In this document: one piece after another, positions 1-64,000 of the stretch
How positions within the stretch are numbered: position 1 is the first letter of the stretch
Layout: the number at the start of each line of letters is the position of its first letter
Source of the DNA: Candidatus Bathyarchaeota archaeon
Lineage (GTDB): Archaea; Thermoproteota; Bathyarchaeia; Bathyarchaeales; Bathyarchaeaceae
Reading direction: 5' to 3'
Length of the DNA: 64,000 bases
Assembly (NCBI GenBank): GCA_963697165.1
Contig: CAVOMX010000009.1
Location: 1 to 64,000 of the forward strand
Position numbers and translations under genes: made by a program
The notes under the pieces: model-generated
Told to the model about the DNA's origin: nothing
The model's database searches: none
What the model saw: the letters and a program-made list of their open reading frames with translations, nothing else

Positions 1-10
1 AAATTTAACT

Positions 11-859
11 TTATTCTTCTATCTTTTTTAAAGTTGACGAATTATCCTTAGCAATTACTCCACGAATAAAAAGTGTGAGTGGAATGAAGCAGATTAATCC
101 CATTAGTGAGACCACTATAACATCAATTAATGGAAGAGGCGTTGCGGTCAATAGTGGTTGAATAAATAGAAAAATAATTAGTCCAATGAATAGCATGCTA
201 GCTTGGAATAATAATCCAAGACCGCTTACATAACCAAACGCTTTTCGTCGCCAAAGTAGTATTCCACCAATTACCAAAAATGGAGAGATCGCAAAATCTG
301 AAATGTGAACAGCAAGGTCTATTCCTGTGATCTGAATATTGTTGATAAGCGGTTCAATCATTGCTCCAGCAGCTTGAAACATGAAAAGAAACCCCATCAC
401 AACTAGAATTGCTCCTGAAATTCTCTCATGCACTGCCCCTGTTAAGCGCTGTTGTATTTTTTCTCCATTAATAAACGTAAACAATTTGATGATTGCGTAC
501 GTACTTGCAATAATTAATATCAAATAAAATAGAATCGCCCAGTTTAGCGGTATTGCCAGTATGTAGATCATGTAATTGTATACCACAAATAGAAGTGAAC
601 CGGGCAAGAATAACAAACCGACTAGTTTACCACGCAATGTTAACACAATTGAGACAAGGATAATTGGAAGCCCGATTAGAAGATTCACGACGTCATTGGA
701 TATGAAGTTGTTAAAGAGTTCTTCAGTTGGGTAGATTGTAGAACCAAGCAGGATTCCGGAGACAGATGTAAACGCAAGCAGACAAGCAATTAGTAAAGAT
801 AAGATGTAAACCGATTTTAAATTGCCCTTAATTGGCAAATTTTCTTTATTTGATTTCAT
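11..859 (-). CDS. Multi-pass membrane protein of unknown function
   Basis: 282-aa ORF with about 8 hydrophobic segments. Confidence 0.75.
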   Translation of the reverse strand: MKSNKENLPIKGNLKSVYILSLLIACLLAFTSVSGILLGSTIYPTEELFNNFISNDVVNLLIGLPIILVSIVLTLRGKLVGLLFLPGSLLFVVYNYMIYILAIPLNWAILFYLILIIASTYAIIKLFTFINGEKIQQRLTGAVHERISGAILVVMGFLFMFQAAGAMIEPLINNIQITGIDLAVHISDFAISPFLVIGGILLWRRKAFGYVSGLGLLFQASMLFIGLIIFLFIQPLLTATPLPLIDVIVVSLMGLICFIPLTLFIRGVIAKDNSSTLKKIEE

Positions 860-1486
860 TTGTTACAAGAAACATGTTCTACTCCTTTGCTATAAAGAAC
901 TTTGGATTTGACATCTCCTGTGGGCGCGCGCAATTTTGTCTTTTGATGCATCCGCCCATCTTCATCAGAATCTTTTGGGACATTCTTGGCTGTTCCTTTT
1001 ATTCAATTGGTTATCTTATTAGTCGGAATTTTTCTTGGAATAATTTTCCAATTGATGTCAGAGATGCACGATATAGTGGATTTAATTCGTGAAAAAGCAA
1101 ATAGCACAATATAGCCTTTGCTTCCTCTTTTGTTTCACCCAAAATTACCAAGGTAAAATTACCACCAAGAACCAAATTACCTATGTAAAGTTCAAAACGG
1201 TTAGGGAATACTATAAAAAAAGTTAAAATTTAACTCTTAAAAGGATAGTCATCAGTCAAAAATCTTTTGTCTTCCCAGAACATGCACGCTTTTGTCAGTT
1301 AGTAGCATTAGCCCGCGCTCCCAAGGAAGGAGTCGAGGATTCTTTTCAAAAGTAGCGCAAAAGAAAAGAATTGGCGTAAATTCTGAACGTGGAATAATAA
1401 ATACGAGTTAGATGGCTTAGTTTTCATATAGAAAGACTCAAAAAAGATAGAAAGAAATAGACGGCTCTGTCTTGGAAAAAGAAATT

Positions 1487-2050
1487 TTAGAATATCAAAT
1501 GTTCAAGAAGTATTTTTACTCCAATGATTATCAGTATGATTCCGCCGACTGCCCTTATTTTGTTTCCGAAAATATTTCCAATAGCTGTGCCAAAATGGAA
1601 CCCAAAATAGGAAAGAGCGAAAGTCACGATTCCAATAACGAGAATCGGTATAACTATAGCCGTTTGGAGAAATGCGAAACTCAAACCAACCATTAAAGCG
1701 TCAATACTCGTGGCAATGGACAACGTCAGCAAGGTATGCAAACGAAGATTGCCATCTCTTTGCGGGTCTTCTTTCTTTGTTGAATCATAAATCATTCTTG
1801 CACCAATTAGAACTAAGAGACAAAAGGCTATCCAATGGTCAATTCCCGTGATTATCTCTTCAAGTCCGAGACCTGCAAACCATCCAATCACGGGCATAAA
1901 CATTTGAAACACTGCAAAAAGTGTCGCCATAATGATAGCGGTCTTTCGTCTCTGGTTGTTAATGGATATTCCTTTTGCTATCGAGACTGCGAAGGCATCC
2001 ATCGCCAAACCGACAGCAATCAAAATTATCGTTAACATATCCATTATCAA
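1487..2050 (-). CDS. mntP: Manganese efflux pump MntP family
   Basis: Repeated signature motifs GLAMDAFAVSIAKG and ATSIDALMVG; about 6 TM helices. Confidence 0.9.
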   Translation of the reverse strand: MIMDMLTIILIAVGLAMDAFAVSIAKGISINNQRRKTAIIMATLFAVFQMFMPVIGWFAGLGLEEIITGIDHWIAFCLLVLIGARMIYDSTKKEDPQRDGNLRLHTLLTLSIATSIDALMVGLSFAFLQTAIVIPILVIGIVTFALSYFGFHFGTAIGNIFGNKIRAVGGIILIIIGVKILLEHLIF

Positions 2051-2102
2051 TCACAGTTTAGGCTGTTTTTCAATAGGGAGTGCTGACGAAGATAAAGGCT
2101 TT

Positions 2103-2127
2103 GTGGTGGGGTCGCTGGGATTTAAAC
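2103..2127. repeat. Degenerate att-like direct repeat of the tRNA-Gly 3' end
   Basis: GTGGTGGGGTCGCTGGGATTTAAAC versus GTGGTGCGGTCGCCGGGATTTGAAC at 35611-35635 (3 mismatches). Confidence 0.75.
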
Positions 2128-3575
2128 AGGGGATGTGTGCGAGGACTGGAATTTCTGCCAAAAAAGGTAGATTTTCGGTTGGTTAAGCTGTGACAATCGC
2201 ATAAGCGCCCTAGCAAGCTCCTCGGTGTCAGTATTTTCCAGCCATTCTCTGTAATCGTTGGTTGTGAAGCGTCCATGTGCTCCAGCGATTCTTCTGTTGT
2301 AAGGATAACTAAAGCTTCCTAGAATTTCCTTCACCTGCGGAACTAGTCCCTTGAGCTTTCGTTTGTTGTATTCTGGAACAGCCAAAAGATAAGATGTGAA
2401 ACCTAATTTTTCGAGTTCAGCAACAGCCTCAAGAATCGACTTATCCGGTTTAGACTCGCAGACTCTAGTCATTCCAGCATGCTCAGCAAACGGATTGTAT
2501 CGAGCCATCACTGCAATCATCTCCACATAGGGTTTACCGCACAGAGGCAAAGACTCTCGCAGCAGCTTCACAGAAGCCCCAATCGTCCGGTATTTTGGAT
2601 GAACAACAACACGAGTACCCGAGCACAGCTTCTCGTTCAGCTCCTTCATGCTCTCTGATCTTCAAGAACTGTGGATCTTCCAGGAGCAGCACTCATAGGA
2701 TACGTGTAAACCACAGCCCCACAGATCCGATCCTTCCGCTTTAGAACAAACACTTTCAGCAAAAACGCGATCCTGTGACTCCTATAGTGGAATCCAGCAA
2801 TCTCCATCCAATCCTGATATGACCCCTCCTCAACAGTCATCTCATCAAGCAAACTGCAGCTCTGCTCTCGGCTCATTCGGGAAGTAATCAACTGTCACTT
2901 CACGCCCAAACCGCTTATGAATATGCACAGAAGGCGCCAGATCCTCCAGCAGATCCACGTGCGTAGTCGCAGCAACAACAGCTTTGCCCAGCTTCCGAGC
3001 CAGCTTCTGAACATTATAGGCAACGATCCGTGCAGTCTCCCGATCCAGAGTAGCGCAGAACTCGTCCATGATCCACCACTGAGCCCCGGACTCGATCAGC
3101 TTCGCAAGCCTGTAACGATACTTCTGTCCATCACTCAACTGACTATAACGGCGCACAAACAGGAAGGCATCATTCAACCCCACCTTCGAAAGCAGCTTCA
3201 GCCCCTCCTCAACAGACTCGCCCACAGTATCAATCAGAGGCATGTCCGGATCAACCTCAACCTCACTCAGTCGAGCAGCTTCTCCCGGAGCAGATCCCCA
3301 ACAATAGCCTTCAGAAGCACACTCTTCCCGGAGCCGCTATCTCCAGTCAAATACACAATATCCTGTGGACCAATCTGCAGCTGCACATTATCGTAGAGCA
3401 CATGCTGCTGAGACTCGCTGATTCCCATTCCAAAGGCTTCAGCTACAGCAACCGTCCGATCTGTTATGTCTGTCCTGGTCTCGTAGCCAATATCGAAAGT
3501 GAATTTGCCCGACTCCCGATCATAACGCCGGGCAAACTTCCTGATCCTAAAATCCTCTCTTCTCTTATGTCTCAA
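2122..3575 (-). CDS. ABC-type ATPase fused to GNAT-like acetyltransferase (split over 4 ORFs by indels)
   Basis: Walker A GDSGSGKS, signature LSDGQKYR, Walker B WIMDEF, H-loop ATTH, then the GNAT motif RVVVHPKYRTIG; no membrane permease nearby. Confidence 0.8.
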
Positions 3576-3727
3576 CCTTCATCATCCTCTTCATCATGAT
3601 CCCACGGAAACCGCCAACCATGCCGCTCCTTCTCGTGCAGCAAGATACTGTGAGCAGCTAAACCCACAACGAAACTGGCAACGCAGCCAACAACAAAATT
3701 GATTAAATCAATCAAAACAAGCCCACC

Positions 3728-5150
3728 CTAACTAAACGCAAACTGATCCAACTCCAGCTTTTTCATTTCGATAGTAGCATACACACTAAGAGCAACAGCC
3801 CACCAAACGTCATCATGAGTCCCGTGCGGATGACTAAAACTGATGGCGCCATCTCTCCGCAACTCGAAACCGTTCAATATTCATTTCGCTGCAGATATCC
3901 CCCCTGTAGGGCTTCTCCCACGTCAGGAACGGATAGAAGAACCGTTGACTCATCATCCGCTGCTTCAACAAGACTAGCCATCTCGCTCTTCCTGGAAGTA
4001 TTGAAGATAACTCCCTCAACGTTGCCGATCCCAGCTTCCTCCATGTCACTGATGATGCTTGGTCCTTCTCTCGTGTTGTCAACTCGAATCTTCTGGAAGC
4101 CCTCCCAACGGTCCTGCAGAGCCTTCAGGTAGCCAATCACAGTCGCGTATTTTGTGGGCTGATGAAAAATCTTGAGATGCCGAAGCCTCAGAACATCATT
4201 CACACGCTCCGACACAGCCAAGACACAATAGTCTCGGGTCTGAGCTAGATCGATGCCAGCAAACAGATCCCCACTATAACCCTTCGTTATGTCCCATGGC
4301 TGCAGATCCTCACCACAGTTTTTCTCGGTTCCAATGCAAGCAGCAATCAATGACATAGCCAGCCAGGTGTCCTCGTCCTCTGCCCACTCAGCCTCCATCT
4401 CACGGCGCCATCTCATCTGGTCCTCGCCAAACTGTCTCCGGATCTTATTGAGGAACGACGAGCTCCAGGGACCATCCGGGGCCATAACCCGCTCAAACGA
4501 AACATGATGACGCGCAAAATCAGTATAGTCCTTGTGGTTGCACATCTTCCAGAAGAGACTATCAGTATTGAAAGGCGTACACGTAGCAAGCAGCTTACCG
4601 TTAGTGGTCCCCAACGCAAACAAGATCGCATCCATCAGATCCACATCATTAGCAGTAAAATTGACTTCATCCCACCAAACCCGATCCAAAGTGTAGCCTC
4701 GGATCGTGTCCGCATTATTAGGAAAAGCCTCAATCACGCTACCATTAGGAAACTCGAGTCTAGTCTTCTGAGGCTTCAAATACATGCTCTTAGGCAGCCG
4801 CTTCTCAAACATGGATATCCTGCGAATATTCAGCTTAGTCTGGCGCCAACTGGGACCAACAACAGCCAAATGAGAATCAGCCTTAGCCAGGGCATCCGTC
4901 AAAAGCAGCCCCGAAGCAATCCAGCTTTTCCCGACTCTGCCGGCACCATCGAGCAGCAACAAACTGAAACTTCTTGTAAAGCTCAATCAACTCGTCCTGA
5001 TAACTGAAAGGAACAAACCGAAGATACTCACGACAAAACTCGCTATAGTCTCCAGTAGCCTTCCGGGTCTCTGTTCACGTCTAACTCGTCCACTTCAGCA
5101 GCGTTACCCTCAAGACGCCTAGAACGCCCACCAAAATCAACAGGTCTTAG
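3728..5150 (-). CDS. Terminase large subunit (frameshifted)
   Basis: Walker A region ARWCRQ(S)GKS, Walker B VWWDE, RNase H-like GIDLA and a C-terminal HPHGTHDDVWWA read manually to the stop at 3728. Confidence 0.9.
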
Positions 5151-5590
5151 TGTTCTTGCGTCTTTCCTGAACAAGCTTCTCATATTTTTCATCCAAATCA
5201 ATCAGTTTAGCTTCAATCCTACGATAATCCATGTACTCAGCGATCTTCACCTGATACACGGCAGCCGACTGAATCAAGAGCCCGCAAACGCATAACCTCA
5301 GCCTTTGACAAGTCCAGGCTTCTCCAACTCCATCATCGCAGCAGCAGCAATCTTCAAAACAGTCTCAACACTAGGAATCTCCTTAGGCAACACCAAAGTA
5401 GAGGATGATAGGACCGCAGTTATTTTCAGTCTTTATTTTCTTCTACTAACCCATACGCTTATCATCTTTTGCGGATAGCATTCTCAGTTTTCCCAAGCAC
5501 CTCAGCAATAACCCTAATCGATTTGCCAGCATGCAGCATGCTCCCTAAGAAATTCTCCATCCTCATTGGTCCAATGCTTCCCAGCCAAAA
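5140..5590 (-). CDS. HTH protein, candidate terminase small subunit (frameshifted)
   Basis: GKSIRVIAEVLGKTENAIRK HTH followed by a helical region (..YMDYRRIEAKLIDLDEKYEKL); lies immediately upstream of TerL. Confidence 0.5.
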
Positions 5591-5594
5591 CAGG

Positions 5595-5848
5595 TCAAGC
5601 CCCCACTTTAGCCTCCAGCTGCCGCCACTGCTTAAGCGCCTCATAACCCGCTGCGGACGTCCTATAGAATACCCGTTTCCCAACTACCTTCTCGACAAGC
5701 AGCCCCTTCTCAATTAGCTCAGCAACATGCTCATTGAGCACAGCATTGTTCACATTCGTGCTGATACATCAAATGCGTTAACTTTATCTGACGCATGCAA
5801 GCCTCCAAAACCGCAAACTTTTGCTCAAGCCTATTCCGTTTCGTCAAT
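5595..5848 (-). CDS. Small winged-helix DNA-binding protein (frameshifted; not in ORF track as such)
   Basis: Manual translation KRNRLEQKFAVLEAC..THLMY..NVNNAVLNEHVAELIEKGLL..VFYRTSAAGYEAL, an archaeal wHTH pattern. Confidence 0.55.
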
Positions 5849-5865
5849 ACTTTCACCGACCTCTC

Positions 5866-6171
5866 TCAAGTCCTCTTTCCAACAAAAATGCCAGAAAGCG
5901 TCCCGGACAAACCCGAAATAGCAGCAAAAATCTCACTATTCCAGCTCCCCAACAACACAATATGCACAAGCTCCAGCCCCGAAAGTAACCCTGTCATAGC
6001 TAGCCCAAACTTGACAACAATAACGAGCTTCTCGTCAGGCTCCTCAGTAACCACGCGGCCACGCTGGATGCGCTTCCTAGCAAGAGCTCGTCTAACCCAC
6101 CCGCCAGTGTTCATGAACGCTACTCCTCCTCTGAAAAATTCTGTTATGGTTACTGGACCTGTGACCGCCAA
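5866..6171 (-). CDS. Small 2-TM membrane protein (holin-like candidate)
   Basis: Two C-terminal hydrophobic helices; within the viral operon. Confidence 0.5.
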   Translation of the reverse strand: MAVTGPVTITEFFRGGVAFMNTGGWVRRALARKRIQRGRVVTEEPDEKLVIVVKFGLAMTGLLSGLELVHIVLLGSWNSEIFAAISGLSGTLSGIFVGKRT

Positions 6172-6179
6172 GCAAGAAA

Positions 6180-6514
6180 CTGTTTACAAGACTCCCGGGC
6201 AATATTCTCAGGAATATGCGCCTTCGCTAGCACAGACACATCAAGCGCCCAACCCTGCAGGAATGGCAGTATAGTCCAGATCATACAAGCCGTCACAATA
6301 GCGGAAGCTGTTTTGAGCCAAGCACAATATGTTTAGTTCGTTGCCCAAAAACGCCAACATACAAGCCCCAGCTCCTCACAGGAATATCAATACTCACGCC
6401 GCTGCTGCTACTCTTCCCCACGCTAGCATCGCACCATTCAACGCAAACAAGATCTCCCGGACGCAAAGAAGCAAACACTTTCTTTAGCTGACTACGAGTT
6501 ACCAAAACAAACAC
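6180..6514 (-). CDS. Viral hypothetical protein (frameshifted)
   Basis: ORF GDLVCVEWCDAS.. continues in another frame as QNSFRYCDGLYDLDYTAIP. Confidence 0.5.
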
Positions 6515-6517
6515 CCC

Positions 6518-7140
6518 TCAAACTGTGGTCCTCAGAGTGTAGCTAACAACCGCAATGTAGCCGTCTGCAACTGCCTGATTTACTAAGTCATGAGCGACAA
6601 GGAAATAGTACGTTGAAGTTCCAATAATCGCATGTCTTACTACCCAACCAACTTCTCTAATAGTAATTGAGCCTCCGCTTCCATTAACGAAGGTTCTTGC
6701 GATAACCATGTCAACATTAGCGCCTACAACAGCAGCGGCTCCAACAGCGCAGCTTCCATACTGAAGCTGAGATGCTGATGAACCGTGAGCAATCAGAGTT
6801 TCCATAGCATTATCTGTATTAGTTGGAGTTGTTGTGCCTGTTCCGACAAGGATTCCATATAATGCATTAGCTGCTTCTGCTTCGCTGCACATTAAACGAG
6901 TATGATACTGCCCAATGTTGAAACTCGAGTTTCTAGTAGTGCCTCCATAATCAACGATAGAAACATAGTCAGGGGCAACTTCCCATTTGTTAGCAGTCAA
7001 CAATTCCATTAACTGAAGAAAAGCTTTAACGAAACTATGGCTAGGGCGATCACCTGTAGTTTTGACAAGTTTACCTGTTTTCGGATTAAAAATATCAACT
7101 CGGACAAATAGCTTAATTGTTGATGCTCTATGTTCGAAGG
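6518..7140 (-). CDS. Tail-tip or tail fibre-associated structural protein
   Basis: GILVGTGTTTPTNTD and ITIREVG motifs typical of tail fibre/baseplate N-terminal domains; frame is open upstream of 7009. Confidence 0.55.
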
Positions 7141-7427
7141 TTATTTAGCCTAAGCTTTAGGTCTTGAGCATTCAACCCTCGAATGTGAGCTGCTATTTTT
7201 TCAGAATCAAATTTTAGATTTGTTTTCAAAGTTTTTTCCTCATTTACGGTGGATTAACATCAATATCTACGCTCAAACCAAGACTCAAGACTGTAGGATC
7301 CAAAATGCCAGTATCAACAACAGATATGAAAGAAGCAAGGAAGGTTGAACCAACACCAATCTCAGTCACTTCTCCCTCATAGGCTTGAGAAACATAGGAT
7401 GTAAAATTAAAGACCTCATTTCGGGTC

Positions 7428-8361
7428 TTAGATGAGCTCCTCTAGAATATCCTCAGTTGTCCGCTTTGTCCGATTTAATTCAATATCGCATCTAGTACGA
7501 GTCTTGATCAGCTTCGCAATCCTATAGGACCCCGAAAGGTTAGACTCAGCCTTCGTAACCGTGATAGTGTCTCCTGGATGAAGATGCTTAGCGTAAGGAA
7601 GCGGGCAGCTCAACTTAATTGCAGAATCATCTAGGTTTACTTGATCTAGCAGCTTAGCAGCCAAAAGATTAAGAGTAGTTTGGGTAGTCGCAAAATTGCT
7701 CCAGAAAACAGCAACATCATCACCAGATCCAGCAACGCCCAGGAGCTCGTCTCCATCAGCATTAAAGCCCCTAACATGCACCTTATCTCGGTTCTTGCTG
7801 CGGTCGACTCCCCTGCAGGTGACCTTCGCTTTAGATGAATCAAAACTTTCTGCCGAACCGCGAGTGCCCAAATACAAAGTGTCGCCGTCTTCAACCCAAC
7901 GGTCACAATTACATGCCTTCTGGACCTCAATCATAGCATCAAAGCATAAGGTCTGATCAAAATTCAGGTCAAGAGCAGTAGAGGGACAAGACCCCAACGG
8001 GTTTAGTAAGCGAAGCTGCAACCCGGATATCCTCCATAATATCGTCAGCTGCAGCAGCTTCATAGGTCTCGGAAATAACTCGCCGCTTCATCAGCTCGTA
8101 TATGCCATTATAGATAACGCATTTGAGCTCCTTATTCGAGTATTCAACAGCGAATAAGGCACCTAAAAACTGGAACTCAGCATCATAATAGATTCGCACG
8201 ATCTGATCAGAAGAAACAAACGTCCGATTCGCAGAAGTGTTAGCAATACTTAGGGTAGCCTCTTCGTGGCCATTCAGCTCTTCAACAACGGCGCCGATTC
8301 TACCTGAGAACTCAACCCAATCCTCTTCGCCATCATCATAATACTCAAGAGTCCAACCCAA
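7428..8361 (-). CDS. Tail hub/baseplate (Tal-like) protein, frameshifted
   Basis: Position after distal tail gene; C-terminal LHPGDTITV..GSYRIAKL motif. Confidence 0.55.
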
Positions 8362-8372
8362 CAGAAAACCCC

Positions 8373-8732
8373 CTACAAAACTATGTGGCTGCTCCCCTGC
8401 AGCAGCTTAATTTTATACGAAAACTGTTTAGCATCCAACTCAACATAGCTAAAATCTGCAAGAATCCAGCTGCCATCATATCTGCTATCAGGAAAGGCTA
8501 AGGTTACTTCGGTGCCCCTCAAGGCCTCAAGCGGAGACAAATAGCTTGATTCAATCGTAGCCTTAACCCCAACAAAAAAGCCCTCCAGAGTCAACTCTAC
8601 AGCAGACAATCCGGGAACGATCAAGACTGGAGAATCTCCATCTAACTCAAAAGTCTCAACCTTAGCAGGATTACGTTTGCTAGCTCGAGCAGGAGCAGTA
8701 GGCAAAGTAACAGCGCCTATCTGCGTAACTCA
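8373..8732 (-). CDS. Distal tail (Dit-like) protein
   Basis: Beta-rich ~120-aa ORF directly after the tape measure gene. Confidence 0.5.
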
Positions 8733-8734
8733 CA

Positions 8735-9791
8735 ATAGACGCCTCCTAAAGCCCTCAGCGATACCTTCACTTACAGACTCGGTGACTTGAGCAAGATCAA
8801 ATTCGCTGCTGATGTTCTCGATGTTGATAACTGGATTAACTGTGATGTACTGGTAGTTTCCCCACCTCCAGATCCATCTGGCTTAAGAGGAATAACTGCT
8901 TCGGGTCCAGCTTCTCCAATTAAAGCCAAAGTTGGTTTGGTTACGATCCCACCCTCAGCCATGCCGACAGCAGCCTTAACCCCAGCTATGCCTACTCCAA
9001 CAGCAGCCAAAATGATAGGAACTGCAACACCGACTGTCATTGTGCCATGAAAAGCCATCCAAGCAACGGTTGCGGCAACTATTGCAGCGATTGTAGCAGT
9101 CAATGCTCCAGCGATTGCTCGCATGTCCTCTGGAATAGCGCCCAAAATGGTGTCTGCAACCAAAAAGCCGCCCATAAACGCGGCTACACCAATAGCAGCT
9201 GTCTTAGCACGATATCCCAATATTGCCAACGCCATCAGAAATTTTCGTCAGCAGCCCGCTCATATCAGGCATATTCTTCCAGGCTTTACTCAGACTATCA
9301 ACCATCGTAATCGAGGTTGGAATCACCTGCAAAGCAGCACTAAAGATGGTTTCATTCATACTATCTTGAGCATCTTCAGCAGTCTGAACAGCTAAAGCGT
9401 AACGATCCTGGGCAATCTCAAGATTGGCAGTTGCAGTCTCAGCCTCAGCAGAACCATACCCATACTTTTCAAGAGCCTTATTCAATGAAGTCTGAGCATT
9501 CTCTACACTGTTATGGCTTGTTTTAACCTGAAGGTTTGAACGATCAACCTTCAGCTGAGCATCTCCAACACTCCCATAAGCATTATAGAGACTAAACGCT
9601 GAAGTGGCTACCCCACTAAAACCGGTAATCAGGTCCCTGCTAGACTTGACAGTTTCTTTCTGAGCAGCAACAACCCGTTTGTTAGTAGCCTCAACTTCGC
9701 CCATTTCTTTCTTGATTTTTGTGCTAGCGTCCGCTACTGTTTTGCTTGCCTCATCATACGCCTTGATTCGGATGTCAATTTGGCTGCTCAT
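8735..9791 (-). CDS. Short tape measure protein (~350 aa, frameshifted)
   Basis: N-terminal IDIRIKAYDEAS, Ala-rich helical body, hydrophobic stretch and C-terminal MAEGGIVTKPTLALIGEAGPEAVIPL motif. Confidence 0.8.
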
Positions 9792-10336
9792 TTCCTATTT
9801 CTCCGGTCATACCATCTAGCCCATGTGCCCAGAAACTTCACCTGCAATACTGACAGTCCACGAAGAGTCTCCAAGTTATACTGAGGAAACTTGTGCAGAA
9901 TCAGCCCGATCTCTTGCGCCTGCGGGTTATTTTCGAGCCACTCTGCGAGGTCTTTGTAGCTGATAAAAAAGCAGGCTGCTTAGTCAAGAAGTCAACCAGC
10001 GCAGCAGATTCAATCAGCGGCATCCGAGCCAAGAAGTCACTGGGAAGATCTGGGTATGCCTTTTTTAGCATTAGCCAAGCAACTGTCTCGGTCTTCTCAA
10101 CGTCCGATTCGCATTTGTTGATCTCGAAGGCATCCCTGAAAGTCAACTCTCCAAACAGCAGCTTGCCTAACGTTGGATGCTCAACAGAATGGATCTTGGA
10201 TGCGCGGTCAATCAGTCGGACAGGATCAAAGATCTTGCCCTTAACTCGCATGAGACTCTTCGTGGCTCTCAAGCTCCGCTTCGAATTTAGCTGCCCTCTT
10301 GTCATTCTCTTCCTTTTGCTTCTGGGTTGGCTTCAT
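9788..10336 (-). CDS. Tail assembly chaperone G/GT with predicted programmed -1 frameshift
   Basis: In-frame slippery heptamer T TTT TTA (plus strand 9964-9970); the -1 frame is open for 58 codons and its TGA overlaps the tape measure ATG. Confidence 0.75.
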
Positions 10337-10348
10337 CAGATCTCACGC

Positions 10349-10738
10349 TTAGCTATCAGTGACCGTAACGCTCTTCGCTTCGCCATCAACCTTCTCGAGA
10401 ACTGCTCCAGTTTCTCCCGCTGATCGCTCAACATTCAGGACCACACAATCGCTCCAAGTTTCGTAGGGCGCAGTTTGGTAAGATCCGCTAGGCTGAAACA
10501 CAATATCAAACTCGGTTCCAGCTAGAAGCAGAGTCATCCAAGAACCGTTAATGTAGAGCTTTTCAGCACTCCAGCTGAAGGTTTGTTTACCGGCGCCAAC
10601 AACAGCAGGAGTCAACGAATCCATACTATAGTCTTTGATCAGCTCCGCAGAAGCCTTGACGCTAATGTTTTTTCCATAGCCAATCACTGTGCCGTCCTTG
10701 TAGAGACGAGCATTCCTTCCCAAAACAGGGGTACTCAA
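10349..10738 (-). CDS. Major tail tube protein
   Basis: 129-aa beta-rich protein upstream of the chaperone and tape measure genes; GKQTFSWSAEKLY motif. Confidence 0.7.
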   Translation of the reverse strand: MSTPVLGRNARLYKDGTVIGYGKNISVKASAELIKDYSMDSLTPAVVGAGKQTFSWSAEKLYINGSWMTLLLAGTEFDIVFQPSGSYQTAPYETWSDCVVLNVERSAGETGAVLEKVDGEAKSVTVTDS

Positions 10739-11250
10739 TTTTGTCTAATTCCTCCAAATTTTTCATAGTCTAGAGAAGCCGGATATCCGACCTCTTTTCT
10801 AGCCAAGTTTCCCAAAAAATCACAAAGAGCATCCTCAGCAAAATCGTCAACATGCGAGGCGATCAACTCGTCAGGCAAACAGCTGATGTCCATGTGCCAC
10901 TGCTCCTTGATCCAGCGTTTAAGCCGCTGCGGATCCTTCTCTCGACCCGCCCACTCATCAGAACAAAGCAGCATAGCCAAACCAACCCACTTTCTATAGT
11001 AGGGATCATCCTCGCTGAGCCTAACCAAAATCTTGCGGCTAACCCTGAAGTAGCCTCTCAAAATTGCCGTCAGGCTGCTTTCCGAAAGTGCCCTGAATGA
11101 CAATCGAGACGATACACCTTGAACATACGGTCATATACCTGCTGGAGCATCCGAGTCTGAGGAAAATGCACAAACCTAGGCTCGGACGGCAACAGCAGAT
11201 CCACAAGCCGCAGTGGAAAATTTACCAGCCGCTTGAGCAGGATCATTCGT
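10735..11250 (-). CDS. Viral hypothetical protein (frameshifted)
   Basis: ORFs 11070-11399 and 10735-11103 appear to join into one gene within the operon. Confidence 0.45.
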
Positions 11251-11253
11251 AAG

Positions 11254-11717
11254 TCACGGTGCATAATGCAGTACAGCCTCCCAGCGGACAACCCCGCCAT
11301 AGAACGTTTTTTCTTTGAACTTGACTTCTCCAGGAGCAAAACCGATAGGAGTACAATCAAAGGCAGCACCCCCCAGAGTACGATCAGCGAGTAGCGCATC
11401 CACGACGTCGCCCATGACTGCTATAATATCATCAAACCAATCCTTCGGTTCATACTCCAGAATAACCAAGAACAATGCTGCCCCGAACTTTAGTTTCAGT
11501 CACACTCTCCCATCGTTAATTGTCCAATCGGCGAAGGCTCAGCATTAATAATAGCTTTAGGCAGCCCACCAACAGTGAAACTGCTCCCCAAGAACCACAG
11601 TCTTGATTGACTCAACGCCCTGAGCAGGACTCCCAGGATCTTCACCTTCAGGCGGAACAGCAGGCACATACACAAGCGCCGCTTTGATAGCATCAAAAAC
11701 AGCCTTGTAGCTAGCAT
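11254..11717 (-). CDS. Tail terminator/completion-like protein (frameshifted)
   Basis: ALLADRTLGG motif and position between neck and tube genes. Confidence 0.55.
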
Positions 11718-11724
11718 AGTAACC

Positions 11725-12175
11725 CATCAGCTTGTAGCCTCCTCGACTAGATCCTCGAAGAGCTCAGCCCAAACATCATCAATCTGCTCTCGAGCCTTAT
11801 CCAAAGCCCGTCGTAAGGAACGGGTTAGGTTTGGTTCCCGGATGCCGCACTAATCTAGTAAAAACAAGATCTCCACCTGCAGCCTTGAAAGCCAAAACAT
11901 TAGCATCTTACCGGGTAAATCTTATGTGGTCTGGTCCCTTCAACAACAAATTTTGCGTATGGCGCCAACGCCCTGATCCTAGCCTCGCCCTTCTCATCAA
12001 TGTCGATATCGAGTGAACGAGCAAGTTTCCCAGTCTTCCAGGGAGCACCATAAAACGCTTCATAATAGGCAACCTCAGCTAACCTTTCAACGAGCAGCTG
12101 CTTTGTTTCACTATCCAAAATGTCAGCAACAGCCTCAAAATCGAGACCGCTAGTGGAAACCTCAACCTCAATCAC
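11725..12175 (-). CDS. HK97 gp10-like neck/tail completion protein (frameshifted)
   Basis: APWKTGKLARS, YAKFVVEGTRPH and VRHPGT motifs. Confidence 0.75.
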
Positions 12176-12497
12176 TATACGATGCTCCCTACCTCAAACG
12201 CGATCTCTTCCTCAGACTCAACATAGGCATCAAGGAACTTGTGAGCCTCAGCCCAGAACACTTCAGCAGCCTCAGGATCTCTTCGATGCCTAAGCAGCCA
12301 AGCAGCAAAATGAGCACTAGCATCCGTTATCAGCTGAGGAACAGGATCAGGAACAGTTAAGCCCGACTTTTTGAGCAGCCCATCTACAAGAGCATCCGCA
12401 GAAGAGATACAGCCCGCGATCTCAGTATCAAAAGTCGCGTCCATCAGCTGCAATCTGCAAAACTATCTTCACTGCAGCAGCAGTACTATATGCCATG
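12175..12497 (-). CDS. Head-tail connector/adaptor protein
   Basis: MAYST..VK start, ADALVDGLL, VPDPVPQLI motifs; helical. Confidence 0.65.
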
Positions 12498-12653
12498 TTT
12501 AGTGATCCTCTCCATAACCTTGATTCTATTCTCAAACGCAGTCTCCATATCCTCGCGGACAGTCTCCTGCATCCACTTCGGAAGCTTACCAAAACGCTTC
12601 ATCAAAGCAACTGTCTTGTCATGACGCAACCGCAACGGCACAACTTCTGCCAG

Positions 12654-13091
12654 CTATGCAACCCCCTTGACCCAAATATCAAAACTAAAACTCGAGACGC
12701 CTTCAATGGTAGGATCTACAGAAAGAGTAAACTCAACCTGGAGCGAATCCCCTGCAGCAATCCAAGAATTAGCATAATCCCAACTCAAAACTAAGAAATT
12801 CTGAGCATCAGTTGGAATCCAGTTCTCAGTCCACAATACAAGCCGTTGCGCATCACTGCCAGTGTTTTTTATCCAAGCACTAAAACTTGCTGATTCACCA
12901 GGATCTAACGTGCCCCAAGCAATCTGACTTAAGATCTGACTTAGACCCGCATCAGCATAAACTTCAACGCCAATACTGCGAATGGTTCCAATATTTTGAA
13001 TCTGAACAAGACTAACAGCTGCACCCATAACCACAGCACCCAAAACAAGACCAACTAGAAAAACAGAAATTAATGCCAGCTTCAATTTCAA
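12654..13091 (-). CDS. Secreted or membrane-anchored beta-rich protein
   Basis: N-terminal hydrophobic signal plus IAWGTLDPGES Ig-like domain. Confidence 0.65.
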   Translation of the reverse strand: MKLKLALISVFLVGLVLGAVVMGAAVSLVQIQNIGTIRSIGVEVYADAGLSQILSQIAWGTLDPGESASFSAWIKNTGSDAQRLVLWTENWIPTDAQNFLVLSWDYANSWIAAGDSLQVEFTLSVDPTIEGVSSFSFDIWVKGVA

Positions 13092-13094
13092 AGG

Positions 13095-13313
13095 CTACTC
13101 CTCCACTTTCGAGGCAACCTTCTTGGCCTTAGCTACAATCTCCTGAAATTCCTCTTCCGAAACCTTATCGTCTTCAGCTGCAGCAACGAGGTCATCAAAG
13201 AGCTCTGCGAAGAGTCTACCCCTCTCTAGCCACTTCCTGTATTTTGCTCCCAAAAACACTGAAACAACAGTTAGAATAGCCGTTGCCACAGCGACAATTG
13301 AACCGCTTTCCAT
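13095..13313 (-). CDS. Small single-TM protein (holin-like candidate)
   Basis: N-terminal TM and acidic C-terminus (AAEDDKVSEEEF). Confidence 0.55.
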   Translation of the reverse strand: MESGSIVAVATAILTVVSVFLGAKYRKWLERGRLFAELFDDLVAAAEDDKVSEEEFQEIVAKAKKVASKVEE

Positions 13314-13415
13314 GCCTTAAAATGAGAAAGAAGCATAATTTAAGCTATTTTGGCGAAAAAAACCATGAAAAAAGAACCAAGTAGAAATTACATGGTAAAA
13401 AACCACCAATAATAT
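13285..13415. repeat. Repeat Y copy 1 (5' end and upstream region of the 13095-13313 gene)
   Basis: Near-identical to 14758-14888. Confidence 0.9.
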
Positions 13416-13743
13416 GTGACATACTGTGATATTTCTGTTAGACAGCTTTAGTTTTAGAATCTGCCAAATTCGTTTGAAAAGAGAATTGTTGCTAAACTGA
13501 TGCTTTGACCATCCTCTTCCTAAAGATTATAACAACCACTATTGCAGAAATAGCCAAAGGAAGAATGAGCCAAGAAGGAAACTCTGGGAATATTGAGTAA
13601 GATTCTGGAAAACCACCATGGCTTTTCGGTGAATATTACACAACTAAGTTCTTGTTGTTAGTTGAATGAAGTCTGTCCACTTCAATCATCTTATATCGTA
13701 AGCTTTAATAGATTGTATAATGTATCCCTTGTGGGGGTAAAAT

Positions 13744-14208
13744 ATGCAAAAAATAAGATTGCCAAAACTTACCATAATTGGTTTGGCTATTTTGGTTGTA
13801 ACTTCAGTTATTGCAGTATATGCTTATGCTTCTCAGGATGATTGGGTACTCGTGGACACTAAATCAGCGACTGTAAAAGCAGGAGAACTAAGCGTAGTAA
13901 CGTTCGATATGCCTCCTGGTCGCCTGGAGGACGAAAAGTTTGACTTTAGAATTTCAGAGGGAACAATAATGTATTGGGCGGTGTGGTCAACAGCTTTTGA
14001 TAGTGACCTGAGCGAATTTCAGCTATATCTGGAAGATATGAACGCAGTAGGTGACACAGATATCGTTAAAGGTATGGTTAAAACTGGGAACGAATCTCAT
14101 ACATTTGGTTATGATGGCTTAAATCATTCTGACCAAAAATGGGATATTTTCTTGTTAAATGAAGATTCATATGACAAAGATGTCCAAATCATAATTTCAA
14201 AACGTTAG
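13744..14208 (+). CDS. Membrane-anchored/secreted cargo protein 1
   Basis: N-terminal TM/signal; AT-rich; opposite strand to the viral operon. Confidence 0.75.
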   Translation: MQKIRLPKLTIIGLAILVVTSVIAVYAYASQDDWVLVDTKSATVKAGELSVVTFDMPPGRLEDEKFDFRISEGTIMYWAVWSTAFDSDLSEFQLYLEDMNAVGDTDIVKGMVKTGNESHTFGYDGLNHSDQKWDIFLLNEDSYDKDVQIIISKR

Positions 14209-14445
14209 CAGATATTGTAACAACGAAGAGTTTCCCATTTTCCACTCCTTTCTTTCGAACCCAAGTTTCCAAGCAGAATATTTGGGTTTAAATTGTATAT
14301 CCTCATTTATCGTAATAAAATAGATTTACCTGTGACAGAAATCAGGAAAGATAACTTTTCAACGATTTGAAATTCCTTAAATCTCAAGTCAGCTAAATAG
14401 GTTAAAATTTAGCCCTTTTTTTACTCAAGAAAAATCTTAAACACA

Positions 14446-14685
14446 TTAAAGTGCCAAATATTTTTCGCCTTTGGTTGTAATTTCGTAAATGCCTCTTGAG
14501 ATTCTGTTAATGTATCCATTGGTTATCAAATAGTGTAGTTGGGATTTGAAGGTATTATTTGTCGCAAAGTGGATAACAGGTTGAACACATACTTTCTTAT
14601 CCAAATCTGTGTAATGGACATTACCCTTCGTGAGTAATTCCAAGATAGTTTTGCGAAGAATGTCCCGCTTCATATCAGCGTCCAT
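14446..14685 (-). CDS. Winged-helix protein, copy 2
   Basis: Near-identical to 15660-15898; GYINRISRGIYEITTKG wing motif. Confidence 0.75.
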   Translation of the reverse strand: MDADMKRDILRKTILELLTKGNVHYTDLDKKVCVQPVIHFATNNTFKSQLHYLITNGYINRISRGIYEITTKGEKYLAL

Positions 14686-14757
14686 TAATGACTTCCTCCA
14701 GCTTTTTTAGCGGCCACTCAGGCAAATGACCACATAAAAACATGCCAAGCAACAGTA

Positions 14758-14888
14758 GCCAAAGCAACAATTGAACCGCTTTCCATGACTTAAAACGAGA
14801 AAGAAACATAATTTAAGCTATTTTGGCGAAAAAAACCATTAAAAAAGAACAGTGAAAAAATTACTTGGTAAAAAACCACCAATAATAT
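14758..14888. repeat. Repeat Y copy 2
   Basis: Near-identical to 13285-13415; contains the truncated MESGSIVA.. start. Confidence 0.9.
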
Positions 14889-14960
14889 ATATCCTACGTG
14901 AAATGAAAAGGGTTTTTGTCAAGAAACCTTGACCAAAATGGGTACGAGTTGACTCGTTGC

Positions 14961-15560
14961 CTATCTTGGATCGGCATATATGTAGTGTGGCCAAATTTCG
15001 TAATAGGCTATGTTTCTGTTATCTGTTGCAAATGGGATCTCGACAGTTTTTGTTTCATTAACTCCCAAAGTGAACAGGTAACCCACCATTCCTTTACGTT
15101 TATCCGTATTTATTGCTGCTATTTCAGTTCCATTCTCAGTGAATAATTTGGCTGATAAACCAACAAAAGAGAAATACTCGCCGCTAGAGGCAAAGTAATT
15201 AACAAGAATCGACTCCTCAGAAGGATAATCGTTTCTTACTGTTGCATTTATTATGAACATTGGGTCACCCGTTCTAACGACAGGTAATTCATCCGCGTGC
15301 GATGGGGTATAACCATAACCTATTATTGTGTCGTTTTCTCTCCAAAAACTATACCTTGCAGACGCATTAACCAAAAAAATTTTACTTTCATATGTTCCAT
15401 CAAGAGAACCAAGATAATGTGGAGTTACTGGCTTAACATTGGTTGCTAACCAATCCTCCTTAGAATCAGAAGTAAGATACCAAACAACTCCAATAAGAGA
15501 AGCAAATATCACCAAGAGCGAAAACAAAACGACAAACTTTCGCTGGCTTGACATCAGCAA
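14961..15560 (-). CDS. Membrane-anchored/secreted cargo protein 2
   Basis: N-terminal TM and beta-rich ectodomain; AT-rich. Confidence 0.75.
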   Translation of the reverse strand: MLMSSQRKFVVLFSLLVIFASLIGVVWYLTSDSKEDWLATNVKPVTPHYLGSLDGTYESKIFLVNASARYSFWRENDTIIGYGYTPSHADELPVVRTGDPMFIINATVRNDYPSEESILVNYFASSGEYFSFVGLSAKLFTENGTEIAAINTDKRKGMVGYLFTLGVNETKTVEIPFATDNRNIAYYEIWPHYIYADPR

Positions 15561-15659
15561 CCCCCTGCACTAGCATATTTATTTAATCAGATTTATTATC
15601 TTTTTGGGTTTTGGGGTTAAAATTTAGCCCTTTTTTACTCAAGAAAAATCTTAAACACA

Positions 15660-15898
15660 CTAAAGTGCCAAATATTTTTCGCCTTTGGTTGTAATTTCGT
15701 AAATGCCTCTTGAGATTCTGTTAATGTATCCATTGCTTATCAAATAGTGTAGTTGCGATTTGAAGGTATTATTTGTCGCAAATGGATAACAGGTTGCACA
15801 TACTTTCTTATCCAAATCTGTGTAATGGACATTACCCTTCGTGAGTAATTCCAAGATAGTTTTGCGAAGAATGTCCCGTTTCATATCAGCATTCACTG
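15660..15898 (-). CDS. Winged-helix protein, copy 1
   Basis: Same wHTH as 14446-14685; DNA 15613-15950 is duplicated at 14400-14740. Confidence 0.75.
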
Positions 15899-16530
15899 TT
15901 GATTTCCTCCAGCTTTTGTAGCGGCCACTCAGGCAAATGACCACACAACACATCCCCATGAAGCAGCACCCTGAAAACCAAGCCGCTGAGCCTCAAACAG
16001 AAACAGCTGATCATGCACCCCAACCTTCCGCTCATACTCACGTTGATCATACACAAAACTGCAGCCTCTCAAAGACTCTTCGTCTGATCAATGCGCAGCC
16101 GATCCCAGCCCAAACCATCCCACTAAACACTTTGCCTCTCAGCTGCTCCACATCAAAAACAGAGTGCACCAGAGGCTTCACCTTGTCCGGATGCTCCTGG
16201 AAGTACCCTGCCATCATTCGCAACCTGTCAGGTCTATGATTCGGATAAATCCCAAGCGAAATATCCGAGACATCAGAAAGCAGCCTAACCAACGCATGCC
16301 TGGGCACCTCAACATCAGCCTCCACAATCCACAAAAAATCGTAGCCCTCAACAACACAGCTTCCGGACAAGAAAATTAGTTGCCTCAACTACGCCCGCTA
16401 GCGCCTTGCTTGACTGTAGGAGGAGACAAAACAATCTCTGCCTCAACATCAGCCTCAGCTACAGCAGCCTCAATAGCCCCCACTACTCGACCCCGAAACA
16501 TCCCCATGATAATTGGGTCTCGTAAGAGGA
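15885..16530 (-). CDS. GT-A fold glycosyltransferase-like protein (frameshifted)
   Basis: YDFLWIVEADV (DxD-like), GIGCALIRRRVFERL, HDQLF and LCGHL motifs. Confidence 0.6.
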
Positions 16531-16544
16531 ATGCCCACCATCAC

Positions 16545-16795
16545 TTTTTTTTTGATGGCTTGGCTTTTTTTGTGGCTTCTCCAGTAAAGGGACCAGATCA
16601 CTGACTCCTGGCTCCTCCACTTTTGGCGCCACAGGAACCATAGGCGCATGCAACCTTCTTGTCAACAACCTCAAGCCACTTCTGACCCTTGTAGCTCGCC
16701 GGAAGATCCACTATATCGCCAGGAACATGCGTAACACCATCAGCATCCGTGAAGCCGCTCACTGACCCTTTGCCTTTCCGTAGCCGAAACTTCAT
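16545..16795 (-). CDS. Small viral protein downstream of capsid gene
   Basis: HVPGDIVDLP motif; position in operon. Confidence 0.45.
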
Positions 16796-16888
16796 TTTCT
16801 AACCTTCACCTCCAACTTTGACTTTTAACACGAAACTTTAACCCCGAAAAAAAGTGGGGGAAAATGAAACTAGGCAAACTCATCAGCC

Positions 16889-17760
16889 CTATGTGAGTCC
16901 TGTAATTTCGCAGATGGCAGTAGGACGCTTTATTCTAGGAGCAACAACTTCTCGTGGCAAGACCCTCAATGTTTCCACGAAGATCCTCTTTCTTGCGCAC
17001 TTCCAGATCCTTTCCGATAACAAGCTCGATATTGGCTTGCAGAGGCTCCACAACTAACGCGTTGTCCACGCCTCCAGCTGAACTGTACAGACTATTAGTC
17101 CGATACACTCCAGCCTCGAACAGTGAAGCAACCTTGTCCGCGATAGTCACGGCAGTATCAGTAATGAACGCACCCGCAATCTGGCGCCACCACGAAGGCT
17201 TGATCACCAGAGCGTAAGGTCCATTATGTCCATCAGTTTCAAGCTCGGCAATAGCATTGTTACAGTATGTGAACGCGTTTGCGCTCCAATCACCGCCAGC
17301 AGTAGTATTCCTGTCCTGTAGCAGTTGCTAAGCCCTCAACACCAAGAGCCCTAAAGCCCGTGTATTCTCCGGTGATCAGCAGCTTATCCTCATCTACAGC
17401 AACCTGTCGGGCAGCATTCTCCGCATCCTGCGTGTCAATCGGCATCCCAGAACCCCGGGAAGCCTCAATGTCACGCCACAGAACCTCAAACTCCTTCTCA
17501 ATCACTGGAACAGTAATATCAAAAGCTGTTTTTTCGGTCCTGTCCTTGCTGCCAGGCTGACCATACAAACTGATCTTCGCCGCAGACATATCACTCTGCC
17601 GATAGCCCCTCACAGTCAGGAACCCAGCATTAGGCAACACCAAAGTAGGGAACAATTTACGACCAACAACCAAAGCCCTCGTTGTTTCGACGACTTTAGA
17701 GTCAATGTAAATTGCTTCCTCATCAGTGATGCGCCCAGTATTCAGTCCAACTCTACTCAT
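16889..17760 (-). CDS. Major capsid protein, HK97 fold, strongly encapsulin/Linocin-M18-like (frameshifted)
   Basis: ITDEEAIYIDSKVVETTRALVVGRK, VPVIEKEFEVLWRDIEA, AARQVAVDEDKLLITG, LGVEGL, GPYALVI, LVIGKDL, RIKRPTAI. Confidence 0.85.
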
Positions 17761-17782
17761 AGGCAACAATGTTTTCAGTCTC

Positions 17783-18259
17783 CTAAGCAGCGGCAGCAGG
17801 TTCAGCAGCTGGACACCAGTGCACCAAGATTTCAGCATCAGCAGTCACGTTGCTTGCTTCCCAACTGTAGGCGACAACTTTGCCCTGCTCACCCATAGCA
17901 CCAACTGCCTGCTTGGCTAACTTGCCATCAGCAGCAGTAACAAGAGGATCTCCACGACTAACGCTCTCAGACGCCAACAAGGTCATTTTAGCGATACATT
18001 CGCCAACAATAACCATTGCGGGATCGCCAACAGCGTAAGCGGTAGCCTCAAGCTCAGTTGGGCAAACATCTAAGATGAATACGTCCCCGGTCTCTTCGGC
18101 ACTTGCCTCTTTGACCGTCTGGTCCGCATCATCAAAGACTACAGCCCTTCCAGCAAGCATTTTTGCAGCAGTAGCATTCGCTCCGATCTCCATCTCAACG
18201 CGCAAGGGAGAACCAGCAGCAAGCACCTGATTAGAAGGTTTCACGATACCTTGCGGCAT
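17783..18259 (-). CDS. Capsid decoration/cement protein (DUF2190-like)
   Basis: VSRGDPLVTAADGKL motif; directly upstream of the capsid gene. Confidence 0.65.
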   Translation of the reverse strand: MPQGIVKPSNQVLAAGSPLRVEMEIGANATAAKMLAGRAVVFDDADQTVKEASAEETGDVFILDVCPTELEATAYAVGDPAMVIVGECIAKMTLLASESVSRGDPLVTAADGKLAKQAVGAMGEQGKVVAYSWEASNVTADAEILVHWCPAAEPAAAA

Positions 18260-18276
18260 CAGTTGCCCTCCTTTCG

Positions 18277-18727
18277 TTTATGAGTTCGTTCCCAACTCAT
18301 GTCCCCGACAGTCAAACCCTTCTCGCGATCAGACAGATCAGCAAGAGCACCAAAAGCTACACTATTCTTCTTGGGAGGCAACGCAAAAGCCAAAGTGTTT
18401 TTGATCCGTCTTCACTTCCGCAAGCGGCAGCGCCTCAAGCTCAGGCTGGTTCAGGCTACTACGAGGCAATATCCACGCAATATCCTCAGCCTTCTCCCGA
18501 GCCTCAAGAACACTGTTTGCTTGTCCAAGCTGGTGTGTTAGATCACGTATCAATGTCTTATTTTCTTCAAGAGCTGCCTTCTGCATTTTGATAGTAGCAA
18601 ACGCTTCATCCATCGTCATAGTAACTATGGCGTTAGGACTAGGCTTCAGGACACACTTCTGAGACTCTTCGTCCCAGACTTCTGTTGCTACTAAGCATCC
18701 ATGAGCATCCTTTTCTTCTTCAGACAT
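18277..18727 (-). CDS. Scaffold-like coiled-coil protein (frameshifted)
   Basis: Helical, charged; between protease and capsid genes. Confidence 0.5.
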
Positions 18728-18844
18728 ATTTTTTTACCTGCACCCATAACTTTCGCCATTAGTTTTGCATCCCGGCATAGGATGAGCATCCATCATCTCG
18801 GCGCAATTCTGCAACATCATGTTCGGCTCCGCGTCCAGAGCATG

Positions 18845-19729
18845 TTACCGTAAACAAAGAAGCCTGCGACTCTTCTCAAGCACCTCATAGGGATCCAACT
18901 TCGGCACCACATTCACCGACTGCTTCACCGGAGGCTTCACCGATGAACCCAGCAACCAAATTCTCAGCAGCCTCACAGACGTTTCATTTGCTGCACCAGA
19001 ATGCTCCTTCACATACTCAGCAGCCCTCTCGTCAGTCCAGCCCAGTTCCCGATCAAACACAAGCTCAGACGTCACAGTCTCCTTCGAGCCATCACGCAGC
19101 TTCCCAACAACAGCATAAACCCCCTCCTTAGCCGAAACCATCACCGTAGCAATACTACGGAAAAGACCCTGAGGCTTCAAACATACACGCAAGAAGTCGC
19201 TGCTGTTCTCTAGCATCCCCAAGATAGGGACCAGGACAACGACCCTGCAGGCACACCAACAGCAATATGAGCAAAAACAAAACCCCGCTGCTGATAATCG
19301 TAGGGCTGACCCCCAAACACTCCCGGCGTATTATCGTGCATGTAACGGTAAGCCGTGCTCGTGTCCTTGTTCAAGCCGCCGCTGCGGATCTTCTCCTGCA
19401 ACTCAGCATCACAGGCAGCCTTCCTGAAATGCAGGTCCCCAAGAAGAGCAGCCCGCTCAGCCTCCCACGAAACATCCCAAACCTGCCCCTTCACATCGTC
19501 TTGACTAAAATTCCAGATAGGCCACGCATGACGATACAACAGAATCGGAGTACCATTCAGCAGCCAAGCAGCCTTCCTGAAGCTCCTCAGCGCTACGGTA
19601 GCCCATCCCCTCGTCATACTGGAGAATGCTCTCGCGCTCCAAAATTGCGGGAACAATAATCTCCTCATCAGTTTCACGGATACTCTTTTCTGTATTGACT
19701 TCCAGTTTCCCAAACTCGAGACTACTCAA
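18845..19729 (-). CDS. Prohead protease (DUF2213-like), frameshifted, probably one gene
   Basis: IVPAILERESILQY..YRSAEEL, GTPILLYRH, YDYQQR..HIAVGV motifs; follows the portal gene. Confidence 0.65.
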
Positions 19730-21081
19730 CCTTTTTTTCTCTCCTCAAAAACGAATTCAACCTCTTCAGCAGCCCAGCATTCCCCCCATCCTGCAGCTGC
19801 TCCTCTCCGCCCTCAGGCTGACCATCATCAGGCAGCTGAGGCAACCCAATCATAACTTTCCCAGCACCATCAGGAAGCGGTTCTAGCCCCTGATCAGCAC
19901 GGACCTCATCAACAGTCATCCAACCTAACTGCAGATTCCGAGCCTGCGCTTCCTTCAACAAAATGTCAGCCTTAGTCGGCTCGCTCAACTCGAAGCCAGG
20001 CGGCCACACAAGATTATAGTCCTCAACACGTGTCAATCTGCCCGGTTTCCATCAGCAAATCAATCAAATCCCACACAATCGCTCTAGGAGACTCTGCTGC
20101 ATGGCAACGCCGCCCCAATACTCCCGATCATTCACCTCAGCTACCCGCGATCGTGCCTGCAGTTGCTCCCTTCAAATGAGTAACAGGAATACGAGACTCC
20201 ACAGCTGAGGCTTTCAAGGCTAACATCCACGTAAGGACCAGGATCTAACGCTTTGCCCTTAGCGCCAATCCACTCAATCCTGCTGCCTATGTCGTGAACA
20301 AAATATTTTCTCGAATCCAAATCAGACAAGTGGTTATCTGCCTCAAAATTGTCAAGCTGCTTCTGGCTCTTCTTGTCCTTAAACCGGATATCAGCAAAGC
20401 CAGCAGCATGCGTCCTGATAGTACGCAAAATTGCCTCTCGAGCATTCCTGAAAGCAGTCAAATCGCTGTAGAGCACAGCAAGAACAGGAACACCCTTCCA
20501 CGGATGCCCCATCCTACGAGACGCAAAATGGATCATCCGAGTCCAATGGATCTTCTTTTGCGCCGAACCAATCTGGACAGTGTAGAGGTTAGGCAGCCCA
20601 GCCCGCTCGCTTTCGGTTCTCTTCTCCTCATCAGTTGACTGTACACTGCAGTTGTGCTCGTAAAAACAGTCAACGACAAAACCTTTCTCGGATTCTCTAC
20701 AGGCTTGCTTGGGTCCACACCATAATCGATCAGGCTCAGCCCCAATGCTGCCCAACCATACAACCGCTCAAAAATGACCAGCTCCCGCAGCTTCTCTTTA
20801 GTGTCCAGCTCATCTAGGACACGAGAAACTTGTCTGCTCCACTCAGGATTCGGCTCCTCAGCCTCCTCCTCTACAGTGAAGCCCTTAGCCATCATATCAA
20901 AGGCAACATCAACAACAACACGTTTAGCTACAGGCTCCCGCATAGCAGCAAAAACGATCTGAGACATGCTAATTGGGCTGCCAAAAGTAACATCTTCGGT
21001 GCTCCCATACACCCCGCGAGGATCATCAAAATCCCCAGTATTAGACGCTACTTTCCGCTGCACCAATCCTTCACAACCCAA
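19722..21081 (-). CDS. Portal protein (DUF1073-like), frameshifted
   Basis: ERLYGWA, KIHWTRMIHF, WKGVPVL and KADILLKEAQAR..MTVDEVR motifs across three ORFs. Confidence 0.8.
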
Positions 21082-21131
21082 AGCTCCCTCAGACTAAAAG
21101 AACTATCAAACGAAAAGACATAAAACGTGAA

Positions 21132-21148
21132 CTGTTGGAATCCAACAG
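21132..21148. promoter_or_regulatory. Perfect 8-1-8 palindrome CTGTTGGA-A-TCCAACAG, candidate operator
   Basis: Lies between the divergent portal operon and the RHH gene. Confidence 0.55.
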
Positions 21149-21185
21149 AAACCAATAAAACCAAACAAAACCTAATACAAAAAAC

Positions 21186-21326
21186 ATGACAAACCCAAAA
21201 ACAACAGTCACAATCTACATCTCAAAAGAGCTCCTCAAACAGATAGACACCAAAGCAGAAGCCCAAAACAGAAAAAGAAGCAACCAAATCGAAACAGACC
21301 TACGAAGAGCCTACCAACCATCCTAG
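21186..21326 (+). CDS. Ribbon-helix-helix (CopG/Arc-like) regulator, 46 aa (below ORF-track cutoff)
   Basis: MTNPKTTVTIYISKELLKQIDTKAEAQNRKRSNQIETDLRRAYQPS: alternating beta strand, L..ID..A....RS..I pattern. Confidence 0.75.
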   Translation: MTNPKTTVTIYISKELLKQIDTKAEAQNRKRSNQIETDLRRAYQPS

Positions 21327-21630
21327 CCTCTTCGTGAGAGGTCGATTTCTACAAATGAAGCATTGTCCAAAGTTGAGCTTGACTCTGACAGCATAGTAAG
21401 ATTGAAACTCACGACTCGTAAAGGTACTCGCATTGAAAGTGTCCGTTGAAGAAATTAGAAAAATTAGCAAATAAAACAAATCTATATTGAAAGTTAGAAG
21501 GTTAGTTGACACTTATTGGGCTCTCGTAAATTGTATAAAAGAATCTACGAATTTTACAAACTCACTTGAAGCATAAAAAGCAAAAAGGCGGAAAAAGTTA
21601 AAGCAGAACAAGATACGTTATCAATAGTAA

Positions 21631-22666
21631 ATGCCATTCAAGAAAAACCCTGAAAACAAAGCAAAACAGAGATACAAATCTGCATGTAGTTGGGGTTACT
21701 GTCCAAGTTTAGCGGATAGAAAAAACAGCAAGATAAAAGAACTTGCGAATAGGCTTAAAGCAGATTCAAAAAAGGAGACATTAGCAAACATATCTGAATG
21801 GCATAATAACAACCTGTCCATTTGGTTTGAACGATTTCCAATGGCAAATATTCTGTTGGCTTTCATCCTTAGTTTCACAATTTTCTTACTTATTTCATTG
21901 GCTTTTGGTATATTTCATGCCGATATCGATATAATGTGGCTATGGTGGCTAGTCATAATACTAGGAATAATCACGGCTACATTGCTAGCAATCACTTTTT
22001 TGATGTTCATATATTATAGAAAATTATCACTGAAGTATTTTTTAAAAATTTGGTTAAACCTTTCACCAGACTTTCTTCTTGAAAAGAGACTGGCTGTTTG
22101 CCGAGATTATGCTAAACTCTCTGCAAATTTGTTGTTTAACATCTATCCTGAAAGTCATGTCTATTTTGTTCATGCTACAAGTCATGTGGCAACTGGAATA
22201 TTTGTTGGAGAGAAGTTGTATATCCTTGACAAATATTTGCCTGTAGCGACATTTGATAAATGGTATGCAAAGTGGCATGAATGCAGATTTTCCGATAAGG
22301 CAGTTGAGAAGGTTAAAGGAGCTTCTATGGAACCAGTTGACCTGAATACTCTCTTATCAAAACCAAGTGGAACAAAACTCGACACCGAAAAACTGGCAAA
22401 TAAAATGAGGCAAATTTTGCGTATTCGAAGTTCTATAGAAGATAACGGGATACTACACTCAAAATATGGCATTGGAGAAAGGGAGCTGCCCTTTATGAAG
22501 ATGACGAAATAGTTAATTATTCCATTGCACGACGGCTTAGGAGACTAATTTCTGCACAAGTATTGGAAACAAGTGGAATAGCAGACCTTGAAATTGTCCA
22601 AAATAAAGATGATTTGACGTTTCAAATTATATTAAGACCTAGAAACGAAGAGCTATTAAATACCTG
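21631..22666 (+). CDS. Transglutaminase-like cysteine protease-fold membrane protein (frameshifted near the 3' end)
   Basis: Cys-His-Asp triad AVCRDYA / SHVATG / YILD; two TM helices. Confidence 0.7.
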
Positions 22667-22944
22667 AATAGTTGAGGAAATAAAATTAATGAAAAAGGTG
22701 ATTTGAGGGACATATCACCTGACGGGTCACAGTCCATGCTAGACCATGACACCAATCACAAATCTCTTGTTTGGTTGCATCCGTCAACTCGATTAAATAG
22801 CATTCAAAAAAAAAGTGTGGTATAGTCGCGTCAGGATACTGATAACCCTAGGAAATATAATGTAATTATATCTTCAATAAATTTAACTTTTAATAACCGC
22901 AAATTTTTTTATAACATATCCTTTTAGTAATAAAAGAAACAGAT

Positions 22945-24986
22945 TTGAAAATAAGTAAAAAAAACGAACGAATGTTCAAGAGTTGGATGGCTGAAAGGCT
23001 TTTTAGTTGTTTATACTTACTTTTACATCTTTGTGACATCGAAAAACAAACTATTTGTTTTGAAGAATACTATTGCAAAACAAAAAATAATAAACTTCCA
23101 AAAAAATTTCTAAACGGTTACACATTTGCACTTAATGCTTTACTTCACACGATAATTACTGAGTTTATTCGAGAACCTGGAAGCATCAGTCTTCGAAGAA
23201 GTGAAAAAATCGATTGGGCATATCTTTTTGGTGATGAAACAAAAACTATCCATAAATTATCGCATCTGTCTGCTCAGGGTATTTTAATAAAAAATCTTCT
23301 ATTCTTTCGCAAGAAAATCCTTGAAGCAAAAAACTGGAATAAACTCAAGTCCGAAGTTTATGGTCTCCAAGATTTTTTAAATCCTCTCCAGGAAATCTTT
23401 CTTAGTTGTTATGTTGGAAAGCAAAAAGGATCAAAGCAATATATGGATCCTGAAACTGCTTTAACAACGAAATTTCCTGGAGTCCTCCTTGTTTTTCTTA
23501 ATGATGAAAAAAATTTAGAAATAGCCTTTAGAGAAATGTACCGTCAGCATAAGCCAACATTAACGTTAAAAAAATTAAAACAACCCTTGGAAGTCAAAAG
23601 TGAACAAATGTCCGATAGACTAGAGATGTTTCATAGATCAAGTCAACTCGATGAAACAGCAAAAGCAGAAGTTTTTCTTGACGGCTTCAAGTTTGCAAAC
23701 ATTTCGTTGTGGCGACTAGTTCTTGGGAAAATTGAGTTTTCAAAACATGAAGAGATTTTTCGAGAATTACAAAAGGTGGAGTCTTGGTCAGAGTTTGATA
23801 ATGTTTTTGAAAAAATCAATGATAATATTGTATTTGAATTTGAAGAAAAAAACAAAACAAACCAAATCCATTTGCTTCTGCCAAAGAAAGTTCCTAGCAA
23901 TCTTAGACACAAACTAATAGTTCCAATTCATAAACCAAAATCGGTTCAAACACAATTGTCTGATATTTTTCACAACAGACCTGCTAAAATAATTGGTTAT
24001 GAAGGAGGGAATGGAGCAACTCAATTTTGCACTCTTTTGAAAGGACTTGCATGTCTTCAGATAATTGAAAAAATGCATGAAAAAGTTAGTGTAATAGAAT
24101 TTATCCATAGCCTGAAAAACCGTGGTAACGATTATAGTTACGCAGTATTTATGCATGCATCAAGCAACATTGCAGATTATTCTAGATGGTGGGTTTTCTA
24201 TCGATGTGCAACTGACCATTCTGGTTTTGGTGGTCAGTGCTATAGATATATTCATTCTGTTCTTGAAGAGTTAAAGGACTTCTTACATGTTAAGAAGTTT
24301 TCAATAGATGAAAAGAGTTTCTTTGAATACTTCAAATCAAATTATGTTCGATTCATCGAGAAGGAGTGTGAAACAGCAAAACACATTAACAGTGGCTTAC
24401 GAGGTGCTTATCTTGAGTTGCTAGTAGCGTTCATTTTCATTAAAAATGGCTTTGAAGTACATCTTCGACATAGATCAAAAGTTATCGGGAAAGAAATGGA
24501 TATTGTAGCAATGAAAAAGGAGAATGGGAAAAATATTGTATATGTAGTTGAGTGCAAAGAGCGCTCAGTAATGGTAGACCCTGAGGAATTCGATCGAATT
24601 GCTAAAATTATCATCAAGAAATTAAGAGAAGAAAGCGACGGCATCATTGGTGTATCTCCATCTGATGCAATGTTAAAAATAATTGAAGATTTTAGAAATG
24701 AAAAAGTAATTCCTTTAAACAATAATCTCCGCAAATTTGCAAAAGAAATTGGTTTTCCCTATGATGATAGAATGAAATTGATTGGAGTCGTTGCAACCAC
24801 TAATTATTTGAAGATTCGATTAATATTTATCCTGACATAGAGCTTTGGACTTATTGGACTTTAAAAGAAAAAATACGTGATTCGAAAATAGATCCCAGCT
24901 TCATCAAGATAATTGAAAAACACTTGAAAGGTAACGTAGGGCGAACGATAAGCGATTTACATTTTTCAAAAGATTACTTTGATTAA
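22945..24986 (+). CDS. Large protein with C-terminal PD-(D/E)XK restriction-endonuclease-like domain
   Basis: GAYLELLV...EMDIVA...VVECKE motif. Confidence 0.6.
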
Positions 24987-25064
24987 GTACCTATTGTCCT
25001 CGAGAATAATTTCACAATTCAAGGAGAAGGAAAAGAAATCATGGAAAATTTCGATGGATGTCAC

Positions 25065-25690
25065 ATTACCTCAGAGTCATGCAATAAGCTCGAAGGTTCT
25101 CATAAAATTGGTCTTCTCTAATAAAGAGATTTAGCGTATGCACTTGCCTAAGATTAAATTTTAATCCAACAATTGTATCAAGCACTAATGAGGAAAATGT
25201 TTCCCTCAACGATCTATTTCTTAAGACAACTACGTATCTGATAAGAATTTAGAACATTATACATTTGATTAATTCTTTTCTCTTTTAGGTCATCAAATTT
25301 TGTTATCCCTAAGTTGTGGGCAAAATCGTTTCTAATTTGGTTTATGACTTTAGCACCATCAAAAAACTTTCGGGGGAGAAAACCTCATCTCTTTAGCTAC
25401 ATCTATTTTCAAGGAATAAGTAAAATCGATTCTTTCTGCTAGCTTAGATGATGTGTATTTAGGCATAATCTCTGCAGATAGTTGTCAACTATGTTTTCAA
25501 CCAAAAGGTTGGCTACTAAGGCATACAACCTATCATCATTCAGCAAGGCAAGACGTTTTAAGTAGCTTTGGTGTTCAGCAATTATCTTAGAAAATTCTGA
25601 CTCTGTTATAATTTCATATATTGGCTTGTAAAAAACAGCTTCTCCCTTTTCGCAATCGAAATCAAGAGGTTCAGGGCATATATTAACCAT
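25065..25690 (-). CDS. HEPN (MtlR-like) domain protein, frameshifted
   Basis: DDRLYALVANLLVE followed in a shifted frame by INQIRNDFAHNL (RxxxxH). Confidence 0.6.
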
Positions 25691-25882
25691 TAATTTTCCC
25701 TCTTACTAATGTGTTTTTTCTATATTTATTTTGGTTGCGTGATAAAGTGACTGACTGTGTGTGTTTTTTGTGAAGAGAGAGTTAGTAGGAGAGATGTAGA
25801 GAGAAGGATTTAGAGAGTTATTGGGTTTGGGGTTAAATTTTAACCCAACCAACGTAAAAGTATTTTCCCAAAATTTTAAGAA

Positions 25883-27739
25883 TCAGATATCTATTGCCTC
25901 AGCGTAAGTTGCACGGATAATTTTATCTCCGAACAAATTTTCAAAGAGTTCTGGGTTCATTGTATGAATGGGTATGATTTTTGTTGGATTAATTTTCTGT
26001 ACAAGTTCTTTGAGTTCATTTTGTGAAGCGTGTCCAGAAATGTGCTGTCTAACGAAAACTTTTATTTTCTCATCTGAATTTTCTTTTTCTTTCAATTCAC
26101 TTTCATATTTTACATTGAAAGTAGTCGAGCCAATTCATGAATTTGGATTCATCAATTTCCATCTCTTCGTTGAAAGGTTCGGTGGAAGCCGAAATGTATT
26201 TGGTTTTATGGTCCACCGAATCTTTTGGAATTAGGTCAAATAGTTCGTTTGCGTCCCAGAATGAGAACATTAAAATGTACTTTGATGGATCTTCTCTAAT
26301 CTGATAAGCTCGGACCCCATTATTGAGATGATGTGTTGCTAAGTCATAGATTTCTTGGAAATCATATTCTTCTCCCTCACTTGATTCAGGCAAAGGATTA
26401 TTGGCATTATGTTGGATCTCCACCAAGACCTAATCTTTCTGCAATGCGAACAATATTGCAGTCCTTCTTCGCCACGTTTCTTCCGTGGAAATGCAAATAA
26501 CCCATCTTGAATTTGTCGTAATCCGTCTTAGAATACAGAGAGTCACCTTCACGTTTAAGATACACTCTCAGATTAGACATTGTTACTCGGATCATCATAT
26601 TCGGTGGGAAAATTAACATGCATTTCATAAAGTAGATAAGCAAGCTTTGGTGAAATCACAAAACTTCTATCATTTTGAATTGCAGCGTCATAAATGATTT
26701 TGAATCGTGATAGATCTTTCCAACCAAAATTAATTAGAACCAGACCCTTCAGCTTCTTCAATTTCTGTATTAATTTTTGCTGCTATGTCTGCTTCTGTTA
26801 GTATTGTCTCACTGTCAATTCGAGTCCCCTCAGTAATCATAATATCAATTTTTCCACCGACTTCTTGTGCATATTCATCTATTGAAATATCATTTTCACC
26901 ATGGAAACGAAGGTCACCTGTGTATAAGATCCGTTTTCCTTCTGGTGGAACCGTTAATAGTATTGAACAAGCTCCAGGAACAGAATGTCCAACTGGTATC
27001 ATTTTGTATGTGATGCCTTTGATTTGACCTTCTGAATTAGTTTGAAATAAGTCGATACTTGGGTTCCGTTTCGTGAGTGAAACTAAATTTGGTTTTTGGA
27101 TCATAGATAAGTGGATTTCCTTCCTCTTTTACTTTTGAATATTCACATTCACCTGGACAAAGAGTCTTGTAACTCTCTGACTTTTGGGTTATCATATTTT
27201 CTTTTCTAATTTCGTAGAATTGCGAATCAATATGAGAAGTCGAAACATCATTTATTGTCTTGGCGAGAATCTTTGCTTATGTTACTACAGTAGATCGGTA
27301 TTTTCGGATCTAGAAAACTTATGTCTTGAATATGATCGAAATGTGCATGAGACACAAAAACGGCATCAACAGCTGGATTTTCTGAATCACATGGACATAC
27401 ATTTTCCATTGTCCAATAGTCTGGAGCTTCATCAACTGGAACTTTATCTTTTATTTCATCGTTTTCGAACATTGTGGTTGCATCGACCAGATGCTTTGCA
27501 TAAATACCATCAATCTTTGGTAATATACCGAGCCTGATCATGTCTCTTAGAGCATTTTTTGATCGGATTTGAAGAAACTCTGAAAAGTAATCTTGTGTGT
27601 AACCCATTCTGCGACCAAAATCTAATAGAACAGAACAATTATCTGTTTCAAGTAGAATTTTGTTTCCACCTATTTCGTCAACTCCACCATAAAAAGTAAT
27701 TTTAGACAAAATTATATCTCCCATAACTAGGTTATGCAA
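25883..27739 (-). CDS. MBL-fold beta-CASP (RNase J-like) hydrolase, split by several indels
   Basis: GGVDEIGGN, SHAHFDH, GHSVPG, YTGDLRFHG, HISGHA, IIPIHT motifs. Confidence 0.8.
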
Positions 27740-27852
27740 ATCGTATAAAATCTTATTGTTTGGAAAGAGGAATAAACAATAAGAAAATATTACCCAAAAA
27801 CTAAAATATTAATTAATTAAAATCATATGTATTATTTAACACGGGGGATTTT

Positions 27853-27984
27853 TTGTCAGATTGTGTTTTAGTTAGAGAAACTTGTGGAGTAGCTTATCCT
27901 TCAAGAAAAATTTGCGAGCAGGAAAAGAATTGTACGTGTTGGAGCAAGGTAGGCTGTAGAGGTATCTACCCGAGAAAAGGATAG
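27853..27984 (+). CDS. Possible 43-aa six-cysteine peptide
   Basis: TTG start after a GGGGG RBS-like run; LSDCVLVRETCGVAYPSRKICEQEKNCTCWSKVGCRGIYPRKG; 13 bp before the next gene. Confidence 0.35.
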   Translation: MSDCVLVRETCGVAYPSRKICEQEKNCTCWSKVGCRGIYPRKG

Positions 27985-27997
27985 ACTAACGATTGGG

Positions 27998-28522
27998 ATG
28001 TTAATGGCTAATAAAGAGTCAAAAAAAGAAACAGAAATAGACCAAATTGCTAAAACTTTGGAAACGATTTCATTAACCTTAATAAAATCTAATAAGGAAA
28101 CTGAAGAAGATCGGATGGCCAAGATGTGGTGCAAAGTAAAGTCCGACCTTTATGAAAAAGGTCTTGATGATCTTGATGCTACTGCTAAATCTCTTGTTAC
28201 TTTGTCTTCGGCTTTGATTACGGTAGGATTTACTGTGATAGGAGGATTGGTTGGTACTAATTTATTGAATATGTCTATTGAATCACTTTGGATTGCATTG
28301 TTAGGATTCGGCTTTTTTATGGTATCAACCCTTCTAAATATTCTTGTTATATTTAGGTGGCCACTGAAGATTGAACAGTTAGCTGAAGCTTTTGATATAT
28401 CATCAGCATGGGTTAGAATACGTGATAAAAAATATCAATATTTAAAATGGGCTTACTTATCTTTTGGAGTTGGAGTAATTTTTGTTACAATAGCAATTTT
28501 CTTCTTAATTTATCTCGGATAG
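27998..28522 (+). CDS. 3-TM protein resembling Pycsar-type (DUF5706-like) membrane effectors
   Basis: D..AKSLV-TM, TM ending in P, IRDKKYQYLKWA-TM pattern. Confidence 0.5.
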   Translation: MLMANKESKKETEIDQIAKTLETISLTLIKSNKETEEDRMAKMWCKVKSDLYEKGLDDLDATAKSLVTLSSALITVGFTVIGGLVGTNLLNMSIESLWIALLGFGFFMVSTLLNILVIFRWPLKIEQLAEAFDISSAWVRIRDKKYQYLKWAYLSFGVGVIFVTIAIFFLIYLG

Positions 28523-28751
28523 ATAAACATGAAGAATCATAGAGTTGCATTATCACACCACTTTTTGGCATAAACCAAAATCAATTAAAAACTTTCCTTC
28601 ACGTATATTTCTCAACGGATAGTCGGAATATGGGTAAAACCCATTTGCCTGCTTTTTGTTCCCCTAACCATCTTTGAGTCTTATGAGAATTAAGTTTTCT
28701 CCTGATGACATCCCATATTATCTTAAAACAGTAATTAAAAAAATTGTTACA

Positions 28752-31700
28752 CTATTTTACGTGCGTAATTCTGGGGTAAATTTTTTCGATATTCTCCAAT
28801 CCTTTTGTAATGAGATAAACCATTGCTTTAACATGAGCATAATACATGTGTGAAACATTATAACCGAGTTCTCTGGCAACTACACCAAACCAACGGTAAG
28901 GAGAGTCTGAACGATTTGCATTGAAAAAGAGTTGCCCTTTTTCGTTGTATCCATCAGTTACTTCTTTGGCAACACAAATATTAACAGTCTCTGGATTGCA
29001 GCCCATAACCTCTACAATCGTCCTTGTTAACTTTCTCAATTTTTTAATCTTTTCAATTGATGGGATTTCTATTCCTTTCTCAAGATAAATTTCTTCACCA
29101 TCAACAGATGTTAGTTTCCAGTCTTTAGGAGAGATCATTTTTACCTCAACAGTATACTTAAATGCAGATGGACTTCCGATCGATACAATAGCTTTTTTCG
29201 CTCTATAGCTCTTGTTTTGGTAAAACTCTTCTTCCGAAGGTGTTTCTTGCTACGACTTTCGTTGCCTCAGATCTTGCCCGAGCTAAGTTAACTAGCAAGT
29301 CTTCTGATGTGAGATTTTCCAAATCTATGGTTTTTTGTTTCGTTTTTAGAATTTCTTTAGGTTTTTTAATTTCAAAAGATTCCTTATGGATTTCTACTTT
29401 TGGCGGTAAGAATTCGGGAACATGTTCATGCATATGTGTTTCTCGATTGTATGGACTAACACCCATTATTTGTCCATGTGTAAGTAGCATCGGAATTGCT
29501 AAGTTCCATCCAATTTTATTTACAGCAGGATTCAGACTGTTTAGAAGATTTAATGTTAATAGACGTAAATGTTCAGGTTTGTGAAGCTGAAATGTTCTAT
29601 CCAAATAGAGGGCACTTATGTTCTTTTCGTAACAACAAACATCATGAATTTGCTGTCCGTTATGTTTTCCATCCCGACCTTCCAACAAATATAAAACTTC
29701 TAGATTATTTACACCATAAACCTTCATTTGTTGAAATTCAAGATTATAATCAGATAACTCTCCTGTCAATGAGAATTCCAAACCATCAAGCCAAGGTAAT
29801 ATAGATTGAAATTTTTCAGTTAGTGCTTCGTTAAAAAAAACCTTACTTTCGTCTGTTCTTCTAACGGATAGAGATGTGGCAATTTCGTTCATTCCCAAAC
29901 GGAGATATAATTTCTCATGTTCTGCGCATTCAGCCTCAATAAGTGGAACTGATATTCCTGTTCGGATTATTCTTTCGTAAATTATTTGTTCACTTTTTCG
30001 TAAAAGAAAACATTCAGAGGGTAATCTTAGTCTTGGTTCCGAAGTAACGATAACCTTCTTATTGCTTAATTTTTCGATATATTTCTCAGGTATTGTGTTT
30101 ACAAATTGAATGACCTTAGAGTAGGAATAACGAAAAAGGTTAATTTGCCAGGATTCGGGGACTTCATCTTTTATATTATCAGCTGCATCAGCTAACCATT
30201 CCAAGTAATCATACGGATTTTGGATGGTACTTTTTATGTCAAGTGCCAAACACAACCTGTTTATTTTGGACAATTTGTTATTTTTTAGATAACCTCTAAG
30301 CCACCCATTAGGACCGAAGCAGTTACTATAATCATGCAAATATAGCTTTTTAGGATTCCACAATCTCCCTTTGAACCATATTGTTCTATTATCCCGCAGT
30401 TTCTGCAAGTGATCATTGGTTAGTAGGTTTACTCTTCGATTTAAAAAAGAGTAGACTTTAAAGTTTATTCGTTTATCCGATTCACCTTTTTCTTCTCCTC
30501 TTTGGTTTAGAATAAATTCGATAACATCATCTAGGCGAGCTTCAGTAAGTAAGCCAAGGACCTTGACAAGATTCTTATTCTTTGGACTTCTTATAGCAAG
30601 GAATTGTTTTGATCTACCTACGAGTTCTTGTGTTCTTTTTTTAACATAAACGTCAGTTGGATATTCAAATTTCATTTTATTAGAAGGCATCCATCGGTAG
30701 TTTCTAGATTTCTGTAATTCTTCGGTGTGTTTTGAATAATATTTTTTCCAATGACTATCCAAAAATGTAAGAACTCTCTCTACTCTAATAGCGTTTTTTG
30801 ACGAAAATTCAACAGATTCCATTTCCTGAGCAATTGTGATGATAACATTAACATTTGGAAGGTCTTCAACTCCAAGTTTCCTAAAAAAGCTTTTCCATTT
30901 TATTTTATCCTTTTTCCCTTGTTCTTCATATCTCGGACTGAGGTAGTTGAGTTTTTCTTGAAAAATGGTTTTTAGTTTGATGTCTGAAAAAAAAATTGGA
31001 TACTCCGTCTTATCAGTATGCTCCGTTATAATAATATCTTGGATTTTTTCCTTAAGATCTTTAATTATGGCTGGTTTTCGGATTACATCACGTTGTCGTT
31101 TCACAAGGTACCAAACAAACTCAAATTTTTGTTCATTATTATATGAATTAACTCTTGGCAAAAAACTATCCAAGATCAAATGGTTCAAATCGATTTTTTT
31201 TACTTTCAGCTTTTTTTGAAGAAATCTTCTAGCTGCGATTGTATTATATGTCAAGTGATGAAGTATGTCATCTTTGTTAATGAGAGGCATCTTCTCATCT
31301 GTCGGAAAAAAAACTTTGTATTGAAAAGAACGAAGAATTCCTTCCTCAGTCAGCAATATACAAATTTTCCTTAGTTTCTCTATTAGGATAGACGGTATGG
31401 AGTTATTACCAAGATATTCAAAAATTTTCTTAATTTGGTTCGATTTCTCTGATTTGTTGCTGTTATAAGTGGAAGTTCCATATTTAGATTCAAGATAATT
31501 CACAAAATTCTCTAGTCCATAATCGTTTATGTCATAAGACAGAAACACTGAAGAATAATTCTTGAGGGACGGGTGAATCAAATAGATTCCTGAATCGTCT
31601 TGGAGGACTTTATGGAGTCCATTCCAATTCATGTAGAGTTGGTCATTATTCCGCCAAACATTTTGAGCAGTATAAAATAGTCGGATTTCTCCAGCTTCCA

Positions 31701-32862
31701 CCTTTTTCTTAAAAGAATTACACAAATACTCATCGAATAAAGGCTGAAATTGAGAATATGAGGGAATTAGCTCACATACGGTTCTTGGATTTACTTTTCT
31801 TGAGATAAGATCTTCAAAAACAAGTGATAAAAGAGTGGCAATATTATCCATTTGCCAAAGGTTCCAGTCTCGTTTCAATCCTTCTTTAGTGACAAATTCA
31901 CTTCTACCTGACGTAGTATAGAATTTTGATGTATTATATTTGAAATTAAGATCAGTGGGGATTACGGGAAGAGTACAATATGCATAATTTTTTGTGATCA
32001 ATTGTTTTCTTATTCTTCCTCCTGTTAGATTTATAGGGATAGCTAGTTCCACTTTTTGTTCTAGCTTTTGCTCTAACGCATTGAAGTTCGGAGGAACCGC
32101 TAGTCCTTGGAGAGAATAAAAAGACCAATTTTCCATACTCCTTTTTTTTCGTTCATTTGTTTGGGATATTATGCGAATCGAAACTAAATGACGTTTAAGA
32201 TTTTTATTGGTATCTTCTGTGTGACTAATTTTTTTGGAAACAGAAAAAAATTTTTCTCCCTTTTTATATGCCTCGATTTTTCTAACAGTTTTTAGGAAAA
32301 AAATATCTTGATATACTTCCGAGAGGAGTTGCTCTTCAAATTTTTTTAGTTTCTTTAGATCAAATAGTTCTGCGTTTATCTTCTTGGAGATTTCAGTTTC
32401 AGCCAAACGAAGAGGTAAATAAAAACGGGTAATTCTATTAAAAGGAACTAAACTTATGGATGGGACCTCGTTAATGTGAATTTCAAAATCCCAACCATTT
32501 GAAATAATTCTTGGTTTATCAGTAATGTGAAATACAGACGTGAATCCTACACCAAAAGTTCCCGTTAATTCTTCTTCTGTTTTCCCTATTCCTATTTTAG
32601 ATATCCGATAAAAATCGGAATCTTCTATTTGGTTGACTTCACTAGGCTTTGAAAAAGGATCTCCATCATTTTCTACTATAATTTTTTCATCGTCAATTCT
32701 AAATGTAACTGTAGTTGCATTAGAATCATCGGCGTTTTGGATAAGTTCTCTTATAATAGGCATTTCTCCTGGGTATTCATCAATCCCTATTGCTCTAATC
32801 GTGCCAAAAGTGTCAGGTTTATAAACAAAGTCTTTCAAATCATAATCTGGAACGTCAATCAA
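28752..32862 (-). CDS. Sacsin-like GHKL ATPase protein with zincin-like C-terminus (1219-aa and 128-aa ORFs, probably one gene)
   Basis: RELIQNADD, VENDGDPF, TGTFGVGFTSVFHITD motifs; tail GYNEKGQLFFN..WFGVVARELGYN. Confidence 0.7.
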
Positions 32863-32987
32863 AAAATCACCCCTATTGTCTCAAAACATAAATGTCAAGT
32901 TACATAGTTATATTCGTTTTTCACCAATTGTAGAAAAGTAAAATATTCTGGAACATCTATTCGCTAATTCAAAAAATGATTGTAAAC

Positions 32988-33100
32988 TAAGGGGTAAATT
33001 TAGACCTATAGTTTTACCCCTTATGATTTCTTACTGTAAGGGGTAAAATTAAGTCTCGATTTTACCTCTTATGTTTCCTTACTGAATAGAGTGGTAAAAT
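32988..33100. repeat. Tandem ~48-bp repeats each containing an inverted repeat TAAGGGGTAAA..TTTACCCCTTA
   Basis: Units 32988-33036 and 33037-33084 plus a degenerate third unit. Confidence 0.8.
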
Positions 33101-33406
33101 AGTGTCTTGCTTCTGCCCCGAGTCAATTGTGCTTTCAATTCACTTCATTTTGTGAACGTGACTTTCATATGCTGACGCTACCTCTTTTTTTATTTACAGC
33201 GTCAGCTAAAACAAGTTGGTTGGTTGGTTGGTTGGTTGGGTTAAATTTTAGCCCCCACACACAGATGTACGTGTTCGTGTTCGCGTTTACGTACGTGTAC
33301 GCGTGTGTTTACGCCCGCTCGCCTGCTCTCTCACTCACACGCCAAAAAAAGAGAATAAAAACAAGAACTGAAATGTTATTAGTGAATTATAAAACAAAAG
33401 GTATCT

Positions 33407-34291
33407 ATGAAGAGAGAGGACATATCTGGACAACATATCTTTTCGGCTAATATTTGGTCAAAAATGCTTTCCAATGGAAAAAAATTAGTTGAAAATGGAT
33501 ATTCGGAGAGTGCCAATAAACCTAATTTGTTCTATTCCAAAAAAGACTATGGAATATTTTTTGCAGACATGAGAGGAACTAAGCTAGCACCAATTTGGAA
33601 TGATCCTCGACCTCTTTTCTATTGGATATTCGATAATGACCAACCTTTATGGAAACATAGGAGACAAATAAAGGAGGAGTTATTGAATCTGGAAAAAAAT
33701 AATGTAGAGTATTCATTATGCTTAGTTGTTGAGAACCTACTGTTTGAACAGAGTAATGTGATTGGGGATGAAGTGAATCTTATTTTTCCATGGTTTGATG
33801 GATTTTGTGAATTCTGTGGAAAAGATTTTCAAAACGATGGACGATTTTGCTCGATAGAATGTGAAAAAAAGTGTATAGAAAAAATTGAAAACGAGCAAGA
33901 AGAACAACGGTTATGCTTGATTAAAGAAGGTCCATTAATCGAATGTTGTGTTTGTAAGAAAAACACGCAAGAGAATCCTGAAACTGTTTATCACAAGCAT
34001 CATGTATCATATTTTCCAGAAGAAATAGTGATAACTTGCTTAAGTTGTCACCAAGCGATCCACAATACAGAAGAATATCCGCATTTAAAACCGAAAAATA
34101 TTCGATTATTAGCTAAAGAAATAAGGAAACTGGAAAGAATAGCTAAAATTGAATTAACAAAAAAGAACGGTACTTTTTCTAAAAATTATTGTTCTCTATG
34201 TGAAAGAGAAATTAAAATTAACCAATCATACTCGTTTTATTGTGGAAAAAAAATTCACACAAAATGTTTTGATAATAAAACAGATTTATAA
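33407..34291 (+). CDS. Cys-rich protein with HNH-like nuclease motif
   Basis: CxxC pairs and HKHHVSYFPE..TCLSCHQAIH. Confidence 0.6.
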   Translation: MKREDISGQHIFSANIWSKMLSNGKKLVENGYSESANKPNLFYSKKDYGIFFADMRGTKLAPIWNDPRPLFYWIFDNDQPLWKHRRQIKEELLNLEKNNVEYSLCLVVENLLFEQSNVIGDEVNLIFPWFDGFCEFCGKDFQNDGRFCSIECEKKCIEKIENEQEEQRLCLIKEGPLIECCVCKKNTQENPETVYHKHHVSYFPEEIVITCLSCHQAIHNTEEYPHLKPKNIRLLAKEIRKLERIAKIELTKKNGTFSKNYCSLCEREIKINQSYSFYCGKKIHTKCFDNKTDL

Positions 34292-34421
34292 AAATAATTC
34301 CGTTTTTACAAACTTTAGTCTTCAATCGGAGCGATGTGTCGTTTTTATCTTCCCTGCTTCCAGAATTCTATATAAACAAGAGAAAATGTTACTCGATAAC
34401 TTCGCAAAACCCAAAACAACA

Positions 34422-35384
34422 TCAGCAAATATACCCCTGATCCTCCCCTGACTGCTGCTGCGAAGAGTCTACCTGACCCAACCTCTCAGCCTCCTCCGGA
34501 ACCAACAAACGATTCAAAGTCTCAACGAGCCCACTAACACAAACAGTCAAACCAGCAACCTCACGCTGCACATCCTGAATCTGCAACTCAAGACGACCCA
34601 ACCGCAAAGGCATCAACAACCGCGCCTTCGCCAAATCACGCCCAACATACTCCTCATGAGGAACCCGCTCAGGAGGACTATTATCAATCGAACCAACATC
34701 TTCAACAATCGTGGTCCCCAACTTCACCAACTCCTGAGCCTCATCACTATAAAACCGTGTAATCGGTTCATGCAAAGGAACACCAGGCTCCTCCAACGCC
34801 AAATCAAAATGACACTCCAACACACCCTTCACCCGCTCAACAATCCGTCCAGAAAGCATCAACAACTCATCAACATCAAAACCCCGCAACTTACCCGGAT
34901 GCACAATAACACTCTTGCTAGTCCGCACAACCCGCACAGCCCCAATCTTAACACCCAACTTCTCCCAATTACGCGGACGCCCCAACTTCCGCCAATCCAA
35001 ACGATCAGCGCGTCCCCAATCCAAAACCCCAAACTTAACAGCATAATCCTCCAAACAACAAACCTCCTCCGGAACACCACTCTCACTCGTAGTGAGGATC
35101 TTCGAACCGTAAGGCGTCAAAGCATACTCATTGAACACATCCTTCACAACCAACCGCAAAGCACCAGCGCCAACAAACTTGTTTTTCCAATAATTCACAG
35201 TACTTTTACTGCAAGGAACAGCCTCTGCAACATCACGAGCACAGTTCCCAGCACCCAACAGCTTCAAAATCAACTGCGCCTTCGCACTCAACCCAAGAGC
35301 AAAACATCCCAACCCCATAAGAGTTCTAAAATCGTATCGAACTGTTCGAACTGGTCGAACCGCAACTTTTCTTTCGGGAGCCAA
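34422..35384 (-). CDS. HTH-containing protein of the element, candidate replication/regulatory protein
   Basis: ARDVAEAVPCSKSTVNYW HTH; same strong G/T coding-strand skew as the virion genes; C-terminal coiled coil. Confidence 0.6.
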   Translation of the reverse strand: MAPERKVAVRPVRTVRYDFRTLMGLGCFALGLSAKAQLILKLLGAGNCARDVAEAVPCSKSTVNYWKNKFVGAGALRLVVKDVFNEYALTPYGSKILTTSESGVPEEVCCLEDYAVKFGVLDWGRADRLDWRKLGRPRNWEKLGVKIGAVRVVRTSKSVIVHPGKLRGFDVDELLMLSGRIVERVKGVLECHFDLALEEPGVPLHEPITRFYSDEAQELVKLGTTIVEDVGSIDNSPPERVPHEEYVGRDLAKARLLMPLRLGRLELQIQDVQREVAGLTVCVSGLVETLNRLLVPEEAERLGQVDSSQQQSGEDQGYIC

Positions 35385-35405
35385 ATAGAAGACACCTCTA
35401 GAAAA

Positions 35406-35528
35406 CTATTCCATTTTTTCCTCTATACACAAGGGACATTCAACAAGCCTAGCCACAATCTGATTACCAACACCCACAAAAGTCCATTTGCTGCCACAGC
35501 CTTCACAAGATATCTTCTGCTCACTCAT
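35406..35528 (-). CDS. 40-aa zinc-ribbon protein (below ORF-track cutoff)
   Basis: MSEQKISCEGCGSKWTFVGVGNQIVARLVECPLCIEEKME, two CxxC. Confidence 0.55.
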   Translation of the reverse strand: MSEQKISCEGCGSKWTFVGVGNQIVARLVECPLCIEEKME

Positions 35529-35611
35529 AATTTAGTGCTCCAAAAATTCCATTAAACAAAAAAAGAGGGGAAGGTGAAAAAGTACAAAATAGTACGTATT
35601 CGTTTCTAAAG

Positions 35612-35688
35612 TGGTGCGGTCGCCGGGATTTGAACCCGAGTACCCGGCTTGGGAAGCCGGGGTCCTGACCAGGCTAGACTACGACCGC
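35612..35688 (-). tRNA. tRNA-Gly(CCC), CCA encoded, no intron
   Basis: GCGGTCG acceptor stem, anticodon arm CCGGC-TTCCCAA-GCCGG, GTTCAAATC T-loop, ACCA end. Confidence 0.95.
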
Positions 35689-35730
35689 CTCAATTGCCTA
35701 AACATAACTGCAACTTCAATCATTTTAGCC

Positions 35731-37326
35731 TTAGCCTTTGGTGACTCTCTCCAAGGCGTCAATCACATTTTCTCTTCCCATAGCTAACACGTAGGGACCT
35801 AGTCTAGGTCCTTGCGGTGCACCTAAAAGAATCATGTAAAGAGTTTTGAAGAATTTTCCCGGCTTAATGTTGTTATTTCTGGCGATGCTAAAGATGGCGC
35901 TCTGAATCTCCTCTTCTGTCGAATCGGTATGCAAGGCTTGGATAAGCTCTTCAAAAGCAGATTTTTCTTGTTCAGTTAGTTCTACGACTTGCTCGGTGAT
36001 TTCGCTGAAGTCTTTTGACCAGTTAACGGCGTAGCCGATTCGGCGTTTCAGGTCATCTGTTAAGCCTTCATTTCCGTACCCGTAACCCTGAAGTTTCTCC
36101 AGGATAAAATCTGCTTCAGAGCTTTCTGGAGCCATCTTAGCAAGAAATGTGAGAAGATTATAAGGCACATGATCACCAGCTTTAGAAGGAGTATCAAAGA
36201 GCATGCAATATTTATAGAGTCCAACCAGTTTTGCCTTCTCCTTCTTATCTGAAACCATCTTCTTTCCAAAGTAGACATCCTCTAGCTCGTTAAGCTCATT
36301 CATGTATTGTGGGATGTCAGTTACAGAGAGGCTTCTGGTTCCAACAAACCGCTTCAAAGTAAGCAATAATAGAGATTGTGGTGAGCCATACCTAAACCAA
36401 ACCTGAGGCGTGAAAACGTTTCCAGCAGATTTGCTTATCTTCTTTCCACTTTTGTCCAGATACATCTCGTATTTGGCGTGAAACGGAGGAGCCCAATTGA
36501 ATACTTCTCTGCATATCCTGTCGTTTACCCTAACCGAGTCTGAAATGTCCTTGCCGAAGGGCTCAAATCTGATGTCAAGGGCTTTCCATCTAGCCGCAAA
36601 CTCAACCTTCCACCCAAGCTTGCCCTCGCCCTTCCGGATGTTTGCTTCACCATTGTGCCCACAGCCTTCCAGCCAGTTTCCACGCACCTCAAGCCCTTCA
36701 CAAGTATACAGAACCTTACATTCATCTGAAAGAAACGTGTGAGCCTTAGTTGTGTAGATACGACCACAGTTAGCACAGATCGGAAAATATGGAAGAACGT
36801 CAACAAACTTTTCTTGTCCAACCTCATCCTTCACGATCTCTCCAACCTTCTGAGCATTCATGAGAATCGTCTTGACCTCCTCAGTGAAGAGCCCCTGTTC
36901 GTAAGCCTTTTTGGCGGACATGAAAGTGTATTTTATTCCGCTCTGGTCTAAAGAATCCAAAAGAAGACTGGTCATATGCTCCCCGAAGCTTCCATGACAA
37001 CCATAAAGGTCAGGAATCGACGTCACAGGATAACCCAAATATTTACTAAGCGACTCCGGAAGTCCAGCCGGAACCTTCCTCAAACCATCCAAGTCATCAG
37101 CAAAAGCAGTATACTCCGACTTGAAGCCCTGCTCTTGAAGAGCCAACGCCACAGCGTAAGACCGAGCACAATCCGCGAAACTGCCGATGTGTGGAAAACC
37201 AGAGGCTCCAAGACCACTCTCTGTCCTGATCAGGTCGAGGCTTCGACCTAGTTTTCGTTCCCGTTCTATGATTTTAGATGCGGTTTTGTCGTACCATGTT
37301 CCGTGTCCAATGATCTTTTCAGGCAT
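35731..37326 (-). CDS. lysS: Class I lysyl-tRNA synthetase
   Basis: ASGFPHIGS (HIGH-like), KISKSAGN (KMSKS-like), GKLGWKVEFAARW, GPRLG. Confidence 0.95.
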   Translation of the reverse strand: MPEKIIGHGTWYDKTASKIIERERKLGRSLDLIRTESGLGASGFPHIGSFADCARSYAVALALQEQGFKSEYTAFADDLDGLRKVPAGLPESLSKYLGYPVTSIPDLYGCHGSFGEHMTSLLLDSLDQSGIKYTFMSAKKAYEQGLFTEEVKTILMNAQKVGEIVKDEVGQEKFVDVLPYFPICANCGRIYTTKAHTFLSDECKVLYTCEGLEVRGNWLEGCGHNGEANIRKGEGKLGWKVEFAARWKALDIRFEPFGKDISDSVRVNDRICREVFNWAPPFHAKYEMYLDKSGKKISKSAGNVFTPQVWFRYGSPQSLLLLTLKRFVGTRSLSVTDIPQYMNELNELEDVYFGKKMVSDKKEKAKLVGLYKYCMLFDTPSKAGDHVPYNLLTFLAKMAPESSEADFILEKLQGYGYGNEGLTDDLKRRIGYAVNWSKDFSEITEQVVELTEQEKSAFEELIQALHTDSTEEEIQSAIFSIARNNNIKPGKFFKTLYMILLGAPQGPRLGPYVLAMGRENVIDALERVTKG

Positions 37327-37647
37327 GACTCAGGTTTCCTTTAATTATCTAAACAGTAATTGATTGTCAGATAAAAACATAAAGCGGTTTCGCATTCTGC
37401 TTTCTTGAAACAAGTGTTTCAAAAAGTGGAATGCAATTCAAAGACGATATCAAAGACTTTAGAGAAATTGGTCGAACTATACAAGAAATGGACAATGCCC
37501 AAAGACAAGAGATTGGACAATACAGAGTGCAAGATGGAAAAGGTGATACAGACGGTAATGGCGGCCACGGACAAGAAAACAACGGCAGCGGCAATGGATA
37601 AGGCAATGGAAACGGAAACAAATAGAAAAACTATCTCACCTTTTCTC

Positions 37648-38820
37648 TTATTTTTTAAGTTCCAGCCTATTTTCAAGCCCAATCTTTTTTATTGACACTA
37701 TATCCAATTTCTCCAACCGTTTAACCAACCTCCAAAGGCTGGTTCGCGGTATGTCAGGAAACTTTTCTCGTATCTCAGCCTCGAAAGCCTTTCCTTCATT
37801 CTCAACTAAGAACTGGATTACATCTTTTTCTTCTTGATTCAACTGAGGATTCATCTTGACTATTTTCTCGGTATTGGGTATTCTTTTTCTAAAAATAAGA
37901 AACAACACAAGAAGTATTACAGCCATAACAACTGCGACAGCAACCAAATATTCAATCGGAATTGAATCTGAGTGTGACCCGTTTGAAGGCGTCTCGCTAA
38001 CTGTGAACTGCCCTAATAGATCAGCTATTTCAATATTGTACATTCCCAGTGTCTGCTTTGTGACCTTGAATTCTGCGATGATTGACTCTTCTTTGTCAAG
38101 CGTCACTGTTCTGGTGTCCTCTACTGTTTGGTTAACTGTAAGGGGAAGAGTGTACGATCCAGCTTGTCCGCCCACGTTAGTGATTCTAACTGATACGGTG
38201 ACCTCTTCGCCTGCTTTGACCTCAGTTGGAGTGACCACTAGGTTGCCGATTTGGAATTCTGCGGATGGGTTAAAAGGAAAGATGTAACTTATCTCCCATT
38301 GGTTCGCAAACAAAGACAATGCTATTTTGCTGTCTTCTGTATCTATCGAGGCTGGCATTTCATTCAGGTAAACTATTGTTGATTCTTCAGGCAAAACAAC
38401 AGTCATATTATATGGAGCATCAACAATGAAAGTCCACACTTCAGCATTCTTCAGAGTCAAAGAATGCGTATCATACTGAACGGAAACACTCGTAGTTCCC
38501 AAAGTGAAAACAGTCAGATTAAACAGGTTTATTTCATAGTCCAAAACAGTCTGGTTCTCATCAAGCACAATAAAATTGTCAACTAAAGAGCCCAATAGAG
38601 GAAAAGTTACCACAGGAAGCGTCTCATTCACAGTCAACGTTTGTGTGACGCGAACCAGTCCGTCCCGATATATCTGGAGTTCTGTGGAATCAACCTGAAA
38701 CTCTGTCACGTTAGCTGAAGCTACATCGACAGTCAATAATAGGATAAACAGTAAGCAACCAACGATAACAGTTCGCCCAGCACCTAACTTCATAAGATGA
38801 ATCAAATTAAGAAGATGCAA
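37648..38820 (-). CDS. Membrane-anchored protein with CARDB/Ig-like ectodomain and C-terminal HTH
   Basis: Signal peptide, VRITNVGGQAG, TM helix, PRTSLWRLVKRLE. Confidence 0.75.
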   Translation of the reverse strand: MHLLNLIHLMKLGAGRTVIVGCLLFILLLTVDVASANVTEFQVDSTELQIYRDGLVRVTQTLTVNETLPVVTFPLLGSLVDNFIVLDENQTVLDYEINLFNLTVFTLGTTSVSVQYDTHSLTLKNAEVWTFIVDAPYNMTVVLPEESTIVYLNEMPASIDTEDSKIALSLFANQWEISYIFPFNPSAEFQIGNLVVTPTEVKAGEEVTVSVRITNVGGQAGSYTLPLTVNQTVEDTRTVTLDKEESIIAEFKVTKQTLGMYNIEIADLLGQFTVSETPSNGSHSDSIPIEYLVAVAVVMAVILLVLFLIFRKRIPNTEKIVKMNPQLNQEEKDVIQFLVENEGKAFEAEIREKFPDIPRTSLWRLVKRLEKLDIVSIKKIGLENRLELKK

Positions 38821-38910
38821 ACTAGTCTAATAAAAATTCTGAATCCCGCGTACATCAGGAATCTTATTAATATTAACCAATAATTATGATAGTAAGGTTA
38901 GTGGTTTAAG

Positions 38911-39399
38911 ATGGGGGACAATGACATCTGGCATTATATTCTTCCGTTTCCCTTTGAAAACGAAAAACGTAGGCTAATCTGGAGCGTCCTCCAGTCTAAA
39001 GTAGGTAAAACTCTTTTAATGAACATGAAGCTGGATGGACGAACCTACCAAAGAGACCTAATCAAAGGAACATCCTACTCAAACAAATCCATAATTGAAT
39101 ACTTGAAGCGGATGGTCTCAGCAGACATTCTTGAACAAGGAATGGAACAGGTCACAACAGGAAAAAGAAAAGTAAGAATCAAATGGTATGTTCCCACAAA
39201 ACTTGGAAGATGGTTTATTCTCTTCCTTAAACCCACCGAAGAAATCCCCCCTGACTTGGTACGAAAAACAATCGAAGAAATCTTTCAAGTCTACGCTTCT
39301 AGCATCGTTGAAGTTTGCGAAAACTTTGGAATAGACATCGACTTATTCCGCAAAATCCTAAACAAAGAATACAGCAACAAAACAATAACAGAAACATAA
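38911..39399 (+). CDS. Winged-helix transcriptional regulator
   Basis: YQRDLI..YSNKSIIEYLKRMV..WYVPT.LG. Confidence 0.65.
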   Translation: MGDNDIWHYILPFPFENEKRRLIWSVLQSKVGKTLLMNMKLDGRTYQRDLIKGTSYSNKSIIEYLKRMVSADILEQGMEQVTTGKRKVRIKWYVPTKLGRWFILFLKPTEEIPPDLVRKTIEEIFQVYASSIVEVCENFGIDIDLFRKILNKEYSNKTITET

Positions 39400-39414
39400 A
39401 AATGGTAAAGGGTT

Positions 39415-40488
39415 TTACTGCAACTTACTGCCGCAGCTACCACAGAACTTGTTAGTAGACAAATTCTCGGTCTTACACTTTGGGCACTCGACTTTCTCTG
39501 GCTTCATTGGAGAACCACAGTTACCACAGAACTTCATTCCTGCAGGCATCTCTGCTCCACACTTTGGACAATTAACCTTAGCCACAGGACCCAAACTTGT
39601 TCCACAGTTGCCACAGAATTTGGTTCCAGCAACGTTCTGAACACCACACTTCGGACACAATACCACCTGCTGCGGAGCACCTGCGCCTTGAGATGGTTGC
39701 ATAGCTTTTCCCAACGCAGTTCCCATTGCGATTCCAACGCCTGCTCCCACACCCGCTGCAGCGGCTCCACCGCCTCCCTCTGGAATTTCCGCGGTTGTTT
39801 CTTTCATATACTGCAGAGTCATGGCTTGCTGTCCCATGCTAGTGGCAAAGCGTCTTGCTTCCTCAGGGATTTTAACTCCTTCAAAGACTGCATCAATGAT
39901 TTTGAGACCTATCCTAGCAGCCTCGCCCGTTATTATCAATGCAACCTTGTCCGTGGTCTCGTCCACGTTCTTGACTACATTAAAGATGTCGTGATGAGCA
40001 AACTCGTCTATAACCCGCTCATTGATGAATCCGCGAATGTAGCTTTCAACGTCACCTGATGTACTTGCTCCCCGGTTGCCGAAAAACTCGACCACAAACA
40101 GCTTCGGATCCTCCACTTTGTAGAGAAGATAGCCATAGTAGCCGAGCTCCGCCTGATACTGTATATTCCCGCTGGGCGCAGAGTAGGCTTGCCCACCAAA
40201 TTTTCCCTTAAACTGGCTATTGCTAACAAAAACGACTTCACACTCAAAGATGTCGCCGATTATCCGCAGAGCCTTTAGAGCTCCAGTTAGAAGCGGAATA
40301 TTGTTGCTGGTGATGGTGTGTCTGCCAGGACCAAAAACGTCGTATGCTTTGCCGTCACGGAAGAAGACAGCCCACTGGTTCTCCTTGACAATAACTTGGC
40401 TTCCATACTTCAAGGAAAGGTTAGGAAACCTGTAAGCCATATCATCAGAACCAGCAAAATCCCATGAAACTTTCTCTATTATCGGCAT
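39415..40488 (-). CDS. SPFH (band 7)-like protein with C-terminal double zinc ribbons
   Basis: GSQVIVKENQWAVF..GPGRHT; repeated CPKCG..KFCGNCG. Confidence 0.85.
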   Translation of the reverse strand: MPIIEKVSWDFAGSDDMAYRFPNLSLKYGSQVIVKENQWAVFFRDGKAYDVFGPGRHTITSNNIPLLTGALKALRIIGDIFECEVVFVSNSQFKGKFGGQAYSAPSGNIQYQAELGYYGYLLYKVEDPKLFVVEFFGNRGASTSGDVESYIRGFINERVIDEFAHHDIFNVVKNVDETTDKVALIITGEAARIGLKIIDAVFEGVKIPEEARRFATSMGQQAMTLQYMKETTAEIPEGGGGAAAAGVGAGVGIAMGTALGKAMQPSQGAGAPQQVVLCPKCGVQNVAGTKFCGNCGTSLGPVAKVNCPKCGAEMPAGMKFCGNCGSPMKPEKVECPKCKTENLSTNKFCGSCGSKLQ

Positions 40489-40501
40489 TTCATATCACAT
40501 C

Positions 40502-41059
40502 CTACATTTCTAAAGGTCTAAACTGCGTTTCTCGTTCATTCCATTTATCCTCGAAAGCAAGTAATAAACTCTTAACATTCTTAACTTCAGTGAATACAGC
40601 CGTCCAGTTCTCCGCTTCAACCTCATGCTTAGCCTTGCTCACAGCCTCATTCAAGCCGTCAAGATCACTGATAAATGCACGATCAAAATCGAAAACTCGA
40701 GCCAACTCCTCTTCGCGTATGTGCCCTTTTCGGTCCCAGAGACCAGCATATCCATAGTCGGCGTGCCGAACTTTTTCTGTGATACGGTCTAAAACTTGGA
40801 TAACCTGTTTGTAGTCTCGGCTCTGGGCAACACCTGCGTCTATAGCCGCCAAATACAGGTTCTCCCAAACGTGCCGCATGTCTCGGAGGTCAACGTAATA
40901 GAGGTCTCTGAGCTTTCGGTCTAATTCTCTCAAGTCTTCTTTTGTTCCATACCCTAAAGTGAAGAAGTTCTGAATCTTGGAAAAAATGCCCTGCTTCTCT
41001 TTTACCTTCTCGATTGTTTCCCGCTCAGACAAACAACAAACCCCAATTTTAACTACCAA
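40502..41059 (-). CDS. Conserved helical hypothetical protein, operon partner of the SPFH gene
   Basis: GYGTKEDLRELD, HADYGYAG motifs. Confidence 0.7.
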   Translation of the reverse strand: MVVKIGVCCLSERETIEKVKEKQGIFSKIQNFFTLGYGTKEDLRELDRKLRDLYYVDLRDMRHVWENLYLAAIDAGVAQSRDYKQVIQVLDRITEKVRHADYGYAGLWDRKGHIREEELARVFDFDRAFISDLDGLNEAVSKAKHEVEAENWTAVFTEVKNVKSLLLAFEDKWNERETQFRPLEM

Positions 41060-41169
41060 TCAATCTAATATAACTTATTGCCTTTGTTGAAGAGGAAAAC
41101 TTTTTTGTTGAGAAAGGTTTACGTGTGACAACGTTTCGTGAAATAATAAAATAGCAATGTAAACTTGAG

Positions 41170-42301
41170 GTGTCTTGGCTGTTCTTTCATTTGCTCTTAA
41201 CCACCAACTGCGACTTACAATGCAGATACTGCTACAAAAAATCATGTGAAGACATGGACGCCGACTTTGGGGACTTCACTATAGATTATGAAGTCCCAGA
41301 CGAAATCAATTATGACAACAAATTTTTAGAAAAGTTTATGGAAAAAGATCCTGAACCTGTCCTGATCTTTTATGGCGGCGAACCAATGCTCTGCAACGAC
41401 AAAATAAAACAGATCATGGACAATGTAAATGCTAAACAATTTAACATCCAAACCAACGGCTTACACCTAAAAAAGCTTCGAGAAGAAATACGTGAACAGG
41501 CTAACCACAATCTTTGTCTCCATAGATGGCACAGAAAAACTGACAGACTATTACAGAGGAAAAGGCGTCTACAAAAAAGTAATAGAGAACATTAAGACAG
41601 TCAGAAACAACGGATTTGAGGGTGAGATAATAGCCAGAATGACTCTCATGGAAGAAACAGACATCTACGAAAACATCAAATGGCTCCTAAACAACCCCGA
41701 CCACTCATTCAATTCAATTCATTGGCAACTTGACGCTGGATTCTGGAAAAACGACTTCCAAAAAAGACCAATCACAAAATGGATTGAAAACAACTACAAT
41801 CCAAAGATAAGAAAGCTTGTAGAGTTTTGGGTCGACTACATGGAAAAGGAAGGCAAAGTTTTGAGGCTTTATCCCCTTCTGGGCGTAATGCAATCGCTTC
41901 TTACCGAAGAAAAAAACCACCTAAGATGCGGTTCAGGATGGAGTAACTACAGCATACAAACTGATGGACATATAATACCGTGTCCCGCAATGAGCGGAAT
42001 GAAAGACTACTATCTAGGGCACATCAAAGACTCACATCCACTGACACCTAAAACAAGTCTATGTTGGACAGCCCTGCACCGACTGCGAAATCTTGCAAGA
42101 ATGTGGAGGAAGATGCCTGTACGCAAACATAACAAAACGATGGAGCAACGAAGCATACGATTTAGTGTGCAAAACAGTCAAGAACCTTGTTGAATCATTA
42201 AAGGAGTCTTTACCCCAAGTCAAAGATTAATTGATAAAGAAAGGATTAGTCTCTCAGATTTTGACCACCTAAAATACAACAGCTGCGAAATAATCCCCTA
42301 A
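41170..42301 (+). CDS. Radical SAM/SPASM protein (TIGR04084-like), frameshifted
   Basis: CDLQCRYC, FYGGEP, CGSG, CP and C-terminal CxxC..CGGRC. Confidence 0.85.
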
Positions 42302-42376
42302 AATCACAGGCATTCAGATAATGAAAAACTTTAACCGTCAAAACCCTTAAATCTAAAACACAGAGGCAAATAAAAA

Positions 42377-43323
42377 ATGAGTACAACAACCAATTGCATA
42401 TTCACGTTCCCCAGCGCCTTTCGTGTTCTTCATAATAATCTCTCTAGTATTTCTGGTCTTAGCCATTCTAAATTACCCCGATCCAATCGCAATATTATAT
42501 GGTCTCTTAGCCGCAATCTCCCTGTTCCCTATACCCGCAACATTGGCAATAAACAAAGAATGGGAAGAAGCAATAATACTGCGATTCGGCAAGTTCCAGC
42601 GGCTAGTTGGTCCAGGATTCTTCTTCAAATGGCCATACGCAGAAACCTTTCTGAAACAAGACAAAAGAATAATCAACTTGGACATTTCACGACAAGAAGT
42701 CATGACCAAAGACAACATCAGCGTAACAGTCGACGCCGTAGTCTTCGTTAAAATCGTTAACACAAAAAACAGCCTAGTTAACATCCGAGACGTCTGGGAC
42801 AGCGTAATGAAGATATGCACAAACAACAATGCGAGACGTAGTAGGAGACGTAGAACTAGACGAACTACTGGCACGCAGAGACGAAATCGCAGACAAAATT
42901 GCCAACATAGTAGACCGAGAAACAGCAGATTGGGGCGTAGACATCATCTCAGTGAAACTGCAAACCGTAGAATTACCAGAAGACATGAAACGGGTAATCG
43001 CCAGACAAGCTGAAGCAGAACGAGAGAAACGAGCAGTAATAATCAAGAGTGAAGGAGAGTTAACGGCAGCCGAAAACTTGGAGAGAGCAGTGAACAAGAT
43101 GAGCAACAGGGCAATGTATCTGCGAACGTTGTCAAGTTTAGAGGACATCAGCTTTGACCAGAGCAATACAATCGTTTTTGCTGTGCCCATGGACATTGTC
43201 AAAGGAGAAGTCATAGGACTAACCGCTTTTGCTGAAGCAAACAAGACAGTCAAGACTACACAAAAAGCAAAAACAAAGAAAAATAAAAAGAAAAAAGGGA
43301 ATGTTGAGGTCAACGAACTTTGA
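42377..43323 (+). CDS. Stomatin/SPFH domain protein, frameshifted
   Basis: QEVMTKDNISVTVDAVV, LDELLARR, ARQAEAEREKRA. Confidence 0.85.
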
Positions 43324-43324
43324 C

Positions 43325-43681
43325 CTAAATAAGCGCTAGACCGATACCGATTCCAATGAGCCCAAGTATGAAAGCAATTACCACAAGAATAATTACCGCT
43401 AACACAGCGATAACAAAAGCCTTTATCCAATCAGTATCGAAGAAGTGCTTCACTAGACCAATCCAAAGTACAAACTGAATAATCAACGCAACAATACCAA
43501 TGATTTCAAAGTAGCTAAAGATTCCACCAATCAGGGTTCCAAGAATAACTATCCAAATTGCATCAACAAACTTTGCCTTCTCTTTTCCTACAAGTGCTCT
43601 TCCTGCAAGCCAAAAAGCGGGCGCCAAAACAATAATCTTTACAACAAGCTCAATAAGCAACGCATCAAGATTAACCGCCAC
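43325..43681 (-). CDS. Small 4-TM membrane protein
   Basis: Hydrophobic; KHFFDTDWIKA motif. Confidence 0.7.
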   Translation of the reverse strand: MAVNLDALLIELVVKIIVLAPAFWLAGRALVGKEKAKFVDAIWIVILGTLIGGIFSYFEIIGIVALIIQFVLWIGLVKHFFDTDWIKAFVIAVLAVIILVVIAFILGLIGIGIGLALI

Positions 43682-43794
43682 ACATATCCCTCCTTCAAAT
43701 TAAACCATAAACAACAGGTTTAACACAATTTCTTATTATCTTTTGCTCATACAGAATAACGTCTAACACAAAAATTAGCTCAAAACTATCTTTT

Positions 43795-43858
43795 TCGCAA
43801 CAATAACCGAACATAGGCCAAATTATACGCGTTTTTCCGAAATTGCTCAGACATTGAA
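43795..43858 (-). other. 3' arm of 23S processing stem with bulge-helix-bulge; pairs with 46950-47016
   Basis: 5' arm TCCGA-TGCT-AAA-CAGACATTG pairs with 3' arm CAATGTCTG-AGCA-ATT-TCGGA, a 3-4-3 BHB. Confidence 0.9.
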
Positions 43859-43868
43859 AAACTTTTTC

Positions 43869-46934
<3,066 letters not shown>

Positions 46935-47217
46935 TACTCGGTTACACTCCAATGTCTGTTTAGCATCGGAAAACACACGTATTTACCTATTTGGCCTATG
47001 TTCGGTTATCATTGCGAGCAGATAAAAGCTCACTCCACCCTTTGCTCCTAACCATGGTCAGGAGCTGCACGTTATTTTGTGGAGATCTATTCGATCATTT
47101 TTTGATCGCCAACTACCTAGAACCACAGTCGGAAAATATAAGCATTGCTGTAATGGGGTGTTTGGTTTAAAAAGAATCAAAATTTTTATCTCCATGACCA
47201 TGTAATATTGTTTTTAA

Positions 47218-47528
47218 GGGTTGGTGAGCTGGCGGACGGCTTCGGGTGTCATTGACATCTGAGGAAACTCCGCCCACCACGCTGAACTGTAGCGCTTGTA
47301 AGGGCGCGGGGTGAGAGCCTTGGTTCCTGAGCAGAAACGGAACGTCCAATCGTGGGATGAGGATGATGCGTGTTAAGTCGCTGAGGATGCGGTTGGATGC
47401 GGTGAAACGGCTGTCCTGCAGGGTGAAAGGGCGAATAGGCGTCTGTGATTTCTGCGGGAGACGCGGGTAGCCCGTTTAGCTGAATGCCGTCATGAACAAA
47501 AGGCGGGTTACGTCCAGCACACCAACCC
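47218..47528 (+). ncRNA. rnpB: Archaeal RNase P RNA
   Basis: GAGGAAACTCC and ACAAAAGGCGGGTTA P4 strands; P1 GGGTTGGTG/CACCAACCC; TATA-like TTTTAT ~28 bp upstream. Confidence 0.92.
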
Positions 47529-47759
47529 AGAGGAATTGTAAAAGCTATTTGTCCAAAAGAAGGAACTCCAACAAGCAATTATCAACTAATGGATTTAGCT
47601 GAGAGTTTTTCATTCAGCTTTCAAGGATTCTCCTGTTTAATCATGATTTTCCGATTCAACGTCGACCATATGAACTTATAAGCAACTTCGTGGTTGGCAA
47701 TTTCTGAATTAGTGTTTTGGAGAAACTAGTTCTTTCAGAGAATTGGAGGTGCGAAATGA

Positions 47760-47912
47760 ATGTCTTATGGTGGACCAAGAGAGATGCACGATGCAGTCTG
47801 TGCTGAATGCGGACAAAAATGTCAAGTTCCGTTCAAACCAGATTCAAGCAGACCCATCTATTGCCGCGAATGTTACGCTAAACGAAGACCCCCGAGAAGA
47901 GATAGATATTAA
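47760..47912 (+). CDS. CxxC-x17-CxxC domain protein, 50 aa (below ORF-track cutoff)
   Basis: MSYGGPREMHDAVCAECGQKCQVPFKPDSSRPIYCRECYAKRRPPRRDRY; GGAGGTG RBS upstream. Confidence 0.9.
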   Translation: MSYGGPREMHDAVCAECGQKCQVPFKPDSSRPIYCRECYAKRRPPRRDRY

Positions 47913-48480
47913 GCTACAAGCTAGCATCTATTCTCAACATGTGATCTTTTTTTATCACAATATTTTTTTTGTATTTTTATGTTACACAGTCATACGGATG
48001 TAAAAATAGAGTACCGACTAAACAACCAGTAATAAGAAACAGTCTTTTTCATTGTGGACTAGCTTCTAAAATTTCTGTATACATAGTATGCACACTAGAA
48101 TTCTACCAAGTTCAAAGGTCTTACAAACAGAATCAAATAATATACTAGTATCAAATGGAGTAAAGAAAGAGGTCAAAGACTAAAACCAAGAAGATTCAAA
48201 AAGAGTCTAATGGTAACTTAATGAACAAAAGGCGGGTTGAATTCTCTAGACCGGACAGAAAGGTCAAGAGTGGCTTTCGTGAACTTGGATTAAAGACCTT
48301 CTTCTTGAGTATTGTTGCAACAAAAGTGACCATCAAGAGTAGTTGTAGAATAAAAGACAATAGAATGAAGTAACAACAAAATAACCAGATATGAAAATAT
48401 TTCCAAAAATTATTTCATGTCCACTCAGTCAATTATATACTTAAAATATAAATATCAATAGCATAGCAGAATTATTTTCT

Positions 48481-49503
48481 GTGCCAAATAAAATCAGTAT
48501 AGTAAGGAATTTTTTGCATTCGCGGGTTCATACTCTCTTGGATGACAGGCCTGTTCATCCGCTGTTTCTTCACTTTGAGTGTACCGATAGGTGTAACATG
48601 AAATGTTCATTTTGTAATGTCTGGAGAAAAGACAGATCGAAGGATGAAGCAACTACCCGAGAGTTTAAGAACCGATTACTTGAATGCTGGGATTTGGGGT
48701 GTTTGTTTTTAGGTATTACAGGCGGAGAACCTCTGGTAAGAGAAGACATAGGGGAATTACTGAAGTTCTCCAGTAGAATTGGCTTAATTACTGGATTGGT
48801 CACAAACGGTATCTTATTGGACAAAAAAATTGATGAAATTTCAAAATACTGTGAGTTTTTTGCGGTGTCATTTGATGTAAATGATAAGCAAACATTCAAC
48901 AGGACTAGAGGCGTTGACGCCTTTGAAAAAGTCAAAAAGAACATACAACGCGCTACACGAATGGGTATCGAAATTAATCTGCTCTCGGTAATAACAAACG
49001 AAACATTTGAATTCATAGACAACACAATCGAGTTCGCAAAATCACTTGAACAACCCATCCATTTCTCCTCTGTTGACAACGTACCAAGAGAATTTGTCGA
49101 GGCATCAGAATCTGAAAATTTGAAGATTAATGAAAGAAACAAAATTTTAGAAAAACTAACTGAAGAAAAAAAGAAATACAAAAAAATCCACTTTGAAAGA
49201 GACTATTTCAATTTCCAATCTATGGGTGGATTTAACAGATTTATTAAATGTTCTTCTGCATCAACCTCAATTTCCCTAAAACCTGACGCGTCTGTTACTT
49301 TACCCTGTCCATTTTTCACCCTAATGTCAATCAAAAAAGAGGAGTCGCTAAAAGAAGGCATGAACTCAAAAAAAGCAAGAAAAATCATCAAAGAATGTGG
49401 CAACTTTGACTTCTGTAAGTATTGTTCAATCAACTGCATGTATGTCGTATCGCTAATCAACCATCCTAGTTTACTGGCCAGGTGGATAAGAGACAAAATC
49501 TAA
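48481..49503 (+). CDS. Radical SAM protein with C-terminal Cys cluster
   Basis: CNMKCSFC, TGGEPL, CKYCSINC. Confidence 0.85.
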   Translation: MPNKISIVRNFLHSRVHTLLDDRPVHPLFLHFECTDRCNMKCSFCNVWRKDRSKDEATTREFKNRLLECWDLGCLFLGITGGEPLVREDIGELLKFSSRIGLITGLVTNGILLDKKIDEISKYCEFFAVSFDVNDKQTFNRTRGVDAFEKVKKNIQRATRMGIEINLLSVITNETFEFIDNTIEFAKSLEQPIHFSSVDNVPREFVEASESENLKINERNKILEKLTEEKKKYKKIHFERDYFNFQSMGGFNRFIKCSSASTSISLKPDASVTLPCPFFTLMSIKKEESLKEGMNSKKARKIIKECGNFDFCKYCSINCMYVVSLINHPSLLARWIRDKI

Positions 49504-49545
49504 ACGTTCATGACTTGGCCCTGAAGGTACGCTTAACGAAAAATT

Positions 49546-51099
49546 TTACAACACTTGTTTTAAGACGTTGATCATTGTGCTATGAGTTGTTATGATTCTG
49601 GTTCTTACATTTTTTAATAAGTTAATGTCCTCTTGAGTAATATATCCCGTGTAACGAAGCAACAAAACATAGATAGCAACACCTATAGCTGTTCCAAAAA
49701 TTAGTAGAAAAATATTGGATTTAGGTATCAGGAAGAGAAAACCCGAAAAAATGGCGACCGAGAATAGGACTTTATGCAATCCCGAAAACACATCGACCAT
49801 TAATTGTTTTCTTAAGAAAATGGGGATAAGAACAAGAGACGTTATGCCTGTAAGCGTAAGAGAAATCGCAGCCCCATTTAAACCCAAAATTGGAACAAAA
49901 ACGAAGAGACATACGAGATATTGTATAGCACCGATAGCCATTAGCATACCAGATAACTTGGGTTTTCCAATACCTATTAGTATAGAAGTAAGATTGTATC
50001 CGAACATTAGAAGAAATGTTCCGATGATGAGAATTTGAAGAGGAAATATTGCTCCCTGGAATTCACGCCCGTAAATCCCAACAACAATCGGTTCTGCTAA
50101 AGTAAAAATTATTGCCGTCAAAGGTATTCCTAGGATTAGAGGATATTTAACAGAAATTTTCGTATATTTTTCTATCAGCGCATCGTCTTTTGTTGCCCAT
50201 GCTTCTGATATTGATGAAATAATCGGAATAGAGAAAGCAGTCATAGAAAAAAGTACGCTAGAGATTGCATCTGCTACACTATAGATTCCTACATTTGTTA
50301 AATCGAAGAACAGATTAAGTATTGGTATGTCCAAGTTCTTCATTACGATAAACGATATTTTGCCGATTGAAACAGAAAAACCAAAAATAAATATGTGTTT
50401 GAAATTCTTTAAATCCTCCACTAATGCATTTTTTAGGTTTTTAGTTTTGAAAAACTCTATGTTAAACAAAGCTAAATCTTTCAGGTATGTTCTTGTAAAG
50501 TACATGCAAAGCAGCAATTGAGATATGGGCGCAAAAACTATCAAAACGGGTAAAAGCTCAAACGGAAGATTCAGCAGTATAATAGCCATGCCCAATATTG
50601 ATACAACGTAAAAACCGATGGAATTTACTATTGAGAGCTGCTTACTCTTATGCAACGATCCAAGTACCGATGCAAGGGCATCTTTTGTGCCTGAAAACAA
50701 AAACGCGAAAGCAAGTGAAATACCTATTGTTTTTAGTATTGGATCTGACACCTGAAAAGACAGCAGCACTAGGATAAAGAATGCTACAAAGCTTATTGCA
50801 GTGAGATACCTTACATATTTTGAAAAGAATTTAGGAAGATTTGAATCTTCTTTTGTTAAATACCCGCAACCAAAATGAATCACTCCCTCAAATATTCCCC
50901 CAAAAATAAGTGCCCACATGAAATCAAACACTGATTGAGCGCTACTGAATAAACCGTAACCCGCGGGTCCGTATGCCCTGCTAATTTGAATTCCTAATAG
51001 AAGCCAGAAAGCACCACTTAAGATCATGAGGGCTAAAAACCAAGCGCCACCTGAAATTAATCTTCTTGGTCCTTTAATGCCAAGCCCTTCGTCCATCAT
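49546..51099 (-). CDS. MOP-superfamily (Wzx/polysaccharide) flippase
   Basis: About 14 TM helices; GPAGYG, VGIYSVA, GLNGAAIS motifs. Confidence 0.85.
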   Translation of the reverse strand: MMDEGLGIKGPRRLISGGAWFLALMILSGAFWLLLGIQISRAYGPAGYGLFSSAQSVFDFMWALIFGGIFEGVIHFGCGYLTKEDSNLPKFFSKYVRYLTAISFVAFFILVLLSFQVSDPILKTIGISLAFAFLFSGTKDALASVLGSLHKSKQLSIVNSIGFYVVSILGMAIILLNLPFELLPVLIVFAPISQLLLCMYFTRTYLKDLALFNIEFFKTKNLKNALVEDLKNFKHIFIFGFSVSIGKISFIVMKNLDIPILNLFFDLTNVGIYSVADAISSVLFSMTAFSIPIISSISEAWATKDDALIEKYTKISVKYPLILGIPLTAIIFTLAEPIVVGIYGREFQGAIFPLQILIIGTFLLMFGYNLTSILIGIGKPKLSGMLMAIGAIQYLVCLFVFVPILGLNGAAISLTLTGITSLVLIPIFLRKQLMVDVFSGLHKVLFSVAIFSGFLFLIPKSNIFLLIFGTAIGVAIYVLLLRYTGYITQEDINLLKNVRTRIITTHSTMINVLKQVL

Positions 51100-51880
51100 T
51101 CAACATCCTTAAACTGTTTAGATATACTATGCTGGTCCAACGAATCTCCTATTTCCTGTTCTTTACTCTGATATAAAAGTTCAAGGCAAAACAATTGTGG
51201 TAACTGCAAGATCTTTTTGTGTTCGAGTTATATATTTTAATCCCAAATGTTCACGGTGGTTTGTTGGTTTTTTATTTGTTTTTCGTGGAAAACCCGGATA
51301 CCATTTATTCAGTAGAAGCTTTTTGGTTCTAGCTCTGATTGCTTTTCTAACCTCATTAAAATTTCTCTGCTCGTCTCAGATAATACAAAATAAAAGTTAT
51401 TAATTAATCAATATACAAAGGTTCGTTTTTAACTAAATATAAGGTGGGTTACGATCAGAACACCAATCCACTATAAATTATTAGTGTTTATGTGAGAAAA
51501 AAGTGATCAACGGTTTATTGTTAAGCTCTTATTAGGTAGATTGGTTCTTCTAATCCGCATTCTTTGCTTGAGGATTTCAGAAGTTTGTGATATTCTATTG
51601 CAACTTTAACTCTATCATTTCCTTTCAAGCTAAGAAGCTCCTTTTCCATCAATTCTATCCGTGATTTCAGGTCCTGTCTTCGTTTCTCGTTGGACAATTC
51701 ATTTCCCCTCAGAAAATAATATCAAATATTAAGATACAATATATATTTGAAATCTAATAAACTTACCGCATTCCAATCCACGACCTCAACTGTACGACAA
51801 TCAATAATTGGAAAGAATACATACTTAGCCATTAGAAAGGTCATTTGATCATTTTCCTCAAAGTTTAGCTTATATATTAA

Positions 51881-52237
51881 ATGTATAGAACAGATAGAAT
51901 GGGCGTCAAAGAGAGGGTTCTTATGGATCAAGAAGAAGCGCTTCAGAGGTTGCAGAAGACCAGAAAAGATAATGAGGATGCATATTTGAAGGCTAAAGCT
52001 TTCTTGGATGGTTTTCGAGCAAGAGGGCAACTGAGCCAGAAGGACTCTGAGTTCCTGTTTCTGATGGAGTTTGTGATTAAGGGCTTCAAAAACCATGGAA
52101 ACGACATCATCACAGCATTCGAAAACCAAGTAAGATATACAGAAGCAGTCAACACATTACACCTCAAAGTTAATGATTTAGAACATGAAATACGCCAACT
52201 AAGAATGACCCTAGACAAAATGTACCAAGACAAATAA
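51881..52237 (+). CDS. Hypothetical coiled-coil protein
   Basis: Intact helical ORF. Confidence 0.55.
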   Translation: MYRTDRMGVKERVLMDQEEALQRLQKTRKDNEDAYLKAKAFLDGFRARGQLSQKDSEFLFLMEFVIKGFKNHGNDIITAFENQVRYTEAVNTLHLKVNDLEHEIRQLRMTLDKMYQDK

Positions 52238-52334
52238 GCTCAGTTAAAACATCAACTCAGAAACAGCAGTTTTTTCAGGTTCGAGAACAGTTTTATCCTC
52301 TAATCGACGTCAGATTGTCTGTTGGTGGATTCGG

Positions 52335-53484
52335 ATGGATTTCGAACTAACCGAGAAGCATCGGAAACTAAAAGATTCTGTAAGAACATTCTGCGAAAAA
52401 GAGTTTGATTCAGACTATGCTTTGGAGCTGGACAGAAAAGAGGAGTTTCCAATAGAACTTTACAGGAAGGCTGCAAAACAGCGATTCTCTAGCTTATTCA
52501 TTCCAGAAAAGTATGGGGCGGAGGGAACAGGGGTATCTTGCGGTTTGTTTAGCCATGGAGGAAATGTGCAGGGCAGACTCGTCCTTTGGGTTGGCATGCA
52601 TGATTGGAACCTTCGGAAGTGACCTGCTTATTCTCAAAGGAACAGATGAACAGAAAAAATGTTACTTACCGCCACTTTGTCGTGGAGACAGCGTATCCTC
52701 CGCAGCATTTACGGAGCCAACTCGCGGAACAGACATATCAACAGTTGATACCAAGGCAGTTAAGCATGGAAACGAGTGGCAGATAAATGGAACAAAAACG
52801 CTCATAACAAACGCGCCCATAGCCGACTTCTTCATAGTTTTGTGTCAAACAGGAAGCAATGAGGCTCCACGCAGGAGCCAGTCATTATTCATTGTAGATA
52901 AAGAGGCAAAGGGATTAGCGGTTACGAAATTGTCGAATAAGATGGGAATAAGGTGTGTAACAACTGGGAAAGTTTCATTTAAAGACGTGAGAGTAAACGA
53001 AAACAGTCTCCTAGGCGAACAAGATAACGGTTTTAGCCACTCAATGGACTTCTTCACAATAAGCAGAACAGCCATCGCGGCTCAGGCTGTAGGAACGGCA
53101 CAGGGAGCACTTGAAATTGCCCTAAAGCATGCACAAAAAAGAGAATCTGCCGGTCAGCCCATAATACGGTTTCAACAGATAGGAGCCAAACTAGCCCAAG
53201 TGGCATCCGAAATCGAAGCGGCAAGACTGTTGACCTACAAGGCAGCATGGACCATCGACCAAAACAAAGTGGATTCTATGTTGACGTCTATGGCTAAGCT
53301 GGTTGCAAGCAACGTTGCGGTGAGGGCAACGGACGCTGCGATTCAGACTTTGGGTGGTTACGGGTATCTGGGCGATTACAAGGTTGAAAGAGCCTACAGG
53401 GACGCGAAAGTAACCGAAATTTATGAAGGAACATCCGAAATTCAGAGATTAGCCATCCTAAAGCAGCTAATCAAGACAGGTTGA
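52335..53484 (+). CDS. Acyl-CoA dehydrogenase (one indel)
   Basis: AFTEP..GTD, INGTKTLITN, GGYGY, EIYEGTSEIQR. Confidence 0.92.
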
Positions 53485-53516
53485 AATCTTAAATTCCTCA
53501 AACAACATCACCCTTC

Positions 53517-54308
53517 TTGGATCTCCTACCCATGTCCAAAGCTTACGGGACAATAAAGCTCAAGAAAAAACAGCATATAGCCTGGATAATCTTGGATAGA
53601 CCAGACAAGCTTAACGCCATAAACGCAGTCATGCTAGAGGAGCTGTCAGAGGCGATAGACAACATTGAGGAAGACGCGAACGTTAGATGTGTCGTAATCG
53701 AGGGAGAGGGAGAAAAGGCATTTAGCGCCGGAGCCGACCTCGCTGAACTTAAAAAACTCACGTCAGAGACTGCTACAGAATTCTCGGTTAAGGGACAACA
53801 GGTTTTCTGTAAGCTGGAAGGTCTATCTAAGCCTGTCATAGCAGCGATTCGCGGGTATGCTCTGGGTGGCGGACTTGAGCTAGCATTAGCTTGTGACTTC
53901 AGAATAGCATCAGACCGTGCAGAGTTGGGGTGTCCTGAAATAAAATTGGGGTTGATTCCGGCATGGGGAGGAACCGAGAGGCTACCGTTGGCTGTTGGGT
54001 TGTCTAATGCTAAACGGCTAATAATGCTTGGTGATAAAGTACAAGCCGATGAAGCGTACAAGATGGGTTTGGTGGATAAGGTCGTTCCCTCAAAGGAGTT
54101 GGAGGCTGAGGTGGAGGTGTTAGCTCAAAGACTATGTGAATGTGCTCGGGGAGCACTGAAATATACAAAGTGTGCCGTAAATTCTGGAACCCAACGTTCA
54201 CTTGATTCTGGATTAAAGAATGAAATCGAGTTTTTTGCTCTGCTGTTTTCTGTGAAAGAGACCAGAAAGAAGATAGAAGATTTTGGATCTCAGAGAAACA
54301 AAAAATAG
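53517..54308 (+). CDS. Enoyl-CoA hydratase/isomerase (crotonase family)
   Basis: DRPDKLNA, AFSAGADL, ALGGGLELALACD, PEIKLG. Confidence 0.92.
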   Translation: MDLLPMSKAYGTIKLKKKQHIAWIILDRPDKLNAINAVMLEELSEAIDNIEEDANVRCVVIEGEGEKAFSAGADLAELKKLTSETATEFSVKGQQVFCKLEGLSKPVIAAIRGYALGGGLELALACDFRIASDRAELGCPEIKLGLIPAWGGTERLPLAVGLSNAKRLIMLGDKVQADEAYKMGLVDKVVPSKELEAEVEVLAQRLCECARGALKYTKCAVNSGTQRSLDSGLKNEIEFFALLFSVKETRKKIEDFGSQRNKK

Positions 54309-54560
54309 GGAGCCTGCTAAGTCAGATTGACAAAGATTTGCGAAATTCTTTAGCTCATTGTCTGTTTATTTTAGAGGGTATCACATTAATTCACTATGAC
54401 AATTTGACTCTTCAAAACAAACATGAAATAATAGTTGAAGACCTATGGACAAAAGGAAGAAAACACAGTCTAATAGCTCAATGTCTTATTCATGTAATTG
54501 CTGATTGGTTTTCTGAAACTTAATATTATCAAATGAAATATCAACACAACAAGAAGTAGC

Positions 54561-54594
54561 CTCTTCGTGAAATGCTTCCAGAAACTATATTTTC
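54561..54594 (+). repeat. Dispersed repeat family CTCTTCGTGAAAWGCTTCCAGAAACTWTATTTTC (other copies: 55311, 55584, 59427, 63391; core at 21328)
   Basis: Direct sequence comparison. Confidence 0.85.
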
Positions 54595-54630
54595 TCTTGG
54601 GATAAATCTTAAGAAGGAGAAGGAAAAAAA

Positions 54631-55200
54631 TCAATAACGATAAAATCGGCGTCTTTCTTGTCGGATATATTCCCTAACTAACGGCAAAGATATTTCCTCA
54701 GTATCTCTAGCTTCTTGTTGTATTGAAGAACCTCGATAAATTCTCTGTTGAGATTTAATTTCAATGGCGTGCAATATTTCATGGAACAGAGTCTCAAGAT
54801 ACATTTCTCTGTCTCTTAATTGAGGCATTCTCAACATAATAAAATATTCAGTGTTTTCTAACTTGTCTAAAAACAACTTTTTTCTTTCTGCACCTTGCCA
54901 AAAATTGGCTATATTTATCAAATTATTTGTTGGAATATAATACCCCATAGCATCTTTGTAACTTGATATTTCACTTTCGCTTCCATGAGACTCATGAATT
55001 TCAACCGTTTCAGAAGATTCAAATAATCCTTCCTTAACCATTCTTTTCAATATGATTTTTCCTTTTTGTATAGACGTATAGAGAAGTTTCCATTCTCTTT
55101 CACTTGTTTCTAACACACACAATTCAAGTTCAGAAAATGGGTAATATTGTTTCAAAAAAGTAACATAACCATCAATTTCACCCTTTTCTAAAAACTTCAC
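54631..55200 (-). CDS. HExxH zincin-like hypothetical protein
   Basis: ETLFHEILHAIE. Confidence 0.6.
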   Translation of the reverse strand: MKFLEKGEIDGYVTFLKQYYPFSELELCVLETSEREWKLLYTSIQKGKIILKRMVKEGLFESSETVEIHESHGSESEISSYKDAMGYYIPTNNLINIANFWQGAERKKLFLDKLENTEYFIMLRMPQLRDREMYLETLFHEILHAIEIKSQQRIYRGSSIQQEARDTEEISLPLVREYIRQERRRFYRY

Positions 55201-56566
55201 TCTTTCACCCTCTTAATTCGCTAAACTGGTTGATAATAAAAATTTTTGCTAACTGTAAAGAAGAGTCATGTTTGCAAATAACAAGGCGGGTTACGACCCA
55301 GCAAGCCCGCCTCTTCGTGAAAAGTGAAGGACTGGTTTAGATTTTGTGTAAAGCAAGTGGTTTAAGTGTCGGGATATTGTCGTCCAATAAATTTTTATTC
55401 GGTATTGAATAGAGAAGAGCTTGAAGTGAAGTTGTATGGCTAAATGTGGAGTAGAACATAAAAAATGTTCATCGTCTATCCATGGGCACTGTTCATATGA
55501 GGAGCATGATAGCAATACCAAGCATTACTGTGGTAAGTGTTACACCGAATTCTAATGCACATGCACAGAAAAACCTTCTTTTTTTCCAGAAACTATATTT
55601 TCCTACGAAGATTCTTTTAGTTACTTCGTGAATTTTCTTTCTCATAATAAAAAGGTTTTAGGGTTCAATCTTTTGCAATCAATTAAGTTCATTGAAGCTG
55701 CAGTTTTTCTTTGCCCCTAATCCGTTAATACATATGCCTTAATTCGACTACACACCTCTTTTGTCCATATATATAATTTAATAAGACGTAGTTTGAGTCC
55801 AATGGTCGAGCGAAAAAGTGACGAGAACAACATTAACTATAGGAAATAACTGTTTGCTTTATTTCAGTTATATATAGTAATTTATACTTGTCAAAGAAAC
55901 CTCATTCTTGTTTACTGTTAACAGAAACTTTGTTTTCCAACAAAGAGTTTCCATGATCACATAAATAGACATAATGATTCTGTCAAAAAGAAGCGGATTC
56001 TGTGCGATTTGTCGAAGAGCTGGAGGAAAACATAAAAATGGGGTTGTATCCAGAAGAAGGGTTTGCTGAGGCTTTAGCACAGTTGTTGATGAGTAAGGTC
56101 ACATTCAATCTTTTTCAAGGGGGAAAGAATGTGTGCTCCTGTGCTTGCCTTTTCAGCCCCATTCTATTCTTTTTGGTAGTTCCAAAAAAGGGGGAAGATT
56201 TTTTTGTGTATTGTCTTGTTTGAATAAATTTACATCATTCCAAAGGATTAATCAAGTTTTTTTTTTTGTTCCAATCTGCTGTGAGTTGAATCGTGCTCAT
56301 TTTCTATTTCAGAGACTTCTTTTCTAATCGCAAGTTTTGTTTCTTTCTCTGGAAAGCCTTCTTCTGGTCCGCAATAGACAAGCTTAAAATCTGGTAACCC
56401 GATGATGCCAAACCCCACTCTTACGTTTTCGACGTCTCATTGACAACTCCCCCAAATAACCAAATCATACTCATTATTCTCCTTTCCACTTTAACCAATC
56501 AAACCTCCTTCAAATCTACAAATTTCTAACCGATTACTCCCACAAAAAAAGGGGAGGGAAATTGGT

Positions 56567-59215
56567 TTATTTTCGTTTCTTTAGTGCCCAGAAGCTGACT
56601 ACGCCAATTATGCTGGCAATTGCGACAGCTGCAATGATGGCTACTTCAGTGGTGATCAAAGGTGTTTCAGTGTGGCTCTGGTGAAGGTGACGGTTCAGGC
56701 AGGTTCGAAGGTGCTGGCGTTGGTGAAGGTTCTGGTGAAGGTGATGGGCTGGTGTAGGTGTTCTGGTGAGGTGATGGCTCAGGTGATGGTTCAGGTTCTA
56801 TTGTTCCACCTGCTGTTGCAGCTGGTGTTACGGCAAAGGATGTTGCTGCGCTTGAAGGCCAATAGGATTCAGATCCCGCAAACTTGGCGATAACTTTGTA
56901 AATTCCCTCGGTCGATGGGACATACATGTGCGCATAGTTGCCATCTGAATCAGATGTGACAGTAGTTATCCATTCTTCAGTGCCATCTGGTTTAACCACA
57001 AACAGATTCACTGGAACACCATCTGGGTTGGCGGATTGTTCAGCAGTGTTGCATTCTGCATATTAAGATAGTCCATCCACTCGCTCATGTCCTCATCAGA
57101 AACTGCTGGTAGTACCTGGCCTGAGCAGGAGATTGATCCAATAACATTGCCTTTTATCAGCACTGTATGCGCCACTTAGCGACGACATCATTCTGGTATT
57201 GTTACTGAAGTTGAGGTTTGGCCTTTGCCTAAGCAATAGAGGTTTCCATCGTAATCTCCGGTACCTATGACATAACCATTAGCAGCAGAAGAGGGGCGAA
57301 GTCCACCGTTTAAAGTAAATATAGTGTCTCCTGTAGTAGCGTCAATACATACGAGCATTCCAAACCTTGAAATAGGGTTGATTTTATACCCAGACGAATA
57401 GCCTGCGTAAACATAGATTTTACCATCTACCATGACCATGCCACTGAACGATAGGGCACTGCATTATTGGGGTACTCAGTTGAAGGAATAGGCTTACTCC
57501 GCCATACCTCATGTCCATCTGCCAAACTGTAAGCGCGCATTGTACCGTCCGGGAACATAAGCATACAAGTTATCGTTGTCATTGGTCTCAGCAAGTAAAC
57601 GGTCCATGTTGTAGCCCACGTAGAGTCGCAGAAGCTGTCACTTTCCCACAATTCAAAGCGCCAGTAAGCATGGAGTAGCATTTGAACGTTGATTCAGTTG
57701 GATCAAAGACAATAAAGTTGTCCACGCCATATAAACTGAATTGCTGGTTAGCTAGAGTCGGATAGTTCAGGGTAAGGTTCCATAGTGAGGTACCGTTTTC
57801 TGCGCTGTAACCCCAGATACTGGTTGGGTGCGGCTTTACCACAACCGTAGACGCATCTGTTGATATTCCGAAGAGAGATTGGGGACTGGCTACGCGATGT
57901 AGCTAGTTGATTCTGGCAGTGGGCGTTGTCCATTCAATTCCTGTCGGCCAATTATGACCACCAGTGCGTGTCCGTAAATGTTACAGTGACAACTTTCGAC
58001 ATGTTCCATGCTAAACAAGTTGTACGATCGTTGCTGTTCCATAGGCAAGATCGGTACCGTCAATAAGATTGAAGCACTTGCAGTAGCGTTAGCGATTGAC
58101 CGCACTAGTGTTCCAGTAAAGGGATCATAGTAATTCCACGTACTGCCAGAGGTTCCAAATAGGTACGGTGTATGGTATTGTCCATAGGAGCTCTCGAGAA
58201 CTACGTTCGAAGGATCAAAACATGCTTTGAGCATATGGGTTTCCAGGTAAGTGGATACCGCACAGTAATCGAGCCATCCACTGTGTACAATACTTCTCCA
58301 GTTGCTAAATCAATGCATTCAAACTGTGCCAGTATTCGCGAATATTTATCGAATACTTTGCCTTCCATGATTACAGCACTTGGATACTAGAACCTTGAGG
58401 ATCCATAGCTAAGGCTGCCATAATCTCCGCCTATAAGGCCTCCTGATCTAAGCGGTTGCTTCCAAACTATGTGGCCAGTGTTAGGTCCTGAACCATAGGG
58501 CTGCCAAATACGACAAGTAGGCACCGTTAACCGTAGCCGCCAGTTGACTGGCACTGCCAAGCCAGTCGCCTGAGATTTGGTTCCATTCTCTGTTGTTGCT
58601 GTTTATTGGGTAGCTCCAGAAAACGTTTGGGTTCGGCAGTGCTGACCACGGATAACCATTAAGCAAACCAGCCAGTACTCTTCAGTCTGAACTGTAAAGT
58701 AGGCATGTATTACTAGTGCATCCTATATATTGTACGGTTCCTGAACCGTCAGTTAAGTTCTGTGCAGGCATCGTGAACGATACACTCCAGTTACCCGCCA
58801 TGATTAGGCTCATAAAAGAAGTATATAGCGCCAAGTGACTGCGTTTGTCCTGGATCATAATTGACCTGTTCCGTCTACCGGCATGAACGTGTCTTTTGTT
58901 CCGTCAGGTCTTACGAACGTCACCGTTACTCCCCTATAGCCGTCATAAGTATGGCTGATAAGCATAGTTTGTAGGTATAGGATAGATGAATAGGTTTACA
59001 GTTGCTGTTTGGCCGACTCCGACAAGTCTTGGTGCAACGTCGATGTAACCTGTAGTTTTCTCTGGCTGAGGAACACCAATTTGAGCCTGCACTGGAATAT
59101 TTGCTAGCAACGAAAAAGCAGATGTTATTAAAATTGCCAAAATGATTGATGCTGTTAATTTTGTTTTGTTTATTGAAATTTGCATTGTTTTTTCTCCTTT
59201 TTGAGTTTTTTCCAT
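56567..59215 (-). CDS. Large secreted PQQ-type beta-propeller surface protein with Pro/Ser linker and C-terminal anchor (many indels)
   Basis: Signal peptide, DATTG and YCLGKGQTST repeats, PEPSPSPEP linker, terminal TM with basic tail. Confidence 0.8.
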
Positions 59216-59426
59216 CTTTACATTTTATTGTTTTTGGGAAAAAGAATTAAACTAAAAAATACTTGATCTTCCCCCTAGAATGCTATTTTGTAACAAAGAA
59301 GTATTTAACATTAAGTGTCAGCCCATGACTGACAACTTCTGAATCATTAATACCTTCGAAATAAGATGGGAAAAAACAAATTGTCTCTGTGCTTAGGTTT
59401 CGACTAATGTTTAGCAAAGGTAAACC

Positions 59427-59492
59427 TCTTCGTGAAAAGCTTCCAGAAACTTTATTTTCCAACGAGCAGTCCAAGGCATAACTTGAATAGAA
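59427..59492 (+). repeat. 66-bp direct repeat, left copy
   Basis: 59/66 identical to 63391-63456 by manual alignment. Confidence 0.9.
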
Positions 59493-59972
59493 TTGGGTTT
59501 TTATGCACTTGCCCTGAAATACATTCGATTATTAACAACTTTTCTTGAAATTTTTCCTTTACTTACTAAATCCTGAAGAACCGAAACAAAATTTGCGACC
59601 ATGAACGTAGCCATTTTGGAAGTCCCTGGCACATCAAAATCTACATTAAAACTTGTCGACCCCATTATTTCATCGTCAGTAAAGGCTTTTTCCTTGACGC
59701 TTCTTCAAGAAAGAGATAATCTCATCTTCCAGCTTAATAGAGACCCTTACAAATTTCTCTTTGTCTATGGGCATAGATATCACTCCATCATAAATCTATG
59801 AAACAAGAGCTTGAAATTGTTTATGTAACTCAAATCATAAGCATAACTAATAGTTTAAGCCAAACGTTTGTCGTAATTCGCTCGCATCCAGAAACTTGTA
59901 TCTATTATTCACAACTTGTTTATACATAATTGTCTGAATTACCTAATATCTTGAGGTTCAGGCGTTTATTCA

Positions 59973-62478
59973 ATGAGTAGTGACATATCAATTGAAGCTT
60001 TTATTCAACATCTTGAAGAATTAAAAAAATTAACCGAATTTGAGAGATTTCGCAAATTTCTAAGGCTATTTTTAATTGGATTCTTCATAGGTAGAGAAAA
60101 CAAAAAAAGAATAAAAGTATTAGCCTTAGAACTAAATAATATACTCCAACAAAAAAGTTGTGATTTGGAAAAACATGTATCAAATTCTTTAGGTATGAGC
60201 ACATATCTAATTTCATCAGAAAAAAAAGGATTGTTAGATTCAATAGGCGTTTTAATAAATGGGCTTAAACAATTTTCAAACTCTAAAGTTCCGAATGTCG
60301 AATATATTAAAGAAATTGAGGAAAAGCTGACAACACTAAAAGAGTCAGTACTTGACTACAATAGCTCCTTCATTAGGCAAAGAAAAAGGGATTACCGTTA
60401 TCTCTGGAGTAATGGGGAGTTTACTCTTGATGAGGAACAAATTACATCAATTGTAACTGACGATAAACATAATTTGGTGGTAGCTGCTGCAGGTTCAGGC
60501 AAAACAGAGTGGTACCAAATCACAAGAATTGCATACATAGTAAAAAGACAACCTGACTTTAGTCCACAAGAAAGAATTTTGGCAATTGCTTATCAAAACA
60601 AAGCTAGTGGTGAAATTGGAAGAAGACTAAAAGATAGATATGAAATTACGAACGTTAATGTAAGTACCTTTCACAAGTTAGGTAAAGGTATTTTAGAAGA
60701 AGCAAGAAGCAAATATCGCCACTCTGATATAATTGATAATAATAAAAAACGAAGAACCATAGATAACCTTTTTAGACAAAAAATTGAAACTAACCAAAAA
60801 TACTACAATTTGTTTCTAAGTTATGTTAAAACTCTCCATGATAAAGAAAAAAAGGAAACTGGAGAGGCAAACGGTATTTCTCTAGAATACGCTATAAAAC
60901 AAGCCTATGTATCCATAGATAGAACCCAGGTAAATAGCAGAGCTGAAAAAGAGATTATAGACTTCTTTCTGATTCACAAGCTCAATGGAAAAAAAATCAT
61001 AGTAGAATATGAACCTGATGTGGGTGGATTTAGACCTGATTTTTACTTGCCACAATATGATTTATACATTGAACATTGGGCTTTAAATAAAAATGGAGAA
61101 GTACCAGAATGGTTCAATCAATCCTCTGATGAATATAAGAAATCAATGGATATGAAAAGGACATGGTTTAAAGCTCACAATAAATTATTTGTGGAAACCT
61201 TTACACACGAGTATAAGAAGAATAAGTCTGACAATTTTATTGAATTATTGAAGAAAAGAGTCATAGATGCACTAGAAACTAGAAGCAATCAAGATTTTGA
61301 ATTTAGTCTTAAAAGTTATGATGAAATTGTTGAAATTGCCTGGAACTCTTATCTGTACTCCAGTAGATGATTTAATTAACTTCATAACATCTGCAAAAAC
61401 CTATGGTTTGTCTCCAATAAACGTAAAGGGAAGACTAGAGAAGAGAAAATGGAGTGCTAAACAGATAGCTTTTGGGAATCTTGTTTTGCCAATATTTACA
61501 GAATATGAAGAGTTATTGCACTTGGAAGATAAAATCGATTTTGAGGATATGATAAATAAAGCAACAGCTGAATTAGAGAACAATCAGAACTTGCGTGCTA
61601 ATGTGTATGACCATATTCTAATTGATGAATATCAAGATATTAGTGCGCAAAGATACAACCTAATCAAAGTCATGATGGAAAGAAATCCTAATTGTAAACT
61701 ATTTTGTGTTGGAGATGACTGGCAAAGTATCATGGGTTTTTCAGGCTCTAACATAAATTATTTTGTAAGGTTTGCAGAATATTTTGAAGACCCAGCAATA
61801 ACCATAATCTCAACTAACTATCGAAGTAACCGTACAATTGTTGATGCAGGTGCAGATTTGATAAAGGACAATACAAGTTGTCAGGTACAAAAACCAACTA
61901 AAGCAAATAACAGTCAAACTAAATCAATTAAAGTGCTTAGGTCTCCTCACAAGAAAGATTATGAATATAAATATCACCAGCAAATTGCTGAGGACTGTAT
62001 AAATCGCATAGTTGAATATCTTGAAAATGGTTATGCACCAACAGATATACTTGTGCTCACAAGATGCATGCGAACTAGGACCCGATTTGGATACAGATAC
62101 CTACCAACAATTCAGATAATCAAAGAATTGGCAGAAGTAAACAATTTAGATGTAATTCACCAAAATTGGGAGAGTCCAAGAGGCATTAGATTACTTACTG
62201 CACATAGCAGCAAGGGTTTAGAAGCAAAAGTAGTTTTTATTATTAATGGTACCAAGGATATTTTTGGTTTCCCATGTGAAATAGAAGATTCTAATATTTA
62301 TGAGCTAGCAAGAACAAACTATCCGCCTCAAGATAATCTAGAGGAAGAACGAAGGCTATTCTATGTAGCAATGACTCGTGCAAAGGATGAACTTTATATT
62401 TACACTTGGGAACCAGCAATGAGTAATTTTCTAACTGAAATTGAAGAGCATACTAAAGAAATCCGACTAAATTACTGA
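59973..62478 (+). CDS. UvrD/helicase IV-like SF1 helicase with inserted PD-(D/E)XK nuclease-like domain (one indel)
   Basis: AAAGSGKT, ILIDEYQD, VGDDWQSI, NYRS, TAHSSKGLE, EERRLFYVAMTRAK; RPDFYL..YIEHW. Confidence 0.88.
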
Positions 62479-62773
62479 ATAATTATACCCGTGCAAAACC
62501 TTTTACGCCTCCAAATTAGATGGTTTTTTGTTAAATAGATAAACCCAAGTTTATATTCATCCTTTTTCAGTATCGCTTCTGAAGATAAAATTTCATCTAT
62601 TTTCTGCTTTACTTTGTCTTCTTGATTTATTCCGAATAAAGGACCCAAAACATTTCCCTTCTGTTCTTAAGACCAATTTAGCTATAACATTTCTCCTAAT
62701 TGATTGTTAGAGCGTGAATTTTCCGAAAAAAGTTAAAGCAACTTAACCGAAAAAAGGAACATGAGAGATAATC

Positions 62774-63373
62774 TTGACTTCTAATGATTTGGTCAGATAC
62801 AAAATATTGGAAATACTTTTCAACAAAGCCTCGTTGAGAGGAACAGACTGGAATGTTAAACGTAAGGAAATGATAGAATCATTACCATTTGAGGAGAAGC
62901 AAATTGACTTCAACTTTTTTTATCTTTTCGACAAAGGTCTAGCTAAAATGTTCAAACACACATCTAAAAACTGGGAAACCGCAACAATCACAAGCAAAGG
63001 CATAGACGTTATCGAGCATAAACAGAATTTTGTTGAAGAATTACCCTTTATTCAGGTTGCGATTCAAGAAATCAATGCACCTATATACGGTAATGCGATT
63101 CAAGCTGTCAATTCCACAATTACCTTTAATCAACAAGTGACGGATGCCTTCAAACAAACCTATCAAACACTTGAAACTAAGAAAGATTTGACACCCGAAC
63201 AGAAAACAGAGATAAAGAAAAACTTGATTATTCTAGAAGAGGAACTAAAAAGCAAAGACAAAGACGCGGGTAAAATCCAAAAGTTGTGGAAAAGAATCAA
63301 GAAAAATGCTAGTTGGATAGCTCCAATACTTGTTAATATTGTCCTAAAAGGATTGGAGATTTCAATAGAATAA
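62774..63373 (+). CDS. Hypothetical protein with N-terminal wHTH-like domain
   Basis: YLFDKGL..ITSKGIDVIE. Confidence 0.65.
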   Translation: MTSNDLVRYKILEILFNKASLRGTDWNVKRKEMIESLPFEEKQIDFNFFYLFDKGLAKMFKHTSKNWETATITSKGIDVIEHKQNFVEELPFIQVAIQEINAPIYGNAIQAVNSTITFNQQVTDAFKQTYQTLETKKDLTPEQKTEIKKNLIILEEELKSKDKDAGKIQKLWKRIKKNASWIAPILVNIVLKGLEISIE

Positions 63374-63390
63374 TCATGCAAACAGTAAAA

Positions 63391-63456
63391 TCTTCGTGAA
63401 ATGCTTCCAGAAACTTTATTTTCCTACGAGCAGTTCAAGGGACAATTTAAATAGAA
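63391..63456 (+). repeat. 66-bp direct repeat, right copy
   Basis: 59/66 identical to 59427-59492. Confidence 0.9.
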
Positions 63457-63720
63457 ATAGCAAGAAACAAAAAGAACCATAAGCAGAAAAAATGATGAAG
63501 TTGGAAACCAAACGTTGATAATTACAGAAACAAATCACATTCAAAGACTTCCTAACAGAACAGATTTGATGAACATAGAACCTACGTTTTTGATGATGTT
63601 TATTCTATAAAATTATTAATATTCACCACAAATGTTATCTAAAGGTATATTTGATAACGTAATCGGGGGAGAGATTACTTTCTGTAATTTTCCTTTCAAA
63701 AAAGATAGAATGGAGGTGAA

Positions 63721-64000
63721 GTGAATTTGAAGTCTCGTTCTGTGAATATTGCTTGGAAAATACTGATGATTCCTAACCTTGTTTTTGTAGTCTTTGGTCT
63801 TGCATTTGTGTTAATTCCAGATGCCATTTTGGGTAGTGGCTTTGAATTGTATACTGGTCAAACTTGGAGCAATCTTGTTTCCACAAGTCCTGAAATCACT
63901 GATTTCATTTTGTTAACTGCAGGCAGAATGTTTGGTGTTCATATTCTTGTTCTCACAACTCTAGCCATCGCTATAACCCTTAAAGGTTTTAGAAATGGAG
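63721..64000 (+). CDS. Membrane protein, truncated by window end
   Basis: GGAGGTGA RBS, GTG start, open hydrophobic frame to the end of the window. Confidence 0.65.
   Translation, partial: MNLKSRSVNIAWKILMIPNLVFVVFGLAFVLIPDAILGSGFELYTGQTWSNLVSTSPEITDFILLTAGRMFGVHILVLTTLAIAITLKGFRNG

Follow-up and report, generated by a model that had tools for sequence, protein, structure and literature searches.

The window (the whole stretch of DNA analysed, 64,000 nucleotides from the start of contig CAVOMX010000009.1 of a Candidatus Bathyarchaeota archaeon from sediment) carries an element of about 33.5 kb, which is best explained as a temperate Caudoviricetes-type provirus of Bathyarchaeia with an HK97-type capsid, integrated at tRNA-Gly(CCC). 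We assign a probability of about 0.7 to this reading, in which the frameshifts in the element are mostly assembly errors and its genome is intact or nearly so. The virus would have entered the 3′ end of the tRNA gene, beside the lysyl-tRNA synthetase gene, through site-specific recombination, and integration would have left a partial tRNA copy at the far end of the element. From the tRNA inward, the proposed genome consists of a conserved gene for a predicted winged-helix/TBP-like-domain protein, a 12-kb low-GC cargo block with putative defence-like genes, an operon running from portal through protease, decoration, capsid, neck and tail to the large terminase, and finally a putative ABC/SMC-type ATPase (Table 1).

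Table 1. Features of the element in window coordinates, listed from the tRNA inward.
Feature	Position	Strand	Evidence and remarks
tRNA-Gly(CCC), integration target	35612..35688	-	ARAGORN; Rfam tRNA, 61.2 bits
Proximal att copy, inside tRNA 3′ end	35611..35635		
320-aa conserved end protein	34422..35384	-	Pfam HTH_23 only
294-aa ORF	33407..34291	+	No match in Pfam, PHROGs or PADLOC
Cargo: 1219-aa sacsin/HATPase-type, TmtA-like protein	29203..32862	-	SACS 5.2e-24; PADLOC TmtA 6.5e-59
Cargo: metallo-beta-lactamase-fold gene, two pieces	26730..27739	-	Lactamase_B_2 on 26730-27104 and 27248-27739
Cargo: 631-aa protein, weak Mrr_cat nuclease match	22945..24840	+	E 0.0023, below Pfam cut-off
Cargo: DUF553 transglutaminase-like membrane protein	21631..22512	+	6e-18
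Portal, at least 3 frames here; 446 aa in intact L027	19734..21081	-	Phage_portal_3 on two fragments; tblastn
Head maturation protease/scaffold; 373 aa in L027	18848..19729	-	DUF2213; PHROG head maturation protease
155-aa head-module protein	18262..18727	-	One single-base insertion near 18410
Decoration/cement protein, open frame	17783..18259	-	XM1_gp53_minor_capsid 4.4e-6
Putative HK97-type major capsid, 3 frames here; 292 aa in relatives	16892..17838	-	Linocin_M18/DUF6260/Major_capside
Variable region separating head from neck genes	13095..16795	-	Repeats D1-D3; Mrr_N/HTH_45; homologs in L023, G005
Neck and tail genes	9904..12453	-	Pfam; PHROG Neck1; tblastn to L023
Mu gp36-like adaptor	12184..12453	-	Pfam
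HK97 gp10-like neck protein	11813..12175	-	Pfam
Tape measure, ~340 aa, two frames	8771..9791	-	Both fragments match PHROG tape-measure families
Distal tail and fibre genes	6518..8705	-	PHROGs; relatives' homologs
Three small conserved genes upstream of terminase	5146..6502	-	tblastn to G014, G005 and L023 ORFs
Large terminase, 5 frame segments here; 482-489 aa in intact relatives	3734..5195	-	Terminase_6N; PHROG terminase
ABC/SMC-type ATPase, at least 3 frames; 473-479 aa in relatives	2143..3575	-	ABC_tran fragments
Distal att copy	2103..2127		22/25 against tRNA 3′ end; 3 mismatches

The element is bounded by tRNA-Gly(CCC), the 3′ end of which points toward it, and by the distal att-like copy. 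The tRNA sequence is identical to that of tRNA-Gly in two other genomes (G001 and G018). The adjacency of the LysRS and tRNA-Gly genes was kept in all six genomes compared, and the locus diverged among them immediately past tRNA-Gly. In the window, the distal att copy was the sole match to the proximal one, and two matches were obtained in 0 of 100 shuffles. Direct repeats with one copy in a tRNA 3′ end, by which proviruses are recognised, are found here with agreement at 22 of 25 positions, and both the tRNA-Gly anchor and the drifted att copy described in the initial annotation stand. The + strand is C-rich, with a GC skew of -0.14 to -0.28 across 2-13 kb and 15-21 kb. The whole span does not form the one operon of the earlier description: the region of 21.1-33.5 kb is a cargo block of low GC content (0.33-0.35) with genes on both strands, and another low-GC stretch, which contains a 1.2-kb duplication, lies at 13.1-15.6 kb.

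Scanning with Pfam (59 ORFs) and PHROGs (30 ORFs) revealed recognisable head-tail genes on the minus strand from 21081 to 3734, in an order collinear with that of intact relatives. HK97-type capsid, portal, maturation protease, large terminase and tail genes, the set expected of a head-tailed virus, were all found. The claim that the virion genes are present was therefore correct in that all of them are recognisable, but they are not open frames in this sequence. The putative HK97-type assignment of the major capsid protein is based on its sequence match (Pfam Linocin_M18, 3.3e-13); the protein has 175 homologs at E ≤ 0.001, and among the 120 listed most are 284-297 aa long. The decoration protein is 85-88% identical to the proteins of L023, a Bathyarchaeia MAG locus, and of contig L027 (tblastn). 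The variable stretch between the head and neck genes contains two copies of a small winged-helix gene (14449-14676 and 15663-15887), a 1.2-kb duplication and low-GC ORFs, and some metagenome contigs skip one unit of it. Four more homologs of L023 ORFs were found among the neck and tail genes. The distal tail region holds a homolog of a 452-aa protein of G014 in three frames, and its C-terminal 163-aa ORF matches a tail fibre. One of the three small genes upstream of the terminase may encode the small terminase subunit. The ATPase gene always adjoins the terminase gene, and its intact copy in G014 gave weak mad3/mad8/LmuB-like matches in PADLOC. The cargo block is strain-specific, and contigs from other runs barely reach past 21.3 kb. 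Its TmtA-like gene is a candidate defence gene, as judged from the profile matches. For the 631-aa cargo protein, a PDB sequence search gave no match.

Nearly all long structural genes of the element are split by frameshifts in this assembly. The portal gene carries three single-base insertions and two deletions, the protease/scaffold gene three single-base insertions, and the major capsid gene insertions at 17314-17317 and 16954. Decay was the first reading of these frameshifts, and it was overturned by a host control, in which 117 orthologs of G005 genes (at least 60% identity) were examined in the host genome, G000. Ninety of them were whole, and 18 conserved genes were split alike, in two or more frames, with 30 frame changes in 124.5 kb. 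The broken host genes included those of PheS (four segments), SMC, ArgG, ArgH, homoserine dehydrogenase, HisD, V-ATPase subunit I, Rio2 and RsmB. Isolated 1-nt insertions and deletions numbered 15 and 4 in the element, 8 and 1 in a second copy of it on contig C8, and 21 and 4 in the host, where 16 broken genes were tallied. The inserted base was the transition partner of a neighbour in 30 of 44 cases (expected fraction 0.43; p = 7e-4), and no homopolymer enrichment was observed among the inserted bases of the element, the C8 copy and the host genes. In alignments with several relatives, the extra bases resemble two merged alleles. At 18410, GAC in the window stands against GA in L037 and AC in L027. 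An Arg codon read as AGA by relatives appears as ACGA at 16954 in the window, and the additional base at 17314 falls on a Gly third position.

Substitution-type stops were absent from the reference frames of the portal, capsid, 155-aa, terminase and ABC-like genes, and no sizeable deletions were found in the well-aligned element genes. With the frames read through, dN/dS was 0.04-0.26. JGI, ENA and Logan assemblies contain intact 292-aa capsids at 97-99% identity, and the element capsid departs from intact relatives by few residues. On contig L027, the portal, protease, decoration and capsid genes are open at 85-88% nucleotide identity. Contigs of four other studies have one letter fewer or more at 12 listed places, and no fewer than 7 of these are frameshift sites. 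Based on the signature shared with host genes, the lack of nonsense substitutions, the low dN/dS and the intact capsids, the frameshifts are most likely assembly artefacts, i.e., consensus errors of metagenome assembly. The extra bases would be such errors at polymorphic sites, and the element's genes are probably intact in nature, the real element being a virus genome with little or no damage.

The strongest competitor is a decaying, immobilised relic, in which the frameshifts are at least partly real, the integrase is lost and particles are no longer made. We consider it unlikely. The split of nearly every long structural gene agrees with such a relic, and so does the density of frame changes: by one method, the element has 11 in 10.0 kb, an undercount, versus a host mean of 0.24 per kb, i.e., at least 4.6 times the mean (p = 4e-5), so some real decay could hide among the artefacts. 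The worst host sample reached 0.86 per kb, and the element is not above it (p = 0.25). In the contigs of other studies, only part of the depth departs from the window at some sites (18409: X2, 0/21.5; X5, 0/18.9), and the window's state may therefore occur elsewhere. Of 14 capsid-cluster members that were listed, 4 have N-termini out of frame in other assemblies, which likewise counts against a pure assembly artefact. The relic would also account for the absence of an integrase from the assembled element, the mismatched att copy and the second copy on C8, which is more broken. At the same tRNA in G005, we found a true deletion remnant made up of the end gene, half of the terminase and the ATPase, which indicates that elements at this site do decay. 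However, the same insertion-dominated, non-homopolymer signature riddles essential host genes, and this undermines genuine decay, the outcome that the initial annotation had named as making the element a relic. The allele-merge look of the extra bases, the absence of nonsense substitutions and sizeable deletions, the dN/dS values and the few residues that separate the capsid from its intact relatives argue in the same direction.

Profile searches for integrase, resolvase, MCM, Prim-Pol and PolB gave no match between the att copies. PF00589 matched 11 times genome-wide and 0 times within the window, which begins at the contig start, only 2.1 kb outside the distal att copy; an integrase could therefore sit off the contig. 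PF00239 and PF09250 had zero matches anywhere in the genome, and PF00493 and PF00136 matched only host genes on other contigs. These results agree with the initial annotation, which reported neither an integrase nor a replication enzyme in the element and pointed to the end gene as the ORF in which such a fold might be found. The AF2 model of the end protein (pLDDT 77 for the whole, 85 for the C-domain) predicts a winged helix followed by an alpha/beta domain with weak likeness to TBP, as well as a long helix, and no recombinase or replicase fold was recognised in it. The MarR-like N-domain (Z about 9) is the sole clear fold match. All C-domain matches, led by TBP (Z 6.5) and including RepDE (Z 4.6), lie below the tool's noise guide, and Foldseek returned zero PDB hits for it at E ≤ 0.001. 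Since neither the element nor this fold yields a recognisable integrase or replication enzyme, the element may be immobilised or may need functions supplied in trans. Within the provirus reading, the integrase may have been lost, may lie beyond the contig start or may be a protein that profiles do not recognise, and replication would rely on the host.

A complete temperate virus in which the end protein itself is the recombinase or replication initiator is quite unlikely. Its gene occupies the tRNA-proximal place that is typical for integrases, as it does at the same tRNA in G005, and it also lies at one end of the main G005 element. The protein has 207 homologs, the named ones from Bathyarchaeota, and in their C-domain H, D and E are invariant and a Y is almost so. 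Of the Atlas cluster nearest to the protein, 78% is labelled viral, and the weakly TBP-like fold is also weakly matched by the RepDE initiator. Against this stand the sub-threshold C-domain matches, the lack of a catalytic motif of a known recombinase, and the ordinary tyrosine integrase that the main G005 element carries 4.7 kb past its ATPase gene. The broader idea of a family of tailed viruses in Bathyarchaeia that integrates at tRNA genes with no classical integrase, and in which the end protein, with its winged helix and predicted TBP-like pseudo-dimeric domain, is the recombinase or a Rep_trans-like initiator, is highly doubtful.

The distribution of the element was examined across 24 other genomes of the genus. 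Its capsid type is present in 1 of them and its terminase in 12, the relatives lie at different loci without a tRNA there, and relatives sharing the terminase have swapped head modules. This pattern is one of mobility, not of the vertical inheritance of orthologous clusters that had been proposed as a test. Relatives with terminases 68-87% identical to that of the element are found in G005:C1 (~620.6-649.1 kb), G014:C27, G003:C1 and G008:C25. They share with the element, as does L023, the terminase-ATPase pair and the small genes upstream of the terminase, and differ from it in cargo and in that their frames are open. L023 also has the same head and neck order. The G005 element has the same end gene, but its head module showed no relationship at the search level used, and its cargo consists of a type IIG restriction-modification enzyme and a helicase/PLD protein. 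Near-identical pieces of the element occur in runs of 16 studies. Named homologs are from Bathyarchaeota, the sole genome_contigs hit is a Bathyarchaeia MAG, and scanning viral_contigs with a capsid fragment gave no relative.

Gene transfer agents of the RcGTA type and the VTA of Methanococcus voltae are inherited vertically within a host clade, where they keep a fixed locus, and are not known to be flanked by att repeats; such agents package random host DNA into particles that cannot hold their whole cluster. The element resembles them in being a morphogenesis cluster between whose att copies integrase and replication genes are missing, and its tape measure is short. The suggestion that it is such a domesticated cluster packaging host DNA is nevertheless very improbable in view of the patchy distribution at differing loci rather than one conserved vertically inherited locus, the exchange of head modules, the att flanks, the strain-specific cargo and the recurrence across studies. 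A satellite dependent on a helper virus, also proposed earlier, would fit the missing integrase and replicase but is extremely unlikely, as known phage satellites borrow virion genes from the helper and this element has portal, protease, capsid, neck, tail and terminase genes of its own.

Published examples of head-tailed Bathyarchaeia viruses and proviruses are Fuxivirus (32 kb), Kunpengvirus and eight further proviruses (PMC10848311, PMC11705971), and integration beside a tRNA with direct repeats serves as a provirus criterion in PMC11705971. As these sources describe them, they share with the element the host class, the HK97-type capsid, portal, large terminase and tail genes, and defence or counter-defence cargo. 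The element is also small and, at ~32-34 kb, is similar in size to Fuxivirus as described. Kunpengvirus is described with an integrase, an MCM-like helicase and PolB, whereas the element has none of the three. A further difference from the viruses as described there is that the terminase closes the morphogenesis operon and is followed by the ABC/SMC-type ATPase. The element is a further member of the known tailed proviruses of Bathyarchaeia. It has no feature that would single it out as a satellite or as a gene transfer agent, and what it presents is an ordinary-looking tailed virus genome.

The ORFs of the element were compared with Pfam (59 ORFs) and PHROGs (30 ORFs). The list of virion genes in the initial annotation was right, as both databases and a collinear gene order in three sets of relatives show. 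The element follows a metagenome contig (L027) from portal to capsid with 85-88% nucleotide identity, a locus of a Bathyarchaeia MAG (L023) from portal to the genes upstream of the terminase, and elements of four genomes of the same genus (G014, G005, G003, and G008) over the tail genes, terminase, and ATPase. In this virus family, the large terminase is always followed directly by an ATPase of 473-479 aa (also at L015:5128-6567), which matches mad3, mad8, and LmuB weakly in PADLOC. Cargo specific to the strain fills the block between the tRNA-proximal end gene and the portal. Here it contains genes for a TmtA-like protein of 1219 aa, a weak Mrr_cat protein, an MBL-fold protein, and a DUF553 protein, and in G005 the same slot is occupied by a type IIG restriction-modification enzyme and a helicase/PLD protein. 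Sequence searches of the PDB with ORFs 33407-34291 and 22945-24840 gave no match. The tandem duplication between the head and neck genes (unit ~1.2 kb, 88-94% identity) carries an 80-aa winged-helix gene twice, and some metagenome contigs skip one unit.

Features of the element, its flanks, and related loci (positions without a contig name refer to the window; other contigs belong to the same genome, G000, unless another genome is named)
Feature	Position	Strand	Evidence or remark
MntP-like gene	1487-2050		just outside the att copy
Partial copy of tRNA 3' end	2103-2127		repeats 35611-35635 (tRNA 3' end and one base), 3 mismatches over 25 bases
Portal		minus	two fragments; Pfam/PHROGs
Head maturation protease, DUF2213-type		minus	Pfam/PHROGs
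Decoration protein, XM1-gp53-like		minus	Pfam/PHROGs
Major capsid protein, HK97/encapsulin-type		minus	Pfam/PHROGs
Tandem duplication	13282-15971		between head and neck genes
Adaptor, Mu-gp36-like, and neck protein, HK97-gp10-like		minus	Pfam/PHROGs
Tape measure (two fragments) and tail-fibre-like protein		minus	Pfam/PHROGs
Large terminase, T4-type		minus	Pfam/PHROGs
ABC-type ATPase	2143-3575		fragmented; next after terminase
End gene	34422-35384
tRNA-Gly(CCC)	35612-35688	minus	ARAGORN and Rfam; only tRNA in window
23S rRNA gene	43868-46935		GC 0.55 block
RNase P RNA	47224-47522		Rfam
Homolog of PQQ/beta-propeller surface proteins	56800-59200	minus	outside element; at least 3 frames
GC-rich contig end	C9:105001-115000		beyond window
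Second related element	C8 ~36500-55000		reaches contig end (L018)
Match to window 35501-35688	C8:37511-37712		82% identical; no tRNA called by ARAGORN
Integrase-like match	C8:38136-38264		weak
Terminase fragment	C10:26055-26735		82% identical over residues 298-341
Split host gene PheS	C16:48682-50199
Split host gene SMC	C12:118635-122181
Split host genes ArgH/ArgG	C25:135273-138077
Split host locus	C17:51745-61836
Island after tRNA-Gly(CCC)	G003:C4 ~27210-33566		6.3 kb; closing tRNA 3'-end copy, 2/25 mismatches
Deletion remnant at tRNA-Gly	L019:13918-21885 (G005:C1:923918-931885)		syntenic position

The host of the element belongs to the Bathyarchaeia. Those homologs of the end gene that carry a name are assigned to 'Candidatus Bathyarchaeota/Bathyarchaeia', and the capsid search of genome_contigs gave one locus, that of the Bathyarchaeia MAG (L023). 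No relative was found in viral_contigs with a capsid fragment as the query.

The boundaries proposed for the element coincide exactly with the two att copies. The window contains no further match of this kind, and two matches were found in 0 of 100 shuffles. The base composition is a mosaic, with a GC content of 0.45-0.51 and a C-rich plus strand at 2.1-13 kb, 15.6-21.1 kb, and 34-35.6 kb, and a GC content of 0.33-0.36 at 13-15.6 kb and 21.1-33.5 kb. The LysRS-tRNA-Gly pair is kept in all six genomes compared, and the sequence that follows the tRNA is different in each. In G003, this place is taken by an island. In G005, it is taken by a deletion remnant with an end gene (308 aa), an opposite-strand gene (633 aa), the C-terminal half of a terminase (253 aa), and an intact 474-aa ATPase, which may have been retained for its own sake. 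This tRNA is therefore a recurrent landing site. A search for the far flank by synteny revealed, in the 81%-complete G000, no high-identity copy of the block conserved after tRNA-Gly in three genomes of the genus (G001, G018, and G003). The MntP-like gene shares only 48-51% identity with its orthologs in five genomes of the genus, where they are located far from the tRNA-Gly locus, and it may belong to island cargo and not to the core flank. The Rfam scan of the window revealed the 23S rRNA and RNase P RNA genes, and neither 16S nor 5S rRNA. The far end of the contig has a GC content of 0.70-0.72, against ~0.40-0.45 for the remainder, which suggests contamination or a chimeric join.

None of the long genes of the element is a single open frame in the assembled sequence. 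When compared to the intact 489-aa terminase of G014, the terminase runs through frames -3, -1, -2, -3, and -1; compared to L027, the portal runs through -2, -1, and -3, the protease through -1, -2, and -1, and the capsid through -2, -3, and -1. Nucleotide alignment to intact coding sequences resolved these breaks into isolated single-base indels: three insertions and two deletions in the portal, three insertions in the protease, one insertion in the 155-aa gene, two insertions in the capsid, at least three net +1 events in the terminase, and one -1 and three +1 events in the ATPase. The aligned genes contain no stop codon in the reference frame. There are about four insertions per deletion, they lie outside homopolymers, and nonsense substitutions are absent. 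Stop-codon reassignment was ruled out, as the breaks are frame changes and not one kind of stop. Homopolymer-type sequencing error was likewise rejected, with the inserted base equal to a neighbour in 13 of 44 cases against an expected fraction of 0.43.

Because this indel spectrum is odd, host genes were tested as a control. The set comprised all 225 ORFs of at least 200 aa in 20 regions of 20 kb each, spaced evenly along G005, a complete genome of the same genus. Orthologs (at least 60% identity) were found in G000 for 117 of them, and a gene was counted as whole when a single alignment covered at least 90% of it with no stop. By this measure 90 orthologs were whole, 18 (~15%) were spread over two or more frames, and 9 failed only on coverage or a stop. 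The split genes include those for phenylalanyl-tRNA synthetase alpha (four segments), SMC, argininosuccinate synthase, argininosuccinate lyase, homoserine dehydrogenase, histidinol dehydrogenase, V-type ATPase subunit I, Rio2, and RsmB. Loss of all these genes would be incompatible with life as a free-living archaeon. Outside the element, the homolog of the ~830-aa G005 PQQ/beta-propeller surface proteins is broken as well.

With a uniform chaining rule, 30 frame changes were counted in 124.5 kb of host genes (0.24 per kb; 0 to 0.86 per kb per sample). The same rule gave 11 in 10.0 kb of the element, which is an undercount. The density in the element is higher than the host mean (p = 4e-5) and not higher than that of the worst host sample (p = 0.25). 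Isolated 1-nt events are mostly insertions in all three classes: 15 insertions and 4 deletions in 7.6 kb of the element, 8 and 1 in the proviral copy on C8, and 21 and 4 in 16 broken host genes. The inserted base is the transition partner of a neighbouring base in 30 of 44 cases (expected fraction 0.43; binomial p = 7e-4). Where several close relatives align, the extra base lies at a polymorphic site, as if two alleles were written in series. At 18410, the window has GAC, L037 has GA, and L027 has AC; at 16954, an arginine codon reads ACGA in the window and AGA in relatives; at 17314, a glycine codon that varies among relatives has the extra base in its third position. We infer that the extra bases are most likely the product of a consensus built from mixed variants. 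Metagenome contigs show 1461 variable places in 20 kb of the element, and the heavier damage in the two proviral regions would follow from such a consensus because these regions are highly polymorphic in metagenomes.

The metagenome contigs (2001-22000 compared; studies X1, X2, X5, and X7) can be read against the window directly; their cover is thin past 21.3 kb, which carries no weight by itself. Among the 12 indels listed of 157, nine drop one window letter and three add one, and at least 7 of these 12 fall on identified frameshift sites. As a point against a simple artefact, at several indel places only part of the depth departs from the window; at 18409, the differing depth is 267.7 of 415.7 in X1, 7.9 of 19.8 in X7, 0 of 21.5 in X2, and 0 of 18.9 in X5. 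Intact 292-aa capsids, 97-99% identical to that of the window, are present in JGI, ENA, and Logan assemblies (cluster of 33); the out-of-frame N-termini in 4 of the 14 members listed are a further point against. In L027, the portal (446 aa), protease (373 aa), decoration, and capsid genes are open. Pairwise dN/dS values, read through the single-base events, were 0.09 for the capsid, 0.21 for the portal, 0.20 for the protease, 0.04 for the terminase, and 0.07 for the ATPase, with 0.15 and 0.26 for two further comparisons. The intact capsids, the open genes of L027, and the dN/dS values are independent signs that the element genes are functional now or were so until very recently. The best share of element 31-mers in a public run was 0.38, with none reaching half (20 runs, 16 studies), and an RNA run (X20) had a share of 0.10.

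What looks like decay is most likely a genome-wide artefact of the assembly (1.99 Mb in 25 contigs), and we put the probability that most breaks are artefacts at roughly 0.8. The frame changes may also depress the completeness estimate of 81%. Decay into a relic is what the element suggests at first sight, and the initial annotation had named it as an alternative. Broken frames were indeed found, but conserved host genes are split alike, and the control reduced genuine decay to a rival. Some of the breaks may be real decay.

The element contains no recognisable integrase or replication enzyme, in agreement with the initial annotation. Six-frame family searches covered the whole genome G000. 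PF00589 gave 11 matches in the genome and none in the window, while PF00239 and PF09250 gave none in the genome. The sole PF00493 match was the host MCM on C14, and PF00136 matches were limited to two host genes on C25, so that neither family is represented in the element. The integrase gene may lie outside the assembled contig, whose first base (C9:1) is also that of the window and is 2.1 kb from the att copy; in the relative in G005, a tyrosine integrase of 395 aa is encoded 4.7 kb past the ATPase gene. In G014 and G005b, the ATPase is followed by island-type genes that are not syntenic with the window, with integrase-like proteins of 499-520 aa encoded 11-12 kb away. The gene may also have been lost, or the enzyme may be present and unrecognised.

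The end gene had been named as a possible carrier of an integrase or replicase fold. Fold searches gave no recombinase or replicase match. The protein has 207 homologs, and its AlphaFold model (34-sequence alignment, pLDDT 77) consists of a winged helix, an alpha/beta domain, and a long helix. The winged helix (residues ~30-105) is MarR/ArsR-like, with Z ~9. The C-terminal part modelled alone (pLDDT 85) was most similar to TATA-binding proteins (Z 6.5, rmsd 4.2, 134 aligned) and matched the RepDE initiator with Z 4.6, both scores being within the noise guide of the tool. Foldseek found no PDB match for this part at E <= 0.001. One BFVD match of the protein (E 2.3e-4) comes from an uncultured archaeal virus and is itself uncharacterised, and the nearest Atlas cluster is labelled 78% viral.

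Among 24 other genomes of the genus, 12 have the terminase type and one has the capsid type (32% identity). No tRNA is present at the loci of the relatives examined, and the head modules are unrelated among relatives that have the terminase in common. Such a pattern fits a mobile family of mosaic temperate viruses and does not fit a GTA maintained by vertical descent. The suggestion of a domesticated, GTA-like element does not agree with this patchy occurrence, the other loci, the swapped head modules, and the strain-specific cargo. The element has a full virion kit of its own and is therefore not a satellite. G000 also contains the second related element on C8, whose terminase and ATPase are 81-85% identical to those of the window and in which single-base insertions are even denser. 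The terminase fragment on C10, adjoining a C-terminal fragment of a tyrosine recombinase (29.3 bits), is a third remnant of this virus family.

The element belongs to the tailed Bathyarchaeia viruses and proviruses already in print. PMC10848311 describes the tailed Fuxivirus (32 kb) and Kunpengvirus, which encodes an integrase, an MCM-like helicase, and PolB; PMC11705971 reports eight Bathyarchaeia proviruses, for which capsid, integrase, tRNA, and direct repeats served as criteria. The distinctive traits of the element are the terminase that ends the operon, the ABC/SMC-type ATPase that follows it, and the conserved end gene with its winged helix and weakly TBP-like domain. Unlike Kunpengvirus, its assembled part lacks an integrase.

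The more useful result is a warning about the assembly. Single-base insertions are present in ~15% of the conserved genes and are denser in two proviral regions, and the reads are needed before pseudogenes, decay, split genes, or recoding are claimed for G000. Bathyarchaeia are an abundant, uncultured class of sediment archaea. Their small known set gains one more tRNA-integrated tailed provirus with defence-like cargo, and the end protein and the terminase-linked ATPase represent two uncharacterised, widely distributed virus-associated families.
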